Source: Pelagomonas calceolata (taxonomy: Eukaryota). Taken from it: a stretch of 64,000 nucleotides of DNA. Position numbers and translations under genes: made by a program. Shown one piece after another: positions 1-64,000 of the stretch (within the stretch, counting starts at the first letter, position 1; every line of letters begins with the position of its first letter). The notes under the pieces were generated by a model, which saw only the letters and a list, made by a program, of their open reading frames with translations, did no database searches and was not told the DNA's origin. Where the stretch lies: contig CAKKNE010000005.1 of NCBI GenBank assembly GCA_918797485.1, forward strand, positions 2,728,001 through 2,792,000, written 5' to 3'.

Positions 1-551
1 GTCTGGTCGATCGCGGCGATCGCGTCGACGCTGGCGCAGCAGCCATCGACTTCGACGTCGGCGCTCATAGTCCCCTTGAGTTTGCTCGCATCGGCGACGC
101 GTAAGGACGTGATCTGATTCGTGACGCCGTAGCCCATCTTCTCGTACATGGGGCGGCCCATGTCGGTCGCGACCCCGAGGATGACGGGACACGCCTTGCG
201 GTCGGCCGGCACCGCCCCGAGACCCGCGTTCATTAGCTTCTTGCCGAGGCCCTGGCCGCGCGCCGCCGGACTCACGAGCATCATTCCGAGGCCGTTCGCT
301 CGCTCGTAGTCCGCTCGGAAAAGGCAGCCGAGTAACTTGCCGTCGTCGCCCTCGACGACCCAGCCCGAATCGCACGCGGCGTCGGCGAGGAACGTCCACT
401 CGTCCGGTCCGTAGAAATCCCAGCCACATGCTGCTGCCAAATCCACAAGCTTGGGGACTTGTGCGAGGACCGCGGCGCGGGTCGCGAGCGGTTTCACGAG
501 AGCTGTGACGGACGAGGCCATCGCGACGGCGAGAGTCAAGCGCACACGCAT
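1..551 (-). CDS. GNAT-family N-acetyltransferase (3' end runs off the window)
   Basis: Not in the ORF track. Manual translation from ATG 551 gives MRVRLTLAVAMASS...GMMLVSPAARGQGLGKKLM...GVATDMGRPMYEKMGY, containing GNAT motif A (RGxGxG) and motif B. Confidence 0.8.
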   Translation of the reverse strand, partial: MRVRLTLAVAMASSVTALVKPLATRAAVLAQVPKLVDLAAACGWDFYGPDEWTFLADAACDSGWVVEGDDGKLLGCLFRADYERANGLGMMLVSPAARGQGLGKKLMNAGLGAVPADRKACPVILGVATDMGRPMYEKMGYGVTNQITSLRVADASKLKGTMSADVEVDGCCASVDAIAAIDQ

Positions 552-852
552 GCGACGGACGCGCTAGGAGCCTCGATTTGTCTCTTGGTCAGGAGAGCAT
601 TTCCTTGGGATCTCAGGGGCGCATACGACACGCCCAAGTGCCAAAACCGCTCGCACACACCAGAGTCCGAACGCGACTGACAACTAACGACGTCGCTTGC
701 AGCGAATCACGCCTTAGGCTGAGGCCAAAGGATCATTCAGAGCAGCTTGCGAGCGGTTACGAGGAGGGAAAGAGCGCCTTGGCCCACGCAAGGGCACGAT
801 TGGGAGGCTCTTATTCGTCGCCCACGCGCAGGCGCTAGAAATTGTCCGACCA

Positions 853-1401
853 ATGCTGTCGCGCGCCTTCGCGCGACTCGGCGCCGCCGGCCTCGTCGGC
901 GCGTCCGCCCTGTCCGCAAACGCGGCCTCGAGCCTCGCCGCGCCGAAGCAGGCCGATACACCATTCACGTTCCAGCGCATCGATCACATCGTCCTGCGTT
1001 GTCGCGACACGCAAAAGATGCTGGATTTTTACGTCGGAGTACTTGGTGCGGAGCCGGAATGGGTCGGCCGGATGGACGGGTGCTTGAGTCACTTGCGCAT
1101 CGGATCGAGCCTAATCGACCTCCAAGGTTACGAGTCGCCGGGCGGCCGAAAATTGCACGCCGGCGGCCAGGGCCTCCCCGCCGACGCGCCCGAGCCGGAG
1201 ATCGATCCCACGAAAGGAACGCTGGACCATTTCGCCATCAACCTGGCGCCATACGATGCGGAGGCGGTAACAGAGTACCTCACCGCTGCCGGCCACGCGC
1301 CCTACGCGCAGGGCCGACGCTACGGCGCGGACGGCGACGGCTACTCGATCTACCTCAAGGACCCCGAGGGCACCGTGGTAGAACTGAAATCGGGCAACTG
1401 A
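853..1401 (+). CDS. Glyoxalase/VOC-superfamily protein with organellar presequence
   Basis: RIDHIVLRC..MLDFYVGVLG, LDHFAINL and SIYLKDPEGTVVEL are typical VOC motifs. Confidence 0.85.
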   Translation: MLSRAFARLGAAGLVGASALSANAASSLAAPKQADTPFTFQRIDHIVLRCRDTQKMLDFYVGVLGAEPEWVGRMDGCLSHLRIGSSLIDLQGYESPGGRKLHAGGQGLPADAPEPEIDPTKGTLDHFAINLAPYDAEAVTEYLTAAGHAPYAQGRRYGADGDGYSIYLKDPEGTVVELKSGN

Positions 1402-1418
1402 GTAAAAACAGTATATAG

Positions 1419-2927
1419 TTATGATGCAGACACTCGCGGCGACGACGGATTCGACGGAAGCCTCCGTCGCCGGAACAGGACGAAGCACGCGCCGGGCCGC
1501 GCGGACGAAAAGTCAGGCAGCCCCGGCGGCTTCTCGTCCACAGTGAATTCGCCGAACGTCGAGAGGTTCGCGCGCTCGACGCGCCCCGGCAGCAGCTCCC
1601 GATCCATGTTGACTGCTATTTTGGCCAGTGCCGGGTCGCGCGTCCAGAGACACGCCTCGTACGCGAACTTGTCCGACGTGTTTTTGGGGGCAACACACGT
1701 CACCCCTGACGCTATAGCCCCCGGCCCGCCCAGAAGCGACGCGTCGAGCGTGTCGCGCAGCTGGCGCTGCAAGCGCGAGAACATGCGCATCTTCTCGGTC
1801 GTCGAGTTGCCGCCCCAGGGCCACGCATCCAAATCCGGCTCCTCGATGAACCGCCGCGCCCAGCCAGCCGCGTCGTCCGGCGCTCGTTCCAGGTCCTCCA
1901 GATAGAGCTCGTCCTGTTTCAGGAGGTCATCAGCTTCCCGCGCGTTCGCCTCCGCCGGCGCCTCGCCACTGAGCATCGCGTCGACATCGCGGCGCCAGTC
2001 GTCTTTGGCTGCGACCATTTTTGTTATGAGGGCTTGCGCGGCGGGGGCACTGTCGTCGGCGTCCAAAGCCGCGAGATATGCGGCTAAATTGAGCACGCCG
2101 GCCTCGAGCTGCCTTGCCTGGGCCGCCGTCGCCTGGGCCTCCCGTAACGCGTCGCGCGCGGCCTCCGCGTCTCTGCGCCGGCCATCGACCTTACGCCGCT
2201 GCTGCGCGACGCGCCGACTCTTCTGGCCGCCCCGTTGTGCAAGCTGCGCGACCCAGCCCGGCGCCGTCGACGGCGTCGTTCCCGACGCACGCAGCGCCGC
2301 GGCCGCCGCGGCCTCCGCCTCCTGGGCGTCAGCGATCAATTTGTCGGCCGGCGTCCGCACGGACCGCCTCCGCGCGACCTCGACGCACACGCCGCAGGTC
2401 CATCTCGTGGACAGGAGCCCGACGCCCGCCCGCGCCAGGCACCGCCGGTGGGCTTCGGCTGCGCAGCCCCCGGGCCGCTTGAAGCTCCGGCACGGCACGG
2501 CCTCGTCCTCGGTCCGCGTCGATTCGCCGCAATACACACAACAATCAATACGCTGGAAGGCGAGGCGCGCCTTGACGAGGTCCCAGCATCTTATGGACGG
2601 CGTCGCGCGGCGCCGCAGGTGCGCGGCGAGCGCCCGCTCCAGCAATTCGCCCTCGTTCGCGGCTTCTGGCACGAGGGCCTTGATTGTGTTTGATGCTTCA
2701 GTAAGATCTCCGGTCTCGCGCCACCGCCTCCTTTCACTCGCCGCGTTCAAGTCGACACAAACGACGGGCTGCGTCACACCAAAACGCCTTTCGTGATTCA
2801 GCGCGTTGTAGTGGGCCGCGACCGGATCGAAGGCGAAGAGCTGCTTCCGCGGTGGCGGTGCTGGCTTCTTGCGCTGCTTGGGCGGCGGCGGTGGTCGCGC
2901 TTGGAAGCCCTTGCGGGAGCCGAACAT
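1419..2927 (-). CDS. PHD-like zinc-finger and coiled-coil protein
   Basis: CVYC...C...C...H..C...WTCGVC pattern (C4HC3-like). First ATG is at 2927. Confidence 0.55.
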   Translation of the reverse strand: MFGSRKGFQARPPPPPKQRKKPAPPPRKQLFAFDPVAAHYNALNHERRFGVTQPVVCVDLNAASERRRWRETGDLTEASNTIKALVPEAANEGELLERALAAHLRRRATPSIRCWDLVKARLAFQRIDCCVYCGESTRTEDEAVPCRSFKRPGGCAAEAHRRCLARAGVGLLSTRWTCGVCVEVARRRSVRTPADKLIADAQEAEAAAAAALRASGTTPSTAPGWVAQLAQRGGQKSRRVAQQRRKVDGRRRDAEAARDALREAQATAAQARQLEAGVLNLAAYLAALDADDSAPAAQALITKMVAAKDDWRRDVDAMLSGEAPAEANAREADDLLKQDELYLEDLERAPDDAAGWARRFIEEPDLDAWPWGGNSTTEKMRMFSRLQRQLRDTLDASLLGGPGAIASGVTCVAPKNTSDKFAYEACLWTRDPALAKIAVNMDRELLPGRVERANLSTFGEFTVDEKPPGLPDFSSARPGACFVLFRRRRLPSNPSSPRVSAS

Positions 2928-3308
2928 CGTAGCCCCTCTACGAGCTACTCGTGGTGGTGCTGGTACTCGTGGTTGTGCTGGCACCGCGGGCGAGCCTGGT
3001 CGTAGCGTGTACGCGTGCGCAGCGACGAATGCGTAGGGGCAGGCTTTGCCAGGACTTTGGGCAGCCTCCGCAACAGCTCATACAATACTGAGCTATGCTC
3101 CGCAGGAACGTCGAGATGGTCCCAACTACTGAGTGAGCCGAGAGCGGAGCCGGCGCGACCAAGGCATACAAAAATCCAGCCAAACCAGGCCAGTGCCAGA
3201 GATGCCAGAGATGCCAGAAATGGCCTGCGTGCACCACCGCTATTGGGGAAATCGAGGGTTCTCTGTGCGGCCGGTACGCTCCTAATGACTCCTGGACTCG
3301 GCCCGACG

Positions 3309-3330
3309 CTAGCGGCCTGTAAGACACTAG
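3309..3330 (-). promoter_or_regulatory. 22-bp CTAG element (exact consensus)
   Basis: Reverse complement is CTAGTGTCTTACAGGCCGCTAG; lies in a divergent intergenic region. Confidence 0.7.
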
Positions 3331-3555
3331 GGAGCCAGCCTCTCGGCTCTCCTGGACATTGCCTGGCATAGAGCTGTGAATTTGTGCACTGATCGATATC
3401 GCAGTGCGCGCGCAGCAAGCAAACCGCAACCAATTCACAACAGTCAGCACGCGCGCGCCCACCGCCGCGCCTTAGCTAGCGACTGCAAAGCTCAAGACCA
3501 CTCACAGCACGCGTGCCCTCGGCGCGCCCTAAGCAATCAAGGCTGCACAAAAAAA

Positions 3556-6500
3556 ATGTCAGCGAAAGCAGTAAGAGAACACTACGGCAAGACCTTACTG
3601 GCTCGTCATTTAAGTGAGCACGGCGTCAATGTGGACGCCCGCGGCTTCCTCGTGCGGACCGACGTAAAAGAAGCGTCGAGCGAGCACACCTGGACTAATT
3701 TATTAGACGAGAACCCCTGGGCCAAGACCACGAAACTCGTCGCGAAGCCCGACCAGTTGATCAAGAGGAGGGGCAAGGCCGGTTTAGTATATGTCAACAA
3801 GACGATAAGTGAAGTGCAAGGCTGGGTGGACAGCAAGTTAGGCCAAACTGTCACAGTAGATAACGTCGAGGGCATCTTGCACACGTTTCTGGTGGAGCCC
3901 TTCGTTCCTCATCAACAAGAAGACGAGTTTTATGTGGCTATCACTTCAGATAGAGAAGGTGAGACGTTGCTGTTTTGCCGGGACGGCGGCGTGGACGTCG
4001 GCGACGTCGACGCCAAGGCGTCTCGATTAAAGTGCGGTTTGGACAACACGCCTACCCTACAAGAACTAGAACTATTTGTGCAAGACGCACCGGTAACTCG
4101 ACGGAAGCAACTCGCCCAATTCTATGGCGCTTTGTTAAAGTGCTACAGGGACCTCCACTTCACTCTGTTAGAAATTAACCCCTTGGTCGTCGACGACGAG
4201 AAGGTAACACCGCTAGATCTGGCCGCGAAGATCGACGAAACCGCGCACTTCCTCTGCCAGAGCAAGTGGGGCCCGACCGATTTACCCGCGCCGTTTGGTA
4301 GGCCCGAGTTCCCGGAAGAGGCCTATATTCGCTCGTTGGATGCCAAGACCGGTGCTTCATTAAAACTAACAATCTTAAATGTGACTGGTCGAGTGTGGAC
4401 GCTCGTCGCGGGTGGTGGGGCTTCTGTGGTCTACGCCGATACGATATGTGACCTGGGTTTTGCGCATGAATTGGCGAACTACGGGGAATATTCCGGTGCA
4501 CCAACAGATGAACAGACCTTCAATTATGCCAGAACCGTGCTAGGCTTGATGACGCGTACGCGCAGGGACGACGGCAAAGTACTCATAGTAGGCGGCGGCA
4601 TCGCGAACTTTACGGATGTGGCCGCTACTTTTCGTGGGTTGGTCAAAGCTCTCAAAATGTACCGTGATGAGTTGTTAGCTGGAAATATCAAGATATATAT
4701 CAGAAGGGCGGGCCCGAACTACCAGGAGGGCCTCAAGATGATGTTGAAATTGAGGCAGGAGTCCGGGCTATTTATACGGGTGTTTGGGCCGGAGCAGGAC
4801 GCCGTGAGCGTCTGCCCCTTGGCCCTCGGTCTCGTCCCGGAGGACTCGTTGCAGGACTTCGATCCTGATAGGAGAGAAGTGAAGGTCGACGAAAAGGCCA
4901 AAGTACAACCTCCTCCAGTACCTGGTTCACCGGTGCCGCGCTCGCCGCAACGGACCTTCTCGGCCGGCTCGCTGTCGTCTTTATCACTGGACGCCATGAG
5001 CCAGACGCAGTTCTCTGATAAAACTAGATGTATTGTGTACGGGCTGCAAGCTAGGGCGGTGCAGGGCATGCTGGACTTCGACTTCATGTGTAAGCGGAAG
5101 AAGCCGTCGGTCGCGGCGATGGTCTACCCGTTCCAAGGGGCTCATTATTCCAAGTTCTACTGGGGCACGGAGGAGACGTTGGTGCCCGTGTATCCTTCCT
5201 TACAACAAGCTTGTAGTAAACATCAGGACGCGTCGGTGTTGGTTAACTTCGCGTCGTACCGAAGCGTGTACGATACGTGTATCGATGCGTTTGACCATCC
5301 CCAGTTACGAACATTAGCTATCATCGCCGAAGGCGTGCCGGAGAGGCAGACCAGGGAGATCATCGCGAGAGCCGCAGAAAAGCAGGTGGCGTTAATAGGC
5401 CCAGCAACGGTAGGCGGCATCAAGCCAGGCTGTTTCCGGATCGGGAACACGGGCGGCATGCTCGACAACATCGTGCTGTCGAAATTATATAGACCTGGGT
5501 CTGTCGGTTATGTTTCTAAGAGCGGTGGCATGTCGAACGAACTCAACAATATTATCTGCAAGAATTCGGACGGCGTCTGTGAAGGTGTGGCCATCGGCGG
5601 CGACGCCTATCCCGGGAGTCGCTTTGTCGACCACTTACTACGATACGAAAACAATGAAGACTGCAAGATTTTAGTTTTATTAGGTGAAGTAGGTGGTGCG
5701 GACGAGTACGACGTCTGCGAAGCGATTACGTCCGGTCGCATCACGAAACCATTGATAGCGTGGTGCATCGGGACGTGTGCTTCGGCTTTTAGTTTTGAGG
5801 TGCAATTCGGCCATGCGGGCGCTTGTGCCCGCGGCCGCGGGGAAGATGCTCGTTCTAAGAATCAAGCTTTACTACAAGCGGGCGCCGTCGTCCCTCGGTC
5901 ATTTGCGGAGTTCGGCGATGCTATCAAGAAGGTCTACGAGGGATTGGTAACAAAAGGTACTATCATACCTAAGCCCGAACCGGACATCCCGAGGGTACCC
6001 CTCGACTACACGTGGGCTAAGAGGTTAGGAATGGTTAGGAAGCCGGCCAATTTTATCTCTACCATATCAGATGATCGAGGGGAAGAGCTCAAGTACGCTG
6101 GCGTTCCCATCTCTGAAGTCTTTGCCGAGAACTTAGGTGTGGGCGGCGTGCTATGCTTACTATGGTTCAAGAAGCGACTACCAGCTTATGCTACTAAATT
6201 TGTAGAAATGGTGCTCATGGTGACCGCGGACCACGGCCCAGCAGTAGCAGGTGCCCACAACACTATTGTGGCGGCACGAGCCGGCAAGGACTTGGTGTCG
6301 TCATTAGCGTCCGGGTTACTCACGGTAGGACCTCGCTTCGGCGGCGCCCTCGATGGAGCGGCTCGCATGATGACCGACGCCCTGGATCGGGGCATCTCTC
6401 CATTAGATTTCGTGACCGAGTGCAAGAAGAAGAACAAGTTGATCATGGGTATTGGTCATAGAATAAAATCGCTGGAGAACCCTGATAAACGAGTTTCGAT

Positions 6501-6831
6501 TATTAAAGAGTATGCTCTACAACATTTCCCGAAGACGCCTACCCTCAACTTCGCTCTACAAGTGGAACAGATAACAACTCAAAAAAGATCGAACCTCATA
6601 CTGAATGTCGATGGCTGCATCGCCGTTTGTTTTGTCGATCTTCTTAGACATTGTGGGGCGATGAGCGTGGAGGAGGCCGACGAACTTATTGGAGATGGGT
6701 GTCTGAACGGGCTCTTTGTCTTAGGTCGGTCGATCGGGTTCATTGGGCATCATTTAGATCAGAAGCGCCTGAAGCAGCCGTTGTATCGGCACCCGTGGGA
6801 CGACATCTCGTACATCTCCGACGACCTCTGA
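3556..6831 (+). CDS. ACLY: ATP-citrate lyase, single-chain (fused beta and alpha subunits)
   Basis: MSAKAVREH..KPDQLIKRRGK, AGGGASVVY, catalytic FGHAGA, ADHGPAVAG, C-terminal YRHPWDDISY. ATG at 3556. Confidence 0.97.
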   Translation: MSAKAVREHYGKTLLARHLSEHGVNVDARGFLVRTDVKEASSEHTWTNLLDENPWAKTTKLVAKPDQLIKRRGKAGLVYVNKTISEVQGWVDSKLGQTVTVDNVEGILHTFLVEPFVPHQQEDEFYVAITSDREGETLLFCRDGGVDVGDVDAKASRLKCGLDNTPTLQELELFVQDAPVTRRKQLAQFYGALLKCYRDLHFTLLEINPLVVDDEKVTPLDLAAKIDETAHFLCQSKWGPTDLPAPFGRPEFPEEAYIRSLDAKTGASLKLTILNVTGRVWTLVAGGGASVVYADTICDLGFAHELANYGEYSGAPTDEQTFNYARTVLGLMTRTRRDDGKVLIVGGGIANFTDVAATFRGLVKALKMYRDELLAGNIKIYIRRAGPNYQEGLKMMLKLRQESGLFIRVFGPEQDAVSVCPLALGLVPEDSLQDFDPDRREVKVDEKAKVQPPPVPGSPVPRSPQRTFSAGSLSSLSLDAMSQTQFSDKTRCIVYGLQARAVQGMLDFDFMCKRKKPSVAAMVYPFQGAHYSKFYWGTEETLVPVYPSLQQACSKHQDASVLVNFASYRSVYDTCIDAFDHPQLRTLAIIAEGVPERQTREIIARAAEKQVALIGPATVGGIKPGCFRIGNTGGMLDNIVLSKLYRPGSVGYVSKSGGMSNELNNIICKNSDGVCEGVAIGGDAYPGSRFVDHLLRYENNEDCKILVLLGEVGGADEYDVCEAITSGRITKPLIAWCIGTCASAFSFEVQFGHAGACARGRGEDARSKNQALLQAGAVVPRSFAEFGDAIKKVYEGLVTKGTIIPKPEPDIPRVPLDYTWAKRLGMVRKPANFISTISDDRGEELKYAGVPISEVFAENLGVGGVLCLLWFKKRLPAYATKFVEMVLMVTADHGPAVAGAHNTIVAARAGKDLVSSLASGLLTVGPRFGGALDGAARMMTDALDRGISPLDFVTECKKKNKLIMGIGHRIKSLENPDKRVSIIKEYALQHFPKTPTLNFALQVEQITTQKRSNLILNVDGCIAVCFVDLLRHCGAMSVEEADELIGDGCLNGLFVLGRSIGFIGHHLDQKRLKQPLYRHPWDDISYISDDL

Positions 6832-6908
6832 TATGAGGCTAAGTGATCCGTGTATTTATTTATTTGGGTAGGGTGCCTCGATGGCGTAATCCACGAGCTC
6901 CCAATTCA

Positions 6909-6930
6909 CTAGTATCTTACAGGCCGCTAG
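6909..6930 (+). promoter_or_regulatory. 22-bp CTAG element (1 mismatch)
   Basis: CTAGTATCTTACAGGCCGCTAG, 159 bp before ATG 7089. Confidence 0.7.
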
Positions 6931-7088
6931 CTGATTGCGAGTGCAGCGCCGCAGATCAGCGCATTTATTGCAATCAACTCGGTGCAGCCGTGATAACAAC
7001 GATTTTTAGTCTCTCTACTGGTCCGACGTCAATCGCTGCCAGTCCAGGCGCCGCCAAAGGCGCACTGCACACTGCTGCACAGTGCAGC

Positions 7089-7939
7089 ATGGCTCGCCGC
7101 GCCCTCGCGGCCGCGGCGATTTTCACGAGGCAAGCGAGCGCCCTCGCCTACGACGCGCGCTTCCGCAGCAAGGTCGACGGCCTCGTGGCCCGACGGCGCG
7201 GCGACCTGTTGGTTGTTCTCGAGGACTGCACCGACCCAGCGAACGCTGCGAGCATCGCACGAGTCTGCGACGGCTTCGGCGTGCCGGAGCTGCTGTTCGT
7301 GACGTCGCGCGCGCCGGCGCCGAAGTTCGACCCCCGCGGCGAGGGGCTGCGGCGGCTCAGCGCGTCGGCGACGCAGTGGGTCAAGCTCACGTCCTATTCG
7401 TCGGTCGACGCCAGTGCATAAATCAAACCGTCGCGGCGCATCAGCTCAATTCAGCCAGCACAGTGCATCCGAATCACTGCTTTATTTGCGCACAGGTCGA
7501 CGCGTGCTACGACCGCCTCCGGCGCGACGGCTTCGCAAGTGCGGCGTGCGTCATGGACGAGGATGCGGTGTTGCTGCCGGCGACGGACGACGACCTCGCG
7601 CGCCGCGATTTACTCGGCGGCGGTCCGCTCGCGCTCTGGTTTGGCACGGAGAGTCGGGGTCTCTCGCCCGCCGCCGTGAGCGGCGCCGACCGCAAGGTGC
7701 TCATCCCGATGGTGGGACAAGTGGAGTCGTTTAACCTCGCCGCTGCCGCGGCCATAATCGTCGCCGAGACGTGCCGGCTCGCCGGGCCCTCACAAATACC
7801 ACCACAAAAAAACCTCGCGGAGGACCTTTTGGAGCAACACTCATCCTGGCACGAGCCGCAGCGGCGCCTGCGACGACGAACGGCAGCCGCGGCGCGCGGC
7901 GAGATATTTAGACAAAGGCGGCGGGCGGATGCTGGCTAA
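7089..7939 (+). CDS. SpoU/TrmH-family RNA 2'-O-methyltransferase, 2 exons (7089-7403, 7496-7939)
   Basis: VVLEDCTDPANAASIARVCDGFG in exon 1; LWFGTESRGLS and IPMVGQVESFNLAAA in exon 2. Removing the phase-0 intron joins the two frames. Confidence 0.9.
7404..7495 (+). mobile_element. Introner-type intron with perfect 8-bp TSD
   Basis: GTCGACGC at 7404-7411 and 7496-7503; element CAGTGCATAAATCA...TTTATTTGCGCACAG; GT-AG. Confidence 0.88.
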
Positions 7940-7961
7940 TTTGTATTGTTAAAACCGACAC

Positions 7962-8999
7962 CTAGGACGGCGACGACTCCTCGGGCGGCGACGTGTGCCA
8001 CGTGACGTCGTCGGGCACGTCGCGGCAAACTTTGGTTCCTTTCGCTCCACTCATCAGCTCGGCGGCGTCGTTCAAATCCCCGATGATGGCCCACGCGCCC
8101 GGCTTCGAACTGCCTTCGACGAAAGAAATGGCGGCGCTGATCTTGGGGCCCATGCTGCCCGGGAACTTCTGGCCCGTCTTCCTCGCTTTGAGGTACTTCG
8201 GCGTGACGGCCTTCATTTCTCTTCCATCAGGCTTGCCGAAGTTGTGCCAGATACCTCCGCCATCCGTCAAAATAATAAACCCATCAGCCTCGAGTTCGCG
8301 CGCCATCAATGCGCCTGTAGCGTCCTTGTCCACCACAGCTTCGACGCCGACGACGTCCCCGAACACACGAGAGACCGGAGCGCCGCCGCCGCCGCCCGCG
8401 ACGACCAGTCCTGGATAGTTGTTCTCGAGCAACGTCCGAGCCGCATCCAGCTGCAACACCGCAATGGGCTTGGGAGACGCCACAACCCTCCTATAATATT
8501 CGCCGTCCTGCTTGATGGTCCAATCTAACTGATTGGCCAGAGCTTCGGCCTCCTTGAAGCCGTAGACGGGTCCCACATACTTGGTAGGGTTATCGAAGGC
8601 CTTGTCGCCGGCATCCACAGCCGTTTGGGTGACGATGCACGCCGCATCGACACCCGCACTCTGGAACGCCTGGGCTAGGACGTATCCAATTTGACCTTGA
8701 GACTCGGCGCCCAAGACATCAAACGTGGCTGCAGATCTCTCTAAAGCTAACTCACCAACTTGCGGCCCATTCCCATGCGTGAGTAACACTTGATGGCCCG
8801 CCTGGCGCAATGCTAGGATGGAGGGCACCATTTGTTTTGCGGCTTTTAACATGTTTTCGATGGTCAGCCGGTCGCCTCGCCGCTGCAGGGCGTTGCCTCC
8901 TACTGCCACAACAATGCGTTGCGGCGGCACTGACGGTGTGGCGTCATCACTTAACAAGCGTACGGTGCGTCTTGTTCTCCTCGCGAGGCGGGCCAGCAT
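7962..8999 (-). CDS. arcC: Carbamate kinase with mitochondrial-type presequence
   Basis: IVVAVGGNAL, THGNGPQVG, PTKYVGP, RRVVASPKP, EAVVDKD, GSMGPKI; Arg-rich N-terminus. Confidence 0.92.
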   Translation of the reverse strand: MLARLARRTRRTVRLLSDDATPSVPPQRIVVAVGGNALQRRGDRLTIENMLKAAKQMVPSILALRQAGHQVLLTHGNGPQVGELALERSAATFDVLGAESQGQIGYVLAQAFQSAGVDAACIVTQTAVDAGDKAFDNPTKYVGPVYGFKEAEALANQLDWTIKQDGEYYRRVVASPKPIAVLQLDAARTLLENNYPGLVVAGGGGGAPVSRVFGDVVGVEAVVDKDATGALMARELEADGFIILTDGGGIWHNFGKPDGREMKAVTPKYLKARKTGQKFPGSMGPKISAAISFVEGSSKPGAWAIIGDLNDAAELMSGAKGTKVCRDVPDDVTWHTSPPEESSPS

Positions 9000-9464
9000 C
9001 TTGTTGTACTTGCTCTCCCTAACTACTCTTTGTGCTTCCTTGCGAATCTGCTACTTTTGCAGCAATGTTTGCAGACCGTATTGGTTTCGCGTGTTGTTGC
9101 AGGCAACGCGTGGGGCGTTTGCACTGCCTCGCCGGCGGCACTCAAATGGCTTAAAAGAGAGCAATTGCTAAAGTTGCTAAAATCACAACTCGCCAGAGCT
9201 CCTGCCGCGGCAACCACCGCGTAGAGCGCTATGAACGGCTCCGCTTTCAAGCCCGCCCCGCCACGCAGCGCGTCTCAGCAAGGAGGCGCAGCGGCATTGC
9301 GTACACCCACTTTGCTACGGTGCTGTGCGGACCGGCTGCCCACCGTACGCCGCGAAACGATAGGCAGGCACCGCCGGCCGGCGGTGGAGCACGCTTTCGC
9401 CGGCGCGCGCGCGGTAGACACAAGGCCCAGCAGCCCCAAAAGGCGCACGCAGCGCTGCCGCATC

Positions 9465-11957
9465 ATGGCGCCGTGGAGCCTCAAGACCGTCGCGAAGCGC
9501 CTCATGGGCGAGGAAGAGCAGCGCGTCGTCCCCGTCAACGAGCGGCGGACAAAGCGCACCTCGGAGACGAACCTCCTCGCCACGATGGGCCAGGAGGCGC
9601 CCGCGGACCTGTTGCGGAAGCTCCGGGGCCAGAAGCTGTCCCAGAAAGTTTTAGATGAGAAGCTCCTGGAAGTGATCATCAAGCTCGACGCCCTGGGCGC
9701 GAGCGGCGAGGACGTCGTGGGATGGGAGTCGAACATCGAGGGCATGGACCTGGACCACGAACGGCGGTCGGTCCTGGCGGAGCGGGCGCCGCCGTCGCGA
9801 GACATGGCCACGTCGCCCACAGCGCCCTTGGATGACGACTCGGCATCAACGTCGCGCACGTCGTCGTTCGAACGAAGGGCTTCTTTCGAGGACCTCGACG
9901 CGGCGCGCGTGAAGCATCTGATACGGCCTCGACGCGTCTCGCCTCTGTCGAGGCCGCCGGCGCCGGCCCCCGAGACGATCGTGGATCCCATCGAGGCCCT
10001 GGCGCGGTCCTCGGCCTCAAGGGCCAAAGATGCAAGGAGGCGGTCGCGCGCCTCGCGGTCCGATTTGGGGTCGTCCATGGGCTCGCGGCCGTCGACGGCC
10101 GAGCGGGAGCCGGGCGACCACCTTCCACTGAAGCCGCGCCGGTCGGTTGGTGAAGAGGAAGATGAATTTAATGCATCATTGTGGGACGCCGCCGCGCTCG
10201 GGAGGATCGATCTCGTGGATCAAGCCTTGAAGCACTTGACGGTGGACGCGCCGGACTATGATACACGAACGGCTTTGCACTACGCGGCCGCGGAAGGCTA
10301 CGCGGACGTGTGCGAACATCTGTTGAGGAAGGGCGCGGAGAGTTCACCCTTGGATCGGTATGGAAATACGCCGCTCGGCGTCGCTTTACGGAACCAGCGG
10401 GATGACGTCGTTGCGGTATTACGAAAACATGGCGCGAAGGTGGGCGACACGCAATTGAATACGCCGCAGTCGTCACAAAGGCACCAGCAGCTCCTCGTGG
10501 CCGCGGCTTCTGGAAGTTTGGCGGATTGTCGGACGTTGGTTGCCGCTGGGGTGAGATGCGACCTGGGCGACTGCGACAAACGAACGGCCCTACACCTCGC
10601 GGCGAAGCACGGCCATTTAGATGTGGTGACGTGGTTGGTGGATTCCGCCGGCGCGGACGCCGCGACGCAAGACCGGTGGGGCAATTCTGCGCTGGACGAC
10701 GCCGTGCGGTTCTCTCAGAGAGAATGCGCGGAGTTCCTCGAAAAACGAGGCGCTCGATTGCGGGGTTCCCTGAATGAATGGAAAGTGCCGTCCTTATCTA
10801 AGAGTGTGGACAAAGCTAGGAAGCGTTGTGAGAGGATGGTGGGCTCCTGGGACGATACCGATGTACTAGCGCTGGAGAAAGCCTCGGAGGGCCACTCGTT
10901 ACTAATACTGGGCGAGGCTATTATTGGAAGAGATTCAAATGTCGACACGACGAATCTGCGGAACTTTTTACTAAGGATCGAAGGCGACTACGGGGATAAC
11001 CCGTACCACGGCTCGTTCCACGGCGCGGACGTGCTGCTGACGACGCACAACTTCCTCGCGACTCAAAACCTGCTGAGGCACTTGACAACGGTCGATTTAC
11101 TAGCTGGCTACGTCGCGGCCGCGGTCCACGATTATGCGCACCCCGGGACGAACAACGCGCACGAGCGCGTGGCGTCCTCCGAGCTCGCTATAAGGTACTC
11201 GGACGACACGATCCTCGAGAGGCACCACTGCGCCGCCGCCTTTTCCGTATTACGGGAGCCGCGCTTCGACGTGTTCAGTCATTTGACGACAGATGAGAGG
11301 AAGCAAGCTAGAGCGCTCGTGATCGAACTGATCCTCATGACCGACCTCGCGAGGCACGGCGAATTCATCGCAAGGCGCCTGAAACCTCTACTCCCGCGCG
11401 GCTTCAAGGCCAACAAAGAATCACAAGACTGGCAGAGCCCCTTCCACGACCAAGATCCGCCTTTTTTGTTAACTGTCGCAGTCAAGTTCGCAGATATAGG
11501 ACATGTCACCAAGCCCTTCGAGCTGCATCGCCAGTGGACGCAGCGCGCGACGGAGGAGTTCTGGCGGCTCGGCGACAAGGAGAAGGCTCTAGGTATGTCC
11601 GTCTCACCCTTATGCGACCGAGACAAGGACACGGACATTGCTCGCAGCCAAATCGGCTTCTTCAAGTTCGTGTGTCTGCCCTTCTACAAGCCCGTCTTTG
11701 ACTTGGTAAATCCGGACATGGCGCCGGCCATAAACTGTCGGGACAACTTCTGGAGGTGGCTAAATCAAAAAGACGCGCGTGAAAAGGATAGTAATGGGGG
11801 GAACCGGTCGCCGCCGCCCTTGGTGCGGGCTCCTACAACGTTGGCGGCTCCGCCTCGTTTGAAGCGTCGCGCGTCCGTCGCCGTCTCGACAATGAGTTTG
11901 ATGCGGCGCCTCTCGGGCGGCCGGCCGCCGCGGCCCACCGCCCTCGCTTCTACTTAG
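9465..11957 (+). CDS. Ankyrin-repeat class I cyclic-nucleotide phosphodiesterase
   Basis: Ankyrin repeats (RTALHYAAAEG, RTALHLAAKHG) followed by PDEase motifs NPYH..FHGADV, HDYAHPG, LERHH, ADIGH, EEF..LGDKE, SQIGF. Confidence 0.9.
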   Translation: MAPWSLKTVAKRLMGEEEQRVVPVNERRTKRTSETNLLATMGQEAPADLLRKLRGQKLSQKVLDEKLLEVIIKLDALGASGEDVVGWESNIEGMDLDHERRSVLAERAPPSRDMATSPTAPLDDDSASTSRTSSFERRASFEDLDAARVKHLIRPRRVSPLSRPPAPAPETIVDPIEALARSSASRAKDARRRSRASRSDLGSSMGSRPSTAEREPGDHLPLKPRRSVGEEEDEFNASLWDAAALGRIDLVDQALKHLTVDAPDYDTRTALHYAAAEGYADVCEHLLRKGAESSPLDRYGNTPLGVALRNQRDDVVAVLRKHGAKVGDTQLNTPQSSQRHQQLLVAAASGSLADCRTLVAAGVRCDLGDCDKRTALHLAAKHGHLDVVTWLVDSAGADAATQDRWGNSALDDAVRFSQRECAEFLEKRGARLRGSLNEWKVPSLSKSVDKARKRCERMVGSWDDTDVLALEKASEGHSLLILGEAIIGRDSNVDTTNLRNFLLRIEGDYGDNPYHGSFHGADVLLTTHNFLATQNLLRHLTTVDLLAGYVAAAVHDYAHPGTNNAHERVASSELAIRYSDDTILERHHCAAAFSVLREPRFDVFSHLTTDERKQARALVIELILMTDLARHGEFIARRLKPLLPRGFKANKESQDWQSPFHDQDPPFLLTVAVKFADIGHVTKPFELHRQWTQRATEEFWRLGDKEKALGMSVSPLCDRDKDTDIARSQIGFFKFVCLPFYKPVFDLVNPDMAPAINCRDNFWRWLNQKDAREKDSNGGNRSPPPLVRAPTTLAAPPRLKRRASVAVSTMSLMRRLSGGRPPRPTALAST

Positions 11958-12022
11958 GACCCTATGTGTATATATATGAGTAAGATGGTACTGGTTATTT
12001 TCTTCGCGCGATCTGGGGATAG

Positions 12023-12044
12023 TGTTACGGTGCTAGGACTAGTG
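12023..12044 (+). repeat. Second 22-bp intergenic repeat TGTTACGGTGCTAGGACTAGTG (copy 1)
   Basis: Identical to 57705-57726. Confidence 0.75.
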
Positions 12045-12074
12045 GGCGGAGTCCCTGGGGGGATTACTTTGTTG

Positions 12075-12096
12075 CTAGTGTCTTACAGGCCGCTAG
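12075..12096 (+). promoter_or_regulatory. 22-bp CTAG element (exact)
   Basis: Exact consensus, 171 bp before ATG 12267. Confidence 0.7.
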
Positions 12097-12266
12097 TGAT
12101 TTTTTGGGGGGGCTTGGCGGCTGTACGGGCGTTAACGAAAGCTACAGCTCGGTTCGTGGTGCGGCATACACGCTCAGTTCGATAATAACGCTGCCCTCAT
12201 AACGCGAGCTCTGCTGTCACGCCACAAATCGAACTTGGACCGAGGCACTGCGCTGAGCACTGAGCA

Positions 12267-12956
12267 ATGTCCACTACGCCCCGCCTCCTCTCGGCGATCT
12301 TCGCCTCCGCCACCGGGAGTGCGGTGCTTGTCCAGAACGGCGACCGCATCACGGCCGCGCTACAGCGTCTCTTCGCGCAACCAAACGACAACGCGAACGC
12401 GGTGCTACAGAAGGTCCTCGAGCGCATCGATCAGCGGCCACAGACCGTCGTCGTCCGCGAGGGCGGCGGCGCGAGCCGCCTCGTGCTAGCTAGTGCGGCT
12501 GTCGCCGGCCTCGCGGTGCGCTTGCGGGGGTGGCCGGCGTCCGCGGCCGCGCTGCGCGCCGCCGCCCAGACGTTGAACGGCGCCGTCAAGGCCGTCGGCG
12601 CGAGGCTCGAAGTGGTGCGCGAGACGCTGTCCAAGCGCGTCGACGAGGTCGGCGAGAAGGTTGATGAGGTGGGCGTCGAGGTGGGCGAGGTGAAGGCGGA
12701 ATTGAAAGAAGTGCATGACGACACGACGCACCTCCGGGTCCAGCAGGACCACATCGCTAGAGGAGTTAGGGGTCTATGTGGTGTCGTCTCCGAGCTCATG
12801 CACGGCTCACCGCCGACGCGCGCCGCCGACGACCTGCGGCGCTTCACGGTCGAGAGCAAACCGCTCGAAGCGCCGCCCGAGCAGACGGCTCTCGAGACGA
12901 CGGCGGCGCGGCTCGCCGAGGCCCTCGCGGCCGTGGACGCGATCGGGTCGGCGTAA
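12267..12956 (+). CDS. Membrane-anchored coiled-coil protein, DUF1664-like
   Basis: Hydrophobic N-terminus, a second hydrophobic stretch after RPQTVVVREGG, then heptad repeats. Family assignment is by resemblance only. Confidence 0.5.
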   Translation: MSTTPRLLSAIFASATGSAVLVQNGDRITAALQRLFAQPNDNANAVLQKVLERIDQRPQTVVVREGGGASRLVLASAAVAGLAVRLRGWPASAAALRAAAQTLNGAVKAVGARLEVVRETLSKRVDEVGEKVDEVGVEVGEVKAELKEVHDDTTHLRVQQDHIARGVRGLCGVVSELMHGSPPTRAADDLRRFTVESKPLEAPPEQTALETTAARLAEALAAVDAIGSA

Positions 12957-12967
12957 CAATCCAAGAA

Positions 12968-14593
12968 TTACCTCGTCCGGAGCCGTGCGAGATGCGCGCG
13001 CGCCCGCGCGAGGCGCCCTGACGACGGCCGCGCCGACCGCTGCGGCGAGGGTGGCGCATACGCCGCCGGGTAAACGAGACCGGCGTCGCCACGTCGCGAA
13101 TTCGCCCAGACCAGGTACCGCGCGCCGAGCCCGAGCTCCGCCAGGGCGTCGTCCTCCGCGTCCGCGCCGTCGTCGAGCGAGGCGTCGTCGAGCTCGTGCG
13201 ACACTGGCGTGCCCCGTCGCGCCGGCGCCGGCGCGAGCGCCCGGACGGGCGCCGGCGCCGGCGCGAGCGCTACGGCGGCCGCGTGGAGGCAGGCCGACGC
13301 GCGCCGCGCGAGCGCGTCGAGGGGCTCGTCGCCTATCGCCGGCGCCGCGTCGAACTCGCCGGCGGAGGCGCGCGTCACGGCGGGCAGCGCGTGATCGAGC
13401 GCTGCGACCAGCACGGCGCGCGCGGCGATGGCCGCGCTCGCCTCGGCGCCGAGGGCAGGCGCTGCGGGCGGCGGCGGCGGCGGCGGAGCGTCGCGCGTCG
13501 CGATGACGTTCGCGAGCGCGCGTGCGACCGCATCGTGCGTCGCGCGACCCTCGTCCGCACGCTGGGCGGCGGCCGTCGTCGCCGCGCGCGCGGCTTCTAC
13601 TTCGGCGCGCGCTGCGTCGGCCTCCGTGCGCGCGGCTTCAGCCGCCTCGGTCGCGGCGATAGTGGCCTTGGCCGCCGCGTCGCGTTCCTGGCCTAATGAG
13701 CGCATGCGCGCGCCGACGGCGCGCAGGCCCGCGACCTCTAGGACCTTGGCGTAGGCGTCCGGGGTTCCGGTGCCATCCTCCCGCCTAGCAGCCTCCTCGA
13801 GCGAGCGCAGGGGGTTGAGACAGGCCCGGTCGACCTGGTCCGCGGCCATCTGGAGCCGCGCAGCGTTCGCATTTATCGCAGACGCCGCCGCTGACGCGGC
13901 CTCCGCGCGGTCGGTCGCGCGCTGGACCTCGGCCCGGTCCTCGGCGCGGCCCGCGACGGCGCGGGCGACCGCTTCCTCGGCCGCCGCCCGCAGGTCCCGC
14001 AGCGCCGCGTCGCCTTCCGCCCTGAGCGCCCCGAACGCCGCGGCCGCAGCCGCAGCCGATGAGGCGCCCGCTTCGGCGGCAGCGCGCTCCTTAGCCGCGC
14101 CGGCGGCGATGGCCTGCTGTACGCGGCCCTCGAGCGCGTCGAGGCGCCCGTGGCAGGCCCGCTTCGCGTCGGCGGCCGCCTGCGCGCACGCCTCGGCACG
14201 GTCGGCGTCTCGAGCCTTCGAGGCGGCCGCGGCGCTCTTCAGCGCCGCCTCGGCGTCGGCGAGCTTCTTCCGGAGGTCCGTGGGCGTCTTTCGCGCAAGC
14301 TGCGCCTCGGCGCGCGTCGCCCGCGCCCGCGCGTCGGCGGCCGCGCGCTTCTCCGCGTCGAGGCGCGACTCGACGTCGGCGAGGCGGCGCCGCAGCGCGC
14401 GGTCCGGCGACGGGCTTCGCGCGCGGCCCGGCGAGCCCAGGAGCGCGCGGTCGAGCTCCGCTTGCGCGGCGGCCTCGCTCTTGCGCAGGGCGCTGAGCTC
14501 GCGGGCCTGCTCCATGACCTTGCGCTGGAGCCGCTCGATCACATCGTCCGGCAGCCCCTCTCTGCTGCTGATTGCCACCGTGGCCCCATCCAT
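12968..14593 (-). CDS. Ala-rich coiled-coil protein of unknown function
   Basis: 541-aa ORF with ATG start and coiled-coil composition; fits between neighbouring genes. Confidence 0.6.
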   Translation of the reverse strand: MDGATVAISSREGLPDDVIERLQRKVMEQARELSALRKSEAAAQAELDRALLGSPGRARSPSPDRALRRRLADVESRLDAEKRAAADARARATRAEAQLARKTPTDLRKKLADAEAALKSAAAASKARDADRAEACAQAAADAKRACHGRLDALEGRVQQAIAAGAAKERAAAEAGASSAAAAAAAFGALRAEGDAALRDLRAAAEEAVARAVAGRAEDRAEVQRATDRAEAASAAASAINANAARLQMAADQVDRACLNPLRSLEEAARREDGTGTPDAYAKVLEVAGLRAVGARMRSLGQERDAAAKATIAATEAAEAARTEADAARAEVEAARAATTAAAQRADEGRATHDAVARALANVIATRDAPPPPPPPAAPALGAEASAAIAARAVLVAALDHALPAVTRASAGEFDAAPAIGDEPLDALARRASACLHAAAVALAPAPAPVRALAPAPARRGTPVSHELDDASLDDGADAEDDALAELGLGARYLVWANSRRGDAGLVYPAAYAPPSPQRSARPSSGRLARARAHLARLRTR

Positions 14594-14999
14594 GGTTGCC
14601 GCCGTGCGTGTACGTCGGTGGCGTCGACGACGGTGCGTTGGCGGTCGGCGCTGTGCCGCAAGAACCGCCGCAGCGTCTCCAAAACCGCGTTTCGGTTGGT
14701 GCTTTTATCACAGTTGACAGGTATTTGTGTTTGGGCCTGCGGTCGTTTCTCTGTCGGCCAGGGAGGACTCTTCCAGGTCGGAAGCCGCGGCGCGAGACGA
14801 GTCTTGCCACGAAACGCGCGCTAGAGCTGCTAGCTAGCGTGCAGACGCAGCTCTCCAGCCTCTCCTGGCTAACTCTATAAGGAGCTAGCGGTGCCCGTGG
14901 CGTTGCGCGTGCAGACCTCGATTCCTCTGCAGTGCTGCGACCGCTCGCTTGCCTTTGCTTGCACTGCTGCGCACGCTGCACGCTGCACACTGCAGAGCG

Positions 15000-15464
15000 A
15001 TGGGGAAGACCAAGGGCTCCGCGCGGCGCAAGGGCGGCAAAGATGCCACCAAGGTCGCGTCCAAAGCGACCTCGACGCTGTCGAAGCGCCAGGAGAAGAA
15101 GTCGCAGGTGCGCAAGGCGGCCGCGCGCGAGCGCAAGGGCGCGCTGCTCTCGCAGCTCGAGACGCGGAAACAGGCGGACGCGGCGGCGGCGCGCGGGCCA
15201 CTCCTCGGTGGCACCCTGGGCCTGGACCTGGACGACGCGCTCGCCGAGGTCGCGGCCGCGCCGGCGCGCCGGGACAAGAACCGGCCGAACGCGGCGAACA
15301 ACCGCGGCCGGCGCGTGATTGCGGCGCAGGAGACGGAGCGGTTCGGGGCCGTGCTGAAGGATGAACGGTTTCGCGCGGACCCATTGGGCGCGGTGCTGGG
15401 CCACTTGCGCGCGACGCTGCCGGCGCCTCCGTCTTCGGGCCGTCGGAAGAAGGGGGGTAAGTAG
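15000..15464 (+). CDS. SLX9: Ribosome biogenesis factor Slx9/FAM207A-like
   Basis: Small basic protein beginning MGK; C-terminal ETERFGAVLKDERFRADPLGAVLGHL matches the Slx9 signature. Confidence 0.7.
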   Translation: MGKTKGSARRKGGKDATKVASKATSTLSKRQEKKSQVRKAAARERKGALLSQLETRKQADAAAARGPLLGGTLGLDLDDALAEVAAAPARRDKNRPNAANNRGRRVIAAQETERFGAVLKDERFRADPLGAVLGHLRATLPAPPSSGRRKKGGK

Positions 15465-15522
15465 TGTGTTCTGTGTCGTTATCCTGCGTCCTGACTATCT
15501 GTTTAGACGACTGCTGCTTTTG

Positions 15523-15544
15523 CTAGTGTCTTACAGGCCGCTAG
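15523..15544 (+). promoter_or_regulatory. 22-bp CTAG element (exact)
   Basis: Exact consensus, 125 bp before ATG 15669. Confidence 0.7.
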
Positions 15545-15668
15545 CTTGGCTGCTCTTTGCTCACAAAAAAGAAGAGCACGAGAACTGCGCTAAAGTGACG
15601 ACTGACGACGCATCGCTGCCAAGGTGATCGCGAACGACTGCGCGCGCAGCTCGCGCAAAAACAGAGCA

Positions 15669-16568
15669 ATGGCAAAGCCCAAAGTGCTGGTTTTCCTCGG
15701 CACGAGCCGCCAGGGATCGGCAGTCGTCGACGCGCTCCTCGCAAGTGGCAAGTTCGAGGTCTTCGCCACGACGCGCAGCACGAAGAGCGCCGAGGCCCTC
15801 AAGGCCCGCGGTGTTAAGTGCGGCCCGTTCACGTGCGGCGACGCCGCGTCCGCCAAAGCTGCCCTGGACGCCGCCGAGCCTTCACTCGTCTTCTTCACGA
15901 CGCTGATGGGCTCGCGCGAAGTAGAAGGCTCGTCGGGCAAAATAATTGTGGATGCGATCAAGGCCTATGGGGGAGTGCAGCACGTCGTCTACTCGTCGGT
16001 GGCGAACGCGGATGTGGCTCCGGACGCCGTGGGGCACTTCAAGAGCAAGCTCGACGTTGAAGACCATCTGAAGGCCTCGGGACTGGGCTACTCGATTCTC
16101 CGCCCCGTGGCCTTCTTCGAGAACTATGATGATCCGGCCAATTTCAACGCCCTAAAAAAGGGCTCCGTGAAGGGCCTCTGGCAGGCCGACCTGAAGGTCA
16201 AGCACGTCGCGTGCCGCGATATCGGTAAAGCCGCTGCCGTAATGCTGGCGAACCCGGCGAAGTGGAGGGGCAAAACGCTCGACTGCGCGAGCGACGATTT
16301 AACGGGTGAAGACGTCGCCGCGGCGCTTACCGAAGTCTCTGGCGTCGAGTGCACGTACGGGGTCGCCGTGCCGAGATTTATCATGAGGTGCGTGATGAAG
16401 GATCTCAATGCCATGATCGAGTTCTTCGAGACGACGGGCTACGACTCGGACATCGCTGCCTTCAAGGCCGTCGTCCCCGACGCGTTGGACTGCAAGGCGT
16501 GGTTCGAAGCCAGGGGCGTGAAGTCCTGGTCCGAGGAGGCGTCGTCGTCCTGGTTCGGTCTCTTTTAG
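15669..16568 (+). CDS. NmrA/HSCARG-like NAD(P)-binding protein
   Basis: VLVFLGTSRQGSAVVDAL, HVVYSSV, HFKSKLDVEDHL, ILRPVAFFEN. Confidence 0.9.
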   Translation: MAKPKVLVFLGTSRQGSAVVDALLASGKFEVFATTRSTKSAEALKARGVKCGPFTCGDAASAKAALDAAEPSLVFFTTLMGSREVEGSSGKIIVDAIKAYGGVQHVVYSSVANADVAPDAVGHFKSKLDVEDHLKASGLGYSILRPVAFFENYDDPANFNALKKGSVKGLWQADLKVKHVACRDIGKAAAVMLANPAKWRGKTLDCASDDLTGEDVAAALTEVSGVECTYGVAVPRFIMRCVMKDLNAMIEFFETTGYDSDIAAFKAVVPDALDCKAWFEARGVKSWSEEASSSWFGLF

Positions 16569-16679
16569 CTGTCTTTTTCTACTGGCTTTTCTGGCTGCGC
16601 CCCGCTCGCGCCTCGACGGCGTCGCAGCGCTGCGTGAAAATTCAGAGACTAAGTATGTGTTCGCCGCTTACTCGCGAAG

Positions 16680-17600
16680 TCAGTACTGCGCCGCCGCGGG
16701 CTCGTCGCGGCCGGCCGTCGCGAGGACGCAGTTCGAGATGGCCACCGAACACAGCGGGCAGACGGGCGTCGTGACCGTCGCCTCGAGCCAGGGTCTCAGG
16801 CACTGCCCGTGGAAGAGGTGCGCGCAGGGCATGAGCTGCGTGTCCACCCGACCGCGGCGGCAGAAGGGGCACCGCGCACTTGATACTGAAGACTCCGTGC
16901 GCGCGCGCTTCGGCGGACGTAACGAAGGCGCCGGCGCGTCGAGGACGAAGTCGTCGAACAACCCACCCTCCGCGGGGTGCGACGACGGGGACGAGCCCGC
17001 CGAGTCGACGGTGACGGCGCGCGCGCGGTCCGCCGCCGAGGCGAAGGCCAGGACGTCGTGCGCCGCCCTACTCTCATCTTCCTCGTAGTATCCACCGTCT
17101 TCGTCGTAGTCGTGCGACGCCGCGCTCCGCTGCATGGGCTTCCAGATGCGGCGCCTTGCGTTCGTGAACCAGTTCTTCAGTTGTTTTTTATCAATACCGG
17201 TCTGGGCCATGAGCGACTGCTGGTCCTCCGGCCTGCGCGGAGCATCGCGGTCTCGCGACTCGGTCCGAACGGCCTCAATAACGAAAAAGAAATCACCCAC
17301 TTCCATCATTCCTAGAGACGACGCGCGTCGATGGCGTGAAGGCGCCTCTACACAACGGGACGCCGAGATCTGCGTCGGGTAGGGGTGGTGGAAGTGCTGC
17401 GGGCTCGTGAGCCAGGCCTTGAGGATCTCGACGGCATGTGTTGGTAATTCCCTACGGCTTCGTCCTTTCGGTGAAGCGGGCGGTGGGCTGCGTGTGCGCT
17501 TCCGGGGCTCGCGCGTCGCCGCGGCGCCGCCAGAGACCATGGCCTTGCTCGGGCTCTTCGTCTGCGCGGCGGGCGCGGCGGTGGCGTCGGTGTCGGCCAT
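16680..17600 (-). CDS. TALE-class homeodomain protein with C-terminal RING-H2, with probable in-frame intron 17233-17373
   Basis: ILKAWL..HPYPT|PEDQQSLMAQTGIDKKQLKNWFTNARRRIWK; RING CPFC..CAHLFHGQC..W..CPLC. Confidence 0.85.
   Translation of the reverse strand: MADTDATAAPAAQTKSPSKAMVSGGAAATREPRKRTRSPPPASPKGRSRRELPTHAVEILKAWLTSPQHFHHPYPTQISASRCVEAPSRHRRASSLGMMEVGDFFFVIEAVRTESRDRDAPRRPEDQQSLMAQTGIDKKQLKNWFTNARRRIWKPMQRSAASHDYDEDGGYYEEDESRAAHDVLAFASAADRARAVTVDSAGSSPSSHPAEGGLFDDFVLDAPAPSLRPPKRARTESSVSSARCPFCRRGRVDTQLMPCAHLFHGQCLRPWLEATVTTPVCPLCSVAISNCVLATAGRDEPAAAQY
17233..17373 (-). other. Predicted 141-nt GC-AG intron inside the homeobox
   Basis: Its removal restores PYPTPED. It contains CACGCCATCGACGCG, also present in the 24890 introner. 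Confidence 0.7.
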
Positions 17601-17810
17601 CTCTCTTGTCGAATTCGTGCTGCGTTACGGTCTGCTGTGGAGGTGTTCTGCCCAGGCTATGAGGGCTTGGCAGCCAGGGGCGCTCGAGACCTGGATTTTT
17701 TTCACCTTATCGATGAATAGGGCAGTATTTGGGGGATTCTATGCTAGCGGGTTGCTATGTTTGGTTGCGTGGGCTTCACAAACAAGCGGACAAATCTTGC
17801 TCTGCGAAGG

Positions 17811-17832
17811 CTAGTGCCTTACAGGCCGCTAG
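17811..17832 (+). promoter_or_regulatory. 22-bp CTAG element (1 mismatch)
   Basis: CTAGTGCCTTACAGGCCGCTAG, nearly equidistant (about 210 bp) from the divergent ATGs at 17600 and 18039. Confidence 0.7.
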
Positions 17833-18038
17833 CTACAACGATTATCGTCGCAATTTTTCACGGCGCCGGGGAATAGTCGCCTCGCGGGCATCTCGAGACA
17901 CGCCCAGGCTTACTCGGCCTCCGCCTGACGCCGACGCCTCGCCGCGCCGCGCCCCCGCGACGCGTGAAACCGGCCCAAAGTCGCCGGAGACTCGAGAGCC
18001 ACACAGACGCGCCGCGCGCCCCGTAATACAGACTAGAG

Positions 18039-19111
18039 ATGGGCTCGAAGCAGCAGGTCCCCGACGGCATGCTCATCGGCCCGAAGAATCCTATAATAGA
18101 GGAAGCCTTGGGCGACCGGCTCGTAGGCGGCAAGCGCGAGGCCGCGGAGTTAAGTGTGGCGGACTTCGACGGTAGTAGGTGGAAGCTCGTCTGCACGCCG
18201 GACCAACCGAACATCGCCACGGTCCATTTGGATGTGGGCGGGTGGGCCGAGATCGAAAAAGTAGGCGGGAGAGCCGTACTAGAAAGTCTGTACGCGGGCA
18301 TGGTCGTCGAGCCGGCTCCTACCTACAAGGTCGCGGTCTCGGTGGACTGCGACGCGTGCCAAGAGAAAGAAGCGACCCTCGAGAAGATGATTTTGCTCAA
18401 GCGCCACTTAGTGGGCGCTCCTTTCACGCAGAAGTTCGAAGCTCTGGCCCAAGGCGCAGCGCAACAGGGCCCGGTCGTTACGATACCGTGGCGCGACTCG
18501 GGCGAGGCCGTTTACGTGCTGGCCCGTGTGGAAAGCAACCAGTGAGCGCGCCGTCGAGTGGCGAGGACCCGGCATCGCCACGCCGTCGAGCAGGCGTCGC
18601 GTCGATGGCGTAAATTTGGATGTCCACGCAGGTGCTGACGCAGAACGACCCCGCTCAACCTCAGAACTACGATAGGGTCTGCGTCGTCTATTCGGTGGAC
18701 TTCCCCGACGAGACCGACCGGGCCATGTGCCGCATCTTGCTGCAGCAGTTCGCGGAGCAGCACCGCAAAATAGGCGCCGCGCCGCCCGTCACGTTCTCGG
18801 AGGCGAAGAACCCGCCCCTGGAGATTAGACCGCTGGTGGGAGCGAAGCAGGAGGGCTTCGTCGGCTACGTGTCGCTGACGGTCTTCGCGCGCCACGTTGA
18901 CTCTACGGAAAAACTCGCCAAGAAGGTCGACCTGTGCCTCGCCTTCCGCCACTACCTGCACTACCACATCAAGGCCGCCAAGACGAACCTCCACATGCGC
19001 ATGCGCCGCAAGGTGCGCGGCTGGCTCCAGGTGCTGAACCGCGCGGCGCTCGCGTCCGAGGCGCCCAGGGAGAAGAAGACGATCTCGGGGCGCACGTTTA
19101 CCAGGAAGTAG
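18039..19111 (+). CDS. ARPC2: Arp2/3 complex subunit 2 (p34-Arc), 2 exons (18039-18515, 18632-19111)
   Basis: ADFDG, LLKRHLVGAPF, DRVCVVYSVDF, FRHYLHYHIKAAKTNLHMRMR..LQVLNRA, KKTISGRTF. Confidence 0.95.
18516..18631 (+). mobile_element. Introner-type intron, inverted relative to the other copies
   Basis: TSD GTGCTGGC/GTGCTGAC; ends CCGTGTGGAAAGCAACCAGTGAG...TTGGATGTCCACGCAG; the interior is the reverse complement of the 24890 intron core. Confidence 0.88.
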
Positions 19112-19233
19112 GTCAGGCGCGGAGGGGGTACCTGGCGTAACTTATCTTACCCGATTTCTCTTTTGTGGGTCGCGTCGACTGGCGTCGGGGCGCGATCAGG
19201 AGAGTAGATGGCAATAGTCCTATCACAATACCA

Positions 19234-20025
19234 TTACCCGTGCGCCGGGAGGCCGAAGACTTCTCTGAACAGCGCCGCGTTGCGCCGCCCCGCCCCCGAG
19301 TCCCCCATCGCGAAGACGACGTGTTCCACGTCGCCGCGCGCCGCCGCCGCTCGCACCTCGTCGCGGAACGCCGCCGCGACGAGGGCCGCGTCGTTCCCGA
19401 ACGCGCCGCACCCCCACGCCCCCAGCACGAGTCTTCGGTGCCCATGAGCCGCGGCCGTGACCAGCACGCTGCGTACCTTTCGCCGCAGCGCGCCGACGTC
19501 GCCGCCGACGTCGCGGAGGGCGGCGGCGACGACGGCGCACGGGATCGCGGGCACCAACCAGTTAAGGTCTTTCGCCCAGAAAACAGCAACGTCGGGGACG
19601 TACACGCAGCTCTCCTTGCCCGGCATGTAGCCGCCGCCGCCCACATCAGCAAAATGTGCCTCTAGCTTCAGCCCCAGCGTCGACGTGCGGCATAGCGCCT
19701 CCTCTTGGGTCCCTTGCTGCTTCGACCGCCACGACCCGCCGGGGTTCGAATCCGACGCGAAGTCGAGCACGCACCCGCCGGCTGCCCCGGCCTGCACCAA
19801 GGCCTCGAACGCGCCGAGACTCACGACCTCCACCGGGCAGTCCGCGGAGCCCCGCGCCTCCACGGGCAGCTGCCCCAGTGGGTCGCGGTAGGTCACGGCC
19901 TTCCCTTTTCGTCCGCCCAGCAACTTGTGCTTCGCGACGTGCTGCACCGCCTCCTCCGCCGACGGCGGGGTGCCTGCGTCGGCCCCGCTGCTTGCCTTGC
20001 CTTTGCTCTTCCTGTCCTTACCCAT
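19234..20025 (-). CDS. TIGR02452/DUF2263 bacterial-type PARG macrodomain
   Basis: VLDFAS..NPGG.W...GTQEEALCRTSTL and LVLGAWGCGAFGND. Confidence 0.85.
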   Translation of the reverse strand: MGKDRKSKGKASSGADAGTPPSAEEAVQHVAKHKLLGGRKGKAVTYRDPLGQLPVEARGSADCPVEVVSLGAFEALVQAGAAGGCVLDFASDSNPGGSWRSKQQGTQEEALCRTSTLGLKLEAHFADVGGGGYMPGKESCVYVPDVAVFWAKDLNWLVPAIPCAVVAAALRDVGGDVGALRRKVRSVLVTAAAHGHRRLVLGAWGCGAFGNDAALVAAAFRDEVRAAAARGDVEHVVFAMGDSGAGRRNAALFREVFGLPAHG

Positions 20026-20117
20026 GGCTGCGTTTTGTGCTTTGCTCTGCACAAGCTGACGTGCCAGGCTGCCCCAACGCGCGCGATGCACACTCTCCAA
20101 GATCCTCAGGAATAATC

Positions 20118-20139
20118 CTAGTGTCTTACTGGACGCTAG
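20118..20139 (+). promoter_or_regulatory. 22-bp CTAG element (2 mismatches)
   Basis: CTAGTGTCTTACTGGACGCTAG between divergent genes. Confidence 0.65.
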
Positions 20140-20275
20140 CTTTCAGCGCAGCGCCGGCTGCCCGGCCGACCGCACGGCTGCCCTACAAGGCAAGACCTGA
20201 CGGCAGCCTAAGGAAGCGGCCCACGACCCAATCCAAAGCGCGAGGTAGGCGCCCGGCGCGCGGCGCACAGCAACC

Positions 20276-22807
20276 ATGGCCGGCGTCGAGATCCCCTTCG
20301 TGGCCAAGACCATCGATCCCGACGCCATTAAAGGAGGGAGCAAAGCCGCCCGCAGAAAGGAGGTCGCGAAGAGAAAGTGGCATAATGAGTTGATCAGGTT
20401 CGAGGCGCAGTTCCCGAACGGCGATACCGAGAAGTTTAGATTGCCGCGCCAGAAGTGCGACGAGCGGTCCTTGCAGCAATTTATATTTCGGACGAAGCAG
20501 CCCTTTCTCATAGACTACCTGCAGGAAGCTTCTAGTGGAGAAATTATATATCCTGGCGAGGCTCTTGCGAAGTGTCGAGTACGACCGGCGGAGTACAAAG
20601 TGATACCCAAGCCCGTGCGAGAAGTTGATGATGCAGCAGATAAAGAAGGCTACGAAGGGAGTCTAGCTCTTGTATTAGAAAACGTGCCCGTCCAAAATGA
20701 TGCTACGGGCCACGACGTCCGCGCCGAGGATATCCGAGAATGGCTCATGTTCGGCATCCAGGAGGAGGATCCTGATGTACGGGCAGCCGTAGGTAGGGTG
20801 GAAGTCGTCCAGGCGGAAATCGAGGAGGTGAAACGGGCGATGAGAGATGTCCCATTCCTAGAAATGTTCGACGCCCACGGGAAACCTCTCAAAGACGAGG
20901 AGGCCGACGATGAAAGAGCCGTCAAATATCAGGAATGCTCGGAACAGAAGGAGCAGTTCGAGAAGAAGCTGGAGCAGGCCAAATTACATGCGCAAGAAGT
21001 GATCATGGAGCGAGATAAAACACCTATCGTACTTACGAGTACGGAAGAAGATAAAGCATGGACGGGCCACAATAATGGCACGAAGGCCTGGTACGTCTCG
21101 TTCCAGACAGATGAAGCGTGGCAGCTCGAGGAGTGGATTAGTGGCAAGCAGGACTGGGACGGCGTCAAGCTGGCGTTGGCCCATGCCGTGGATTCCGAGG
21201 AGGGCAACTACAAGGAGACGCTGCCGCCCTGGGCGGGTCGCGGCATGGTGCCGGATGGTTCTAAACCCTACTTGCCGGACTACCAACCTTATGTGGTCAA
21301 CATGGCGGCCGTGTATGTGAGACGGGTCGAACATGGGTTTGGCGTGCTGAAAAGCGCGCCTGGTCCCGAACTACCGTTTGAAGGGCCTTTCCGCTATTAC
21401 CACGGCCAGTTCCACGCGGGCCAGATCCACGGGCGAGGCGTCGAGTACACTGATACTACAGTATTTTCAGGACTGTATAGAAAAGGTATGCGCTGGGGCA
21501 AAGGGAGGATGGACTACTGTGGAGGCGATGCCTATGACGGGGATTTCGGCGCGGAAATTAATCTGCGGAAGTCGATATTACCGGAGGGCAACGCCTACGA
21601 GTCCGGCGTGCCGCACGGCCAGGGGCGACGCGTCTTCGCGGACGGGAGCGTGTACGAGGGGCAATTTAAGGAAGGTAGGATTACCGGACAAGGGAGGTAT
21701 GAGTCGGCATTGGGCGAGGTCATGGAGGGGCACTTTCGCGAAGGCATGCTCCAGGGAAAAGGGTACATCAAGACGATCACGGGCGAGACTTATACCGGAG
21801 ATTTCGTGGACGGCGAGTATCACGGGTTAGGTACCTATACGAACGAAAAGCGAGGTGAAACGTATAAAGGGGCCTGGCGACGGGGCCAGAGGTCGGGAAG
21901 AGGCACGGAGACCTTCGCGGACGGCTCGGAGTACGACGGCTACTTTTTTTTGGATAAGCGGAGTGGACACGGCGTGCTCAAGTACGGGAAAGTAGGGTAT
22001 GTCAAACCTAGGAAACGAAGGGCCGATCTGTCGCCACGAACGACGGAGCGGTTAGATCGGGAAGAGGAAGAAGCTCGAGTACAAGCCGAGGAGGATGTGA
22101 AAAATGCGCGTATTAGCGACAAAGTTGCTTTATCTGATTTCGAACATAGATACGAGGGCCAGTGGCTGGCTGGCTATCACAGGATGATGGGTTCGCACTA
22201 CTTTGCGAGGAGTGGCAACTACTATTATACGATGGACGCGGATAGGGGCAAAGCATATTATCCCTTTCTGACGTCGTTGCAGCCGCGGCAAGAGCGCAAG
22301 CGCGCGAAAGACGCGCGACTGAGACAGAAGCACATCGATCTCGATAGAGCCTTCCGGGAGGAGATCATCCGCAAGAAGGAAAAAGTTTTTAGACAACAAC
22401 GGCGGCACGCGCGGCATGCGCTCAAGTCGGATCATTTTGAGCCCTTCACGGACGCGGCCATCGAGGCTCGTCAGACCTTACGACGCATGAGGTTGGAGAA
22501 TTTGGTGGCCAAGTCGAAGATTACGCCGGCCCACGCGACGGCCGTGGCTACGACGAACCGACTCGGGGCGGCTGCTCTCAGTGTTAATGAGGCGGCTCTA
22601 CCACACGAGGAGTGGGTCGCGGAGAATCCTTTGTCGAAAGCCGTGCGGTCGGACTTCGAGGAGTTGGAAGAGAGGAGGCGTACGGTCAACCTCAAAGCGT
22701 CGCTCGAGGCGGCGCGCCAGAAGATCATCCGGCGCGAGGAGGCGCAGAAGGACAAGCTCGGTGGGGGGAGCGCGCCGAACTCTCGACCGGCGACGCGTGG
22801 CTCGTAA
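20276..22807 (+). CDS. MORN-repeat protein
   Basis: Repeated YxGxFxxGxxxGxG units (e.g. YEGQFKEGRITGQG, YKGAWRRGQRSGRG). Confidence 0.88.
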   Translation: MAGVEIPFVAKTIDPDAIKGGSKAARRKEVAKRKWHNELIRFEAQFPNGDTEKFRLPRQKCDERSLQQFIFRTKQPFLIDYLQEASSGEIIYPGEALAKCRVRPAEYKVIPKPVREVDDAADKEGYEGSLALVLENVPVQNDATGHDVRAEDIREWLMFGIQEEDPDVRAAVGRVEVVQAEIEEVKRAMRDVPFLEMFDAHGKPLKDEEADDERAVKYQECSEQKEQFEKKLEQAKLHAQEVIMERDKTPIVLTSTEEDKAWTGHNNGTKAWYVSFQTDEAWQLEEWISGKQDWDGVKLALAHAVDSEEGNYKETLPPWAGRGMVPDGSKPYLPDYQPYVVNMAAVYVRRVEHGFGVLKSAPGPELPFEGPFRYYHGQFHAGQIHGRGVEYTDTTVFSGLYRKGMRWGKGRMDYCGGDAYDGDFGAEINLRKSILPEGNAYESGVPHGQGRRVFADGSVYEGQFKEGRITGQGRYESALGEVMEGHFREGMLQGKGYIKTITGETYTGDFVDGEYHGLGTYTNEKRGETYKGAWRRGQRSGRGTETFADGSEYDGYFFLDKRSGHGVLKYGKVGYVKPRKRRADLSPRTTERLDREEEEARVQAEEDVKNARISDKVALSDFEHRYEGQWLAGYHRMMGSHYFARSGNYYYTMDADRGKAYYPFLTSLQPRQERKRAKDARLRQKHIDLDRAFREEIIRKKEKVFRQQRRHARHALKSDHFEPFTDAAIEARQTLRRMRLENLVAKSKITPAHATAVATTNRLGAAALSVNEAALPHEEWVAENPLSKAVRSDFEELEERRRTVNLKASLEAARQKIIRREEAQKDKLGGGSAPNSRPATRGS

Positions 22808-23010
22808 GCTTGTGTTGTGTTTCTTCTGTGCCAGTGCGACTAGTGGGCGCGTCGGGGACCGCGCGTCCCCGATCTCGCGCGGGCGGGCGCGCTCGCCTTC
22901 CAGAGGCATAGAGGAGTGGGCGAAAGGGTTAGCAAGGGTGCGTCGGGTGCGTCTAGACCTCGAGGGAAAACCTGATTTTTCCTGGGCTTAGGACACCGTG
23001 CAAGTTACCG

Positions 23011-24237
23011 ATGGACGAGATTTATGTGTGGGTCGACTTCGCGTCGATCCCGCAAAAGTGCAAGCCGGTCCAGCGGTTACTTGTTTACTCTTTACCTTGC
23101 ATTGCGTCCGCCGTCGACGTGTTTTTGGTGGCGGCGCCTCATGCGAAACATCTAGTGACGCGGGAAAAGTGCTCTTCTCGCTCTTATCGGTCGCGGACGT
23201 GGTGCCGGGCCGAGGTCTTCGCGCATTGCGCTCGTCGAGGTGTCGACGTCATGTTCTACGCGACGGAGCGAGGCATCAAGCCCATGTTCCCGAAATTACG
23301 ATTAGCGACGACGCCTCGACCGCCGCAACGAAGTCTCTTGGTGCCGGAAGGCCACGAAATGCCGCGCGAACCTACAACTCCGGGCCGCGGCCTGACGCGG
23401 GACCGCTACTCGTCGACGTCCGACGCGTCCACGCGGAGCGTCACGCGGCCGTCGGCGGCCCTGTCGGACGGGTCCAGCATCATGGTCGGCGGCGACGGCG
23501 CCGAGACGCCTAAACCCCGAATTCCCCACGAGACCGAGGGGCCCGCCGCGGACCAGGCTAGACAGTTTAGAGAATGCCTCGACGTCGTCCACGGCAACCT
23601 GACGTGCTGCGCCTGCCGCCATGCATCGGGCCAACCTTGTGATAGAGAAGAATTGGTGCTGCCGATCATGGGCCTGTTCGCGGAGATTTACCGCGACCGC
23701 CACGGCGAGACGCGGGATTTGTACGAGGCGATGTTCGCCGACGGCTCGAGCGTGGACGACTACTTCCCGTCGCACTTCGACTACGAGACGCCCTTTGGCC
23801 AGGTCGTGCGCAAGCCGTTGTTCGGGGACCTGCCGCGGGCGATCATGGACCGCGTGGACCGGGAGCACGGCACGGAGATCGACACCTCGAAGTACCTCAC
23901 GCCCGGCGCGGACGCGCGCTTCACGGCGCCCCTCGACGAGCAGCTGTCGAACCCGCGCAAATTAGGAAGACCGCGGCTCTTCCGCCAGCGGACGTCCAAG
24001 AGCGCGCCGGACGACGTCGACGCCATGACGACGGTCACCTCGTTCGCCTCGTCGACGCGGGCCTCGTCGGGGCGCGTCGTCACCGACGCCGGCACGACGA
24101 CGCCGGAGCGGACGCCGGCCTCGCCGCCGGAGCAGGTCGCCGGCCTCGCGGAGCGCCGGTCGAAGCGCTCCGCCGTCGTGCGCCTGGCGTCGGCTCCTCT
24201 TCTGGACGTCGTGGACGACGAACCCCTGTCCCCATGA
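23011..24237 (+). CDS. Probable 5'-truncated HET-like domain protein
   Basis: YVWVDFASIPQ...SLP...YRSRTWCRAE motif set. The upstream SHxW motif expected in this family is absent before the in-frame stop at 22954. Confidence 0.5.
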   Translation: MDEIYVWVDFASIPQKCKPVQRLLVYSLPCIASAVDVFLVAAPHAKHLVTREKCSSRSYRSRTWCRAEVFAHCARRGVDVMFYATERGIKPMFPKLRLATTPRPPQRSLLVPEGHEMPREPTTPGRGLTRDRYSSTSDASTRSVTRPSAALSDGSSIMVGGDGAETPKPRIPHETEGPAADQARQFRECLDVVHGNLTCCACRHASGQPCDREELVLPIMGLFAEIYRDRHGETRDLYEAMFADGSSVDDYFPSHFDYETPFGQVVRKPLFGDLPRAIMDRVDREHGTEIDTSKYLTPGADARFTAPLDEQLSNPRKLGRPRLFRQRTSKSAPDDVDAMTTVTSFASSTRASSGRVVTDAGTTTPERTPASPPEQVAGLAERRSKRSAVVRLASAPLLDVVDDEPLSP

Positions 24238-24325
24238 TGTTTTCCACCTCGACCGACCCCTCCCCCGTTCGGTGTAAGACGCTTGTTTTTCGTGATCTTT
24301 GTTGTGTGCTCCGATGCCTGTATCC

Positions 24326-24347
24326 CTAGTATGTCTCGATACGCTAG
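24326..24347 (+). promoter_or_regulatory. Degenerate CTAG element (arms and length kept, spacer diverged)
   Basis: CTAGTATGTCTCGATACGCTAG, 135 bp before ATG 24482. Confidence 0.55.
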
Positions 24348-24481
24348 CTGGCTCCTTTGCCGTTTGCCGTCCTTGCGCAGCATCCTCGTTGCGTAGGCAT
24401 CAGGCGTGCAAGCCAGATCGCTGACAGGCGGCAGCGCTGCAACCTGCACGCGGCACGACGTCGCCGCGACCGCTCCTTGCA

Positions 24482-25839
24482 ATGCTGCTGCTCGCCGGCC
24501 GGGCGCGCGGCCTCGCGGCGCTGCGCGTCGGCCCAGTGGGGGCGAGGCGCGTGAAAGCTGTGGCGCTCGGCGGCGCGGCGCTCATGGCGACGCAGCAGAA
24601 GGAGGCCGACTGCGCCGCGGGCCAAAACCTGAGGGTCGCGTCGTACAACGTCCTGAGTTCGAAGCTCTGCGAGCCGGGCTACTTCATAAAGTGCGCCAAG
24701 GAGAATTTGGACCCGCCCACGCGCCTGAAGCGCGTCCAGGCTCTCTTAGAAACAGAAACTAAAAAGAACGCCGTCGTCTGCCTGCAAGAAGTCTCGAGGG
24801 AGTGGTCCGGCGACCTCCACGCGTTCTTCGCGCGGCAGGGCTACCAGTTCACGACGGGGTTGTACGGGAACCCTTTTAATGGATACATGGTGCGCGGCAG
24901 TGCATAAATCAAAATTTCACGGCGCGGTCGTGCTGAATCGTCACGTCGACCTCCACGCCATCGACGCGACGCCTGCTCGATAGCGTGGCGATCCGCCCGA
25001 CTCACTGGTTGATTTATGCACAGGGTGTTGCATTAGCCTGGCCCCAGGACAAGTACGACCTCGTCACGATCGACTGCGCGCGGCTGTCCGACGACGTCCA
25101 GGAGGCCAGACAAAAGTGGGAGAAGCGCGAAGAAATTACGGGCATCCGAAAACTCGCCTCGAACCTGAAAATACGACTAAAAAACGTCGTCTCCGCGTTA
25201 ACGTCCTCGTTAGAATACGAGCGCCCGCCCTTCGACGGCTGGAAGGAGGCGCGCAAGAAGCACAACGTCCTCGTGACGGCCACACTGCAACCGAAGAAGG
25301 GCGGCGACGCGTTTTGTGTCGGTACTTATCATATGCCGTGCTTGTTCGGCTCGGTGGATAAAGAGCGCGTCATGGTCATCCACGCTTCCCTAGCTGCAGC
25401 ACGGGTCAAGAAGGTCGCGGCTGGTAAAAGATATGTACTCTGTGGTGATTTCAATATAAAACCGTATGATGCCTGCTACCAGTTATTGACGCAAGGGTCC
25501 TTGTCTGGGGAATTTGCCGATCGAACGCCGACGAAGCCGGACGGGGACGTTGTCGCAGGCAACTTCTCGTCTTCCGTAGATCCTCCGTTGAAGTCGGCCT
25601 ACGTGCTGGCCAACGGGAAAGAACCAGATTTTACGAACTTTGCTTACACGAAACCGATGGGCGACGCCATGGACGCCTTCGTCGAGACGCTCGACTATGT
25701 GTTTCTGGGGCCGGGCTGGGCCGTGAACTCGGTTTTGGATACTGTTCCTGCTTCGGCGATCGACCGGTCGAAGCCGTACCCTACTTCCACTCAACCGTCG
25801 GACCACTGCATGATCGCGGCGGACTTGCAGATGGTGTAG
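24482..25839 (+). CDS. EEP-superfamily nuclease/phosphatase (CCR4/nocturnin-like), 2 exons (24482-24889, 25024-25839)
   Basis: VASYNVL, CLQEV, LCGDFN, TLDYVF, PSDH; spliced junction reads GYM|GVA. Confidence 0.9.
24890..25023 (+). mobile_element. Introner-type intron with 14/15 TIR
   Basis: GT start, 8 nt, then CAGTGCATAAATCAA...TTGATTTATGCACAG. TSD has diverged. Confidence 0.88.
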
Positions 25840-26296
25840 TAACCTTGTTTCTCGCGTAGTTTCGCTTCGACTGGACACTCGCCGGCATCCGCCGGGGAGG
25901 AGTCACTTTGTGTCCAACCCCGGGTAGGACGGATCCGTACGGACCGGTCGGTCCGGTCCCCGGCTGTCAAAACCCGCGCGCAACGACTGAACACGTAGAA
26001 GGCGTTCTATCCCTCGGATGCGTGTCTTCGGAAGCCTGTACAGCTATCAGCGGCGCTTTCGCATCGCTCGACCCCATTTTTGCAGACGCATGCGCAGACT
26101 GCTATAGACGAGCCATTCGCGAGCCTAACCGGTGCAGCCAGGCAGCAGCAGCACGCGCACTACGCCTCAGAGAGCTGAAGGCATCGTTGCGAAAGCCAGA
26201 GCTCCTTCGCTGTCGTCCACGACGACGTTTAGCATAGCTGCTCTCGCATCAACCCAGTGATACGCCGCCGCTGCCAGCACTAGACGCGCAGCAGCG

Positions 26297-28636
26297 ATGC
26301 GGCGAGTACTCTGCGTCGCCGCGACGGCCGCCGCGCTGCAGGCGCCGCTGAACAAAAGGCCAAGCACGAAGGTCGACGTGAGCACGCTCGAGGCCCCGAC
26401 GGAGCGCGTCGTCGTCCCGGAAGATGGGAGCCCGATGCGCCCGCCCATCCTGACGCCCTGGGACGAGAACAAACTGATACTGGAGGAGCAGCTCGGCTTC
26501 TCGGCCGAGAGGCTCGCGACGTACGACGACGTCACAACCGACGACCTGAGTGACGCGTATGAAATGATGCAGCTCTGCCGCCAGTTCGAGAACGCCTGCG
26601 CGCAGAGCTACATGCAGGGGTCGATTCGCGGCTTCATGCATTTAGATAATGGGCAGGAGACGATTCCCGCCCTTGTAGCTGATACCCTTACCAAAAAAGA
26701 TATCAAGTATTCTTATTATAGAGAACATACGCACGCTCTCGCTTCCGGCGTCTCGCCCAATAAAATCATGGCCGAGTTGTTCGCCAAGGACGGAGGTACC
26801 TGTAGAGGTACGGGCGGTTCCATGCACATCTTCGACGTCGAGACCCATTTCCAGGGCGGCTGGGCTCTCGTGGCCGAGCAGTTCCCCTACGCCGCGGGTG
26901 CGGCTCGTTCGATTATGTTGGACCGGCATTTAGGACTGGCCCCGGAAGATGATGATCGGTTGGCTATTGTGTTTTGCGGCGAAGGCGGGTCGCAAAATGG
27001 CCGGTTGGCCGAGGTCATGAACTGCGCGGCCAAGGAGAAGCTGCCTCTACTTATCTTGTGTATTGATAACGGGAGAGCGATCAATACGTTTACCCCTGAC
27101 GTCGCCCAGAACAGTGAGGTCTGGAAGGCCGGCGCGCACTACGGCGTGCCCGGGGCGAAAGTTGATGGTACTAATCTGCAAGATGTGTTGCGCACGGGTC
27201 GTGCTGTGGTCGACTACGTGCGCGAGACGTCTTCACCTGCTATTTTGCAAGTACATACCTACAGACTGCAGGGCCATTCACCCGCAGATCCCGAGCACGA
27301 GCGAGGAAGAAAAGCGGAGAAGAAGTGGGCGCGCGCGGAGGCCGATCCGCTCAAGATCTTCGAGGCGACGGGCGCGCTCCCGCAGGACGTCCTCGACGAG
27401 CGCAAGAAGAAGGCTTCCGCAGTAGTGAAGGACGCTGTCGCCTTCGCGAAGGAGAGCCCGCCGCCGCCGCGGGAGCTGGCGAAGGAATTGGAGTTTCCTG
27501 ATCCGGCGGACACGGACTACAACACGCGCGAGGTCGCCAGCGACAGTGAGGTCATCACGCAACGTTCAGTAGATGCCGCGAAGCTCGCGGAATGCCAGGA
27601 GCGCATCGCCATGCTCCAGCAGCAGGCGAAGGATCCTGGTTTGAATGTTGGTGATGCATTAAACCTCGCCATCCTCGAGGAGATGGTGCGGGATCCGAGG
27701 ACCACGATCCACGCCGAAGATTTACAAGCAGGGAGTAGTTATGATATCCCGCGCCAGACCCAACAAACTTTTGGAGAACTCAGAGCGGCCGACGAAATTA
27801 TCGACGAGGGCCACTTCATCGGCAAGGCCATTGGGGAGGGCATGAACGGGTATAGGCCTATTGTGGAGCTTATGAATGCCAACTTCGGCATCTACGGCAT
27901 GGCCGAGCTATCAAGTGCGGGTAATACGTACGCGACGACGGGCGGGCAGTTCAAGATGCCCCTGACGGTGGTCGGTGCGGGCGGCACGGCTCCCAATCAG
28001 GCTCTGGGCGCGGAGCACAGTCAGCCCTTCCACGCGTACGTCATGGGCATTCCCGGGTTGAAGATCTGCACGGCGGCGACGCCGGAGGGTGCCTATGGCT
28101 TATGTAAGGCCATGATCAGGGATGATGGGCCGGGCATGCTCTTCACGCCCGTCAAGCTGATGAAGGACGAAAAAGTACCTGTCGACGTCGGTACGTGTCT
28201 ACCGCTGAACAAGGCCCACCTCATGTCCAAGGCGTCGGACGCTTCCGTTTCGTCAAGTAAGGCGGTGACGGTGCTCACGTACTTGCACGGCGTGCGCGAG
28301 GCGGTCAACGCGATCGCCGAGATTCAAGGAAACGGCCACGATATTGATTTGATTGAGTTGCGGTCCTTGAAGCCGTTAGATTTGGACACGATCCGCGAGT
28401 CTTTGTCTAGAACACACAAGTTGTGTATTTTAGATGAGTCCACTCAATCCGGCGGCGTCGGGGCGTCCATCAGCGCTTTAGTTGGTGAGGAGCTGTTCGA
28501 CGAGCTCGACGCGCCGGTGAAGCGCCTCTGCATGGACGACGCGCCCGTGCCCTACGCGTCGTCGATGGAGCAGGCCGTCGTCAAGCGCGGGTCGGACCTG
28601 GTGATTGCCGTGAAGGAGCTCGTCGACTACGTCTGA
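26297..28636 (+). CDS. Pyruvate dehydrogenase E1 alpha-beta fusion, probably plastid-targeted
   Basis: Alpha: IRGFMHLDNGQE, GGSMH, YRLQGHS.ADP. Beta: RPIVELM, GAEHSQ, ELRSLKPLD, DELDAPVKR. Signal-like N-terminus. Confidence 0.9.
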   Translation: MRRVLCVAATAAALQAPLNKRPSTKVDVSTLEAPTERVVVPEDGSPMRPPILTPWDENKLILEEQLGFSAERLATYDDVTTDDLSDAYEMMQLCRQFENACAQSYMQGSIRGFMHLDNGQETIPALVADTLTKKDIKYSYYREHTHALASGVSPNKIMAELFAKDGGTCRGTGGSMHIFDVETHFQGGWALVAEQFPYAAGAARSIMLDRHLGLAPEDDDRLAIVFCGEGGSQNGRLAEVMNCAAKEKLPLLILCIDNGRAINTFTPDVAQNSEVWKAGAHYGVPGAKVDGTNLQDVLRTGRAVVDYVRETSSPAILQVHTYRLQGHSPADPEHERGRKAEKKWARAEADPLKIFEATGALPQDVLDERKKKASAVVKDAVAFAKESPPPPRELAKELEFPDPADTDYNTREVASDSEVITQRSVDAAKLAECQERIAMLQQQAKDPGLNVGDALNLAILEEMVRDPRTTIHAEDLQAGSSYDIPRQTQQTFGELRAADEIIDEGHFIGKAIGEGMNGYRPIVELMNANFGIYGMAELSSAGNTYATTGGQFKMPLTVVGAGGTAPNQALGAEHSQPFHAYVMGIPGLKICTAATPEGAYGLCKAMIRDDGPGMLFTPVKLMKDEKVPVDVGTCLPLNKAHLMSKASDASVSSSKAVTVLTYLHGVREAVNAIAEIQGNGHDIDLIELRSLKPLDLDTIRESLSRTHKLCILDESTQSGGVGASISALVGEELFDELDAPVKRLCMDDAPVPYASSMEQAVVKRGSDLVIAVKELVDYV

Positions 28637-28705
28637 GCGATGCGGGTGCGGCGAAGTAAGTAGATAAACATCGTAGTTAGACTTCGGGCGTGGTCGTATA
28701 TATAC

Positions 28706-29020
28706 TCAGTCGTTGCTCGTCGGTCTGTACGTGGGGGCGTACGACGGCGCATAGCCCTCGCGGGTAGCCCCGGGCCGCACGTAGACGTCGGTCTTCTTCG
28801 AGCCGTCGAACTTCGCCGGGTCGCAGCCGCGGCGCTTAGAGCACTTGCCGTTCTTGGTGGTGAACGCGACGCAGTCGCAGCTCCAGGCTGCCGACAAGGT
28901 ACCTATATGTTCCTCGCCCAACAGCTTCAAGCGTCCGGAGTATACGTCTCGTTGCATCCGCGAGGCATCTTCTAACCGTCCAGCATGTGCATACGAGGTC
29001 GCAAGATTGTTAAGCGCGAT
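28706..29020 (-). pseudogene. Chimeric fragment: TPR piece joined to a Cys-rich (PAN/apple-like) 3' end
   Basis: NNLATSYAHAGRLEDASRMQRDVYSG..LGEEH then WSCDCVAFT..GKC. No convincing start. Confidence 0.55.
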
Positions 29021-29597
29021 GAGTACGGGCACACACGTCACCTTGCCCGGTGGATATCTGAAGGTTCATGCAGATTTCAACGGAGATTTTGGTGGCGGCC
29101 TCGCGCGTCGCGTGAACACGTTCCTCTACCTGAATCCGGACTGGTCGGACGCCTACCAGGGCCACCTGCAGCTCTGGAGCCGCAACATGAGCACCTGCGC
29201 GCGGGAGATCAGCCCTATTATGAACCGGTTCGTGGCCTTCAAGACCGACGATTTTAGCTATCACGGTCATCCCGTGCCACTGCTTGCCCCAGAAGGGCGC
29301 GCGCGACGATCTATTGCGGCCTACTTCTACACGAAGGGATATCGCGATGCGCGGGAGTGCCTCCATCCGATGTGCTACGCCGGTGATTGGAGGCGATGCA
29401 CCTGTAAATGGCATAACACACTGTGGCATGACTCTCCCTGCCTCGCGTGTACCCACCACATTATGAAGAAGCAATTCGGTAACGGCGCATGTGGCGTCCG
29501 GATGAAGCGTCGCCTCAAGAGCCTCGGGCCTTCCAGTCATCAGGGCGCGATGCACCATGCGCTCGCTCGTTTCCACAGCGAGCACGTTGGTAACTGA
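29019..29597 (+). pseudogene. 2OG-Fe(II) oxygenase (prolyl-hydroxylase-like), apparently N-truncated
   Basis: GGYLKVHADFN, RRVNTFLYLNPDW, SYHGHP, RRSIAAYFY. The frame begins just before the HxD motif. Confidence 0.65.
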
Positions 29598-29690
29598 AAT
29601 GCTACGGACACCAACGACGCGAGCATTGTACACTCGTCGTCCGCCAACGTACACTAGGAGATCATATAATAAAAAGCCTCGTTACCCAAT

Positions 29691-32285
29691 CTACCCGTCC
29701 AGCAACTCCTCAAGCTTCGCCGTGTCCTCCGGCGCAGGCGCGGGCGCGGGCGCCGTCTTCGCCTTCTTCCGCCGCGGCGCGCCCGGTGATCGCGACGACG
29801 ACCGATCCGTCCGCGCGTAATATATGCGCCGGCTATCGTTAAAAATGAATTTGACCGGGTCTGTACTACCATTTTTCTTGAGCTCGGCGCCGAAGTTTTT
29901 CACGCATTGCACGGCCTCGTCCTCCTTCAACAGTTTCGCGAGGTCTCCTACAATTTTTCGTGGGCAGGGCCCGCATCTATACTTGCGATCAATCCGCGCC
30001 CACTCGTCGGCGACCGAATCAGGCAACCGCATCTCGCCCGACGGCTTGTCGCGCGGCGACCGGCCGAAGGGCCGCGCTTCGGCCGACGACGGCGCGCGCG
30101 GCGACGACCCGCCCTTGATCAATGATCGTTTCGCAATATGTTTTTGAATTGATTCCCTCACCCATGCTTGGATGCTATGCGGCGCGTTGCGTTTCTTTGA
30201 TAAGGCGACATGGAGTAACTCGAGCACCTGGGCGGCCTCCGCCTCGGTCAGGGCATCGCGCATCTGTATTAAATTAGGCCTCCCGATATCGCGCGGCGCA
30301 ACCCCAAAATCCCTCTGCAACGGTATAAAAGCTTTCTGTACGACATCGGGCAGCTGCACTCCTAGACTATCAACGGGCTTCACGCGCCTAGGTGGAAGAG
30401 CTGGTGGTGACCGTTCATCCGCACCACCTTTATCTTGCAACCTATCAGATATAGCATCGTCCAACGCTTCGTCCGCGTCGCGCGACGGCCGCCGATCCAA
30501 CGATGACCGTAACGCGTCGACGACACAAAGAGCCGCATTCCGCGGTAGCAACCATCCTAGATCCCGCAGTGTCCCGGACGCGAACGCGTCCTCATTCAAA
30601 TCAAAATCAAATCGTAGATCATCCAACCGTTTCAGTAAAGCACCCATGGGCTTCGCGTCCCGATCCTTGAGCGCCCGTCCCGCGCACTCGACGAGCCAGT
30701 CGCCGTAGGCCGGTATGCTACCCCTTTTGAGCCGCCGCGCGCAGGACTTGCCGCACTTCTCCGCTAATTTAGCATCCATCTTTTCGACGGCGACGGCGAG
30801 CGTCTGGAAGGTTTTTTGATCAATCCCGCCGTCTCCGACGCTCACGTGGCCCTCGAGTCTCGCAAAAAACGCTTCGTTGGCTTTCGCGCCGCCGGGCTTG
30901 TGCTTCTCGGGACTCCTCGAGCGCGACCTAGAACGTCTTCGTCTTCCCCTACTTCTAGATCGTCTCCGCTCGTTCTGGCTGATGCACCGCCGGATACCAC
31001 CCATCATCCACCCATTCAAATTCTTAATCTTATCTCGAGGAAAGCTCCGTAAATGTTCGCAGATTTCAATTTGGTGCTCCTTCTTCAGGGCGCAGAGCGC
31101 GGCCACGGTATGCCCGTCGAGTTCCCATTGCCCGAGCGTCCCGTTGTCCTTGCACTTCCGCAGGATCTGCCGAGCGCGCTTCGCGACCCTCGGGTCGTCA
31201 TAGACGGGCCGGATGCCATCATCCCTACTTCGTGATCGCGATCTAGAACGGGATCGAGATCGAGACCGGCTCCGCGAGGAAGATCTAGAGCGAGATCTGG
31301 ACCGCCGCCGCGACTTCTTCTTCTTTTTTGGGGAAGAGGCCTTGACTTCGCGCTTCGCGCCATTACTAATACCTTCGAGCAGCCAGGCCTGGAGACCAGG
31401 GCCCAGGCCCCACAAGACTCGTGGATCTTGCCCACGCACGTACTGGGCATACGCCAGAGCGGCATCATCAGTCAACAAACCTAACTGTTTCTCCAAATTA
31501 GCATCTAACACATCTTGCCTCCCGATGCCGCCCATGACTTGCACGAGCATACCTTTCGCATTGTCGACACCTGACAAAGGTGCCGGTGCTGGAGTGGAAG
31601 CAATAGGCATCAGCTCGATGATCTTCTTTTTCAGCCACGGGGAGGGTGTCCTTACTGTACTATACGCAGCCTGGAACTGCTGCAACGCGTCGATGGCTTT
31701 CGGCGACGGGAGGTTGAGTAGATCTAATGAGACTTTCGGGAGCACCTCATCGAACAAAATGACTTTCTTGGCCTCGTTGAATTTATTTATTGTTTGTTGT
31801 AAGTCGTCGGGTATGGTCTGCTGTCTTACGTTCTCGTAATCCCTCACATTCGTCCGCAGGACGTCCAGGACGACTGGGCTTGCGGGAACGCCGGGCGCTC
31901 TTCTTAACGCTACGGCGGTCTCTTCACCAACCAATGAAGCGACTTTCACCGGTAATCTTATCAGTAATTTCCGCGCTTCTTCCAAGGATGCCGCGTCCAG
32001 ATCGACATGCGGCCCCAACGTGCCGAAAAACGCGTCGATCGGAGCGTTCGCGTCCTTGGCGTCATCATCATCAGAACCAGACGCGAAGGGGTCGTTATTC
32101 GACAGCTCTTTCACCAAAGTAGTGAGGGATTTGATGACCCGTCCATCGCCTTTCCGGTAGGTCCACCTATCACCTTTTTTGTCGCAGGCCCAGCCGTGCT
32201 TCTCGAGGATGGCTCGTTTCGCGTCCGGCGTCGTGGCTTGCTCTAGTTCCGCGGCGCAGGCGGGGTCGGGCGGGTAGCTCGACAT
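29691..32285 (-). CDS. RS-rich protein with repeated small helical modules (hnRNP Q/R N-terminal-like)
   Basis: 864-aa ORF with RSRS tracts and repeated modules ending like IKNLNGWMMGGIRR and PHSIQAWVRESI. Domain call is tentative. Confidence 0.6.
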   Translation of the reverse strand: MSSYPPDPACAAELEQATTPDAKRAILEKHGWACDKKGDRWTYRKGDGRVIKSLTTLVKELSNNDPFASGSDDDDAKDANAPIDAFFGTLGPHVDLDAASLEEARKLLIRLPVKVASLVGEETAVALRRAPGVPASPVVLDVLRTNVRDYENVRQQTIPDDLQQTINKFNEAKKVILFDEVLPKVSLDLLNLPSPKAIDALQQFQAAYSTVRTPSPWLKKKIIELMPIASTPAPAPLSGVDNAKGMLVQVMGGIGRQDVLDANLEKQLGLLTDDAALAYAQYVRGQDPRVLWGLGPGLQAWLLEGISNGAKREVKASSPKKKKKSRRRSRSRSRSSSRSRSRSRSRSRSRSRSRDDGIRPVYDDPRVAKRARQILRKCKDNGTLGQWELDGHTVAALCALKKEHQIEICEHLRSFPRDKIKNLNGWMMGGIRRCISQNERRRSRSRGRRRRSRSRSRSPEKHKPGGAKANEAFFARLEGHVSVGDGGIDQKTFQTLAVAVEKMDAKLAEKCGKSCARRLKRGSIPAYGDWLVECAGRALKDRDAKPMGALLKRLDDLRFDFDLNEDAFASGTLRDLGWLLPRNAALCVVDALRSSLDRRPSRDADEALDDAISDRLQDKGGADERSPPALPPRRVKPVDSLGVQLPDVVQKAFIPLQRDFGVAPRDIGRPNLIQMRDALTEAEAAQVLELLHVALSKKRNAPHSIQAWVRESIQKHIAKRSLIKGGSSPRAPSSAEARPFGRSPRDKPSGEMRLPDSVADEWARIDRKYRCGPCPRKIVGDLAKLLKEDEAVQCVKNFGAELKKNGSTDPVKFIFNDSRRIYYARTDRSSSRSPGAPRRKKAKTAPAPAPAPEDTAKLEELLDG

Positions 32286-32558
32286 GATTGTTTGGCGCGC
32301 GTCGACGGCGTTTACGCTCAGCCTCCTGGAACGCTGCTTTGCGTCCCGGCAGTACTTTGCGCGCGTCGACGGCGTCGCGTCGCGCTGCCCTGCCCTGCTC
32401 TTCAGGGGAGCTGCTCTGGGGCAATTTTATGTCGCGGCTGCCGCAGCCGCTCGCTAAGCGGCTGTGACAGGTCAGCTATGTCGCACGCGACGTCTGCCTC
32501 GCTTGCGCGTATCAATGCCCCCGCACAGCCAGCACGGCGGCGAGTGCAATCGAGTTTG

Positions 32559-32580
32559 CTAGTGTCTTACAGGCCGCTAG
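32559..32580 (+). promoter_or_regulatory. 22-bp CTAG element (exact)
   Basis: Exact consensus between divergent genes. Confidence 0.7.
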
Positions 32581-32732
32581 GTCCGGCCGGTATTTTGACT
32601 CTGGGCTGTTTTTAGCCCTCCAGAGATAGCTTACGTAAGCTACAGACAGCCGCGGCGGTGCCTATTCATCGCTGCTCCAGCCACGGCGCAAAAAAACCGC
32701 TTCGCGACAAGCCTAGCAGACCCTAAGCGCCA

Positions 32733-35700
32733 ATGCGAATTACACTCCTCATTGCTGGCGCCGCGATTGCTGGCGCCGCAGCGGCCGCTCCAAAATCAGA
32801 CCCGCTATCAGCCTGGCTCTACAACCTGGAATTTCCCCTGCCCGACGCGCACGGAGTAGTCGACGGCGTCGACGTGTCATTGACGCAAGCGACCTGTACT
32901 CATGCACAAATAAAATCACTGGAAGCGACCGGTTATCAAACAACGATCAGCATCAATACAAAAGACGCGGCCCTCGACTGCGCGTTTTCGTGGGCCTACC
33001 AAACACAACATCTGAAAGGCAACGGCCGCGCGTCGGCGTCGCTGTTAGTGAAGAAGGCGGCGGCCTCCATTATTCTCAATGCGTCTCAGGAAACGAGACC
33101 GCGCCCCATATCATCATCGCTGCGGAACTGCTCCGCCGCCGCGAAGGTCACGGCTCTGAAGGTGAAAGGCGGGCTCACCGGAGCACTCTTGGAATTGCTG
33201 GCGCCCTGGATCGAGCGCAAATTATCTGGGGAAGTGGGACCCGCGCTCTGTGGCACCTTGAAGCCGCTCGTCGACGCGAATCTGACTCGCTTGATCCGAA
33301 CGACGACCGCCCTCGCGAGCACGTGCGCCATGAAAGCGCGGCGCCGCAATGAACGCGACTTACAACAAGCCGGCGCCGCGTCCCGATCGGATCTCCTGGA
33401 TTGGCGGACGCCCCGCGTGACGGCTCTTACCAAGATCGCGGGGCGGCTCGGCAACTGCGCGGCACGGCAAGGTGTGAATATGAACCTGAACGTCTCCAAA
33501 ACCTTCCGGACGCCCCTGGGCGATATCAAGGTAGGCGTGACGTATCTGAACGTCCGAGGCGTCTCCGAATTGTCGATAGCACCGGCGCGCAACAATTCGT
33601 TCGTAGCGAGGGCAACGGGCGACGTCGCCATCAAATCAACGATAAACCTGGAGGTGACGTCGCCGCTGAGCCCATCTTCATTAACAGAGACCTTCGCGGC
33701 GTCGGTCTCCGCGCGAAAGGCTTCAATCGACGGCGCGCTCCGCGTGGCACTCGCCCCGACGAAGAGCCAGCCTTTTGGCGCGTTGGTCCGGACGCCTTTA
33801 CAATGCCTCGCCCGGAGCCTCGATACGGTCTCCATCACAGACATAGATATAGCCGCGGCGGCCTACGCGCGGGCCGAGCTCGCGCCGCAAGGAACGCCGT
33901 CGCCACTCGCGGCAGGCGTCGACGCTACACTAAACGTGCTCTTCGATCTGATCGTGAGAAGCTTCCCCGGCTTCATAGATGACGCGATCGCGTGTTCAAT
34001 GGACGCGGCACGAGAAAATGCGAACGACGATGTACAGAGACGCATCGCAACGGCGCGGCGCGCGCCCTGCGCGCCACCATCTACCAAAGGTACGGTAGAC
34101 TGGGCCGCCTCACCTTTGTTGGATGCTCTGGACGGCCTTTCGGTGGAGACGGCGAATTTCGGACTGCAGTGTCTCGTCGAGGGCCGCACGACAGCTATAG
34201 GGGAAGCGGCCGTCACCGTCAATGGCGTGGACACTCTGTCAAAGCTCGACCTGAGCGGACGCGGTTCCGAGATCGACGCGGCGCTCGGCATTGATGGCCC
34301 TGCGTCCGTTGTTGTAAAGGTGGACGGCAAAAACGCGTCCTTGCATATCAGCGATTTATCCATTGATGCCTCGGTGACCGTGCCGCTTGTTTCGACGATT
34401 GAGGACGCCACGTTGGATGACGGCGGTTGTGCCTTCATCACCAGCCTTGGCCCGCCGGCCGTGGACACGCTGTCAATTCAAGCGCAGTCGTCCTTGGCTG
34501 TAAACGGTTTCGACGGTCAGACGAATGAAGCGCTGTCGAATGTGGGAAGCGCCTTGGCCTACGAGGTCGGCGACGTCTGGAATGACAATGGTCGTGTAGC
34601 ATTGAATGCGCGCTGGGCGGCGCAGCTCGACGCGGCGTCGAAGCGGTGTTCTGGCGACAAGCACAAGAAACAGAGCAAGGCGCCCTGGGCCCTGGTCATT
34701 TGTGTTGTGCTTGTGGCCGTCGTCGCCATCGTGTTCATCGGTCTGAAAGTCGACGACGCCCTGGCCCCAAATGAACTCGAGGCCCCGTTGCTCCCTGAAC
34801 AACCTTCTATAGAGGAGGACCTCGAGCTCCTCACCTCACCACAATCTCTAGCGACGAACGCACCTCCTTACATGAAAATACTCCTACCCATGGGCTTAGT
34901 ACTGACCACAGCCCTCTTCATCTGGTCCCACGTCGCCTACGCCGCAACGGTCAAGCTCGAGGTACGCCTATTACCACATGCCGGCCTGGCGGGCGGCGCG
35001 GAAGTGCTCCACCTGGGCGACCTCTTCAGATTTTCCCTCACGAGTAGTGTCAAGGACATGTGGCAGGCCCACGTCTACGTGTTGGCTGTGTTGGTGGCTT
35101 TGTGTTCGGGCGTCTGGCCCTATACCAAAATAATACTGTTGGGGGTTTGTTGGTTCTACACCCCACCCAAGCGTGGCCAAATACTAGAGTGGATTGATGT
35201 ATTAGGTAAGTGGGCGCTAGTCGACACCTTCGTCATGACGCTGATGTTGGTGGCTTTTCATTTCGATGTTACTGTTGGGGATACGACTGGTGACATAAAA
35301 GCAGCGTCACTGGTCGACGCGGTGACCGTGCGCGTCTTCGTCGAAGCCCTACCGTCGTTCTTCGTCTATGTTTTAGCCTCGTGTCTGTCGTTGGTGCTTG
35401 GGCATGTGACAGTCGCCCGGCACCGGTCGTTTGACGTGGTAGACGATGCGCCGTTGGCACTATGTTCGATGAGGTACATTTTAGGTTTCGCGGCGATGCT
35501 TGTTTTGGTGATAGTGGGCTGCTGCCTGGCGTCCTTCGACTTCCACATTCAGGGGCTGGCCGGATTAGTTTTGGGCGACAAGGCGAAGCGAAGGTATTCT
35601 TTGATCTCTCTAGGTGAGGCAATCCCCGGCAGCAGCAAGGATGCAAGAGGGGCTGTGAGTCTAGAGGTCGTCTACTTCTTCTTCGGCTTCGCGCTGCCAT

Positions 35701-36143
35701 TAGTACAGCTGGTATTATTAGCGGTGCTTTGGGTGGTACCGCTCTCATTAAAGCTGCAGCAACGACTGTACGTGGCCTGCGAGGTGAGCACGTCGTGGGC
35801 CGCGCTCGACGTCTTCGCCGTTGGCGTCGTGGCCGCTTTGTTAGAGATCTCAAAGTTCGCGCAGTTCATGGTCGGCCACCGCTGCGACGCTCTGAATAGA
35901 TTCCTGGGCAAGCACCTCGACCGCGCGCTCGGCGGCGACGACAAGTGCTTCGACGTGTCCACGGAGCTCACGCGCGGCGCCTGGGTGCTCTTGCCGGCCG
36001 CTTTTGTGAGTGGCGTCGTCGGGGTCGTGCTCCTGCGCAAGGCGAAGGCGAAGCTCGACGAGCGCGTCGAGCGCGCGCGGGCGAAGGACGACGAGGCGTC
36101 TTCTGCTTCCTCGAGCGATGGGGAGGACTCGCTGAGCTTGTGA
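32733..36143 (+). CDS. Signal peptide, large luminal region and two PqiA-like membrane domains
   Basis: FSLTSSVKDMW..SGVWPYTK..LGKWALVDTFV and YSLISLG..SWAALDVFAVGV resemble PqiA repeats. Confidence 0.75.
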   Translation: MRITLLIAGAAIAGAAAAAPKSDPLSAWLYNLEFPLPDAHGVVDGVDVSLTQATCTHAQIKSLEATGYQTTISINTKDAALDCAFSWAYQTQHLKGNGRASASLLVKKAAASIILNASQETRPRPISSSLRNCSAAAKVTALKVKGGLTGALLELLAPWIERKLSGEVGPALCGTLKPLVDANLTRLIRTTTALASTCAMKARRRNERDLQQAGAASRSDLLDWRTPRVTALTKIAGRLGNCAARQGVNMNLNVSKTFRTPLGDIKVGVTYLNVRGVSELSIAPARNNSFVARATGDVAIKSTINLEVTSPLSPSSLTETFAASVSARKASIDGALRVALAPTKSQPFGALVRTPLQCLARSLDTVSITDIDIAAAAYARAELAPQGTPSPLAAGVDATLNVLFDLIVRSFPGFIDDAIACSMDAARENANDDVQRRIATARRAPCAPPSTKGTVDWAASPLLDALDGLSVETANFGLQCLVEGRTTAIGEAAVTVNGVDTLSKLDLSGRGSEIDAALGIDGPASVVVKVDGKNASLHISDLSIDASVTVPLVSTIEDATLDDGGCAFITSLGPPAVDTLSIQAQSSLAVNGFDGQTNEALSNVGSALAYEVGDVWNDNGRVALNARWAAQLDAASKRCSGDKHKKQSKAPWALVICVVLVAVVAIVFIGLKVDDALAPNELEAPLLPEQPSIEEDLELLTSPQSLATNAPPYMKILLPMGLVLTTALFIWSHVAYAATVKLEVRLLPHAGLAGGAEVLHLGDLFRFSLTSSVKDMWQAHVYVLAVLVALCSGVWPYTKIILLGVCWFYTPPKRGQILEWIDVLGKWALVDTFVMTLMLVAFHFDVTVGDTTGDIKAASLVDAVTVRVFVEALPSFFVYVLASCLSLVLGHVTVARHRSFDVVDDAPLALCSMRYILGFAAMLVLVIVGCCLASFDFHIQGLAGLVLGDKAKRRYSLISLGEAIPGSSKDARGAVSLEVVYFFFGFALPLVQLVLLAVLWVVPLSLKLQQRLYVACEVSTSWAALDVFAVGVVAALLEISKFAQFMVGHRCDALNRFLGKHLDRALGGDDKCFDVSTELTRGAWVLLPAAFVSGVVGVVLLRKAKAKLDERVERARAKDDEASSASSSDGEDSLSL

Positions 36144-36209
36144 TGTGTAAGATTTTTACTTGTGTCCTAGGGACTTGCGAGCGTCTTGAGTTCTCGTTCG
36201 CGCTCGGCG

Positions 36210-37712
36210 CTAGAGCTCGGCGCGTAACGCGGAGAAGGGGCTTAGCGGAGGCGGCTGTTCGGCCTCCTCGGGTTCGGGCTCTGCGCGCCCGTACCACCAG
36301 CTTTTCTTCGCGGGCGGCGGCGGCGGCTCGTCGACGGCGGTCTCTTGAGGGCTCTCCTCGACGAGGGTCTCCTCCTCGGCTTCCGGGGCGACGGCGGTAG
36401 CCTCTTCTTCCTTGGAGGGCGTGGCATCCTCCGGTGGCGACTCTGCCGGAGAATTCGGTTGGGAGTCAACACTACTCGATTCCTTCTTTTTCCGGCAGCA
36501 GAAGCAGCAGCAGCAGAGGCAGCTGCAAAGGAGGCGGCGGGCGGCGGCGGCGTAAGTTTCGTCCTTCTTCTTCCGACAGCAGACGCATGCGCCGAAGCCA
36601 GCGAGAAGGACAAGCACGATGATGATGAGTGTTGGTGAGGATATGTAACATTGCCCTCCCACGCGAATGAGACACGGACGGGCCCATGGTTCGCATATGC
36701 CAATCACGTCATTGTGAGAGACGCCGCACGAGGTCGACTCGCACTTTGTTTCATCAAAGGCACCGTTTAATTTCACGTCATCGCCCAAGCACCAGCCGAG
36801 GTCCTGGTCGAACGCCGAGGCGCCTTCGAACATCCGGTCCATGTCCGTAACACTGTCGACCGCCCAATCGCCCATGTCCTGGTTGAAGGCCCTGGCACAG
36901 TCGAATATTCTGGCCATATCCGTGACGCTGTCGACCGCCCAACCACTGATATCCTGGTTGAACGACTCGGCCACACGGAACATCCGATTCATGCTCCTGA
37001 CGCCAGAGGTATCCCACGCGCCTATGTCGTCGTTGAAGTAATACCTATAGAGGAACAAAGACGACATGTCCGTCACCCCCCCGGTCTTCCACGTCGAGAT
37101 GTGGCCGTACGTCGCCTCGGCGGCCGTAGAGTTCGATACCCACGCCGCGACGGCATTGCGGATGCCGGTATTGCTCATCACACCGCCGCACCTTAGCTCT
37201 GCCGAGGAATAGACGCCGCACGACGTCGACGCGCACCAGGTGCCAGAGAATGCGTCTTGGATGGTGTATCCCCACCCGTAGGGGTCAAAAACGCCGTCGT
37301 CCACGCACCAGCCGAGGTCCTGGTCGAAGGCCGAAGCGCCGGCGAACATCCAGCGCATGTCCGTGACGCTGTGAACCGCCCAACCACTGATGTCCTGGTT
37401 AAAGGCCGAGGCGTGGTAGAACATATCGTACATCGTCGTGACGCCAGAGGTGTCCCACGCGCCGATGTCCTCGTTGAAGGACGCCGCGGCAGTGTTGCAA
37501 GAACTCAATCCTGAATACGCACAAAACAAGTACGACATGTCAGTCACCCCCCCGGTCTCCCACGTCGAGATGTGGCCGTACGTCGCCTCGGCAGCCGTCG
37601 CGTCCGAGAGCCACGCAGCGACTGCAGTTTTTATGTTGCTGTTGGTCATGACATAGCCGCCCGATTCCACGGCAGCGATGCAGGAGAGCAGGCACCAAAG
37701 CTTGGGGCCCAT
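36210..37712 (-). CDS. DUF285/BspA-like surface repeat protein, type I membrane
   Basis: Repeats FNxDIGxWDTSGVTxMxxMF, two duplicated modules, [17 protein letters not shown], Cys-rich tail. Confidence 0.88.
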
Positions 37713-37840
37713 GATCATCTCGTTGAGCTGCCGGGCTGCACGTGTGGAAAGCGGGGCTCTTCGGTATGGAATTAGGCAGTATTTTTTGGCTGTAGCGCAG
37801 GTGATGCTGTAGGCAGCCGCGAGTCGGCCCGCGAGCGCAG

Positions 37841-37862
37841 CTAGCGGCTTGTAAGACACTAG
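37841..37862 (-). promoter_or_regulatory. 22-bp CTAG element (1 mismatch)
   Basis: Reverse complement is CTAGTGTCTTACAAGCCGCTAG; between divergent genes. Confidence 0.7.
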
Positions 37863-37963
37863 CATTCCCCACTATAGTACATAATATTAATTTTTTTTTG
37901 CTCGCAAAAGAGGCTGCCCCCGCGCCCAGCAATGCTGCCCTTGGACGCCTTCGACGCGTAACG

Positions 37964-39253
37964 ATGCGCAACGGCCTCCTGCTTACGGCTGCCGCAGCCG
38001 CCGCCATCAATAATGGCTGTGACGACCGCCTGCGACCAGGTTGTGGCAGGGTTGCGATCGCCCTCGTGGGCGGCTTCAGCGACATCACGCGCGGCGGCCA
38101 CCACGCGAAATTCAGCAGCGCAAGCGCGATCAACGCGTCGCACCCGCTCACGCGGGCCTGGGTCCGGGTGACGAGCAAGTCGCTGCGGAAACATGTCAGA
38201 GAGCCGCTCGCCGAGGCCTACGCGAGCGCCGCCGACGTCTTCGTGTATTCCTGGGACCGGCCGCTGGAGTCCGATTTCGCCGAGCGCTACGAACCGGTGG
38301 CCGCGGAGTACGCGGACAATGCCCCAGTCCTCGCGCAACTGCCACAGCTGAAGGGAACGCTACCAAAAGAGTGTGACTCGACTTTGGTATCGAGGCGCTT
38401 GACGAGGCCGGAGAAGCGCGTGAAACCCCGCCCGAAGAAGAGGACGATGCCAAAAGCGCAGGAGGCGTGCCACCCGCGAGGCATGCACTACTCCCGGAGC
38501 GACGCGACGCGGGCCCACGCCGTCGGCCACATGCACGCCGCGTCGGCGTCGTGGGCCTACGCCGTGCGCGAGGCGCATCGCCTGATCACGGAGCACGAGG
38601 CGCGCCGCGGCGGCCTCGAATACGAGGCGGTCTACTTCGGCCGCCCGGACATCTACATGCACAAGAGCCTGGCCGCGGCGCGCGTCCCGGAGGGCGCCGT
38701 GCTCATGCCGTCGCCGGGCTTCGGCGACAACTTCTTCCTGATGGCGCGGGACAACGCCCGTAGATTTAGCGAGATGTACCACGTCGCGGAGACGTCTTAC
38801 GGGTGCGAGATTGGTTGCGTCACGTCCGCGGACCGCTGCGCCTTCAAGGTCGGGAAGCGCCCGTGCGATGCTGCCACGCGGGCGAAGGAGGACGTCTCCG
38901 TCGATGGACAGCTCTGGAAGTCCGTGTTCGTGCAGCGTCGCATGAACGCCACGCTCGTCGCGGCCCTCCGGCAACCGCTCGACGTGGCGCCCTATCGCTT
39001 TTTTTATGATATGTGCAAACGGTTTCGGCCCCTTGGGGACGATCCGCGGATAGATCCCGGCGTCGCGACGACGCGAAGCGCCCTCTATCACGTCGGCATC
39101 ACGCCCGGAGTCCTCGATATTTTATTGAGAGAGGAGTGGCTCGGCGGCCGGAGACCGTGCACGTGGCTCTGCAACGCGTATCCGGCGGCCATGGACGAGG
39201 GGAGCTGCCGCGGCAAATCATCCGCTGAGGAGACCAATCCTCTTCTGTTCTAG
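37964..39253 (+). CDS. Secreted putative glycosyltransferase-like protein
   Basis: Signal peptide; RVAIALVG, DVFVYSW, YEAVYFGRPD pattern. Confidence 0.55.
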   Translation: MRNGLLLTAAAAAAINNGCDDRLRPGCGRVAIALVGGFSDITRGGHHAKFSSASAINASHPLTRAWVRVTSKSLRKHVREPLAEAYASAADVFVYSWDRPLESDFAERYEPVAAEYADNAPVLAQLPQLKGTLPKECDSTLVSRRLTRPEKRVKPRPKKRTMPKAQEACHPRGMHYSRSDATRAHAVGHMHAASASWAYAVREAHRLITEHEARRGGLEYEAVYFGRPDIYMHKSLAAARVPEGAVLMPSPGFGDNFFLMARDNARRFSEMYHVAETSYGCEIGCVTSADRCAFKVGKRPCDAATRAKEDVSVDGQLWKSVFVQRRMNATLVAALRQPLDVAPYRFFYDMCKRFRPLGDDPRIDPGVATTRSALYHVGITPGVLDILLREEWLGGRRPCTWLCNAYPAAMDEGSCRGKSSAEETNPLLF

Positions 39254-39274
39254 CTTGTTTAAATTTAATCTTGA

Positions 39275-40780
39275 CTAATAGCGGCGCCAAGTCTGGCGCG
39301 GCGGCGGCCGGTAGCGCGGCAACTCCACAATCTCCGAGGGCCCCGAGAGCGGCTCGGGCGCCGGCGCCCGGAGGTACGCGAGCAGCCGCGGCGGCAGATG
39401 CTTCCGGTAGAAGCGGTCCTCGCCGTCGAGCAGTTCAATGGTCGCCGCGAGGTGGTCGCGCAACACGCTCCGGAAGGCCGCGGCGTCCGCGTCCGTCACG
39501 GGAAAGCGCGCGGTCCGGAAGTCGGGCTGCGGCGCGATCGCTAAAGCTTCCAACGCGTCGATCGTCGAGTCCTTGAAGTCCTCGAGCTCGCGCCGCGGCA
39601 TGCCGCCGCGCTCCGTCGCGTATTCACCCTTGCGGTCGCCGCTCCGCAGGAAGTGCCGCGCGTGGCGCGGGTTTAGAGTTACGACGGATTCATAAGCCGT
39701 CAGGTTCAGTTCTTCACTCCCAACCGTCAAAGTCGCGTGCGCGACGCCGCCGCTCATGAGGAACACGTCGCCCGGTCGCAAGAGTACAATTCTCGACGCC
39801 TGCCGTAACGCATCCAACTGATCCTGCTTGAGGGGCGGCGTGAACACCGAATCGAGCATCGTGTCGTGCAGCTTTGTGGATATTTGTCCAGGAGCCCAGG
39901 TCGCCAATAACTTGTACCCCGTGTAGTTGTGCCCGACGTTGCTCCAGAGCACTTGGTCGACGTGCAACCCTTTGCCCGCGCCGCGCCCCCCGACAAACAC
40001 CCCATCGTCCTGCGTGTCCCAGGACAGCGTCCACCTTGCCAAATCCCCAAGTGCATCAGCTACTTGTTTCTTCCGCAGGGTTTTCGTCTTCCGCGCACCG
40101 AGCAATGCACAGGGGTGTGGCACGGGGAAGGGCGGCGGCTGCTTGATGGATTTGATGCGGCGGAGTTCGCACACGTACAAATCGGCTTCCTTGGCGTCTC
40201 CTGCCTCAAGTTTGGCCTCGACGGCTCGTAATCGCGGCGCTAAACACCGCGGGTCCTCGTCGTCTTGGACGAAGCCCTGCACGGGGGACCTCGAGCGCGA
40301 TCGCGATCTAGATCTAGATCTACTACGAGATCGCGACGTCGTCACCTGCGCGCGGTCGCCCACAGAACGCGACCGCGACCGCGACCGCGACCGCCGCGGG
40401 ACCTTGGCCTCCTTCTGGATGCCCGAGGACGTCGTGAACTCCACGTTGGCCTTGAGTAGTTTGGATTCGGGATGCTCGACGGCCCTCCTCAGAAATTTCA
40501 AAACGGAAGCACCACTCGGATCCTTCGCGTGCTCGAGGCAGTCAGAGACCCATTCCGGTAAACAGTCCTCCCTTGCTATACCCAGGGCCTGCTCCCCGTT
40601 CCGGAACACGACGACGTCTTCCAAGTGATCAGCTAATAAAACCTGCGCCGCGAAGGCCGTCGGCGTGAAGACTTCCAGAGGCTGCCTCTCATTGGAGGTG
40701 ATGAGGTCCAGGGGCCACGTGTCCTCGAGCATGGCGCGCTCTTGGTCCGTCAGGACGAGGGGGTAGCGCGAGGCCGCCAT
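39275..40780 (-). CDS. JmjC-domain protein with RS tract
   Basis: GLHVD (HxD), LLRPGDVFLMSGGVAHAT (distal His). Confidence 0.75.
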   Translation of the reverse strand: MAASRYPLVLTDQERAMLEDTWPLDLITSNERQPLEVFTPTAFAAQVLLADHLEDVVVFRNGEQALGIAREDCLPEWVSDCLEHAKDPSGASVLKFLRRAVEHPESKLLKANVEFTTSSGIQKEAKVPRRSRSRSRSRSVGDRAQVTTSRSRSRSRSRSRSRSRSPVQGFVQDDEDPRCLAPRLRAVEAKLEAGDAKEADLYVCELRRIKSIKQPPPFPVPHPCALLGARKTKTLRKKQVADALGDLARWTLSWDTQDDGVFVGGRGAGKGLHVDQVLWSNVGHNYTGYKLLATWAPGQISTKLHDTMLDSVFTPPLKQDQLDALRQASRIVLLRPGDVFLMSGGVAHATLTVGSEELNLTAYESVVTLNPRHARHFLRSGDRKGEYATERGGMPRRELEDFKDSTIDALEALAIAPQPDFRTARFPVTDADAAAFRSVLRDHLAATIELLDGEDRFYRKHLPPRLLAYLRAPAPEPLSGPSEIVELPRYRPPPRQTWRRY

Positions 40781-41193
40781 GTTTCCTCGTCGCGCGGCGC
40801 CGCCTGCGGGCGCGAGCGCTCCCGGGGCTTTTCTTTGACGTTTGTTTTCGCTGTGCGCTCGCCGCGCTCGCCGCGCGACGGCGCCTTGAGCTCAGCGACA
40901 GCGCTTCGCGCCTGCGGGTCGCGGAGACCGGAGAGCAGCAGGTTGGGCTGTGAGAGCCTTGTTTGGCCCAGGCAGAGCTACCTGCGGGCGCAGCCTTCGC
41001 ACAGCTGGCTCAATCCGACTCGTGCGTGTCCTTCGCTGTCTCCACACGTCCCTGCGTGCGAGAGCGCTCGTATAACCAGGCAGCGGCGACACGAGGCGCG
41101 GAGGAGCTCCACGACGAGCCGCGAAATCGATCCGTCCGTGCGCGACAAAAGGGGTTCCTGGAGGCCTGGTTGGCGGAGCAAAGAGTCCCAGCG

Positions 41194-41215
41194 TTAGCGT
41201 AAAGTAAGATACTAG
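41194..41215 (-). promoter_or_regulatory. Degenerate CTAG element
   Basis: Reverse complement is CTAGTATCTTACTTTACGCTAA; between divergent genes. Confidence 0.55.
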
Positions 41216-41394
41216 CAATAGCAGGCAAGCAGAGTGCATCGCAAATTTGGGCATCAAAGCGGTGCGTAAAAGCTGCATCCTTGCGCGTTTGCGACGCACG
41301 GATAACACCTGCAACTCCAGCGATTTTGGACCGCATTCATTCACTGTACAGAGAAAGCAGTGCTTGCCGCAAGTGCAGTGCAGAATTAACAACA

Positions 41395-42867
41395 ATGCGC
41401 AACCTACTCGCCATCATCGCAAGTGCAAAGGCATTATCCATCGGCATCGATTTGGGAACGAGCACGAGCTGCTGCGCCGTCTACCGCAACGGCGCGCCCG
41501 AGCTCGTGCCGAGACGCGTCGACGGCAAGCTCCTGACGCCGTCGGTCTGCGTCGTCTCTTCTGATTCTATAAGGCTCGCAGAACCGCTCACTACACTAAA
41601 TGACAACGAAGTTTTAGTAACGAGCTGGAAGCGCGCCATTGGATTGGATAAGGCCACAGCAGCATGGCGCGTCGAAGAGCCCACGAAAAAGCGACTACGA
41701 TTAGATGATGGTTCAACAGACGAAGATAGCTACGTCGGCGTCATGACAACAGTCGGACGCGTCAAGCCCGTCGACTTGTCATCATGTGTCCTGGATTCAT
41801 TGCTAACGGACTGCGAGACTTTCCTAGGAGAACGCCCGAAGAACGCTGTGATAGGTGTGCCCGCGTGTTTTTTACCTTCACAGAGAAGAGCGACGGAGGC
41901 GGCAGCATACAAAGCTGGTTTACAAAAGGTACAAATTGCGAATGAACCCGAATTAGCGGCGCGCGCGCACGGCACATCCCAAAAAAATGATGAGAGGCTG
42001 GCCATGGTCTTCGATCTGGGCGGGGGCACGCTCGACGTGTCTTTAGTTGATGTGGGCGGGCGCACCGCAGAAGTCATTTCCACTGCTGGTGATTTGAACC
42101 TCGGGGGCGATGACTTTACGAGGGCGGTTATCGATGTGGACCCGTCTTTGACTATATCTGAGGCCGAGCGCGTGAAGATCGAGCTCACTACGCAGAAAAA
42201 TACGGATACTGTGACTCGCTCGGACCTAGAAAAGGCCTCCTCCATACTCTTAGAAAGATGCTGTGATGCGGCGCGCGAGGCGTGCGTGCTGGGCGACGCG
42301 CGTTTGGAAGGAGACGAGCTTTCCGACGAGGCGCCTCCCGCAAGTACGCGGGCGAAGCGCCGCAAGCAGGCGAAGCAGTCGCAGCGGGCTCTGGACGACC
42401 TCCGAAAGGCGGCGCCGAACATCAAGATCGTCCCGCAGCAGGGGTCGCGCACCGTCGACGATTTGGTGCTGGTGGGGGCCGCCACCAAGATGCCCTGCGT
42501 CCAGAAGTGTTTGTCGAAATTGACGGGCGTGCCTTATCGGAAAGCGGTCGATCCCGATAGAGCGGTGGCGTTCGGCGCCGCGCTGCAAGCTAGAGCGAAC
42601 GACGGTGAAGTTGCGGCCGAGGACGACTTCGTGGTCGTCGGCGCGTTCCAGGCTGAAGTATTAAGGCACTTCGCCCAGGCCAATTCTGTTGATGACGAGG
42701 ACCTCGGGGCCCTCGAGGACGAGGACGATGATTTCGAGGCCTACCTCGAGGACCTGGACGAGGTCGACGATGAGGAGTTCGAGCGGTTGTTGGCACTGGC
42801 TGAGGAGGGCGAGGAGGAGGAGTTCGTGGACATCGACGGCGAGGAATTCGACAAGCTAGGTCTGTAG
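41395..42867 (+). CDS. Atypical Hsp70: nucleotide-binding domain only plus acidic tail
   Basis: GIDLGTS, IANEPE.AA, VFDLGGGTLDVS, LGGDDF, DPDRAVAFGAALQA. No substrate-binding domain. Confidence 0.85.
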   Translation: MRNLLAIIASAKALSIGIDLGTSTSCCAVYRNGAPELVPRRVDGKLLTPSVCVVSSDSIRLAEPLTTLNDNEVLVTSWKRAIGLDKATAAWRVEEPTKKRLRLDDGSTDEDSYVGVMTTVGRVKPVDLSSCVLDSLLTDCETFLGERPKNAVIGVPACFLPSQRRATEAAAYKAGLQKVQIANEPELAARAHGTSQKNDERLAMVFDLGGGTLDVSLVDVGGRTAEVISTAGDLNLGGDDFTRAVIDVDPSLTISEAERVKIELTTQKNTDTVTRSDLEKASSILLERCCDAAREACVLGDARLEGDELSDEAPPASTRAKRRKQAKQSQRALDDLRKAAPNIKIVPQQGSRTVDDLVLVGAATKMPCVQKCLSKLTGVPYRKAVDPDRAVAFGAALQARANDGEVAAEDDFVVVGAFQAEVLRHFAQANSVDDEDLGALEDEDDDFEAYLEDLDEVDDEEFERLLALAEEGEEEEFVDIDGEEFDKLGL

Positions 42868-42971
42868 CGCCTACATCTCGTCGATGGCGTGGACGGGAAG
42901 GACGCCGTCGACGCGATTCTCCGAGCGTCAACGCGAGTGTAATGTTGTGAACTTCTTAGGCAGCGACTAGC

Positions 42972-43898
42972 TCACAAGTCCACGTCGACCGTGAACTTCG
43001 GCTGCAGCCGGAACAGGGGGATCTCGTCGCCGTCCATCCCGCCGCCGTTCGGGTCCCGGTCGTCCGCGTAGCCGAAAAGTAGCGAGTGCGGCCCCATGGC
43101 ATACGAGCAGTAGCCCTGCAAATTGCCCAGGCCCACCGGTCGCAACATACCGACCAGCTGCACCGCCACGTTCACGGCCTTCGGCACGAGCGAAGGCGCC
43201 TTGCCCTTCGCGGCGTCCTGGCGCGCGGCCCGTTGTGCTGCTTTCGCTGCTTTCTCGGCCCGTTTGCGCTCGCCCCGAGTTGCCACTAACTGCGCAGCCG
43301 GCGACGCCTCGAAATCCGAGGCCAATTGCCGAGCGGCGTCCAGGAAGGCGGTGCGCTCGTCGACGCCTTCCAGCTTCAAGGCGTCGACGCGGCACCGCGC
43401 CGCGTCGCCATCGAAGTCGTGCTCGGCTTTCCTCAGCTCCGCGTCGAAGGCGTCGGCGTCCGCGGAGCCGGCTTTGGCGTAGACCCTACCAAGAGCAGCT
43501 TTCAGCTGGCGCAACCTTCGTTCCGCCGCGCCCTGCAGTTGATCTAAGTGGGCAGAACCGACCTCGCTCTGGAGGTAGGCGGCTAGCGCGGCCCGGCTTT
43601 TTACTCTATCCTCAGACTGCCAGTGTGTTCTAGTTGCGGCGTCGAACTCCCTCAAAGCATCTTCTACTAGCGAAGACGCCTCGGCGGACCAGCCCTTCGG
43701 GCAGAGGCGGCCGTCGTCCACATCTAGCCGCCACCGCGCGATTTTGGGGGCCGCCTTGCCCTTGGCCGCGGCCAGCGCGGCCGCGCAGGCGTGCGTTGCC
43801 CTCGCGTCGTCGGCGCCGCCCCGTACTCTCAGCGGAGCAGACCGGCTTGCAGTGTTAATGGCATTGGCCAGCGCCAGGACGGCGAGGCATCGCAGCAT
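42972..43898 (-). CDS. Hypothetical protein with signal peptide
   Basis: 308-aa ORF starting MLRCLAVLALANA; helical body. Confidence 0.6.
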   Translation of the reverse strand: MLRCLAVLALANAINTASRSAPLRVRGGADDARATHACAAALAAAKGKAAPKIARWRLDVDDGRLCPKGWSAEASSLVEDALREFDAATRTHWQSEDRVKSRAALAAYLQSEVGSAHLDQLQGAAERRLRQLKAALGRVYAKAGSADADAFDAELRKAEHDFDGDAARCRVDALKLEGVDERTAFLDAARQLASDFEASPAAQLVATRGERKRAEKAAKAAQRAARQDAAKGKAPSLVPKAVNVAVQLVGMLRPVGLGNLQGYCSYAMGPHSLLFGYADDRDPNGGGMDGDEIPLFRLQPKFTVDVDL

Positions 43899-44250
43899 CG
43901 TTTATTATGCTTGCAGCGAGACACGACCAGGGCTCGTGAGCTTCGTTGGTGCGGCAGTCGCGCACTGCGGCGACCTCAATCCGCGAGGCGCCGCCGCTAA
44001 AATTGCTAAATGTTTAGGCTTTTTTAAGGAAAGGTCCCGTGGTGCCGTTTACGAGCGTGAGGAAGTCTCGCAGGACGCATTGCGGGAGATGCGCGGCCGT
44101 GAGGGTGCTTGCTTTTTGGTGTGTGAGTGCAACAAGCATTAACGCGCGAGGGCAAAATCAGACCTTCAGGCGCCGTGGTTGTAACGCCCAGTTGGCCACC
44201 TTGAAGCGCTGAACTCGAGACGAACTCGCGAGCGTTAGGTGTAACGCCAG

Positions 44251-46289
44251 GGGCTCTGCTTCCTCGAGCTGGTCGTGAAGCTCGGCGCCTACGGCATCGA
44301 CTACTTCGCGGACGGCTGGAACCGGCTGGACTTCCTCGTCGTTCGCCGTGCAGAAATCAAAGCTCTCGCGATGGCGCGGAGATGCTCACCGGTCAATTTT
44401 CGACACAGGTCGTGTGCGAGGGCATCTACACGTACATCATCGCGCGGCTGGCCTTCGGTTGCGGCAAAAACCTCGTCCAGGTCCTGGCGGTGCTGCGCCT
44501 CCTCCGGATCCTCAAGCCGCTGCGGAAGATTCCGTACCTGCGGGAGACGCGCCTCCTGGTCTCGGCGCTGCTCGACTCGGCCCGGAAGGTCGTGATCGGG
44601 TGCGTCGTTATCTCCATGTTCATCTACTTCTTCGCCGTCGTCGGCAACGCGCGCGTGGCGGCGTACCAGTCACTCTGTCGTCGCGACGTCTCTCCACCGG
44701 TCGATTCTCGATTCGGGCGCAGGTACCTGGCCGAGAAGCTCGACAAGCGCTGCGTGCAGTCGCCCTTCCTGGAGAGCGCGTTCAAGGGAAATGACTTGAA
44801 CAACTTCGGTCAAGGCGTCACGTACAACACCGACACGTCCCGCCGCGCCCTGCGGGAAGCGTGGCGGGGGTTTCCCGAGGCCTGGAAGATCACGAACCGG
44901 GATATCTGCGGAAGTTGCGACACGTGCCGGTCGTGCCGGGGCTCGTATATGGCGAACACCACACAAAAATCGAATCTGGGGCCCCCCGGGACGCCCTACA
45001 AGGTGACGGAGTACTGCATCGACGTCGGCTACTCGATCGACGGCAACAAGTTCAAGTTCAACACCGTGGGGTGGGCGACGCTCGCGGTCTTCGACCTGAT
45101 GCAGCTCTACGGCTGGGACGACCCGCTCTGGTCCTCGCAGGACGGGGCCGGCGCGTCGGTCTGGATCTACTACTATTTGTTAGTTGGCGTGCTAGCCTTC
45201 ATGGCGCTGAACATCTTCCCGGCGATCGTCTCGTTCGAGCTGCGCAAGGGCATCCGCGAGGATGAAAAAAGACGCGCCGGCGCGGTCAAGAAGCGGCGCG
45301 AGGCGAGCCGCGAGGAGCTGGGCCTGACGCAGCTCGAGGACACGGTCGTCGACGTCCTGGCCGCGCAGCGCGACGACGTGGCTGAAATAGATAGGACGCT
45401 CAACGGGGGCGTCTCAAGTGAAAGTGGAGACGCCCACCCGGACGGCTACTACCGCGCCATGTGGCAGCGCATCTGCGACCCGCCGCTGGGCTGGTTCCAG
45501 CTCGCGTCCTACCTCGTCATCGTCTGCCAGGTCATCCTCCTCGCGTGCGAGACGCCGAACATGGCCCCGTGGCGGCGGGGGCTCCTCGACGGCTTCACGA
45601 TCTTCTTCCAGATCCTCTGGGCCGGCGAGCTCGCGCTGCGCCTGTTCGCCTACGGCCTCAAGTTCTTCCGGGACCCCTTCAACACCTACGACCTCGTCCT
45701 GTTCACGCTGCTGCTCGCGGGCGACTTCGCGCGCCTGGGGGCGGGCGACAACCGCTCGGCCGCCTGGTACGAGGTCATCACCATCACGATCGTGCTGCGC
45801 CTGGTCAACTTCGCGCGGGTCGGTAGGTTAAGACGCCTCACGACGCCGCAGATGGACCTGCCGCGCATCGTCGCCATCGTCACGACGTCGTGGCGCTGGC
45901 TCTACAACGCGCTCTTCCTCCTCGTGTTCCTCATGTACTTTTTCGCCGTCCTCGGCATGACCCTCTTCCGCGGGCGGGTCTACTCCTTGCGGGGCGAGGC
46001 GCAGCTCTTCTGGTACTCTCGCAACCGCGCGTACCGCACGGTCGTCGACGACACCGACGGCGGGACCATCGCGCCTGACTTTTTCCCGTACGAATGGAGC
46101 AAGACGTGCGACCCGCCCATGAACTGCCGCGGACGGTTCAACTTCGATTCGTTCGGCATGGCCTTCCTGACGGTCTTCGTCGTGGTGACCCAGGACCACT
46201 GGAACAACGTCATGTACGAGGCGGCGCAAGCACCGGCACCTCGGGGGTTCGCGCGGCCGGGAGATCTGCCTTCCGGAGGCGTGGTTTAG
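44251..46289 (+). pseudogene. Fragment of a multi-domain voltage-gated Ca/Na-type channel (part of two repeats), introns 44338-44408 and 44651-44722
   Basis: YFADGWNRLDFL, S4 LRLLRILKPLRKI, pore FNTVGWATLAVFDLMQLYGWDD, second pore NFDSFGMAFLTVFVVVTQDHWNNVMY. No start codon and no second S6. Confidence 0.75.
44338..44408 (+). mobile_element. Introner-type intron
   Basis: TSD GTCGTTCG/GTCGTGTG; CCGTGCAGAAATCAA...TCAATTTTCGACACAG; removal joins LDFL|VVCEG. Confidence 0.8.
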
Positions 46290-46364
46290 AGTAATACTGG
46301 ATAAATCAGCCCTTCGCACGACAGGGACTAATGTACCCGGGCCGCCAGCAGCGGAAAAGCACTA

Positions 46365-49300
46365 CTACCTAAATGTACTCTTAACCTTCGACCGCGGCAG
46401 CGGTTTTGCCGTCTTGAGAGGCGTAAAGAAGACGCCGCCGTCGAGTACGCCGCCGGTGGGCTCCGACCGCTTCTTCGGCCGTTTGAGCTTTGGCAGCGGC
46501 CGCGGCGACGGAATAACATCCGGCGCCTCGGGCGCCGGCGTTGGCGGCGCGGCGGCCTCGGGCGCCTCCAAGAGCGACGCGACGGCCTCGACCGCAAGCA
46601 GTTTTGACGGTCGCGACGCGACGGACGCCTCCAGCAGGGTCGACGGCGCCTCCAGCAGCGACGGCGCCGGGGCCGGCGCCTCGACCAACGACAACGGTCG
46701 CAAGTTCGGATGGACCTCCGTGGCCTCGTCCGTGAGGTCGATCTTCGACGCAACCCCCGGATCTGAGACGCCGACCTTGTTGTGGCAGACGATGCGGTAC
46801 CAATACAAGCGGTGATTCGTGGGAGGCACATCAGTAATATCGCGCTCGTCGTGTTTAAGAGCTCGCACTTGCGTCCAGTTCGCCTCGGCAATCGGCGCCC
46901 GATTATTTTTACGGAACACCTTGGCGCGCTCCACCCTATACCCCTTGATAGGGGCGCCGTTGTCGTGGGGCGGTACCCACACAATTTTGACGGCAACCGT
47001 ATTTTCTTGGGGTGGCCGCACGGCCGCGCCCATCGCACCGAGTGGGTCCTTCGCCGTCCCGTACGGAGCGATGAGATTCGCGAGGTCCGCAGCGCCCCGG
47101 AACCGCGACGCTCGCACCTTCGGCGGTCGTGGCGGCTCCGGTACGTCCGGTAATGTTCTAAACGACACGCAGCGGGTCTGTAAATTTTCGTCGTCCTCCT
47201 CCGGCGGCAAGCAGCGCGTCGCGCCCTCCTGTGTGTGGAAATCAACCAGTGAGTCGGATGCACGCCATCGCGCAGGCGTCACGTCGAGAAATTTGATTTC
47301 TACACAGCCAGCTACGCCGCGGCCGCAGGCCCGGACCATCCGTCGTCGCGTCCGAGGTGTCATCTTGAGGATAGCCAGGTACGTCGTCGCTGGTTTCAAA
47401 TCATCGATGCGCGCCGCGAGAGGATCCTCCTTGTCTTCGATAATAGGATACTCTACGCCCGGCTCGTCGTCCTCCAAAGGACCGAGTTCGAAGTACAGCA
47501 CGTGGGGGCACGTCGAGTCGTCGACGGGCGGGTCGGAGCCCTTCCACCCCATGATGGACATGGGCTCGGCCTTCGTTTGTGATAAAGGGTCGTCGCTTCG
47601 CCCTTTTGTGGCTTGCGCAGCTCTCTCGCCGACCTTTCGCAGCACATGTCCTAAGCCAAGCACCGCATACCGCGCCCCAAACTGCATCGTTTCTAACGGC
47701 GGCGGAGGCGGCGGCAGGGGCTTGGGTCGTCTCGCCTCCTCCGCAGCCAAGGCAGCCTTCGCCGCGGCGTCCGCTCTGAGTTCATCATCGGCTAAGACGT
47801 CGGCCTGGCGCCAGATCTCCTTGATGACGGCGCGCGTCTGGCGCCCGCGCGCGACGCTCGCGATTTTCGTCGAGGCGTCCACGCGGGCTGGCAACGCTTT
47901 CGTTTTTGTTTCGTGGAACGCCGCGTACAACACGACCGCTAGTATAAAGGCCTGCCGATCTCGTTCCTCGTGGGCCTCGGGGTGGACCTTGTTCGCATCA
48001 TCATCACTATCGGAATCTGACGACGAGGAATCCTCCTTCTTCTGCTTGGGTGGTGGACGCATCTTCTCCGCCAAGATCACGGTCTCCGTGAGTACATCTT
48101 TCAGAGCCTCGCTGCGCGTGACCGCCGCCACGCCCAACGCTTGTCTACAAGACGCCTCGTCGTCCAACGTGCCCTTGGCACTTAATCTCTTGATACCTCT
48201 CTCAGCATTTTCCGCTGCGCGTTGCATCGCAAAGTGCAGCTTCTTACCTGATACATTCTTGTCCACGAGACACTGGCCCAGCGGCTCGCAGTACCTCAGG
48301 GCCGCATGATCCAACCAGACGAGGTCGACGGCCGCCGCGGCCGCTAAGGCGTAATTTTCTAATTTCCGTTCGGCGTAGTTGTCGGTGATGGCCTTCCTCA
48401 AACGCCGTCGACGGTCGTCCCGTGTCCGTCGCGCCTCCTCAATTTGTTGAGTCAACCGCAGCGTTTCCGAGGGCGGGATCACCTGGCGGCCCATTATCGA
48501 CTTCCGGTCGTCTTTTTTATTATCCACAACCTCCTCCTCCACCTCTTCTTCCTCCTCCTCCTCTTCAACGGCTTCCCCGGCCTTGGCAGCAGCTAATTTA
48601 CGGTGCCTAGCTCGCCTATTGCGAGCCCTTTCCGCCGCCGCCCGTTCCTTGTCCCGTTGCAGCTTGAGCTGGTACCACCCGTCTCGATTAACAAGTGACA
48701 AGGCCTCGCAGTCCACGGCCCGTCGACAGGCCAATTTCGCCCACTTGACGACATCATCAACAGGCCAAAAATTCATCAGCGCTGCTCGCCGCGCAATCTT
48801 GATCTTCCTTCTATATTCTCGCACCCGCAGCCTCCGTTCTCGACGTCTATCTATTCTTCTTCTTCGAACCCCAGGTAGGTTGTCGTACCACTTTTTACGA
48901 TTCGCTTTTTCCACGCGGGCCAGCGCCCGCTTCCAGCCTTGTAATGCCTCCGGTGACAATGATGCTTCGAACTCCGCTCTTCTACGCTTCATGCGTTGCG
49001 CTTCGGTCAATTCCGACTCCTCTAGGTCGCCGCCGTCATCCTCACCAGTAGCTCTCGAAGTGAAGCGCGCCGCCAGCAGAGCCGAGATGAGCTTGACCTT
49101 CGGCTTCTGCACGACTTCGGGCGTGTTCTCCGGATCTTGTTTCCGGAGTTCCTCCTCCTCGCGCCGTTTCTGGGCCTCCTCCTCCGCCACACGCAACCTT
49201 TCCTTCTCGGCCTCCTCCCTGTCGATGCGCCCGGCGAGCGGTAAAGCTTCCTCCTCGTAGCCTCCCGTACCCAAATCTAATAACTGCGCGATCTTCGGTC

Positions 49301-51467
49301 GCAGTTCCACGACGTTGTGGCGCCGCTGGGCTCTGCTTGGTTCTAACAAGTAAAACATTTCTTCGCACGTCGCGCGGTCCCGCGGGTCCTTCTCCAGAGC
49401 GCATCTCAGACAGTTCTTCAACTCTATTCCGAAGCGTGCCGGTATTTGTTTGATGGTCTTGTCTAGGGGGACGTCCTTCAGCGCTAGACAATCATTTCTC
49501 ACGAATAAGGCGTCTCCTATATATATAGTAGAACCTTCCTCTAGTAAATAAGTAGCACATACGCCGTCTCTATCCGCCTTGAAAGGTACTATTTTCTCCT
49601 CCGTCTCTACCTCACAAAGGATATCACCTGCCTCATAAGCACAACCCTGCTCGATACAGTACCTTACGAAGATACTTTCTTCCTGGGTTGGCGTCAGTCG
49701 AGGCAATACAACGTCTTCCTGCAACGATAACTTGATACGTGTTGATAATTCAAACAGTAAACAACCCAGTAACCAAGCATCTGATCTAGAACCAAGCAGC
49801 GTGAAGCCCTCGGGGGGCTCGTAGCCCTCGGGGCACCAGTCAGGTCTAGCTATGCGTTCCAGCGGCTTTTTCGAGGACGCCTTGGACATCAGAGACGGTT
49901 GACTATCGAAGGACGCCCGCGTTTGTATGCTACCGACGGTCTTGCTACAAGTGACTGTACTATCGCCGTCAGATTCGTATTCGAGAAATGAGTCCTCGCC
50001 CTTGCTCAAAGCTTCCTGCGCCAGTCGTACTTTCTCTAATTGATTTTCGGCGAAGGAGAGCAACGGATCCTTCTCGTGGCGCGGCGTGCACCTTTCGAGG
50101 TCCTTGAGGTACGCATCATAGCAGGTCTCCGGCTTGAGGGGCATTTCCAGGGGCGCCTCCTCTTCTTCAACTTCGATGATAGGGTTATTCCTCGCTTCCT
50201 CCCTCGCCTTGAACTTCGCAGCAAATCCTCCGGACGCCGCCCGCTCTTGCAATGAGGTCCCGATCACTTTTTCTTTGACGGGTTCCTTTGATTGTCGAAT
50301 ACGTTCCTCGCGCTGCTTCTGTTCGTATTTCCTGCGTAGTTCCAGATCCTCCTCGTACTCCTTCATCAGCTTTTTATAGCGTCTTTCGTCGGCCGGCCAC
50401 GGACCGCGCTTCGAGAGCTGGACCATGTTTGGCGTGGGCCCGTTGAAGACGTGGCCTCCTCTATGTATTGAGACTAGTGCTGCTGCTAATGAAGTGGCCC
50501 AGAGGTGGACCTCCCTTTCTTGAATACGGCGCTTGTGTTGTAAACGCGTCGAGAGTAAACCGCCCTCGACCCACTCCCGCACCAAGGCGCAGTCCATGGC
50601 CGGCTCCGGCGGCGCGGCGGCCTCGGGCGGGGCTGGTGCTGGTGCTGATGATGGCCCTGGTGCGGGCGCGGGCGCCGGCGCCGGGGCCGGGGCCGGCGCG
50701 GCGGCGTAGTCGAACGGCGCCAACGGCCCGGCCTTCGACGGCACGTAGCCCCGCAGCTTAAACAGCCCGCCGTGTTCGAGGAGGCAGACCTCGTTCAGAA
50801 AATCTAATGAAGTGCACGGCCGCAGCGGCACGGGCGGCTCGCCCAACCTTAACGCGGCGCAGTGCGGCAGCGCCGTCCGCATCAACGCGTCGACGTCCTC
50901 GAAGAAGACTACCGTAATAACTTCGGGCGCGGCGGCCTCCGCGGCGCGCTTCGCTGCCTCCGCGTCGCGCCGCTTGTGCCGCGGCACGGGCTCCTCGCCA
51001 GGAGCTGTTTTTGGCCTCTCCAGGACGGCCTTGTGGCGGTTGTACGCGAAGACCGTCCTTAACTCGTCGGGACCGAGCGGGTAGCGGCATAATAAGCGGC
51101 GGTCGCTTTGCTTTTGTTGCAATTCCCGTCGTAGGCAACCCGCGAAGGACTTGCCCCGCAGCAGAGCTAGGGCACCGACGCATCTCCTATCAATCTTCTC
51201 GAGGAGCTCCGGGCCCCACCGCGCCAGGCCTAATTCATCAAGTTCCGCGATGCGGTCGGCCGTGTCCTGTGCGTTTTCGGCCTCGGCCTCGGAGGCCGTG
51301 TCCGAGAGGTCGCTCTCGTCCTCTTCGCGCGAGGCGCGGCTCCGCGTCGACGTGCGCGACATGGTCTCCGCTCCTTTCTGCGGCGTCGAGGCGCGCGAGG
51401 CGCGGGAGCCCGGCCTTTTCTGCGGCGTCGACGCGCGCGACGCGCGGGAGCCTGGCCGCGACGGCAT
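46365..51467 (-). CDS. Large pseudokinase / lipoyl-like domain / coiled coil / IQ / FN3 protein
   Basis: Kinase-like LVREWVEGGLL, SDAWLLGCLLFEL, LEKDPRDRAT; IQ-like KIASVARGRQTR; FN3 WVPPHDNGAPIKGYRVE..YWYRIVCHNKVG. Confidence 0.75.
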   Translation of the reverse strand: MPSRPGSRASRASTPQKRPGSRASRASTPQKGAETMSRTSTRSRASREEDESDLSDTASEAEAENAQDTADRIAELDELGLARWGPELLEKIDRRCVGALALLRGKSFAGCLRRELQQKQSDRRLLCRYPLGPDELRTVFAYNRHKAVLERPKTAPGEEPVPRHKRRDAEAAKRAAEAAAPEVITVVFFEDVDALMRTALPHCAALRLGEPPVPLRPCTSLDFLNEVCLLEHGGLFKLRGYVPSKAGPLAPFDYAAAPAPAPAPAPAPAPGPSSAPAPAPPEAAAPPEPAMDCALVREWVEGGLLSTRLQHKRRIQEREVHLWATSLAAALVSIHRGGHVFNGPTPNMVQLSKRGPWPADERRYKKLMKEYEEDLELRRKYEQKQREERIRQSKEPVKEKVIGTSLQERAASGGFAAKFKAREEARNNPIIEVEEEEAPLEMPLKPETCYDAYLKDLERCTPRHEKDPLLSFAENQLEKVRLAQEALSKGEDSFLEYESDGDSTVTCSKTVGSIQTRASFDSQPSLMSKASSKKPLERIARPDWCPEGYEPPEGFTLLGSRSDAWLLGCLLFELSTRIKLSLQEDVVLPRLTPTQEESIFVRYCIEQGCAYEAGDILCEVETEEKIVPFKADRDGVCATYLLEEGSTIYIGDALFVRNDCLALKDVPLDKTIKQIPARFGIELKNCLRCALEKDPRDRATCEEMFYLLEPSRAQRRHNVVELRPKIAQLLDLGTGGYEEEALPLAGRIDREEAEKERLRVAEEEAQKRREEEELRKQDPENTPEVVQKPKVKLISALLAARFTSRATGEDDGGDLEESELTEAQRMKRRRAEFEASLSPEALQGWKRALARVEKANRKKWYDNLPGVRRRRIDRRRERRLRVREYRRKIKIARRAALMNFWPVDDVVKWAKLACRRAVDCEALSLVNRDGWYQLKLQRDKERAAAERARNRRARHRKLAAAKAGEAVEEEEEEEEVEEEVVDNKKDDRKSIMGRQVIPPSETLRLTQQIEEARRTRDDRRRRLRKAITDNYAERKLENYALAAAAAVDLVWLDHAALRYCEPLGQCLVDKNVSGKKLHFAMQRAAENAERGIKRLSAKGTLDDEASCRQALGVAAVTRSEALKDVLTETVILAEKMRPPPKQKKEDSSSSDSDSDDDANKVHPEAHEERDRQAFILAVVLYAAFHETKTKALPARVDASTKIASVARGRQTRAVIKEIWRQADVLADDELRADAAAKAALAAEEARRPKPLPPPPPPLETMQFGARYAVLGLGHVLRKVGERAAQATKGRSDDPLSQTKAEPMSIMGWKGSDPPVDDSTCPHVLYFELGPLEDDEPGVEYPIIEDKEDPLAARIDDLKPATTYLAILKMTPRTRRRMVRACGRGVAGCVEIKFLDVTPARWRASDSLVDFHTQEGATRCLPPEEDDENLQTRCVSFRTLPDVPEPPRPPKVRASRFRGAADLANLIAPYGTAKDPLGAMGAAVRPPQENTVAVKIVWVPPHDNGAPIKGYRVERAKVFRKNNRAPIAEANWTQVRALKHDERDITDVPPTNHRLYWYRIVCHNKVGVSDPGVASKIDLTDEATEVHPNLRPLSLVEAPAPAPSLLEAPSTLLEASVASRPSKLLAVEAVASLLEAPEAAAPPTPAPEAPDVIPSPRPLPKLKRPKKRSEPTGGVLDGGVFFTPLKTAKPLPRSKVKSTFR
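47229..47315 (-). mobile_element. Introner-type intron, 87 nt, in frame
   Basis: On the coding strand GTAGCTGG, then CTGTGTAGAAATCAA...CTCACTGGTTGATTTCCACACACAG. Confidence 0.82.
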
Positions 51468-51682
51468 GGCCTCCAGCTCCGCTCCGAGGAGCTCTGTTCC
51501 CGCAGGCCTGGACTACGGCAGCATCGGTGCTGCCTCCCGCCCTTTTATCACACCATCGGGCTGCCTCTCGTGGCTGGCTGGAGCGCCGAGCGCTGCCGAG
51601 CGCTGCAAAAATGAAAAAAAACGCACGGGTTTTGGCCGATACGTCTCGAGGACCACGAAACAGGACTACAAGCCAGGCATAC

Positions 51683-52705
51683 TTATCTGGGCGTAGCCGT
51701 CCGCACGCGCGCGACGTACTCGAAGTGCTTCATGCGGCGCCCCGCGACCTGCACGTTCACGGCGCGGATGCGCGCGTCGCTGTCGAGCTCCCGGATCACG
51801 ATCGCCCACGCTTTTAAAGCAGCGCGCCGCTTGGCGCCCGCGAGCGGCCAGCGCGCGCGAATGAGAGCATCTCGCAAATGGTCGCACGGGACGCGCGCGC
51901 GCGACCCGGGCAGCCGCCGCGCGTCCTCCAGCGCCGCGACCGCCGCCTCCAGCAGGTCCTCGGCTAAAGCGCGCCTTTCAATAAGCGTCTGGACGCGCTT
52001 ATAAATAGACGCCGCGGCGACGCCGAAGCCGACGATCGCTATGTAAACGCGCGGCTGCGCTAATGTAGAGCGGACCTCGGCGACGCCCTCCAGCGCGGCC
52101 GCCGCCGCGTCGCTGACGATGCGCGCGACGATCGCGAGCAGCGATATAGCGAGCGCCGCCATGATTCCAAAAAGCGCCGCCTGGTTGTCGCGCGGCGCCT
52201 TCGCGTCGCCCCGCTGCGCCGCGCGCGCGTCGTCGTCCGAGTCCTCGAAGGTCGTCAGGCCCCCGGGGTAGACGAGCTCGTCCGCGAGGCCCTCGGACTC
52301 GCGCCGCCGCGCGCGCGCCGCGGCCGCCGCGTCGGCGTCCTCCACGACATCGTCCACGTCGTCCACGTCGTCTACATTGTCCACGTCGTCCAGTGAACCA
52401 GTGAGCCAGCCCTGGCTCTGGGCGAAATTGCGCGCGCGCGACCGCGGCGACTCGGCCGGCGCCGGCTGGGCGGGCGCCGGCGCCGGCGCCGCAGCGGCGG
52501 CGGCCCGCAGGCCGTCGCGGTAGGCGCGCGCGCGGCTCCGCGACGCCCGGTACTCGTTCGTCCTCCTCACTCGCTCCTCGGCCGTCGGCGGGCTCGCGAG
52601 CCGCGGGTGGCTCGCGCGGCCCCGCTGGCTCGGGCTCCGCGGGCTCGACGTGGTGCGGCGCGTCGGCGGCCGGCCATCGGTGGAGCGGCGGGTGCGCGGC
52701 GGCAT
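51683..52705 (-). CDS. MAN1/LEM2/Src1-like inner nuclear membrane protein (MSC domain)
   Basis: Two TM segments, then VPCDHLRD..W..V...LDSDARIR...AG...FEY. Confidence 0.65.
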   Translation of the reverse strand: MPPRTRRSTDGRPPTRRTTSSPRSPSQRGRASHPRLASPPTAEERVRRTNEYRASRSRARAYRDGLRAAAAAAPAPAPAQPAPAESPRSRARNFAQSQGWLTGSLDDVDNVDDVDDVDDVVEDADAAAAARARRRESEGLADELVYPGGLTTFEDSDDDARAAQRGDAKAPRDNQAALFGIMAALAISLLAIVARIVSDAAAAALEGVAEVRSTLAQPRVYIAIVGFGVAAASIYKRVQTLIERRALAEDLLEAAVAALEDARRLPGSRARVPCDHLRDALIRARWPLAGAKRRAALKAWAIVIRELDSDARIRAVNVQVAGRRMKHFEYVARVRTATPR

Positions 52706-52884
52706 TTTTGCAGTGGCCCTTGTGTCTTGTGTGAGAGCTAATATGTGCCAAAGTCGGCTCGGCTTGGTCGAAATCGCTTGTACTCGCTGCGCGGCAACTT
52801 TAGTGTTCCGGAAACAAAAAGCGGACGCGACCGGATGAGCTCTACGACGATGCTTACAGCTCCTGCACCGTCCTGCTTTGCTTG

Positions 52885-52907
52885 CTAGTGTCTTTACAGG
52901 CCGCTAG
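52885..52907 (+). promoter_or_regulatory. CTAG element with 1-nt insertion
   Basis: CTAGTGTCTTTACAGGCCGCTAG between divergent genes. Confidence 0.7.
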
Positions 52908-53023
52908 CTCGGCGCGGGCTTGCTTGCTCCGAGTTCACCAAGAGCGCGCACAGGCTGCCCCAGGACCCTCACGAGTCTCAACACCACTCTCCGAGGTCGC
53001 CAGCCTTAGCCAATCAATCAGTC

Positions 53024-54541
53024 ATGTCCAGGCGCCGCTGGGACGACAGGCCACCCGCCGAGGTGTGCCCTCCCTTCCCCTTCCTGCGCCTGCTGCCGGA
53101 GATGCGGCGCGAGGTGCTCAAATTCGTCGTGAGCGTGTCGCCGAATCATGGCGCGCGGTTCTTTGTGCGGCAGGCGCGTGAAGAACACCCACGCGACCTG
53201 ATCGATACATATCATCGCCCCCTCGAGGGCATGGACCACCTCCGCGCGGGAAGCGCTACGTGCACGCACTGGAGCACAAGTTCGTGCCTGACGACCGTCA
53301 TGCACCACACCCGCACGACGCGCACGGTCTGCTCGGCGATCCGAGGTGATATAGAGGCGCTGGAGGCGCCGCGGTCTCCGCTCGCGACGCCCCGCGTGTG
53401 GCTCTCGCACCTGTACGAGGTACCATCCGCGGCGGTGCGAGACATGAGTGGCCAGCAAGTGCTACGAGAGCTCCGCAAGCGCTCGCTTGCCGGTCGGCGC
53501 GCAAACCTTGTCGCCGAAATGCAATGGCGTCAAGACAAGCTCGTTGACGTAAATGGATCGCAGATGGAACGCGCGAAAATGGCTTCCGGAAAAAGGAATG
53601 CAGATCGACCGCGCAATTCCTACGAGCTTGTCGCGAAATGCCCTGCCTCGTGGAGCAAAAAACGAAAAGAAGCTGCGCTCGAGCTCGCACGCAACGCAAA
53701 GTTCAACTCATTTCGCACCCACTCCTCGTGGGCTCTTACCAAGGTTCGTACCCACGAGGAGCGTCACGCCGTCGCCCCCATCGACGCGTCGCTCCTAAGC
53801 TCGCTGGAGGCCTCGGCGTACGAGTCATTCTTGAGTTCACTCCGGCAGCAGACATGGACGGGATATGCGGAGTCTGTCACGCTCACGTACCAGAACAGAA
53901 CAAGCGACGGTGAAAGCGTGCCGGAACCGACTCCAGACGTCATCGACGAGGTCGGCCGCCGCGTCGCCGCCTTCTTCGGCACGACGACCATGGCTCAGCA
54001 ATCATGGATACAGCAATGGACTAACAAGGTGCACAACGACGAAGAGATGACCTGGGAACAGTACGAGGACGAATGCGAGTACTGGGAGGGGTACGAGGAT
54101 GACCCGGAGTACAAGGGCGAGCTCGACGACTACCACGACGCGGACCGGCCGCCCCTCACCCGATGGCAAGACGTCTTTACGATGGTTCGATCCAGGTCGC
54201 TCCGGGATGATGGAACCGAGCTAGCCCTCACGCGCGATCGATCACGAAATCCTAAGCTGCCAGTGGCAAAGATCGTTGCGACAGTTCACACTCTGCAAAT
54301 GCCGGCTGAAGAAAATGCCAGAGATAGACGTCGATGCATACTTTTCTCGGACGTCCGGTGCCTCGGTGGTCAAGGTCCGGTGATGCATCCCGAGGCTATG
54401 TCCAATTTTCATATTGGCGAACATCCTTGGTTCTCGCATAATCGCGATTCGTATCTGAACTCCGGCAAGCTGACGGTGTACTGGCGCGATATCTCGCAGT
54501 TCGGGCTCGAGATTGAAATCGCCTTCCCAGCCATCTCCTAG
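53024..54541 (+). CDS. Hypothetical protein with F-box-like N-terminus
   Basis: PFPFLRLLPEMRREVLKF; 505-aa ORF. Confidence 0.55.
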   Translation: MSRRRWDDRPPAEVCPPFPFLRLLPEMRREVLKFVVSVSPNHGARFFVRQAREEHPRDLIDTYHRPLEGMDHLRAGSATCTHWSTSSCLTTVMHHTRTTRTVCSAIRGDIEALEAPRSPLATPRVWLSHLYEVPSAAVRDMSGQQVLRELRKRSLAGRRANLVAEMQWRQDKLVDVNGSQMERAKMASGKRNADRPRNSYELVAKCPASWSKKRKEAALELARNAKFNSFRTHSSWALTKVRTHEERHAVAPIDASLLSSLEASAYESFLSSLRQQTWTGYAESVTLTYQNRTSDGESVPEPTPDVIDEVGRRVAAFFGTTTMAQQSWIQQWTNKVHNDEEMTWEQYEDECEYWEGYEDDPEYKGELDDYHDADRPPLTRWQDVFTMVRSRSLRDDGTELALTRDRSRNPKLPVAKIVATVHTLQMPAEENARDRRRCILFSDVRCLGGQGPVMHPEAMSNFHIGEHPWFSHNRDSYLNSGKLTVYWRDISQFGLEIEIAFPAIS

Positions 54542-54628
54542 GACTCTTCTATAGTTTGTTCATATTAACAGGAGCTTTGCGCAAGAGAGAGGGGAAGCGA
54601 TAGAGCGTTCGAGACGCTCTCGCGTTGC

Positions 54629-55816
54629 TCACGCGGCGGCGACGTCGGCTAGCGGCGGGCACACCGTCCCCCAGCCGAAGGGGTCCGGCTTTTCGCCGAA
54701 TTGAATCGCTCGGTAGTGGTTGTAGAGCGCCTCGACGCGCTCTATGCTCTCGTACCGGTGCACGGTGTTTTGATTAGTGATGCTTTTCACGCCCATCATC
54801 ACCACCGCGGTCCCACACCCGGCCACCTCGCGGAAGTCTCCTAGTTCGGCCACGTCCACCGGCCGTCGCTCGACCTTCATGCCGAACGCGTCCGACGCCG
54901 CGAGGTCCATGAGCATGTCATTTGTCGCACTCCTAAGAATGGTAGGCGAGTCGGGCGTCACGTACGTGTTATCCTTGATGCCGATGAAGTTCGACACGCT
55001 GAACTCTTCGATATATCGTTTTTCTTTGGGGTCGAGGTATAGCACCGTAGGGTAGCCCTCCGCTCTCGCGTCGATGGACACGCGGATATCCGAGCCGTAG
55101 TTGCCCGAGGCCTTGACGTGGCCCACGCCCTGCGGGGCGGCTCGATCCGCGTCGTGTGCGACTAGCACATCAATCGGCTGGAGGCCGCCCGCGTAGTATG
55201 AGGACACGGGCATCGCGAGGACACAAAAGTGGAATTGCGGCGCCGCCGACAAGCCTAACTGCGGCCCATGCCCAAAAATGTAGGGCCGCAGGTACAAAGC
55301 CCCGCCCGTGCCGTAGGGCGGGATATACGCCCGATTCGCGGCGACGCACCACTCGCACGCCCGGATAAACATCTCCGGCGGCACGGCGGGCATCATCATC
55401 CTTTCACAACCCTCCAACATCCGATGGGCGTTCGCCTGGATGTTCCACAGCCGCACGGAGCCGTCTTTGCAGTGGTGGGCCTTCGCGCCTTCGTAGACGC
55501 CCTGGCCGTAGTGGATCGCCGCGCTCATCACATGTAGTTTGAGGAAGGGCTCGGGCTCCCACTCGCCGTCGTCCCACTTGCCGTTGACCCACGTGTGCTT
55601 CACAAACCCATTCGTCTTCTGGAAGTCAAACCCTAAACGCGGCCAGTCGAGGCTCGCGGCGCCGACGTCGTCGAGGCCGTGCTGCGGCGGCGTCGTCGCG
55701 AAGGTCCGTGCCGGTGCCGTCGCGCGGCGCGTCTGGAGGCAGCGCGCCGCCGCCGCTCTCCGTCGCGCGGCGGCCCAGACGGACCGCCAGCGTATGCGCG
55801 TGGGGAAAACGGACAT
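54629..55816 (-). CDS. ilvE: Branched-chain amino acid aminotransferase
   Basis: HYGQGVYEGAKA, LYLRP, KASGNYG (PLP lysine), EEFSVSNF, GCGTAVV. Confidence 0.95.
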   Translation of the reverse strand: MSVFPTRIRWRSVWAAARRRAAAARCLQTRRATAPARTFATTPPQHGLDDVGAASLDWPRLGFDFQKTNGFVKHTWVNGKWDDGEWEPEPFLKLHVMSAAIHYGQGVYEGAKAHHCKDGSVRLWNIQANAHRMLEGCERMMMPAVPPEMFIRACEWCVAANRAYIPPYGTGGALYLRPYIFGHGPQLGLSAAPQFHFCVLAMPVSSYYAGGLQPIDVLVAHDADRAAPQGVGHVKASGNYGSDIRVSIDARAEGYPTVLYLDPKEKRYIEEFSVSNFIGIKDNTYVTPDSPTILRSATNDMLMDLAASDAFGMKVERRPVDVAELGDFREVAGCGTAVVMMGVKSITNQNTVHRYESIERVEALYNHYRAIQFGEKPDPFGWGTVCPPLADVAAA

Positions 55817-55942
55817 GTGTGCGATTGGTGCAGTGCCAAACTGCCTCTCTGCAGTGCCAAACTGCCTCTCTGGTGCCGCGAGCGGCGCAACCCTGCGGAC
55901 AGAGGCGTCACTCTTGCAGCCTGGGAGGCGATTGTTGCTGTG

Positions 55943-55965
55943 CTAGTGTGTGTCCTCCACGCTAG
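55943..55965 (+). promoter_or_regulatory. Degenerate CTAG element
   Basis: CTAGTGTGTGTCCTCCACGCTAG (arms intact, 11-nt spacer) between divergent genes. Confidence 0.5.
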
Positions 55966-56178
55966 CAATAGTCCTCCACACTCCCGGAGAGCTCCTCGCA
56001 GGCTGCCGCCTCCCCGAGACTTTCGCCTCGCAGCTCGACGACGACGGCTGGCCTAACGCAACGAGAGCGCCGACAATTGGAGCCGCCGCGCACGCCATCG
56101 GCGCGAGGGCAGCTTCCGGGCACATCTCCTGCACGACGCGAGACTGACCGCACGCCGCCGCCGCGGCCAACGGGCAGC

Positions 56179-57588
56179 ATGGCCGAAGCCAAGGAAGATG
56201 AGGGGGCAGCCCCCCCAGCCGAGTCCAAGATCAGTGAGGAGGAGCTCGCCGCCGTCGAGGAGCTAGCGGCAGCACATAAGTGGGTTTTAGGAGATGTCTT
56301 CACGAAGCAAGAGCTCGCGCAGCACGGCGTACGAACCGACGCGGCCGTCTGTGCGGTCCTACAACGATCTCCGTTCTTCGAGTTCTTCGCCCTACCGCCA
56401 CCGGAGGAGGCCAAGGTTGATCCGAACGAAGAGCAGTTCGACCCTGACCAAGTGGAACCCTTGAACGCCTTCAATTTCACGAGCGGCGACCTGAAGCTTA
56501 TGCTTGACGAAAGAGGCGTAGCTCCCAAGGGCTTCTTCAATGACGACGCTCGGACCTTACAAAAGCTCTTGGACGACGAGCATGCGACAAGAATAGCCGA
56601 GCTGCGGGCCGAGTTCAACGCGAGAGTCGCGAAAAAGAGACAAACGGAGTTCAGGCACAAGCACCGGCTGCAAGTCGTCAAAGGTATAAGGGAGGAGGCC
56701 GACGTCATTGTAGATGCGGGCGAGGACGGGGATTTGACGCAGCGATTGATGGAGCTCCATGAGCAGGCGCCTCAAGTGTTGAGTATTGCCGATGTGCTCA
56801 GAGCGTCACCAAATCCATCCGCGGCGGGTCGGTGCCTGGCCAAGGTGCTTTATAGTCGTGTTACTTCCATAATATCGTTGGATCTCAGTCGTGCTCGCTT
56901 GGATGATACGGCTTGCGCGTATGTGGCGCGAGCTTGTAGGGCGCCGGGCTCGGTCCTAGCTTCCTTGGATCTCGAGGGGAATGAGGCCGGTCCTAAAGCC
57001 TGTGAACAGTTAGCGGAGACCATTGCTCAAACTTCGTTGAAGGCGCTGAGCCTCGAGGGCAATAATCTAACGCAAGGTGGTGAAGACGGTTTCAAGGAAC
57101 TGTGTAGAGGGCTACGCTCCTCGTCATTAACGCGGCTGTCGCTGTGGCGGTGTAACCTGCCTCAATCATGCGGCCCATCGCTGGCCGAGGGCGTCGGTCC
57201 TTCACTCTTTCTCCTCGAGACTGGAGGGAATCTATTTCTTGAGAGAGATTTAGATGACATCGAGGATCGACTGCGGGCGAACCGTAATGATAGAGATCAG
57301 AAAGCGGAAGAAGCGCGGCTGCTGCGACGGCGGACGCGGAAAGAGCAAAAAGCCAAAGCTGCCGCCGATGCGTTGGCCGCAAAGCAACGCGACGTCGAGG
57401 AGTTCCTGGCGCGGCGCAAGCAGGAGCGCGCCGAAAAACGGGAGCAGGAGGCGAAGGAGAAGGCCGAGGCCGAGGCCCAGGCTCTGCTGGAGCGCGAGGC
57501 GCGCGAGAAGCAGCGTTTAAAGGAGGCCGCTTCGGGCAAGAAGGGCAAAAAGGGCAAGAAGGGGAAAAAGGGTAAGAAGAAGAAGTAG
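56179..57588 (+). CDS. RNI-like leucine-rich repeat protein with coiled-coil and Lys-rich tail
   Basis: IISLDLSRARL, LASLDLEGNEAG, LKALSLEGNNL, LTRLSLWRCNL. Confidence 0.8.
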   Translation: MAEAKEDEGAAPPAESKISEEELAAVEELAAAHKWVLGDVFTKQELAQHGVRTDAAVCAVLQRSPFFEFFALPPPEEAKVDPNEEQFDPDQVEPLNAFNFTSGDLKLMLDERGVAPKGFFNDDARTLQKLLDDEHATRIAELRAEFNARVAKKRQTEFRHKHRLQVVKGIREEADVIVDAGEDGDLTQRLMELHEQAPQVLSIADVLRASPNPSAAGRCLAKVLYSRVTSIISLDLSRARLDDTACAYVARACRAPGSVLASLDLEGNEAGPKACEQLAETIAQTSLKALSLEGNNLTQGGEDGFKELCRGLRSSSLTRLSLWRCNLPQSCGPSLAEGVGPSLFLLETGGNLFLERDLDDIEDRLRANRNDRDQKAEEARLLRRRTRKEQKAKAAADALAAKQRDVEEFLARRKQERAEKREQEAKEKAEAEAQALLEREAREKQRLKEAASGKKGKKGKKGKKGKKKK

Positions 57589-57704
57589 CCTATATCATCG
57601 CGCCGGCGGCGCCGGGAGTGAGCCTGGAGGGCATCTTGGGGTTTCGGGAGAGTGGGGGGCGCTCGTAGGGACTTTCATGTTACGGTGCCCCGACACGGAG
57701 TAAT

Positions 57705-57726
57705 TGTTACGGTGCTAGGACTAGTG
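57705..57726 (+). repeat. Second 22-bp intergenic repeat (copy 2; 11-bp partial copy at 57678-57688)
   Basis: Identical to 12023-12044. Confidence 0.75.
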
Positions 57727-57807
57727 CGACCCACAAAAGGCTCAGGCTAGTTACGTCGCGGGGTCCCCCGTACCCCTCCCGCTCCCCCCGGGCCCACCAA
57801 AAGATTT

Positions 57808-57827
57808 CTAGTGTCTCTCGCCGCTAG
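57808..57827 (+). promoter_or_regulatory. Shortened CTAG element
   Basis: CTAGTGTCTCTCGCCGCTAG, 197 bp before ATG 58024. Confidence 0.55.
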
Positions 57828-58023
57828 CTTAACTCGCCGCGCGCCTACCAGCCGCCGCGCTCGTCGTACACAGCTTCTGTGCACGCGCCGCTGTGCCCAC
57901 ACGTCCTTCGTGTAGCCACAGATCCGCCCGCGCCGCTCAGCGCTGTCTCGCAGTGCCTCCGCGAGCCGCCACCAATTTGGACGACCAGAGGGTCCTCGCC
58001 GCGCAGCGCGCGCCTAGTACAAA

Positions 58024-58806
58024 ATGGCCTCGACGGGCGCCGGCTACGACCTGAGCCCGACGACCTTCTCGCCGGACGGTAGAATATTTCAAGTAGAATA
58101 TGCCACAAAAGCGGTGGAGAACTCGGGCACCGTCGTTGGTATTAGGTGTGCTGATGGTGTAGTTTTAGGAGTGGAGAAGGTCATGTTGAGCAAGATGCTC
58201 CTACCGTCATCAAATAGAAGAGTGGCCGCCGTAGCCCCACATGCCGGCGTGGCCCAGGCCGGAAGTACGGCGGACGGCCGCCAGGTCGTCGCGCGCGCGA
58301 GGGACGAGTGCGACTCGTATGATGACACTTATGGTATTGAGATCCCGCCTTCCGTATTAGCGCAGCGGCTCGCGGAGTACGTGCACTATTTCACGATCCA
58401 TGGAGCATTGAGACCCTTCGGCGCGTCGACGATGATCGCCGCCTACGACGCGCGGAAGAAGACCCACGAGTTGTATGTCCTGGAGCCTACCGGAGTGTGT
58501 CTGCGCTATTTTGGGGCCGCCCTCGGCAAGGGCCGCCAGTCGGCCAAGAGCGAGATCGAGAAGCTCGACCTGACGAAGCTCACGTGCAGAGAAGCCCTGA
58601 AGGAGATCGCCAAGATGATTCATACGACGCACGACGACGCCAAGGACAAGCCCTTCATTCTGGAGTTCGCCTGGCTCTGCGAGGAGACGGAGTGGAAGTA
58701 CGGCCTCGTGCCCCAGGATCTTATCGACGAGGCGGACGCGTGGGCGAAGAAGGAGCTCGAGAGCGACGACGAGGACGACGACGGCGACGAGGAGATGGCG
58801 TCCTAG
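58024..58806 (+). CDS. PSMA3: 20S proteasome subunit alpha-7 (alpha type 3)
   Basis: MASTGAGYDLSPTTFSPDGRIFQVEYA, RPFG, GKGRQSAKSEIEKL, HDDAKDKPF, acidic tail. Confidence 0.96.
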   Translation: MASTGAGYDLSPTTFSPDGRIFQVEYATKAVENSGTVVGIRCADGVVLGVEKVMLSKMLLPSSNRRVAAVAPHAGVAQAGSTADGRQVVARARDECDSYDDTYGIEIPPSVLAQRLAEYVHYFTIHGALRPFGASTMIAAYDARKKTHELYVLEPTGVCLRYFGAALGKGRQSAKSEIEKLDLTKLTCREALKEIAKMIHTTHDDAKDKPFILEFAWLCEETEWKYGLVPQDLIDEADAWAKKELESDDEDDDGDEEMAS

Positions 58807-59123
58807 GTGTTTCCCATCCTGGTATTAATAGCGTATTTACTCGACCTTGAGTGCTCTTGCTTCCCTCATACGCCGTCCCTAGAGTGCGCTTGGGAAAACG
58901 CGCAAATGACACGTAAAACACGGCGTATTTACGTTGGACCGTTTCTCACGTACCTACCTACTGACCTACGCAACCGCAGGAACCTAGCCCGGGGGGGGGT
59001 CTCCTCGAGTCCAGTGCTCACGTAAAGAACGCCGTGCGTAAATCGCACCCTAGTACGCCGTCGCCCCGAGTGTTAGTCGGACAACTTGAACGGCGAGGGG
59101 GAGGTCAGGACTATTCCGTAAAC

Positions 59124-59729
59124 TTACGCGACCGGCTTGTCCTCCTCGAACCAGTACTCCTCGCCGTAGTCAAAACACAACTCCTCGCCCTCCTTGATGG
59201 GTCGCGTCGAGACGAACCAGACCCGCGGGCCCTGCGTGTAGCCCGAGTAGGCCAAGCTTTTCACTCTCAGATTCGCATCAGAAGAGTGGTTGATGAAGCG
59301 GCACCAGTTCGCGAACGCCGGGTCCTCCGCGTCCACATAAAGGTCGTCCTCCACCCTAAATATATAATCCCCGGACACGGTAATGCCCTTGAGTTGCCGC
59401 GACTTCCGCCACAACTTGTCCTTCCAGTCCATTTTCGACTTTTTGTACCGTACGTCGACCTCGGCCTGCGTGAGCTGCTCGCCCACGTAGTCCGCGATCG
59501 TGATGTCTTCGTCGAACGCTTTAGCTGCAAAGGCGCCGAAGCCCTTGCCCGGGCTACTTTTAACAATGATACCGGCCTCCTCGCAGCGTCCTTCATCGTC
59601 CAAGTCGGACGTGCGCAGGCGCTTCGGCAGTTTGCTGTAAAGCGGTTGCCGTCGTCGCACCGAGGCCGGCGTCGGCGCGAAGGCGTCGACGGCGAGCCCT
59701 GCGACCAGGAGGTGCAAGGTGCGGCGCAT
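59124..59729 (-). CDS. SET-domain lysine methyltransferase with bipartite plastid presequence
   Basis: GKGFGAFA, RFINHS, GEELCFDYG; N-terminus ...AVDA-FAP. Confidence 0.88.
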   Translation of the reverse strand: MRRTLHLLVAGLAVDAFAPTPASVRRRQPLYSKLPKRLRTSDLDDEGRCEEAGIIVKSSPGKGFGAFAAKAFDEDITIADYVGEQLTQAEVDVRYKKSKMDWKDKLWRKSRQLKGITVSGDYIFRVEDDLYVDAEDPAFANWCRFINHSSDANLRVKSLAYSGYTQGPRVWFVSTRPIKEGEELCFDYGEEYWFEEDKPVA

Positions 59730-59912
59730 TGTTGACGAGCTGCTGTGCACTGCTTGAAGGAGAGAGCACAGCCTAGGCTTCGACTCCAAGCTGCAAAAGC
59801 GGTCGCTAGGGGTACGATCTGTTAATTTGCAGCACGATTACGCAAGACTGACGGTTCACTTGCTTGCAACGAGGCTTGCAGCGCTGCAAAGTGAAATGAC
59901 GATCATCTGCTT

Positions 59913-59934
59913 CTAGTGTCTTACAGGCCGCTAG
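59913..59934 (+). promoter_or_regulatory. 22-bp CTAG element (exact)
   Basis: Exact consensus, 184 bp upstream of the minus-strand ATG at 59729. Confidence 0.7.
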
Positions 59935-59948
59935 CTAATCGATCTCAG

Positions 59949-60645
59949 TTACCCGAACAGCGAATGCCACAGCGAGTGCTTCTTCGTCGACCGACTCGGG
60001 TGAGGCCGCGGCGACGGCTCCGGCGTGGCGACTCCGCACCATCGCGTCGCGACGCCCTCCCGCGGCAGCAGACACTTCGCGGCCGAGTTATTCTTCACAT
60101 GCATCTCATTCAAACACTCGATGCGCCCCGTCCCGTCGTCCCGCCGAAGGCACGCGTCGGCGCAGCGCCGCGACCCGCAGTCGAAGCTCGGGTCGTTGTA
60201 GGCCGAGCAGCGACTCGCGTTCGACGTTTTACCCGTCAAACAGTTCGTGGCGCACCGCTCCGACAGGTGCTCGAGAATTAATCGGCAGCCGGGGCCGTAA
60301 GACCTGGCTCGCGTCCCCCGCTTCATGACTTTCGCGAGGTCGAACTCCGCGAGGAACCCTAGCCTCTTGCAATCGACGCGCGTGGCAAAGAAGTCGCGCG
60401 CCGTGCATGCGTCATCTAGCACGTCGGAGAAGAACCGTGCGCCAGCTCTGCGCAACACCTCAATAAAGTAATCAGCCAGCGACTCGGGCGTGGTAAAAGC
60501 GTACTCGACGCGCTTGGCTCCCTTACGAGAGCGTCGCGGCCCGGAAGCGGGCCTCGTTCCCGACCTCGAGAAAGCACCGCTCCTCGTCGCCATGCTCCCC
60601 CAGGGAGAGATAGTGCTCCCCGAGGCTGTCGTGGTTCCTGATCAC
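59949..60645 (-). pseudogene. Orphan 3' exon of a Cys-rich protein gene
   Basis: Begins directly after an introner acceptor (..CCACGCAG|GTG). The frames are discontinuous around 60523 and no upstream exon is present. Confidence 0.45.
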
Positions 60646-60690
60646 CTGCGTGGAAATCAACCAGTGCGTTCCCGTCACGCCATCGAGCAG
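60646..60690 (-). mobile_element. Half introner (acceptor-side TIR only)
   Basis: Plus strand CTGCGTGGAAATCAACCAGTG..CACGCCATCGAGCAG, then an abrupt switch to TPR coding sequence. Confidence 0.75.
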
Positions 60691-60691
60691 A

Positions 60692-61318
60692 TACGTGGGG
60701 CGGGCAGAGACGGACCAGGTTTGGGGCATGGCGATTAACCAGCTTGGGAACGGTTTATCCGAAGCAAACCACCACGAGGACGCGTTGTCCGTGCAAGGGG
60801 CCGAGTTGTCTATGCGGCAGCGCCTTGGCGCACTTCCAGAACAGATACTTGTTATGCAGACCAATCTGGCGAATACATACGAAAGGCTAGGACGGCGCGA
60901 AGAGGCCGCACGGATGCAGCGAGATGTATACTCCGGATGCATGAGGATAAGAGGCGAAGAAGATAGACAAACATTCCTGGTAGCCGAGAACTTTGCGTTG
61001 ACCCTTCTTAGAGCAGATTTGTTCGAAGAAGCCAAGTCGGTGCTGCTCAAAACGGTACCCGTGGCGCGACGTGTTCTTGGCGAGAGTGACGCAGTCACGC
61101 TCAAGATACGGTGGTGTCTCGCGATTGGGCTCTACTCGGACCCTGGTGCCACGCTCGACGATGTCCGCGAGGCCGTGAGTACGCTCGAGGATATAGAACC
61201 GAGCGCGCGGCGCGTGTTGGGAGGCTCACACCCTCTCCTATCCGGGATGACACTTTCCTTGCAAGAGTCTCGAGCCGTGCTCCGCGCCCGCGAGACGCCA
61301 TCGGCGAGCGCGCCGTAA
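60692..61318 (+). pseudogene. 5'-truncated TPR-repeat (kinesin-light-chain-like) gene
   Basis: NLANTYERLGRREEAARMQRDVYSG, ARRVLGE, ARRVLGGSHP; paralogous to the piece at about 28890-29020. Confidence 0.65.
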
Positions 61319-61372
61319 ACTATGCATATAATTGTGTACTTGTCTTACGCGGGAAGAAGGGAAACGCGCCGC

Positions 61373-63483
61373 CTACCCCTCCGTCGACACCGCGAAGTTC
61401 TTGAGCCCGTCCGCGTTCAGCGCCAGCGTCTTCTCGTTGCACAGGTGGAGCAGGCAGATGAAGTAGAAGGGCATCGTCACGTCGCTCTGGCGCTGCTGCG
61501 CCCCCACGCGGTTGACCACGGCCGCGAAGTCCGACTCCGGCGTCGCCTCGACGTCGCGCCACATCTGCGCCTTGAGCTTGCGGACGTCGACCTTCTTGGC
61601 CCGCGTCGCGTAGGCGATCTGCACCTTGTCCACTTTCCTCCCGCACGCTAATAGATCGGGGCCGTCCGCGCCCGAGAAGGACGCCCGCCCCGGCGTCGGC
61701 AGCACCGACGGCCGCCCCTTCTGGAAGCCGGGGGTCATAGGATCATCAGGAATCGCGAACCGGTCCTCATTCTCCTCATCGCCACCAAACCCGCCATAAT
61801 CGTCGTCGTCGGACTCCGCTTGTCCATACCCCTCGCCCAACCCCTCGAGCGCGGCCTCGTCGCCCCGCGCCGCGGCCGCGACGGCCACGTCCTCCAGCAA
61901 AAACAGCCTCCGCAGCTGGCCCGGCGTGACCCGCAAGTCCGGCGGCAGCACCAGGTCGCGCGCGCCGGCATGCAACCGCTGCAGCGCCGCCGGGCCCAGC
62001 GCGAGCGGGTCCGCGCCGCCCCGCTTCGGCGGCGGCGGCGCGAGCGCATCTGGTGAAGGAGGCGGCCCGCCGAAGTCGAGGTCGGACTCGCGTTTGGTGG
62101 CCGCGCGCTTCTTCTTCTTGGCGGGACCGTCCTTCGGGGCGGCTTTCGGTCGCGCCGCGGCCTTCCAGTGCGCCGCGCCGGCCCAGGCGTTCCGCGCCTG
62201 TGTAGGTTGATGATCAGAGACGCGTCAATGGCAAAAAAAGGACGCCGCATAAAAACCGCCAGCCGCGCCGCGTCGAAGAAGTTCGCGTCGCCGGCGCGAG
62301 CCAAAGCGCCGCTCACGAGCGCGAAGGCCGCCGTCGCGTCCAGTTCCCCGTCCACCGCCGCCGGCGCGCCCAACCCACCGGCCGTGTCGTTCAACGCCGC
62401 GTCGAGCGCCCCCTCCAGATCACCACCGACGTCATCGCCATCGTCGAAGCGACAACCGTCATCGTCATCGTCGGCGCCCGCGAGGAAGCCGCCCTCGTCC
62501 TCCGGAACAACCTCCTCGGCCACGACGCCGTCCTCGACCTCTCTTCGTAATTGTGATAAAGCGGGGCAGAACTCCGTCGGAACGGTAGGCAACAAATCCC
62601 TCAACGGCTGCACGTGCACGACGGCGTCCTCCTGCCCATCGTCCAGAACACCCGAATCCCCGAACGACACGCAGGCGCCCTCCGCCGCGAGCCTCAACAA
62701 AAGCATGGCTCGCGCCGACGTGCCGTCCGTCAATCCACTACCTCCAGAACGAGACAGGCGCGAGAACAGCACGTCCGTCGCGGCCTCGTCCACATCAACG
62801 GCGTCGATCTGATCTAGTGAAGCCAATGTCGAGGCGGCGTCTCCTCTTCTCTTCTCCTTCTTCTTCCTCGCTTTCTTCGCCTGCGTCGCTTCGTCGTCGT
62901 TCTCGTTCGGCTCGTTGTCCTCCTCCTCGTCATTGTTCTCGTCCTTGCCCCTATGCAACGACTCGAGCACCCTATAAGATGTGGTGAGTGTATCATCGAC
63001 GCGGGAACAATAGATCTTCATGCCGGCCTCGATCGTGCACGACGCCTTCTGGAAGTTCACGGCGCGCTGCGGCCGCTTCTTATCTGTGGAATCCTCGCCC
63101 TTGACGACGTCGCGCATGTGGTCGATGAGCGGCAGGTTCCAGGCGTTCTTGGCGTTGATCTTGCCTTCCGTGGCCATCTTGATGGTCTTCGAGTACATGG
63201 CCGCGACCTCGTCCGCGGACATGTCTACTGCGGCGGTCCTGGCGAGCGCCGCCTTGCCGAAACTACGGCGGCTCGCTACTCCTGAGCGGCGGCGGTTGGT
63301 CTTCTTCTTAGGTTTGGCTTCTTCCTCGTCGCTATCGGACGCCATCAAAGCGGCGCCGCTCGAGAGGCGGCGGCGGCCCTTGGGCTTGGGCTTCGGGACC
63401 TCTTCTCTTTCTTCTTCCTCGTCGCTGGACGCGTCCGCGAGCGCGGAAGCGCCGCTGAGGCGGCGGTTGCGGCGGGCGGGCAT
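61373..63483 (-). CDS. NCAPH: Condensin I kleisin CAP-H/Barren, 2 exons (intron about 62198-62256)
   Basis: KINAKNAW..LID, NFQKASCTIEAGMKIYCSRVD, NAWAG..HWK, IAYATRAKKVDVRKLK, YFICLLHLCNEK. Confidence 0.93.
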
Positions 63484-64000
63484 CTAACAGTGCTTTTTGC
63501 GTTTTTACTGTTTGTACGTCTCTACTGGACCACGCGACGCCGCTGCGCGTTTGCTTAGCGCTGCGTGGGTCTGCGGGGCGGTGTGACGCGCCGCTGCACG
63601 TTCAAAAGTGGGCGTAAGGCCCGCAATCGACGGCAGTTTTAACACAGCCGCAAAGCACAGCCTAGCATGCCTAGCTAGCGTGCGAGGCAGTTTTAGGCGT
63701 CTTGGGCAAAGAGTAACCCCTCCGGCTCAAAATGAGAGACCTAGATGGGGGTTTCGGCGGGTCATGGCCTCAGAGCAAAACGGGCTTGGCCTTGTCCTTG
63801 CCGATGCAAACGGCCTTCGTACAATTGCTGTGGCGCTCATATAATTGTTGTGACGCTTTCGTTTGGTAGCTAGTATACTGCCATTCACATCTGCGAAGTG
63901 ACACGCTTCCAATCGACCTAGGGGAGGAGCATAGACAGCCCAACGTCACTGACTGCTTTTGGTCAGCGCTCACGCCGCACAATGCCCGCCGCAACAACAA

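What the first reader, a model, noticed from the sequence alone, without database searches (positions are those of the whole stretch)
3309..59934. A 22-bp quasi-palindromic element marks most gene 5' regions
Seen: CTAGTGTCTTACAGGCCGCTAG or a variant at 3309(-), 6909, 12075, 15523, 17811, 20118, 24326, 32559, 37841(-), 41194(-), 52885, 55943, 57808 and 59913. There is exactly one copy per intergenic region, 93-226 bp from the nearest ATG; 8 are between divergent genes and 6 are upstream of a tandem gene. I saw none in CDS or in the convergent (3'-3') gaps. The arms CTAGTR and CGCTAG form an imperfect inverted repeat around a roughly 10-nt spacer and are better conserved than the spacer. The flanks are not shared, so it is not the end of a larger repeat. 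The genes served are functionally unrelated. Inference: a general, orientation-tolerant promoter or nucleosome-positioning site for a dimeric factor. It is unusually long for a eukaryotic cis-element and I do not recognise it. Alternatives are a footprint of a promoter-targeting transposon, or a recombination/replication site.
Basis: partly seen in the sequence, partly recalled or inferred. Interest (0 to 1): 0.9.

Follow-up and report, generated by a model that had tools for sequence, protein, structure and literature searches.

The report
Two-way promoter element across Pelagomonas genes
A conserved 22-base DNA word lies in front of about two-thirds of the genes in this stretch of the abundant ocean alga Pelagomonas calceolata, facing either way, and likely acts as the landing site of an unknown protein that opens the promoter and starts transcription beside it.

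Summary
All 14 copies lie at the stated coordinates (chance 0.15 per 64 kb), in 8 of 12 divergent, 6 of 9 tandem and 0 of 12 convergent gaps. The window is Pelagomonas calceolata (gene order of chromosome 5). The exact 22-mer also occurs in 120 marine metagenome loci: none of 109 non-redundant ones in predicted coding DNA, 63 gene starts against 24 gene ends nearby, starts on either side equally (31:32). Stranded RNA reads put 5' pile-ups 18-34 bp off the element at 4 of 8 copies (P 0.049; 8 of 10 with weaker contig ends). Arms are conserved; change is concentrated at positions 13-16. Best reading (0.62): an orientation-free core-promoter site for a probably dimeric factor. New here: its left CTAG is repeatedly hit by one fixed 6-bp insert with CTAG doubled, in both orientations (13 of 111 copies, still polymorphic), which looks like a transposon footprint, so a transposon origin or a passive-footprint reading stays open (0.2). 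No binding factor, chromatin data or mutation test. Ten paper searches found no description.

The parts
3309..3330 (-). element, consensus copy; divergent gap before ATP-citrate lyase
   Evidence: RNA 5' pile-up at 3179 (130 bp off), RNA contig edge at 3351
6909..6930 (+). element, 1 mismatch; tandem gap before SpoU methylase
   Evidence: inside the laid stretch but no 5' end listed
12075..12096 (+). element, consensus copy; tandem gap
   Evidence: + strand RNA 5' pile-ups at 12118 and 12126
15523..15544 (+). element, consensus copy; tandem gap before NmrA gene
   Evidence: RNA 5' pile-ups at 15564 and 15578
17811..17832 (+). element, 1 mismatch; divergent gap homeobox-RING / ARPC2
   Evidence: RNA contig edge at 17817 overlaps it by 7 bp
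20118..20139 (+). element, 2 mismatches; divergent gap PARG-like / MORN gene
   Evidence: - strand pile-up 20098-20100, + side contig edge 20157
24326..24347 (+). element, diverged spacer; tandem gap
32559..32580 (+). element, consensus copy; divergent gap
37841..37862 (-). element, 1 mismatch; divergent gap
41194..41215 (-). element, diverged; divergent gap before Hsp70-like gene
   Evidence: pile-up 41070 (124 bp off), contig edge 41239
52885..52907 (+). element, 11-bp spacer; divergent gap
   Evidence: contig edge 52921
55943..55965 (+). element, 11-bp diverged spacer; divergent gap
   Evidence: pile-up 56076-56078 (111 bp off), contig edge 55891
57808..57827 (+). element, 8-bp spacer; tandem gap before proteasome alpha subunit
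   Evidence: pile-up 57845
59913..59934 (+). element, consensus copy; upstream of the - strand SET gene
   Evidence: - strand pile-up 59861, 52 bp off
12022..12062 (+). short dispersed repeat (family B) just before the element; carries a CTAG-GA-CTAG core
   Evidence: reads from other loci align here
57706..57790 (+). family B fragment followed by family D repeat, just before the element
   Evidence: multi-copy in contigs of run X11

Best explanation
The 22-bp word is a conserved DNA element in front of most genes here and likely works as an orientation-free core-promoter site: a sequence-specific, probably dimeric protein would bind the two CTAG-centred arms, keep the short gap free of nucleosomes and let RNA polymerase II start on either side. 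Shown: position, orientation freedom, conservation pattern, nearby RNA 5' ends, AT-richer surroundings. Inferred: protein binding, dimer, nucleosome depletion, causation. The open site would also explain why small insertions pile up next to it. How thousands of copies arose is open; birth from a TA-flanked transposon relic followed by domestication is the simplest guess.
For: 14 of 21 promoter gaps, 0 of 12 convergent gaps, 0 in coding DNA. 0 of 109 metagenome copies and 0 of 15 further unanchored copies in predicted coding DNA (65% coding away from the anchors); 63 gene starts vs 24 gene ends within 600 bp (P 3.5e-5); starts left 31, right 32. Raw-read RNA 5' pile-ups 18-22 bp from the edge at 4 of 8 copies (P 0.049 against uniform placement between element and ATG); 8 of 10 within 35 bp when contig edges are added (P 7e-4). 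In 13 unanchored inexact copies 3 mismatches fall in the 12 arm positions and 20 in the 10 spacer positions (P 4.6e-5), 17 at positions 13-16. Six homologous pairs 72-91% identical keep the exact 22-mer at the same place, while the first 30 bp beside it are the most diverged (21% vs 10% left, 11% vs 5% right). GC falls to 0.54-0.57 and A4/T4 runs rise about fourfold at the edges over 123 sites. No TATA box 15-45 bp before any of 12 pile-ups. Genes served are unrelated.
Against: No binding, chromatin or mutation data. Raw-read runs are one sample and not a 5'-capture library; the pile-up tables were truncated, several pile-ups lie inside coding DNA, and four copies have the pile-up 52-130 bp away; contig edges cannot show a start. 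The start-site context (7 of 12 at or one base after a pyrimidine-purine step) is what chance gives. 7 of 21 promoter gaps lack the element, yet several of their genes are expressed. Metagenome copies were picked for being exact, so their conservation in pairs is ascertained. Exact copies carry the TTG flank more often than variant copies (54 of 115 vs 4 of 24, P 0.006), which fits young-versus-old copies of a spreading element as well as strong-versus-weak sites. Lack in convergent gaps is not significant per base (P 0.052).
Confidence: 0.62

Rival explanations
1. The 22-mer is a footprint or minimal relic of a cut-and-paste transposon (IS630/Tc1 type, TA doubled inside CTAG) that inserts in open promoter DNA; it marks promoters without driving them, or is kept as the element's own landing site.
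For: It reads as a TA- or CTAG-flanked unit with imperfect inverted ends. A fixed insert (GGATGC or its reverse complement GCATCC) with CTAG doubled sits at the left CTAG in 13 of 111 exact copies (1.0 expected), never at the right end (0 of 109), and is present in L038 but absent in L003, which differ by only 2 substitutions in 3313 bp. All 14 strand-hits of that 10-mer in 283 kb (11 loci) adjoin an element. TTG-flank correlation suggests age structure. IS630/Tc1 elements double TA (passages of PMC2170065; its reference list names CTAG as the IS630 target, title only). The one transposase in the visible gene table is Tc1-like.
Against: Neutral decay would spread mismatches evenly; they avoid the arms. 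No empty site of the 22-mer itself was seen, though none could be searched without bias. TTG lies on one side only (51 of 110 left, CAA 5 of 109 right), unlike a symmetric target. No longer element or transposase beside any copy (38 of 84 neighbouring proteins had Pfam hits, none a transposase). One copy in two-thirds of promoter gaps is too even for passive scars.
Confidence: 0.2
2. The element is a cleavage or recombination site (site-specific nuclease, meiotic break or replication start) whose staggered cut at CTAG yields the doubled CTAG inserts and the raised divergence beside it; nearness to promoters is a by-product of tiny intergenic space.
For: Divergence peaks within 30 bp on both sides; inserts are confined to one CTAG; two locus pairs are homologous on one side of the element only (L034/L094, L095/L121).
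Against: Bias to gene starts over gene ends (63 vs 24) and RNA 5' ends at 18-34 bp; a density of one per 4.6 kb; a fixed 6-bp insert is not expected from plain repair. L121 looks chimeric.
Confidence: 0.1
3. It is an RNA-level signal: a relic spliced leader, a 5' UTR hairpin, a terminator or a small RNA.
For: Some reads from other loci run through a copy; in tandem gaps it lies 58-219 bp after a stop codon.
Against: No strand preference to the gene (31 vs 32); listed RNA 5' ends lie outside it; consensus copies fold no better than shuffles as DNA (z 0.12, -1.07, 0.86; one variant -4.2); no Rfam match; absent where two 3' ends meet.
Confidence: 0.04

Closest known systems
CGCG element (TCTCGCGAGA) of vertebrate TATA-less promoters (PMC6192621, passages read)
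   Same: Palindromic, orientation-free, within about 50 bp of starts on both strands, in nucleosome-depleted DNA of unrelated housekeeping genes.
   Different: 10 bp, CpG-centred, a minority of promoters, shown by reporter to drive transcription; ours is 22-26 bp, two arms plus a half-conserved spacer, in about two-thirds of promoter gaps, untested, no sequence likeness.
DRE/hDRE bound by DREF/ZBED1 (named in PMC6192621; transposase origin of the factor recalled, from no call)
   Same: Quasi-palindromic promoter element read by a factor of transposase descent: the model for a domesticated origin.
   Different: 8-10 bp; no BED-finger (PF02892) gene in the visible 88% of the P. calceolata table.
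ZNF143 SBS, REST RE1, yeast Abf1/Reb1 sites (recalled, from no call)
   Same: Long or bipartite sites; ZNF143 at bidirectional promoters; RE1 tolerates spacer change; yeast general factors open promoters.
   Different: Directional zinc-finger or Myb-type sites in other lineages; no sequence likeness tested; none is known to me to carry a recurring insertion scar.
IS630/Tc1/mariner footprints and TA-flanked miniature elements (PMC2170065 passages; Correia and RUP elements recalled)
   Same: TA doubling, CTAG context, short relics in intergenic DNA.
   Different: Only 14-16 bp between the doubled bases, too short for two transposase-binding ends (24 bp each in ISY100); arms conserved like a protein site.
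Pelagophyte introner elements (PMC9860276 passages; PMC9481584 supplement note 3)
   Same: Non-autonomous DNA elements of the same genome that favour nucleosome-free DNA.
   Different: Introners are 70-210 bp, spliced, inside genes, with other ends; the 22-mer shares none of this.

Membership tests
Bidirectional core-promoter element (CGCG/DRE-like working class) | Non-coding, enriched at gene starts | tested here: met
Bidirectional core-promoter element (CGCG/DRE-like working class) | No orientation preference to the gene | tested here: met
   31 vs 32
Bidirectional core-promoter element (CGCG/DRE-like working class) | Transcription starts within about 50 bp | tested here: inconclusive
   4 of 8 raw-read pile-ups within 35 bp, P 0.049; 8 of 10 with contig edges; no capped-end data
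Bidirectional core-promoter element (CGCG/DRE-like working class) | Protein footprint, nucleosome depletion, reporter activity | not testable with these tools
   only composition proxy
CGCG element / hDRE proper | The 10-bp CGCG or hDRE consensus | tested here: not met
   sequence differs from the consensus given in PMC6192621
IS630/Tc1/mariner miniature element or footprint | TA duplication around the unit | tested here: inconclusive
   22-mer and insert are both TA/CTAG-flanked; doubling is shown for the insert only
IS630/Tc1/mariner miniature element or footprint | Terminal inverted repeats long enough to bind transposase | tested here: not met
   arms 6-7 bp vs 24 bp in ISY100
IS630/Tc1/mariner miniature element or footprint | Empty orthologous sites and a matching autonomous element | tested here: inconclusive
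   none in 283 kb of loci chosen for carrying the element; no genome available
Introner element | Intragenic, spliced out at its ends | tested here: not met
   all copies intergenic; no splice joint at a copy
Relic spliced leader | Always in sense orientation before the gene | tested here: not met
Known structured RNA | Rfam match at gathering score | tested here: not met
   0 matches in the window

The most novel reading that the evidence does not exclude
A transposon-born 22-26 bp unit has become the main core-promoter signal of P. calceolata (about 7,000 copies if the window is typical), standing in for the TATA box, read by a domesticated IS630/Tc1-type protein, and still used as a precise landing site by a mobile element that leaves a 6-bp scar. 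The absence of TBP, polymerase II TFIIB and TFIIA from the visible 88% of the gene table would then reflect a rebuilt initiation machine.
Probability: 0.1. Interest if true: 0.92.

Novelty: new variant of a known kind. Interest (0 to 1): 0.72.

Why it matters
P. calceolata is among the most abundant ocean eukaryotes, and I found no account of its promoter grammar. A single long element at most gene starts would give an immediate handle for start-site annotation, for compact two-way expression tools, and for pulling down the factor. A site of this length at this share of promoters is unusual, and a fixed insertion scar at one base step of it makes the question of how transposons seed and exploit core promoters directly testable in natural populations.

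Tried and rejected
No whole genome is held and the metagenome records could not be opened further, so no genome-wide scan and no unbiased search for empty sites. Other pelagophytes could not be tested. Viruses: 0 exact matches; an arms-only pattern gave 121 stretches, 120 examined, best spacer match 5 of 10, i.e. chance; no viral contig with a relative of the proteasome gene. Prokaryotes: 1 match, L121, in a contig that mixes bacterial genes with a stretch 91% like metagenome locus L095, read as a chimera. Library adapter rejected: natural variants, orthologous positions, many data sets. A clock test on the insert beside exact copies was not decisive (P 0.11 with up to 2 mismatches, 6.5e-5 with up to 3, but nearly all changes lie in the outer CTAG). 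No periodic CG signal around the element was evident. k-mer search found introner ends and family B, no second general promoter word. No full-length element at the left CTAG. TBP/TFIIB could not be checked: terms absent from searched supplements of PMC12054182 and PMC13284251 (six files of the latter not searched) and no sequence route was found. A position-by-position count including copies with changed spacer length was not done. Three look-ups of earlier findings gave nothing.
Full report
Observation. Nine are within three mismatches of the consensus at window 12075-12096, against none in 100 shuffles. A scan for the two arms with a free spacer returns exactly these 14, and 3 hits in 20 Markov sequences of equal length. 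With genes called from ORFs, Pfam and a codon model, the copies fall in 8 of 12 divergent, 6 of 9 tandem and 0 of 12 convergent gaps, 92-225 bp from the nearest ATG. The convergent gaps are short, so their emptiness is significant by count (P 1.6e-4) but not per base (P 0.052). The right-hand neighbour of the copy at 59913 is uncertain.

Organism. The closest named relatives of the proteasome subunit are pelagophytes. The order ATP-citrate lyase, homeobox-RING, ARPC2, TIGR02452, condensin matches genes Pca_5p15020, 15100, 15110, 15120 and 15360 of Pelagomonas calceolata (rows of supplement 4 of PMC9481584). No whole genome was available. One copy per 4.6 kb would give about 7,000 in 32 Mb (size); this is an extrapolation from one window.

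Independent loci. The exact 22-mer gave 120 marine metagenome loci, the scan stopping at its limit with about 2,200 stretches estimated; none in viral contigs; one in prokaryotic genomes, in an apparently chimeric contig. Of 10 neighbouring proteins looked up, 8 were in the collection and 5 of those clusters listed a member named P. calceolata. After dropping 11 loci as homologous duplicates, 0 of 109 anchored copies and 0 of 15 further copies lay in predicted coding DNA; within 600 bp there were 63 gene starts and 24 gene ends; starts lay 31 times on the left and 32 on the right, median 173 bp away. For 31 loci no gene was called on either side. Of 18 copies with both neighbours near, 5 were divergent, 12 tandem and 1 convergent (L010). 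The gene model was trained on the window; 38 of 84 called neighbours had Pfam hits, of unrelated kinds.

RNA. Stranded poly(A) raw reads (four runs, one sample) and RNA contigs were laid on 2400-22300 and 40600-60500, covering 11 of 14 copies; 10 had a listed 5' end. Raw-read pile-ups lie 22 and 30 bp (12075), 20 and 34 bp (15523), 18-20 bp (20118, minus strand) and 18 bp (57808) from the element's edge, but 52, 111, 124 and 130 bp at four others: 4 of 8 within 35 bp, P 0.049 against uniform placement between element and ATG. Adding contig edges gives 8 of 10, P 7e-4, but contigs cannot show a start. Tables were truncated, some pile-ups lie within coding DNA, and one (14861) is in a gap without the element. 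No TATA box lies 15-45 bp before any of 12 pile-ups; their base context is no better than chance. This is suggestive, not proof.

Anatomy and conservation. Among 118 distinct exact copies TTG precedes the element (T 76%, T 64%, G 67%) and C follows (89%), so the unit is about 26 bp. In 13 unanchored copies with 1-5 mismatches, 3 changes fall in the arms and 20 in the spacer, 17 of them at positions 13-16; copies with changed spacer length are outside that count. Six homologous pairs of 72-91% identity share the exact element in place, and the first 30 bp beside it are the most diverged (48 of 228 vs 47 of 482 left; 21 of 184 vs 18 of 358 right; two one-sided pairs dropped); these pairs were picked for being exact. 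Over 123 sites GC drops to 0.54-0.57 at the edges from 0.63-0.68 at 200-300 bp, CG steps drop and A4/T4 runs rise, as expected of nucleosome-poor DNA. The consensus is no better a hairpin than its shuffles and matches no Rfam family.

The left CTAG is often doubled around one fixed insert, GGATGC or its reverse complement GCATCC: 13 of 111 exact copies within three mismatches, 1.0 expected, none at the right end, and every hit of the 10-mer in 283 kb (14 strand-hits, 11 loci) adjoins an element. L038 has it and L003 lacks it, though they differ by 2 substitutions in 3313 bp. Two other short CTAG-flanked inserts occur (L029, L059), and three short repeat families cluster within about 200 bp of copies, one fused into the element in L029. 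This is what excision scars of a site-targeted DNA transposon look like (inference). IS630/Tc1 elements double TA (passages of PMC2170065) and a cited title names CTAG as the IS630 target; the only transposase in the visible gene table is Tc1-like (the file is cut after 91 genes of chromosome 6). Exact copies carry TTG more often than variant ones (54 of 115 vs 4 of 24), which allows either an age structure or graded site strength.

Mechanism. Most likely (0.62) a sequence-specific, probably dimeric factor binds the two arms, keeps the gap open and lets polymerase II start beside it in either direction; the open site draws insertions. Position, symmetry, conservation and nearby RNA ends are shown; binding, nucleosome loss and causation are inferred. 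Rivals: passive or selfish transposon relic (0.2), cleavage or recombination site (0.1), RNA-level signal (0.04).

Known or new. It works like the vertebrate CGCG element (passages of PMC6192621) and, from recall only, DRE/DREF, ZNF143 and yeast general-factor sites, but is a member of none by sequence. Ten searches of the held library found no description (with the sequence itself gave 0 papers). In the main texts of PMC9481584 and bioRxiv 10.1101/2024.10.30.620910 the words motif and promoter do not occur (term search and passages). Not seen: subscription papers, the preprint's supplements, picture pages and file 5 of the PMC9481584 supplements. I rate it a new variant of a known kind, interest 0.72.

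Noticed in passing
PMC9481584 supplement 4 (not in window): The visible gene table (chromosomes 1-5 plus 91 genes of chromosome 6, about 88%) lists TAF1/5/6/7/9/13, TFIIE/F/H and BRF1 but no TBP, no polymerase II TFIIB and no TFIIA. They may lie on the unseen part of chromosome 6.
   Followed up: partly
window 12022-12062 and 57706-57790; L029, L047, L058, L069, L070, L106, L108: Short dispersed repeats (families B and D) in intergenic DNA, mostly within 200 bp of the element; a third family (C) follows it in L007, L010, L059, L065, L103.
   Followed up: partly
window 7403-7495, 17231-17371, 18546-18620, 24890-25023, 47228-47314: Introns, most with introner-like inverted ends; splicing seen in reads for 7403, 17231 and 47228, the one at 17231 with a GC donor on the minus strand.
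   Followed up: no
window 44017-46303: The + strand ion-channel ORF (44205-46289) is covered mainly by an abundant minus-strand RNA (44017 to about 45699) and a short + strand RNA ending at 46301; its 5' part looks missing.
   Followed up: no
window 19973-20020: A 48-bp intron near the start of the PARG-like gene, spliced in a minority of reads.
   Followed up: no
L010 2800-3022: The one convergent-gap copy; it lies beside degenerate telomere-like repeats and a family C repeat.
   Followed up: no
L003, about 60 bp before the exact copy: A broken copy with a much longer spacer next to an intact one, suggesting local turnover; also a 12-bp duplication polymorphism against L038.
   Followed up: partly
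L121 1-3500: A bacterial genome bin's contig holds a Pelagomonas-like stretch with the element: probable chimera.
   Followed up: partly
window 14821-14838: The element-free divergent gap has a cluster of three CTAG 24 bp before an RNA 5' pile-up at 14861: possibly rearranged half-sites.
   Followed up: no
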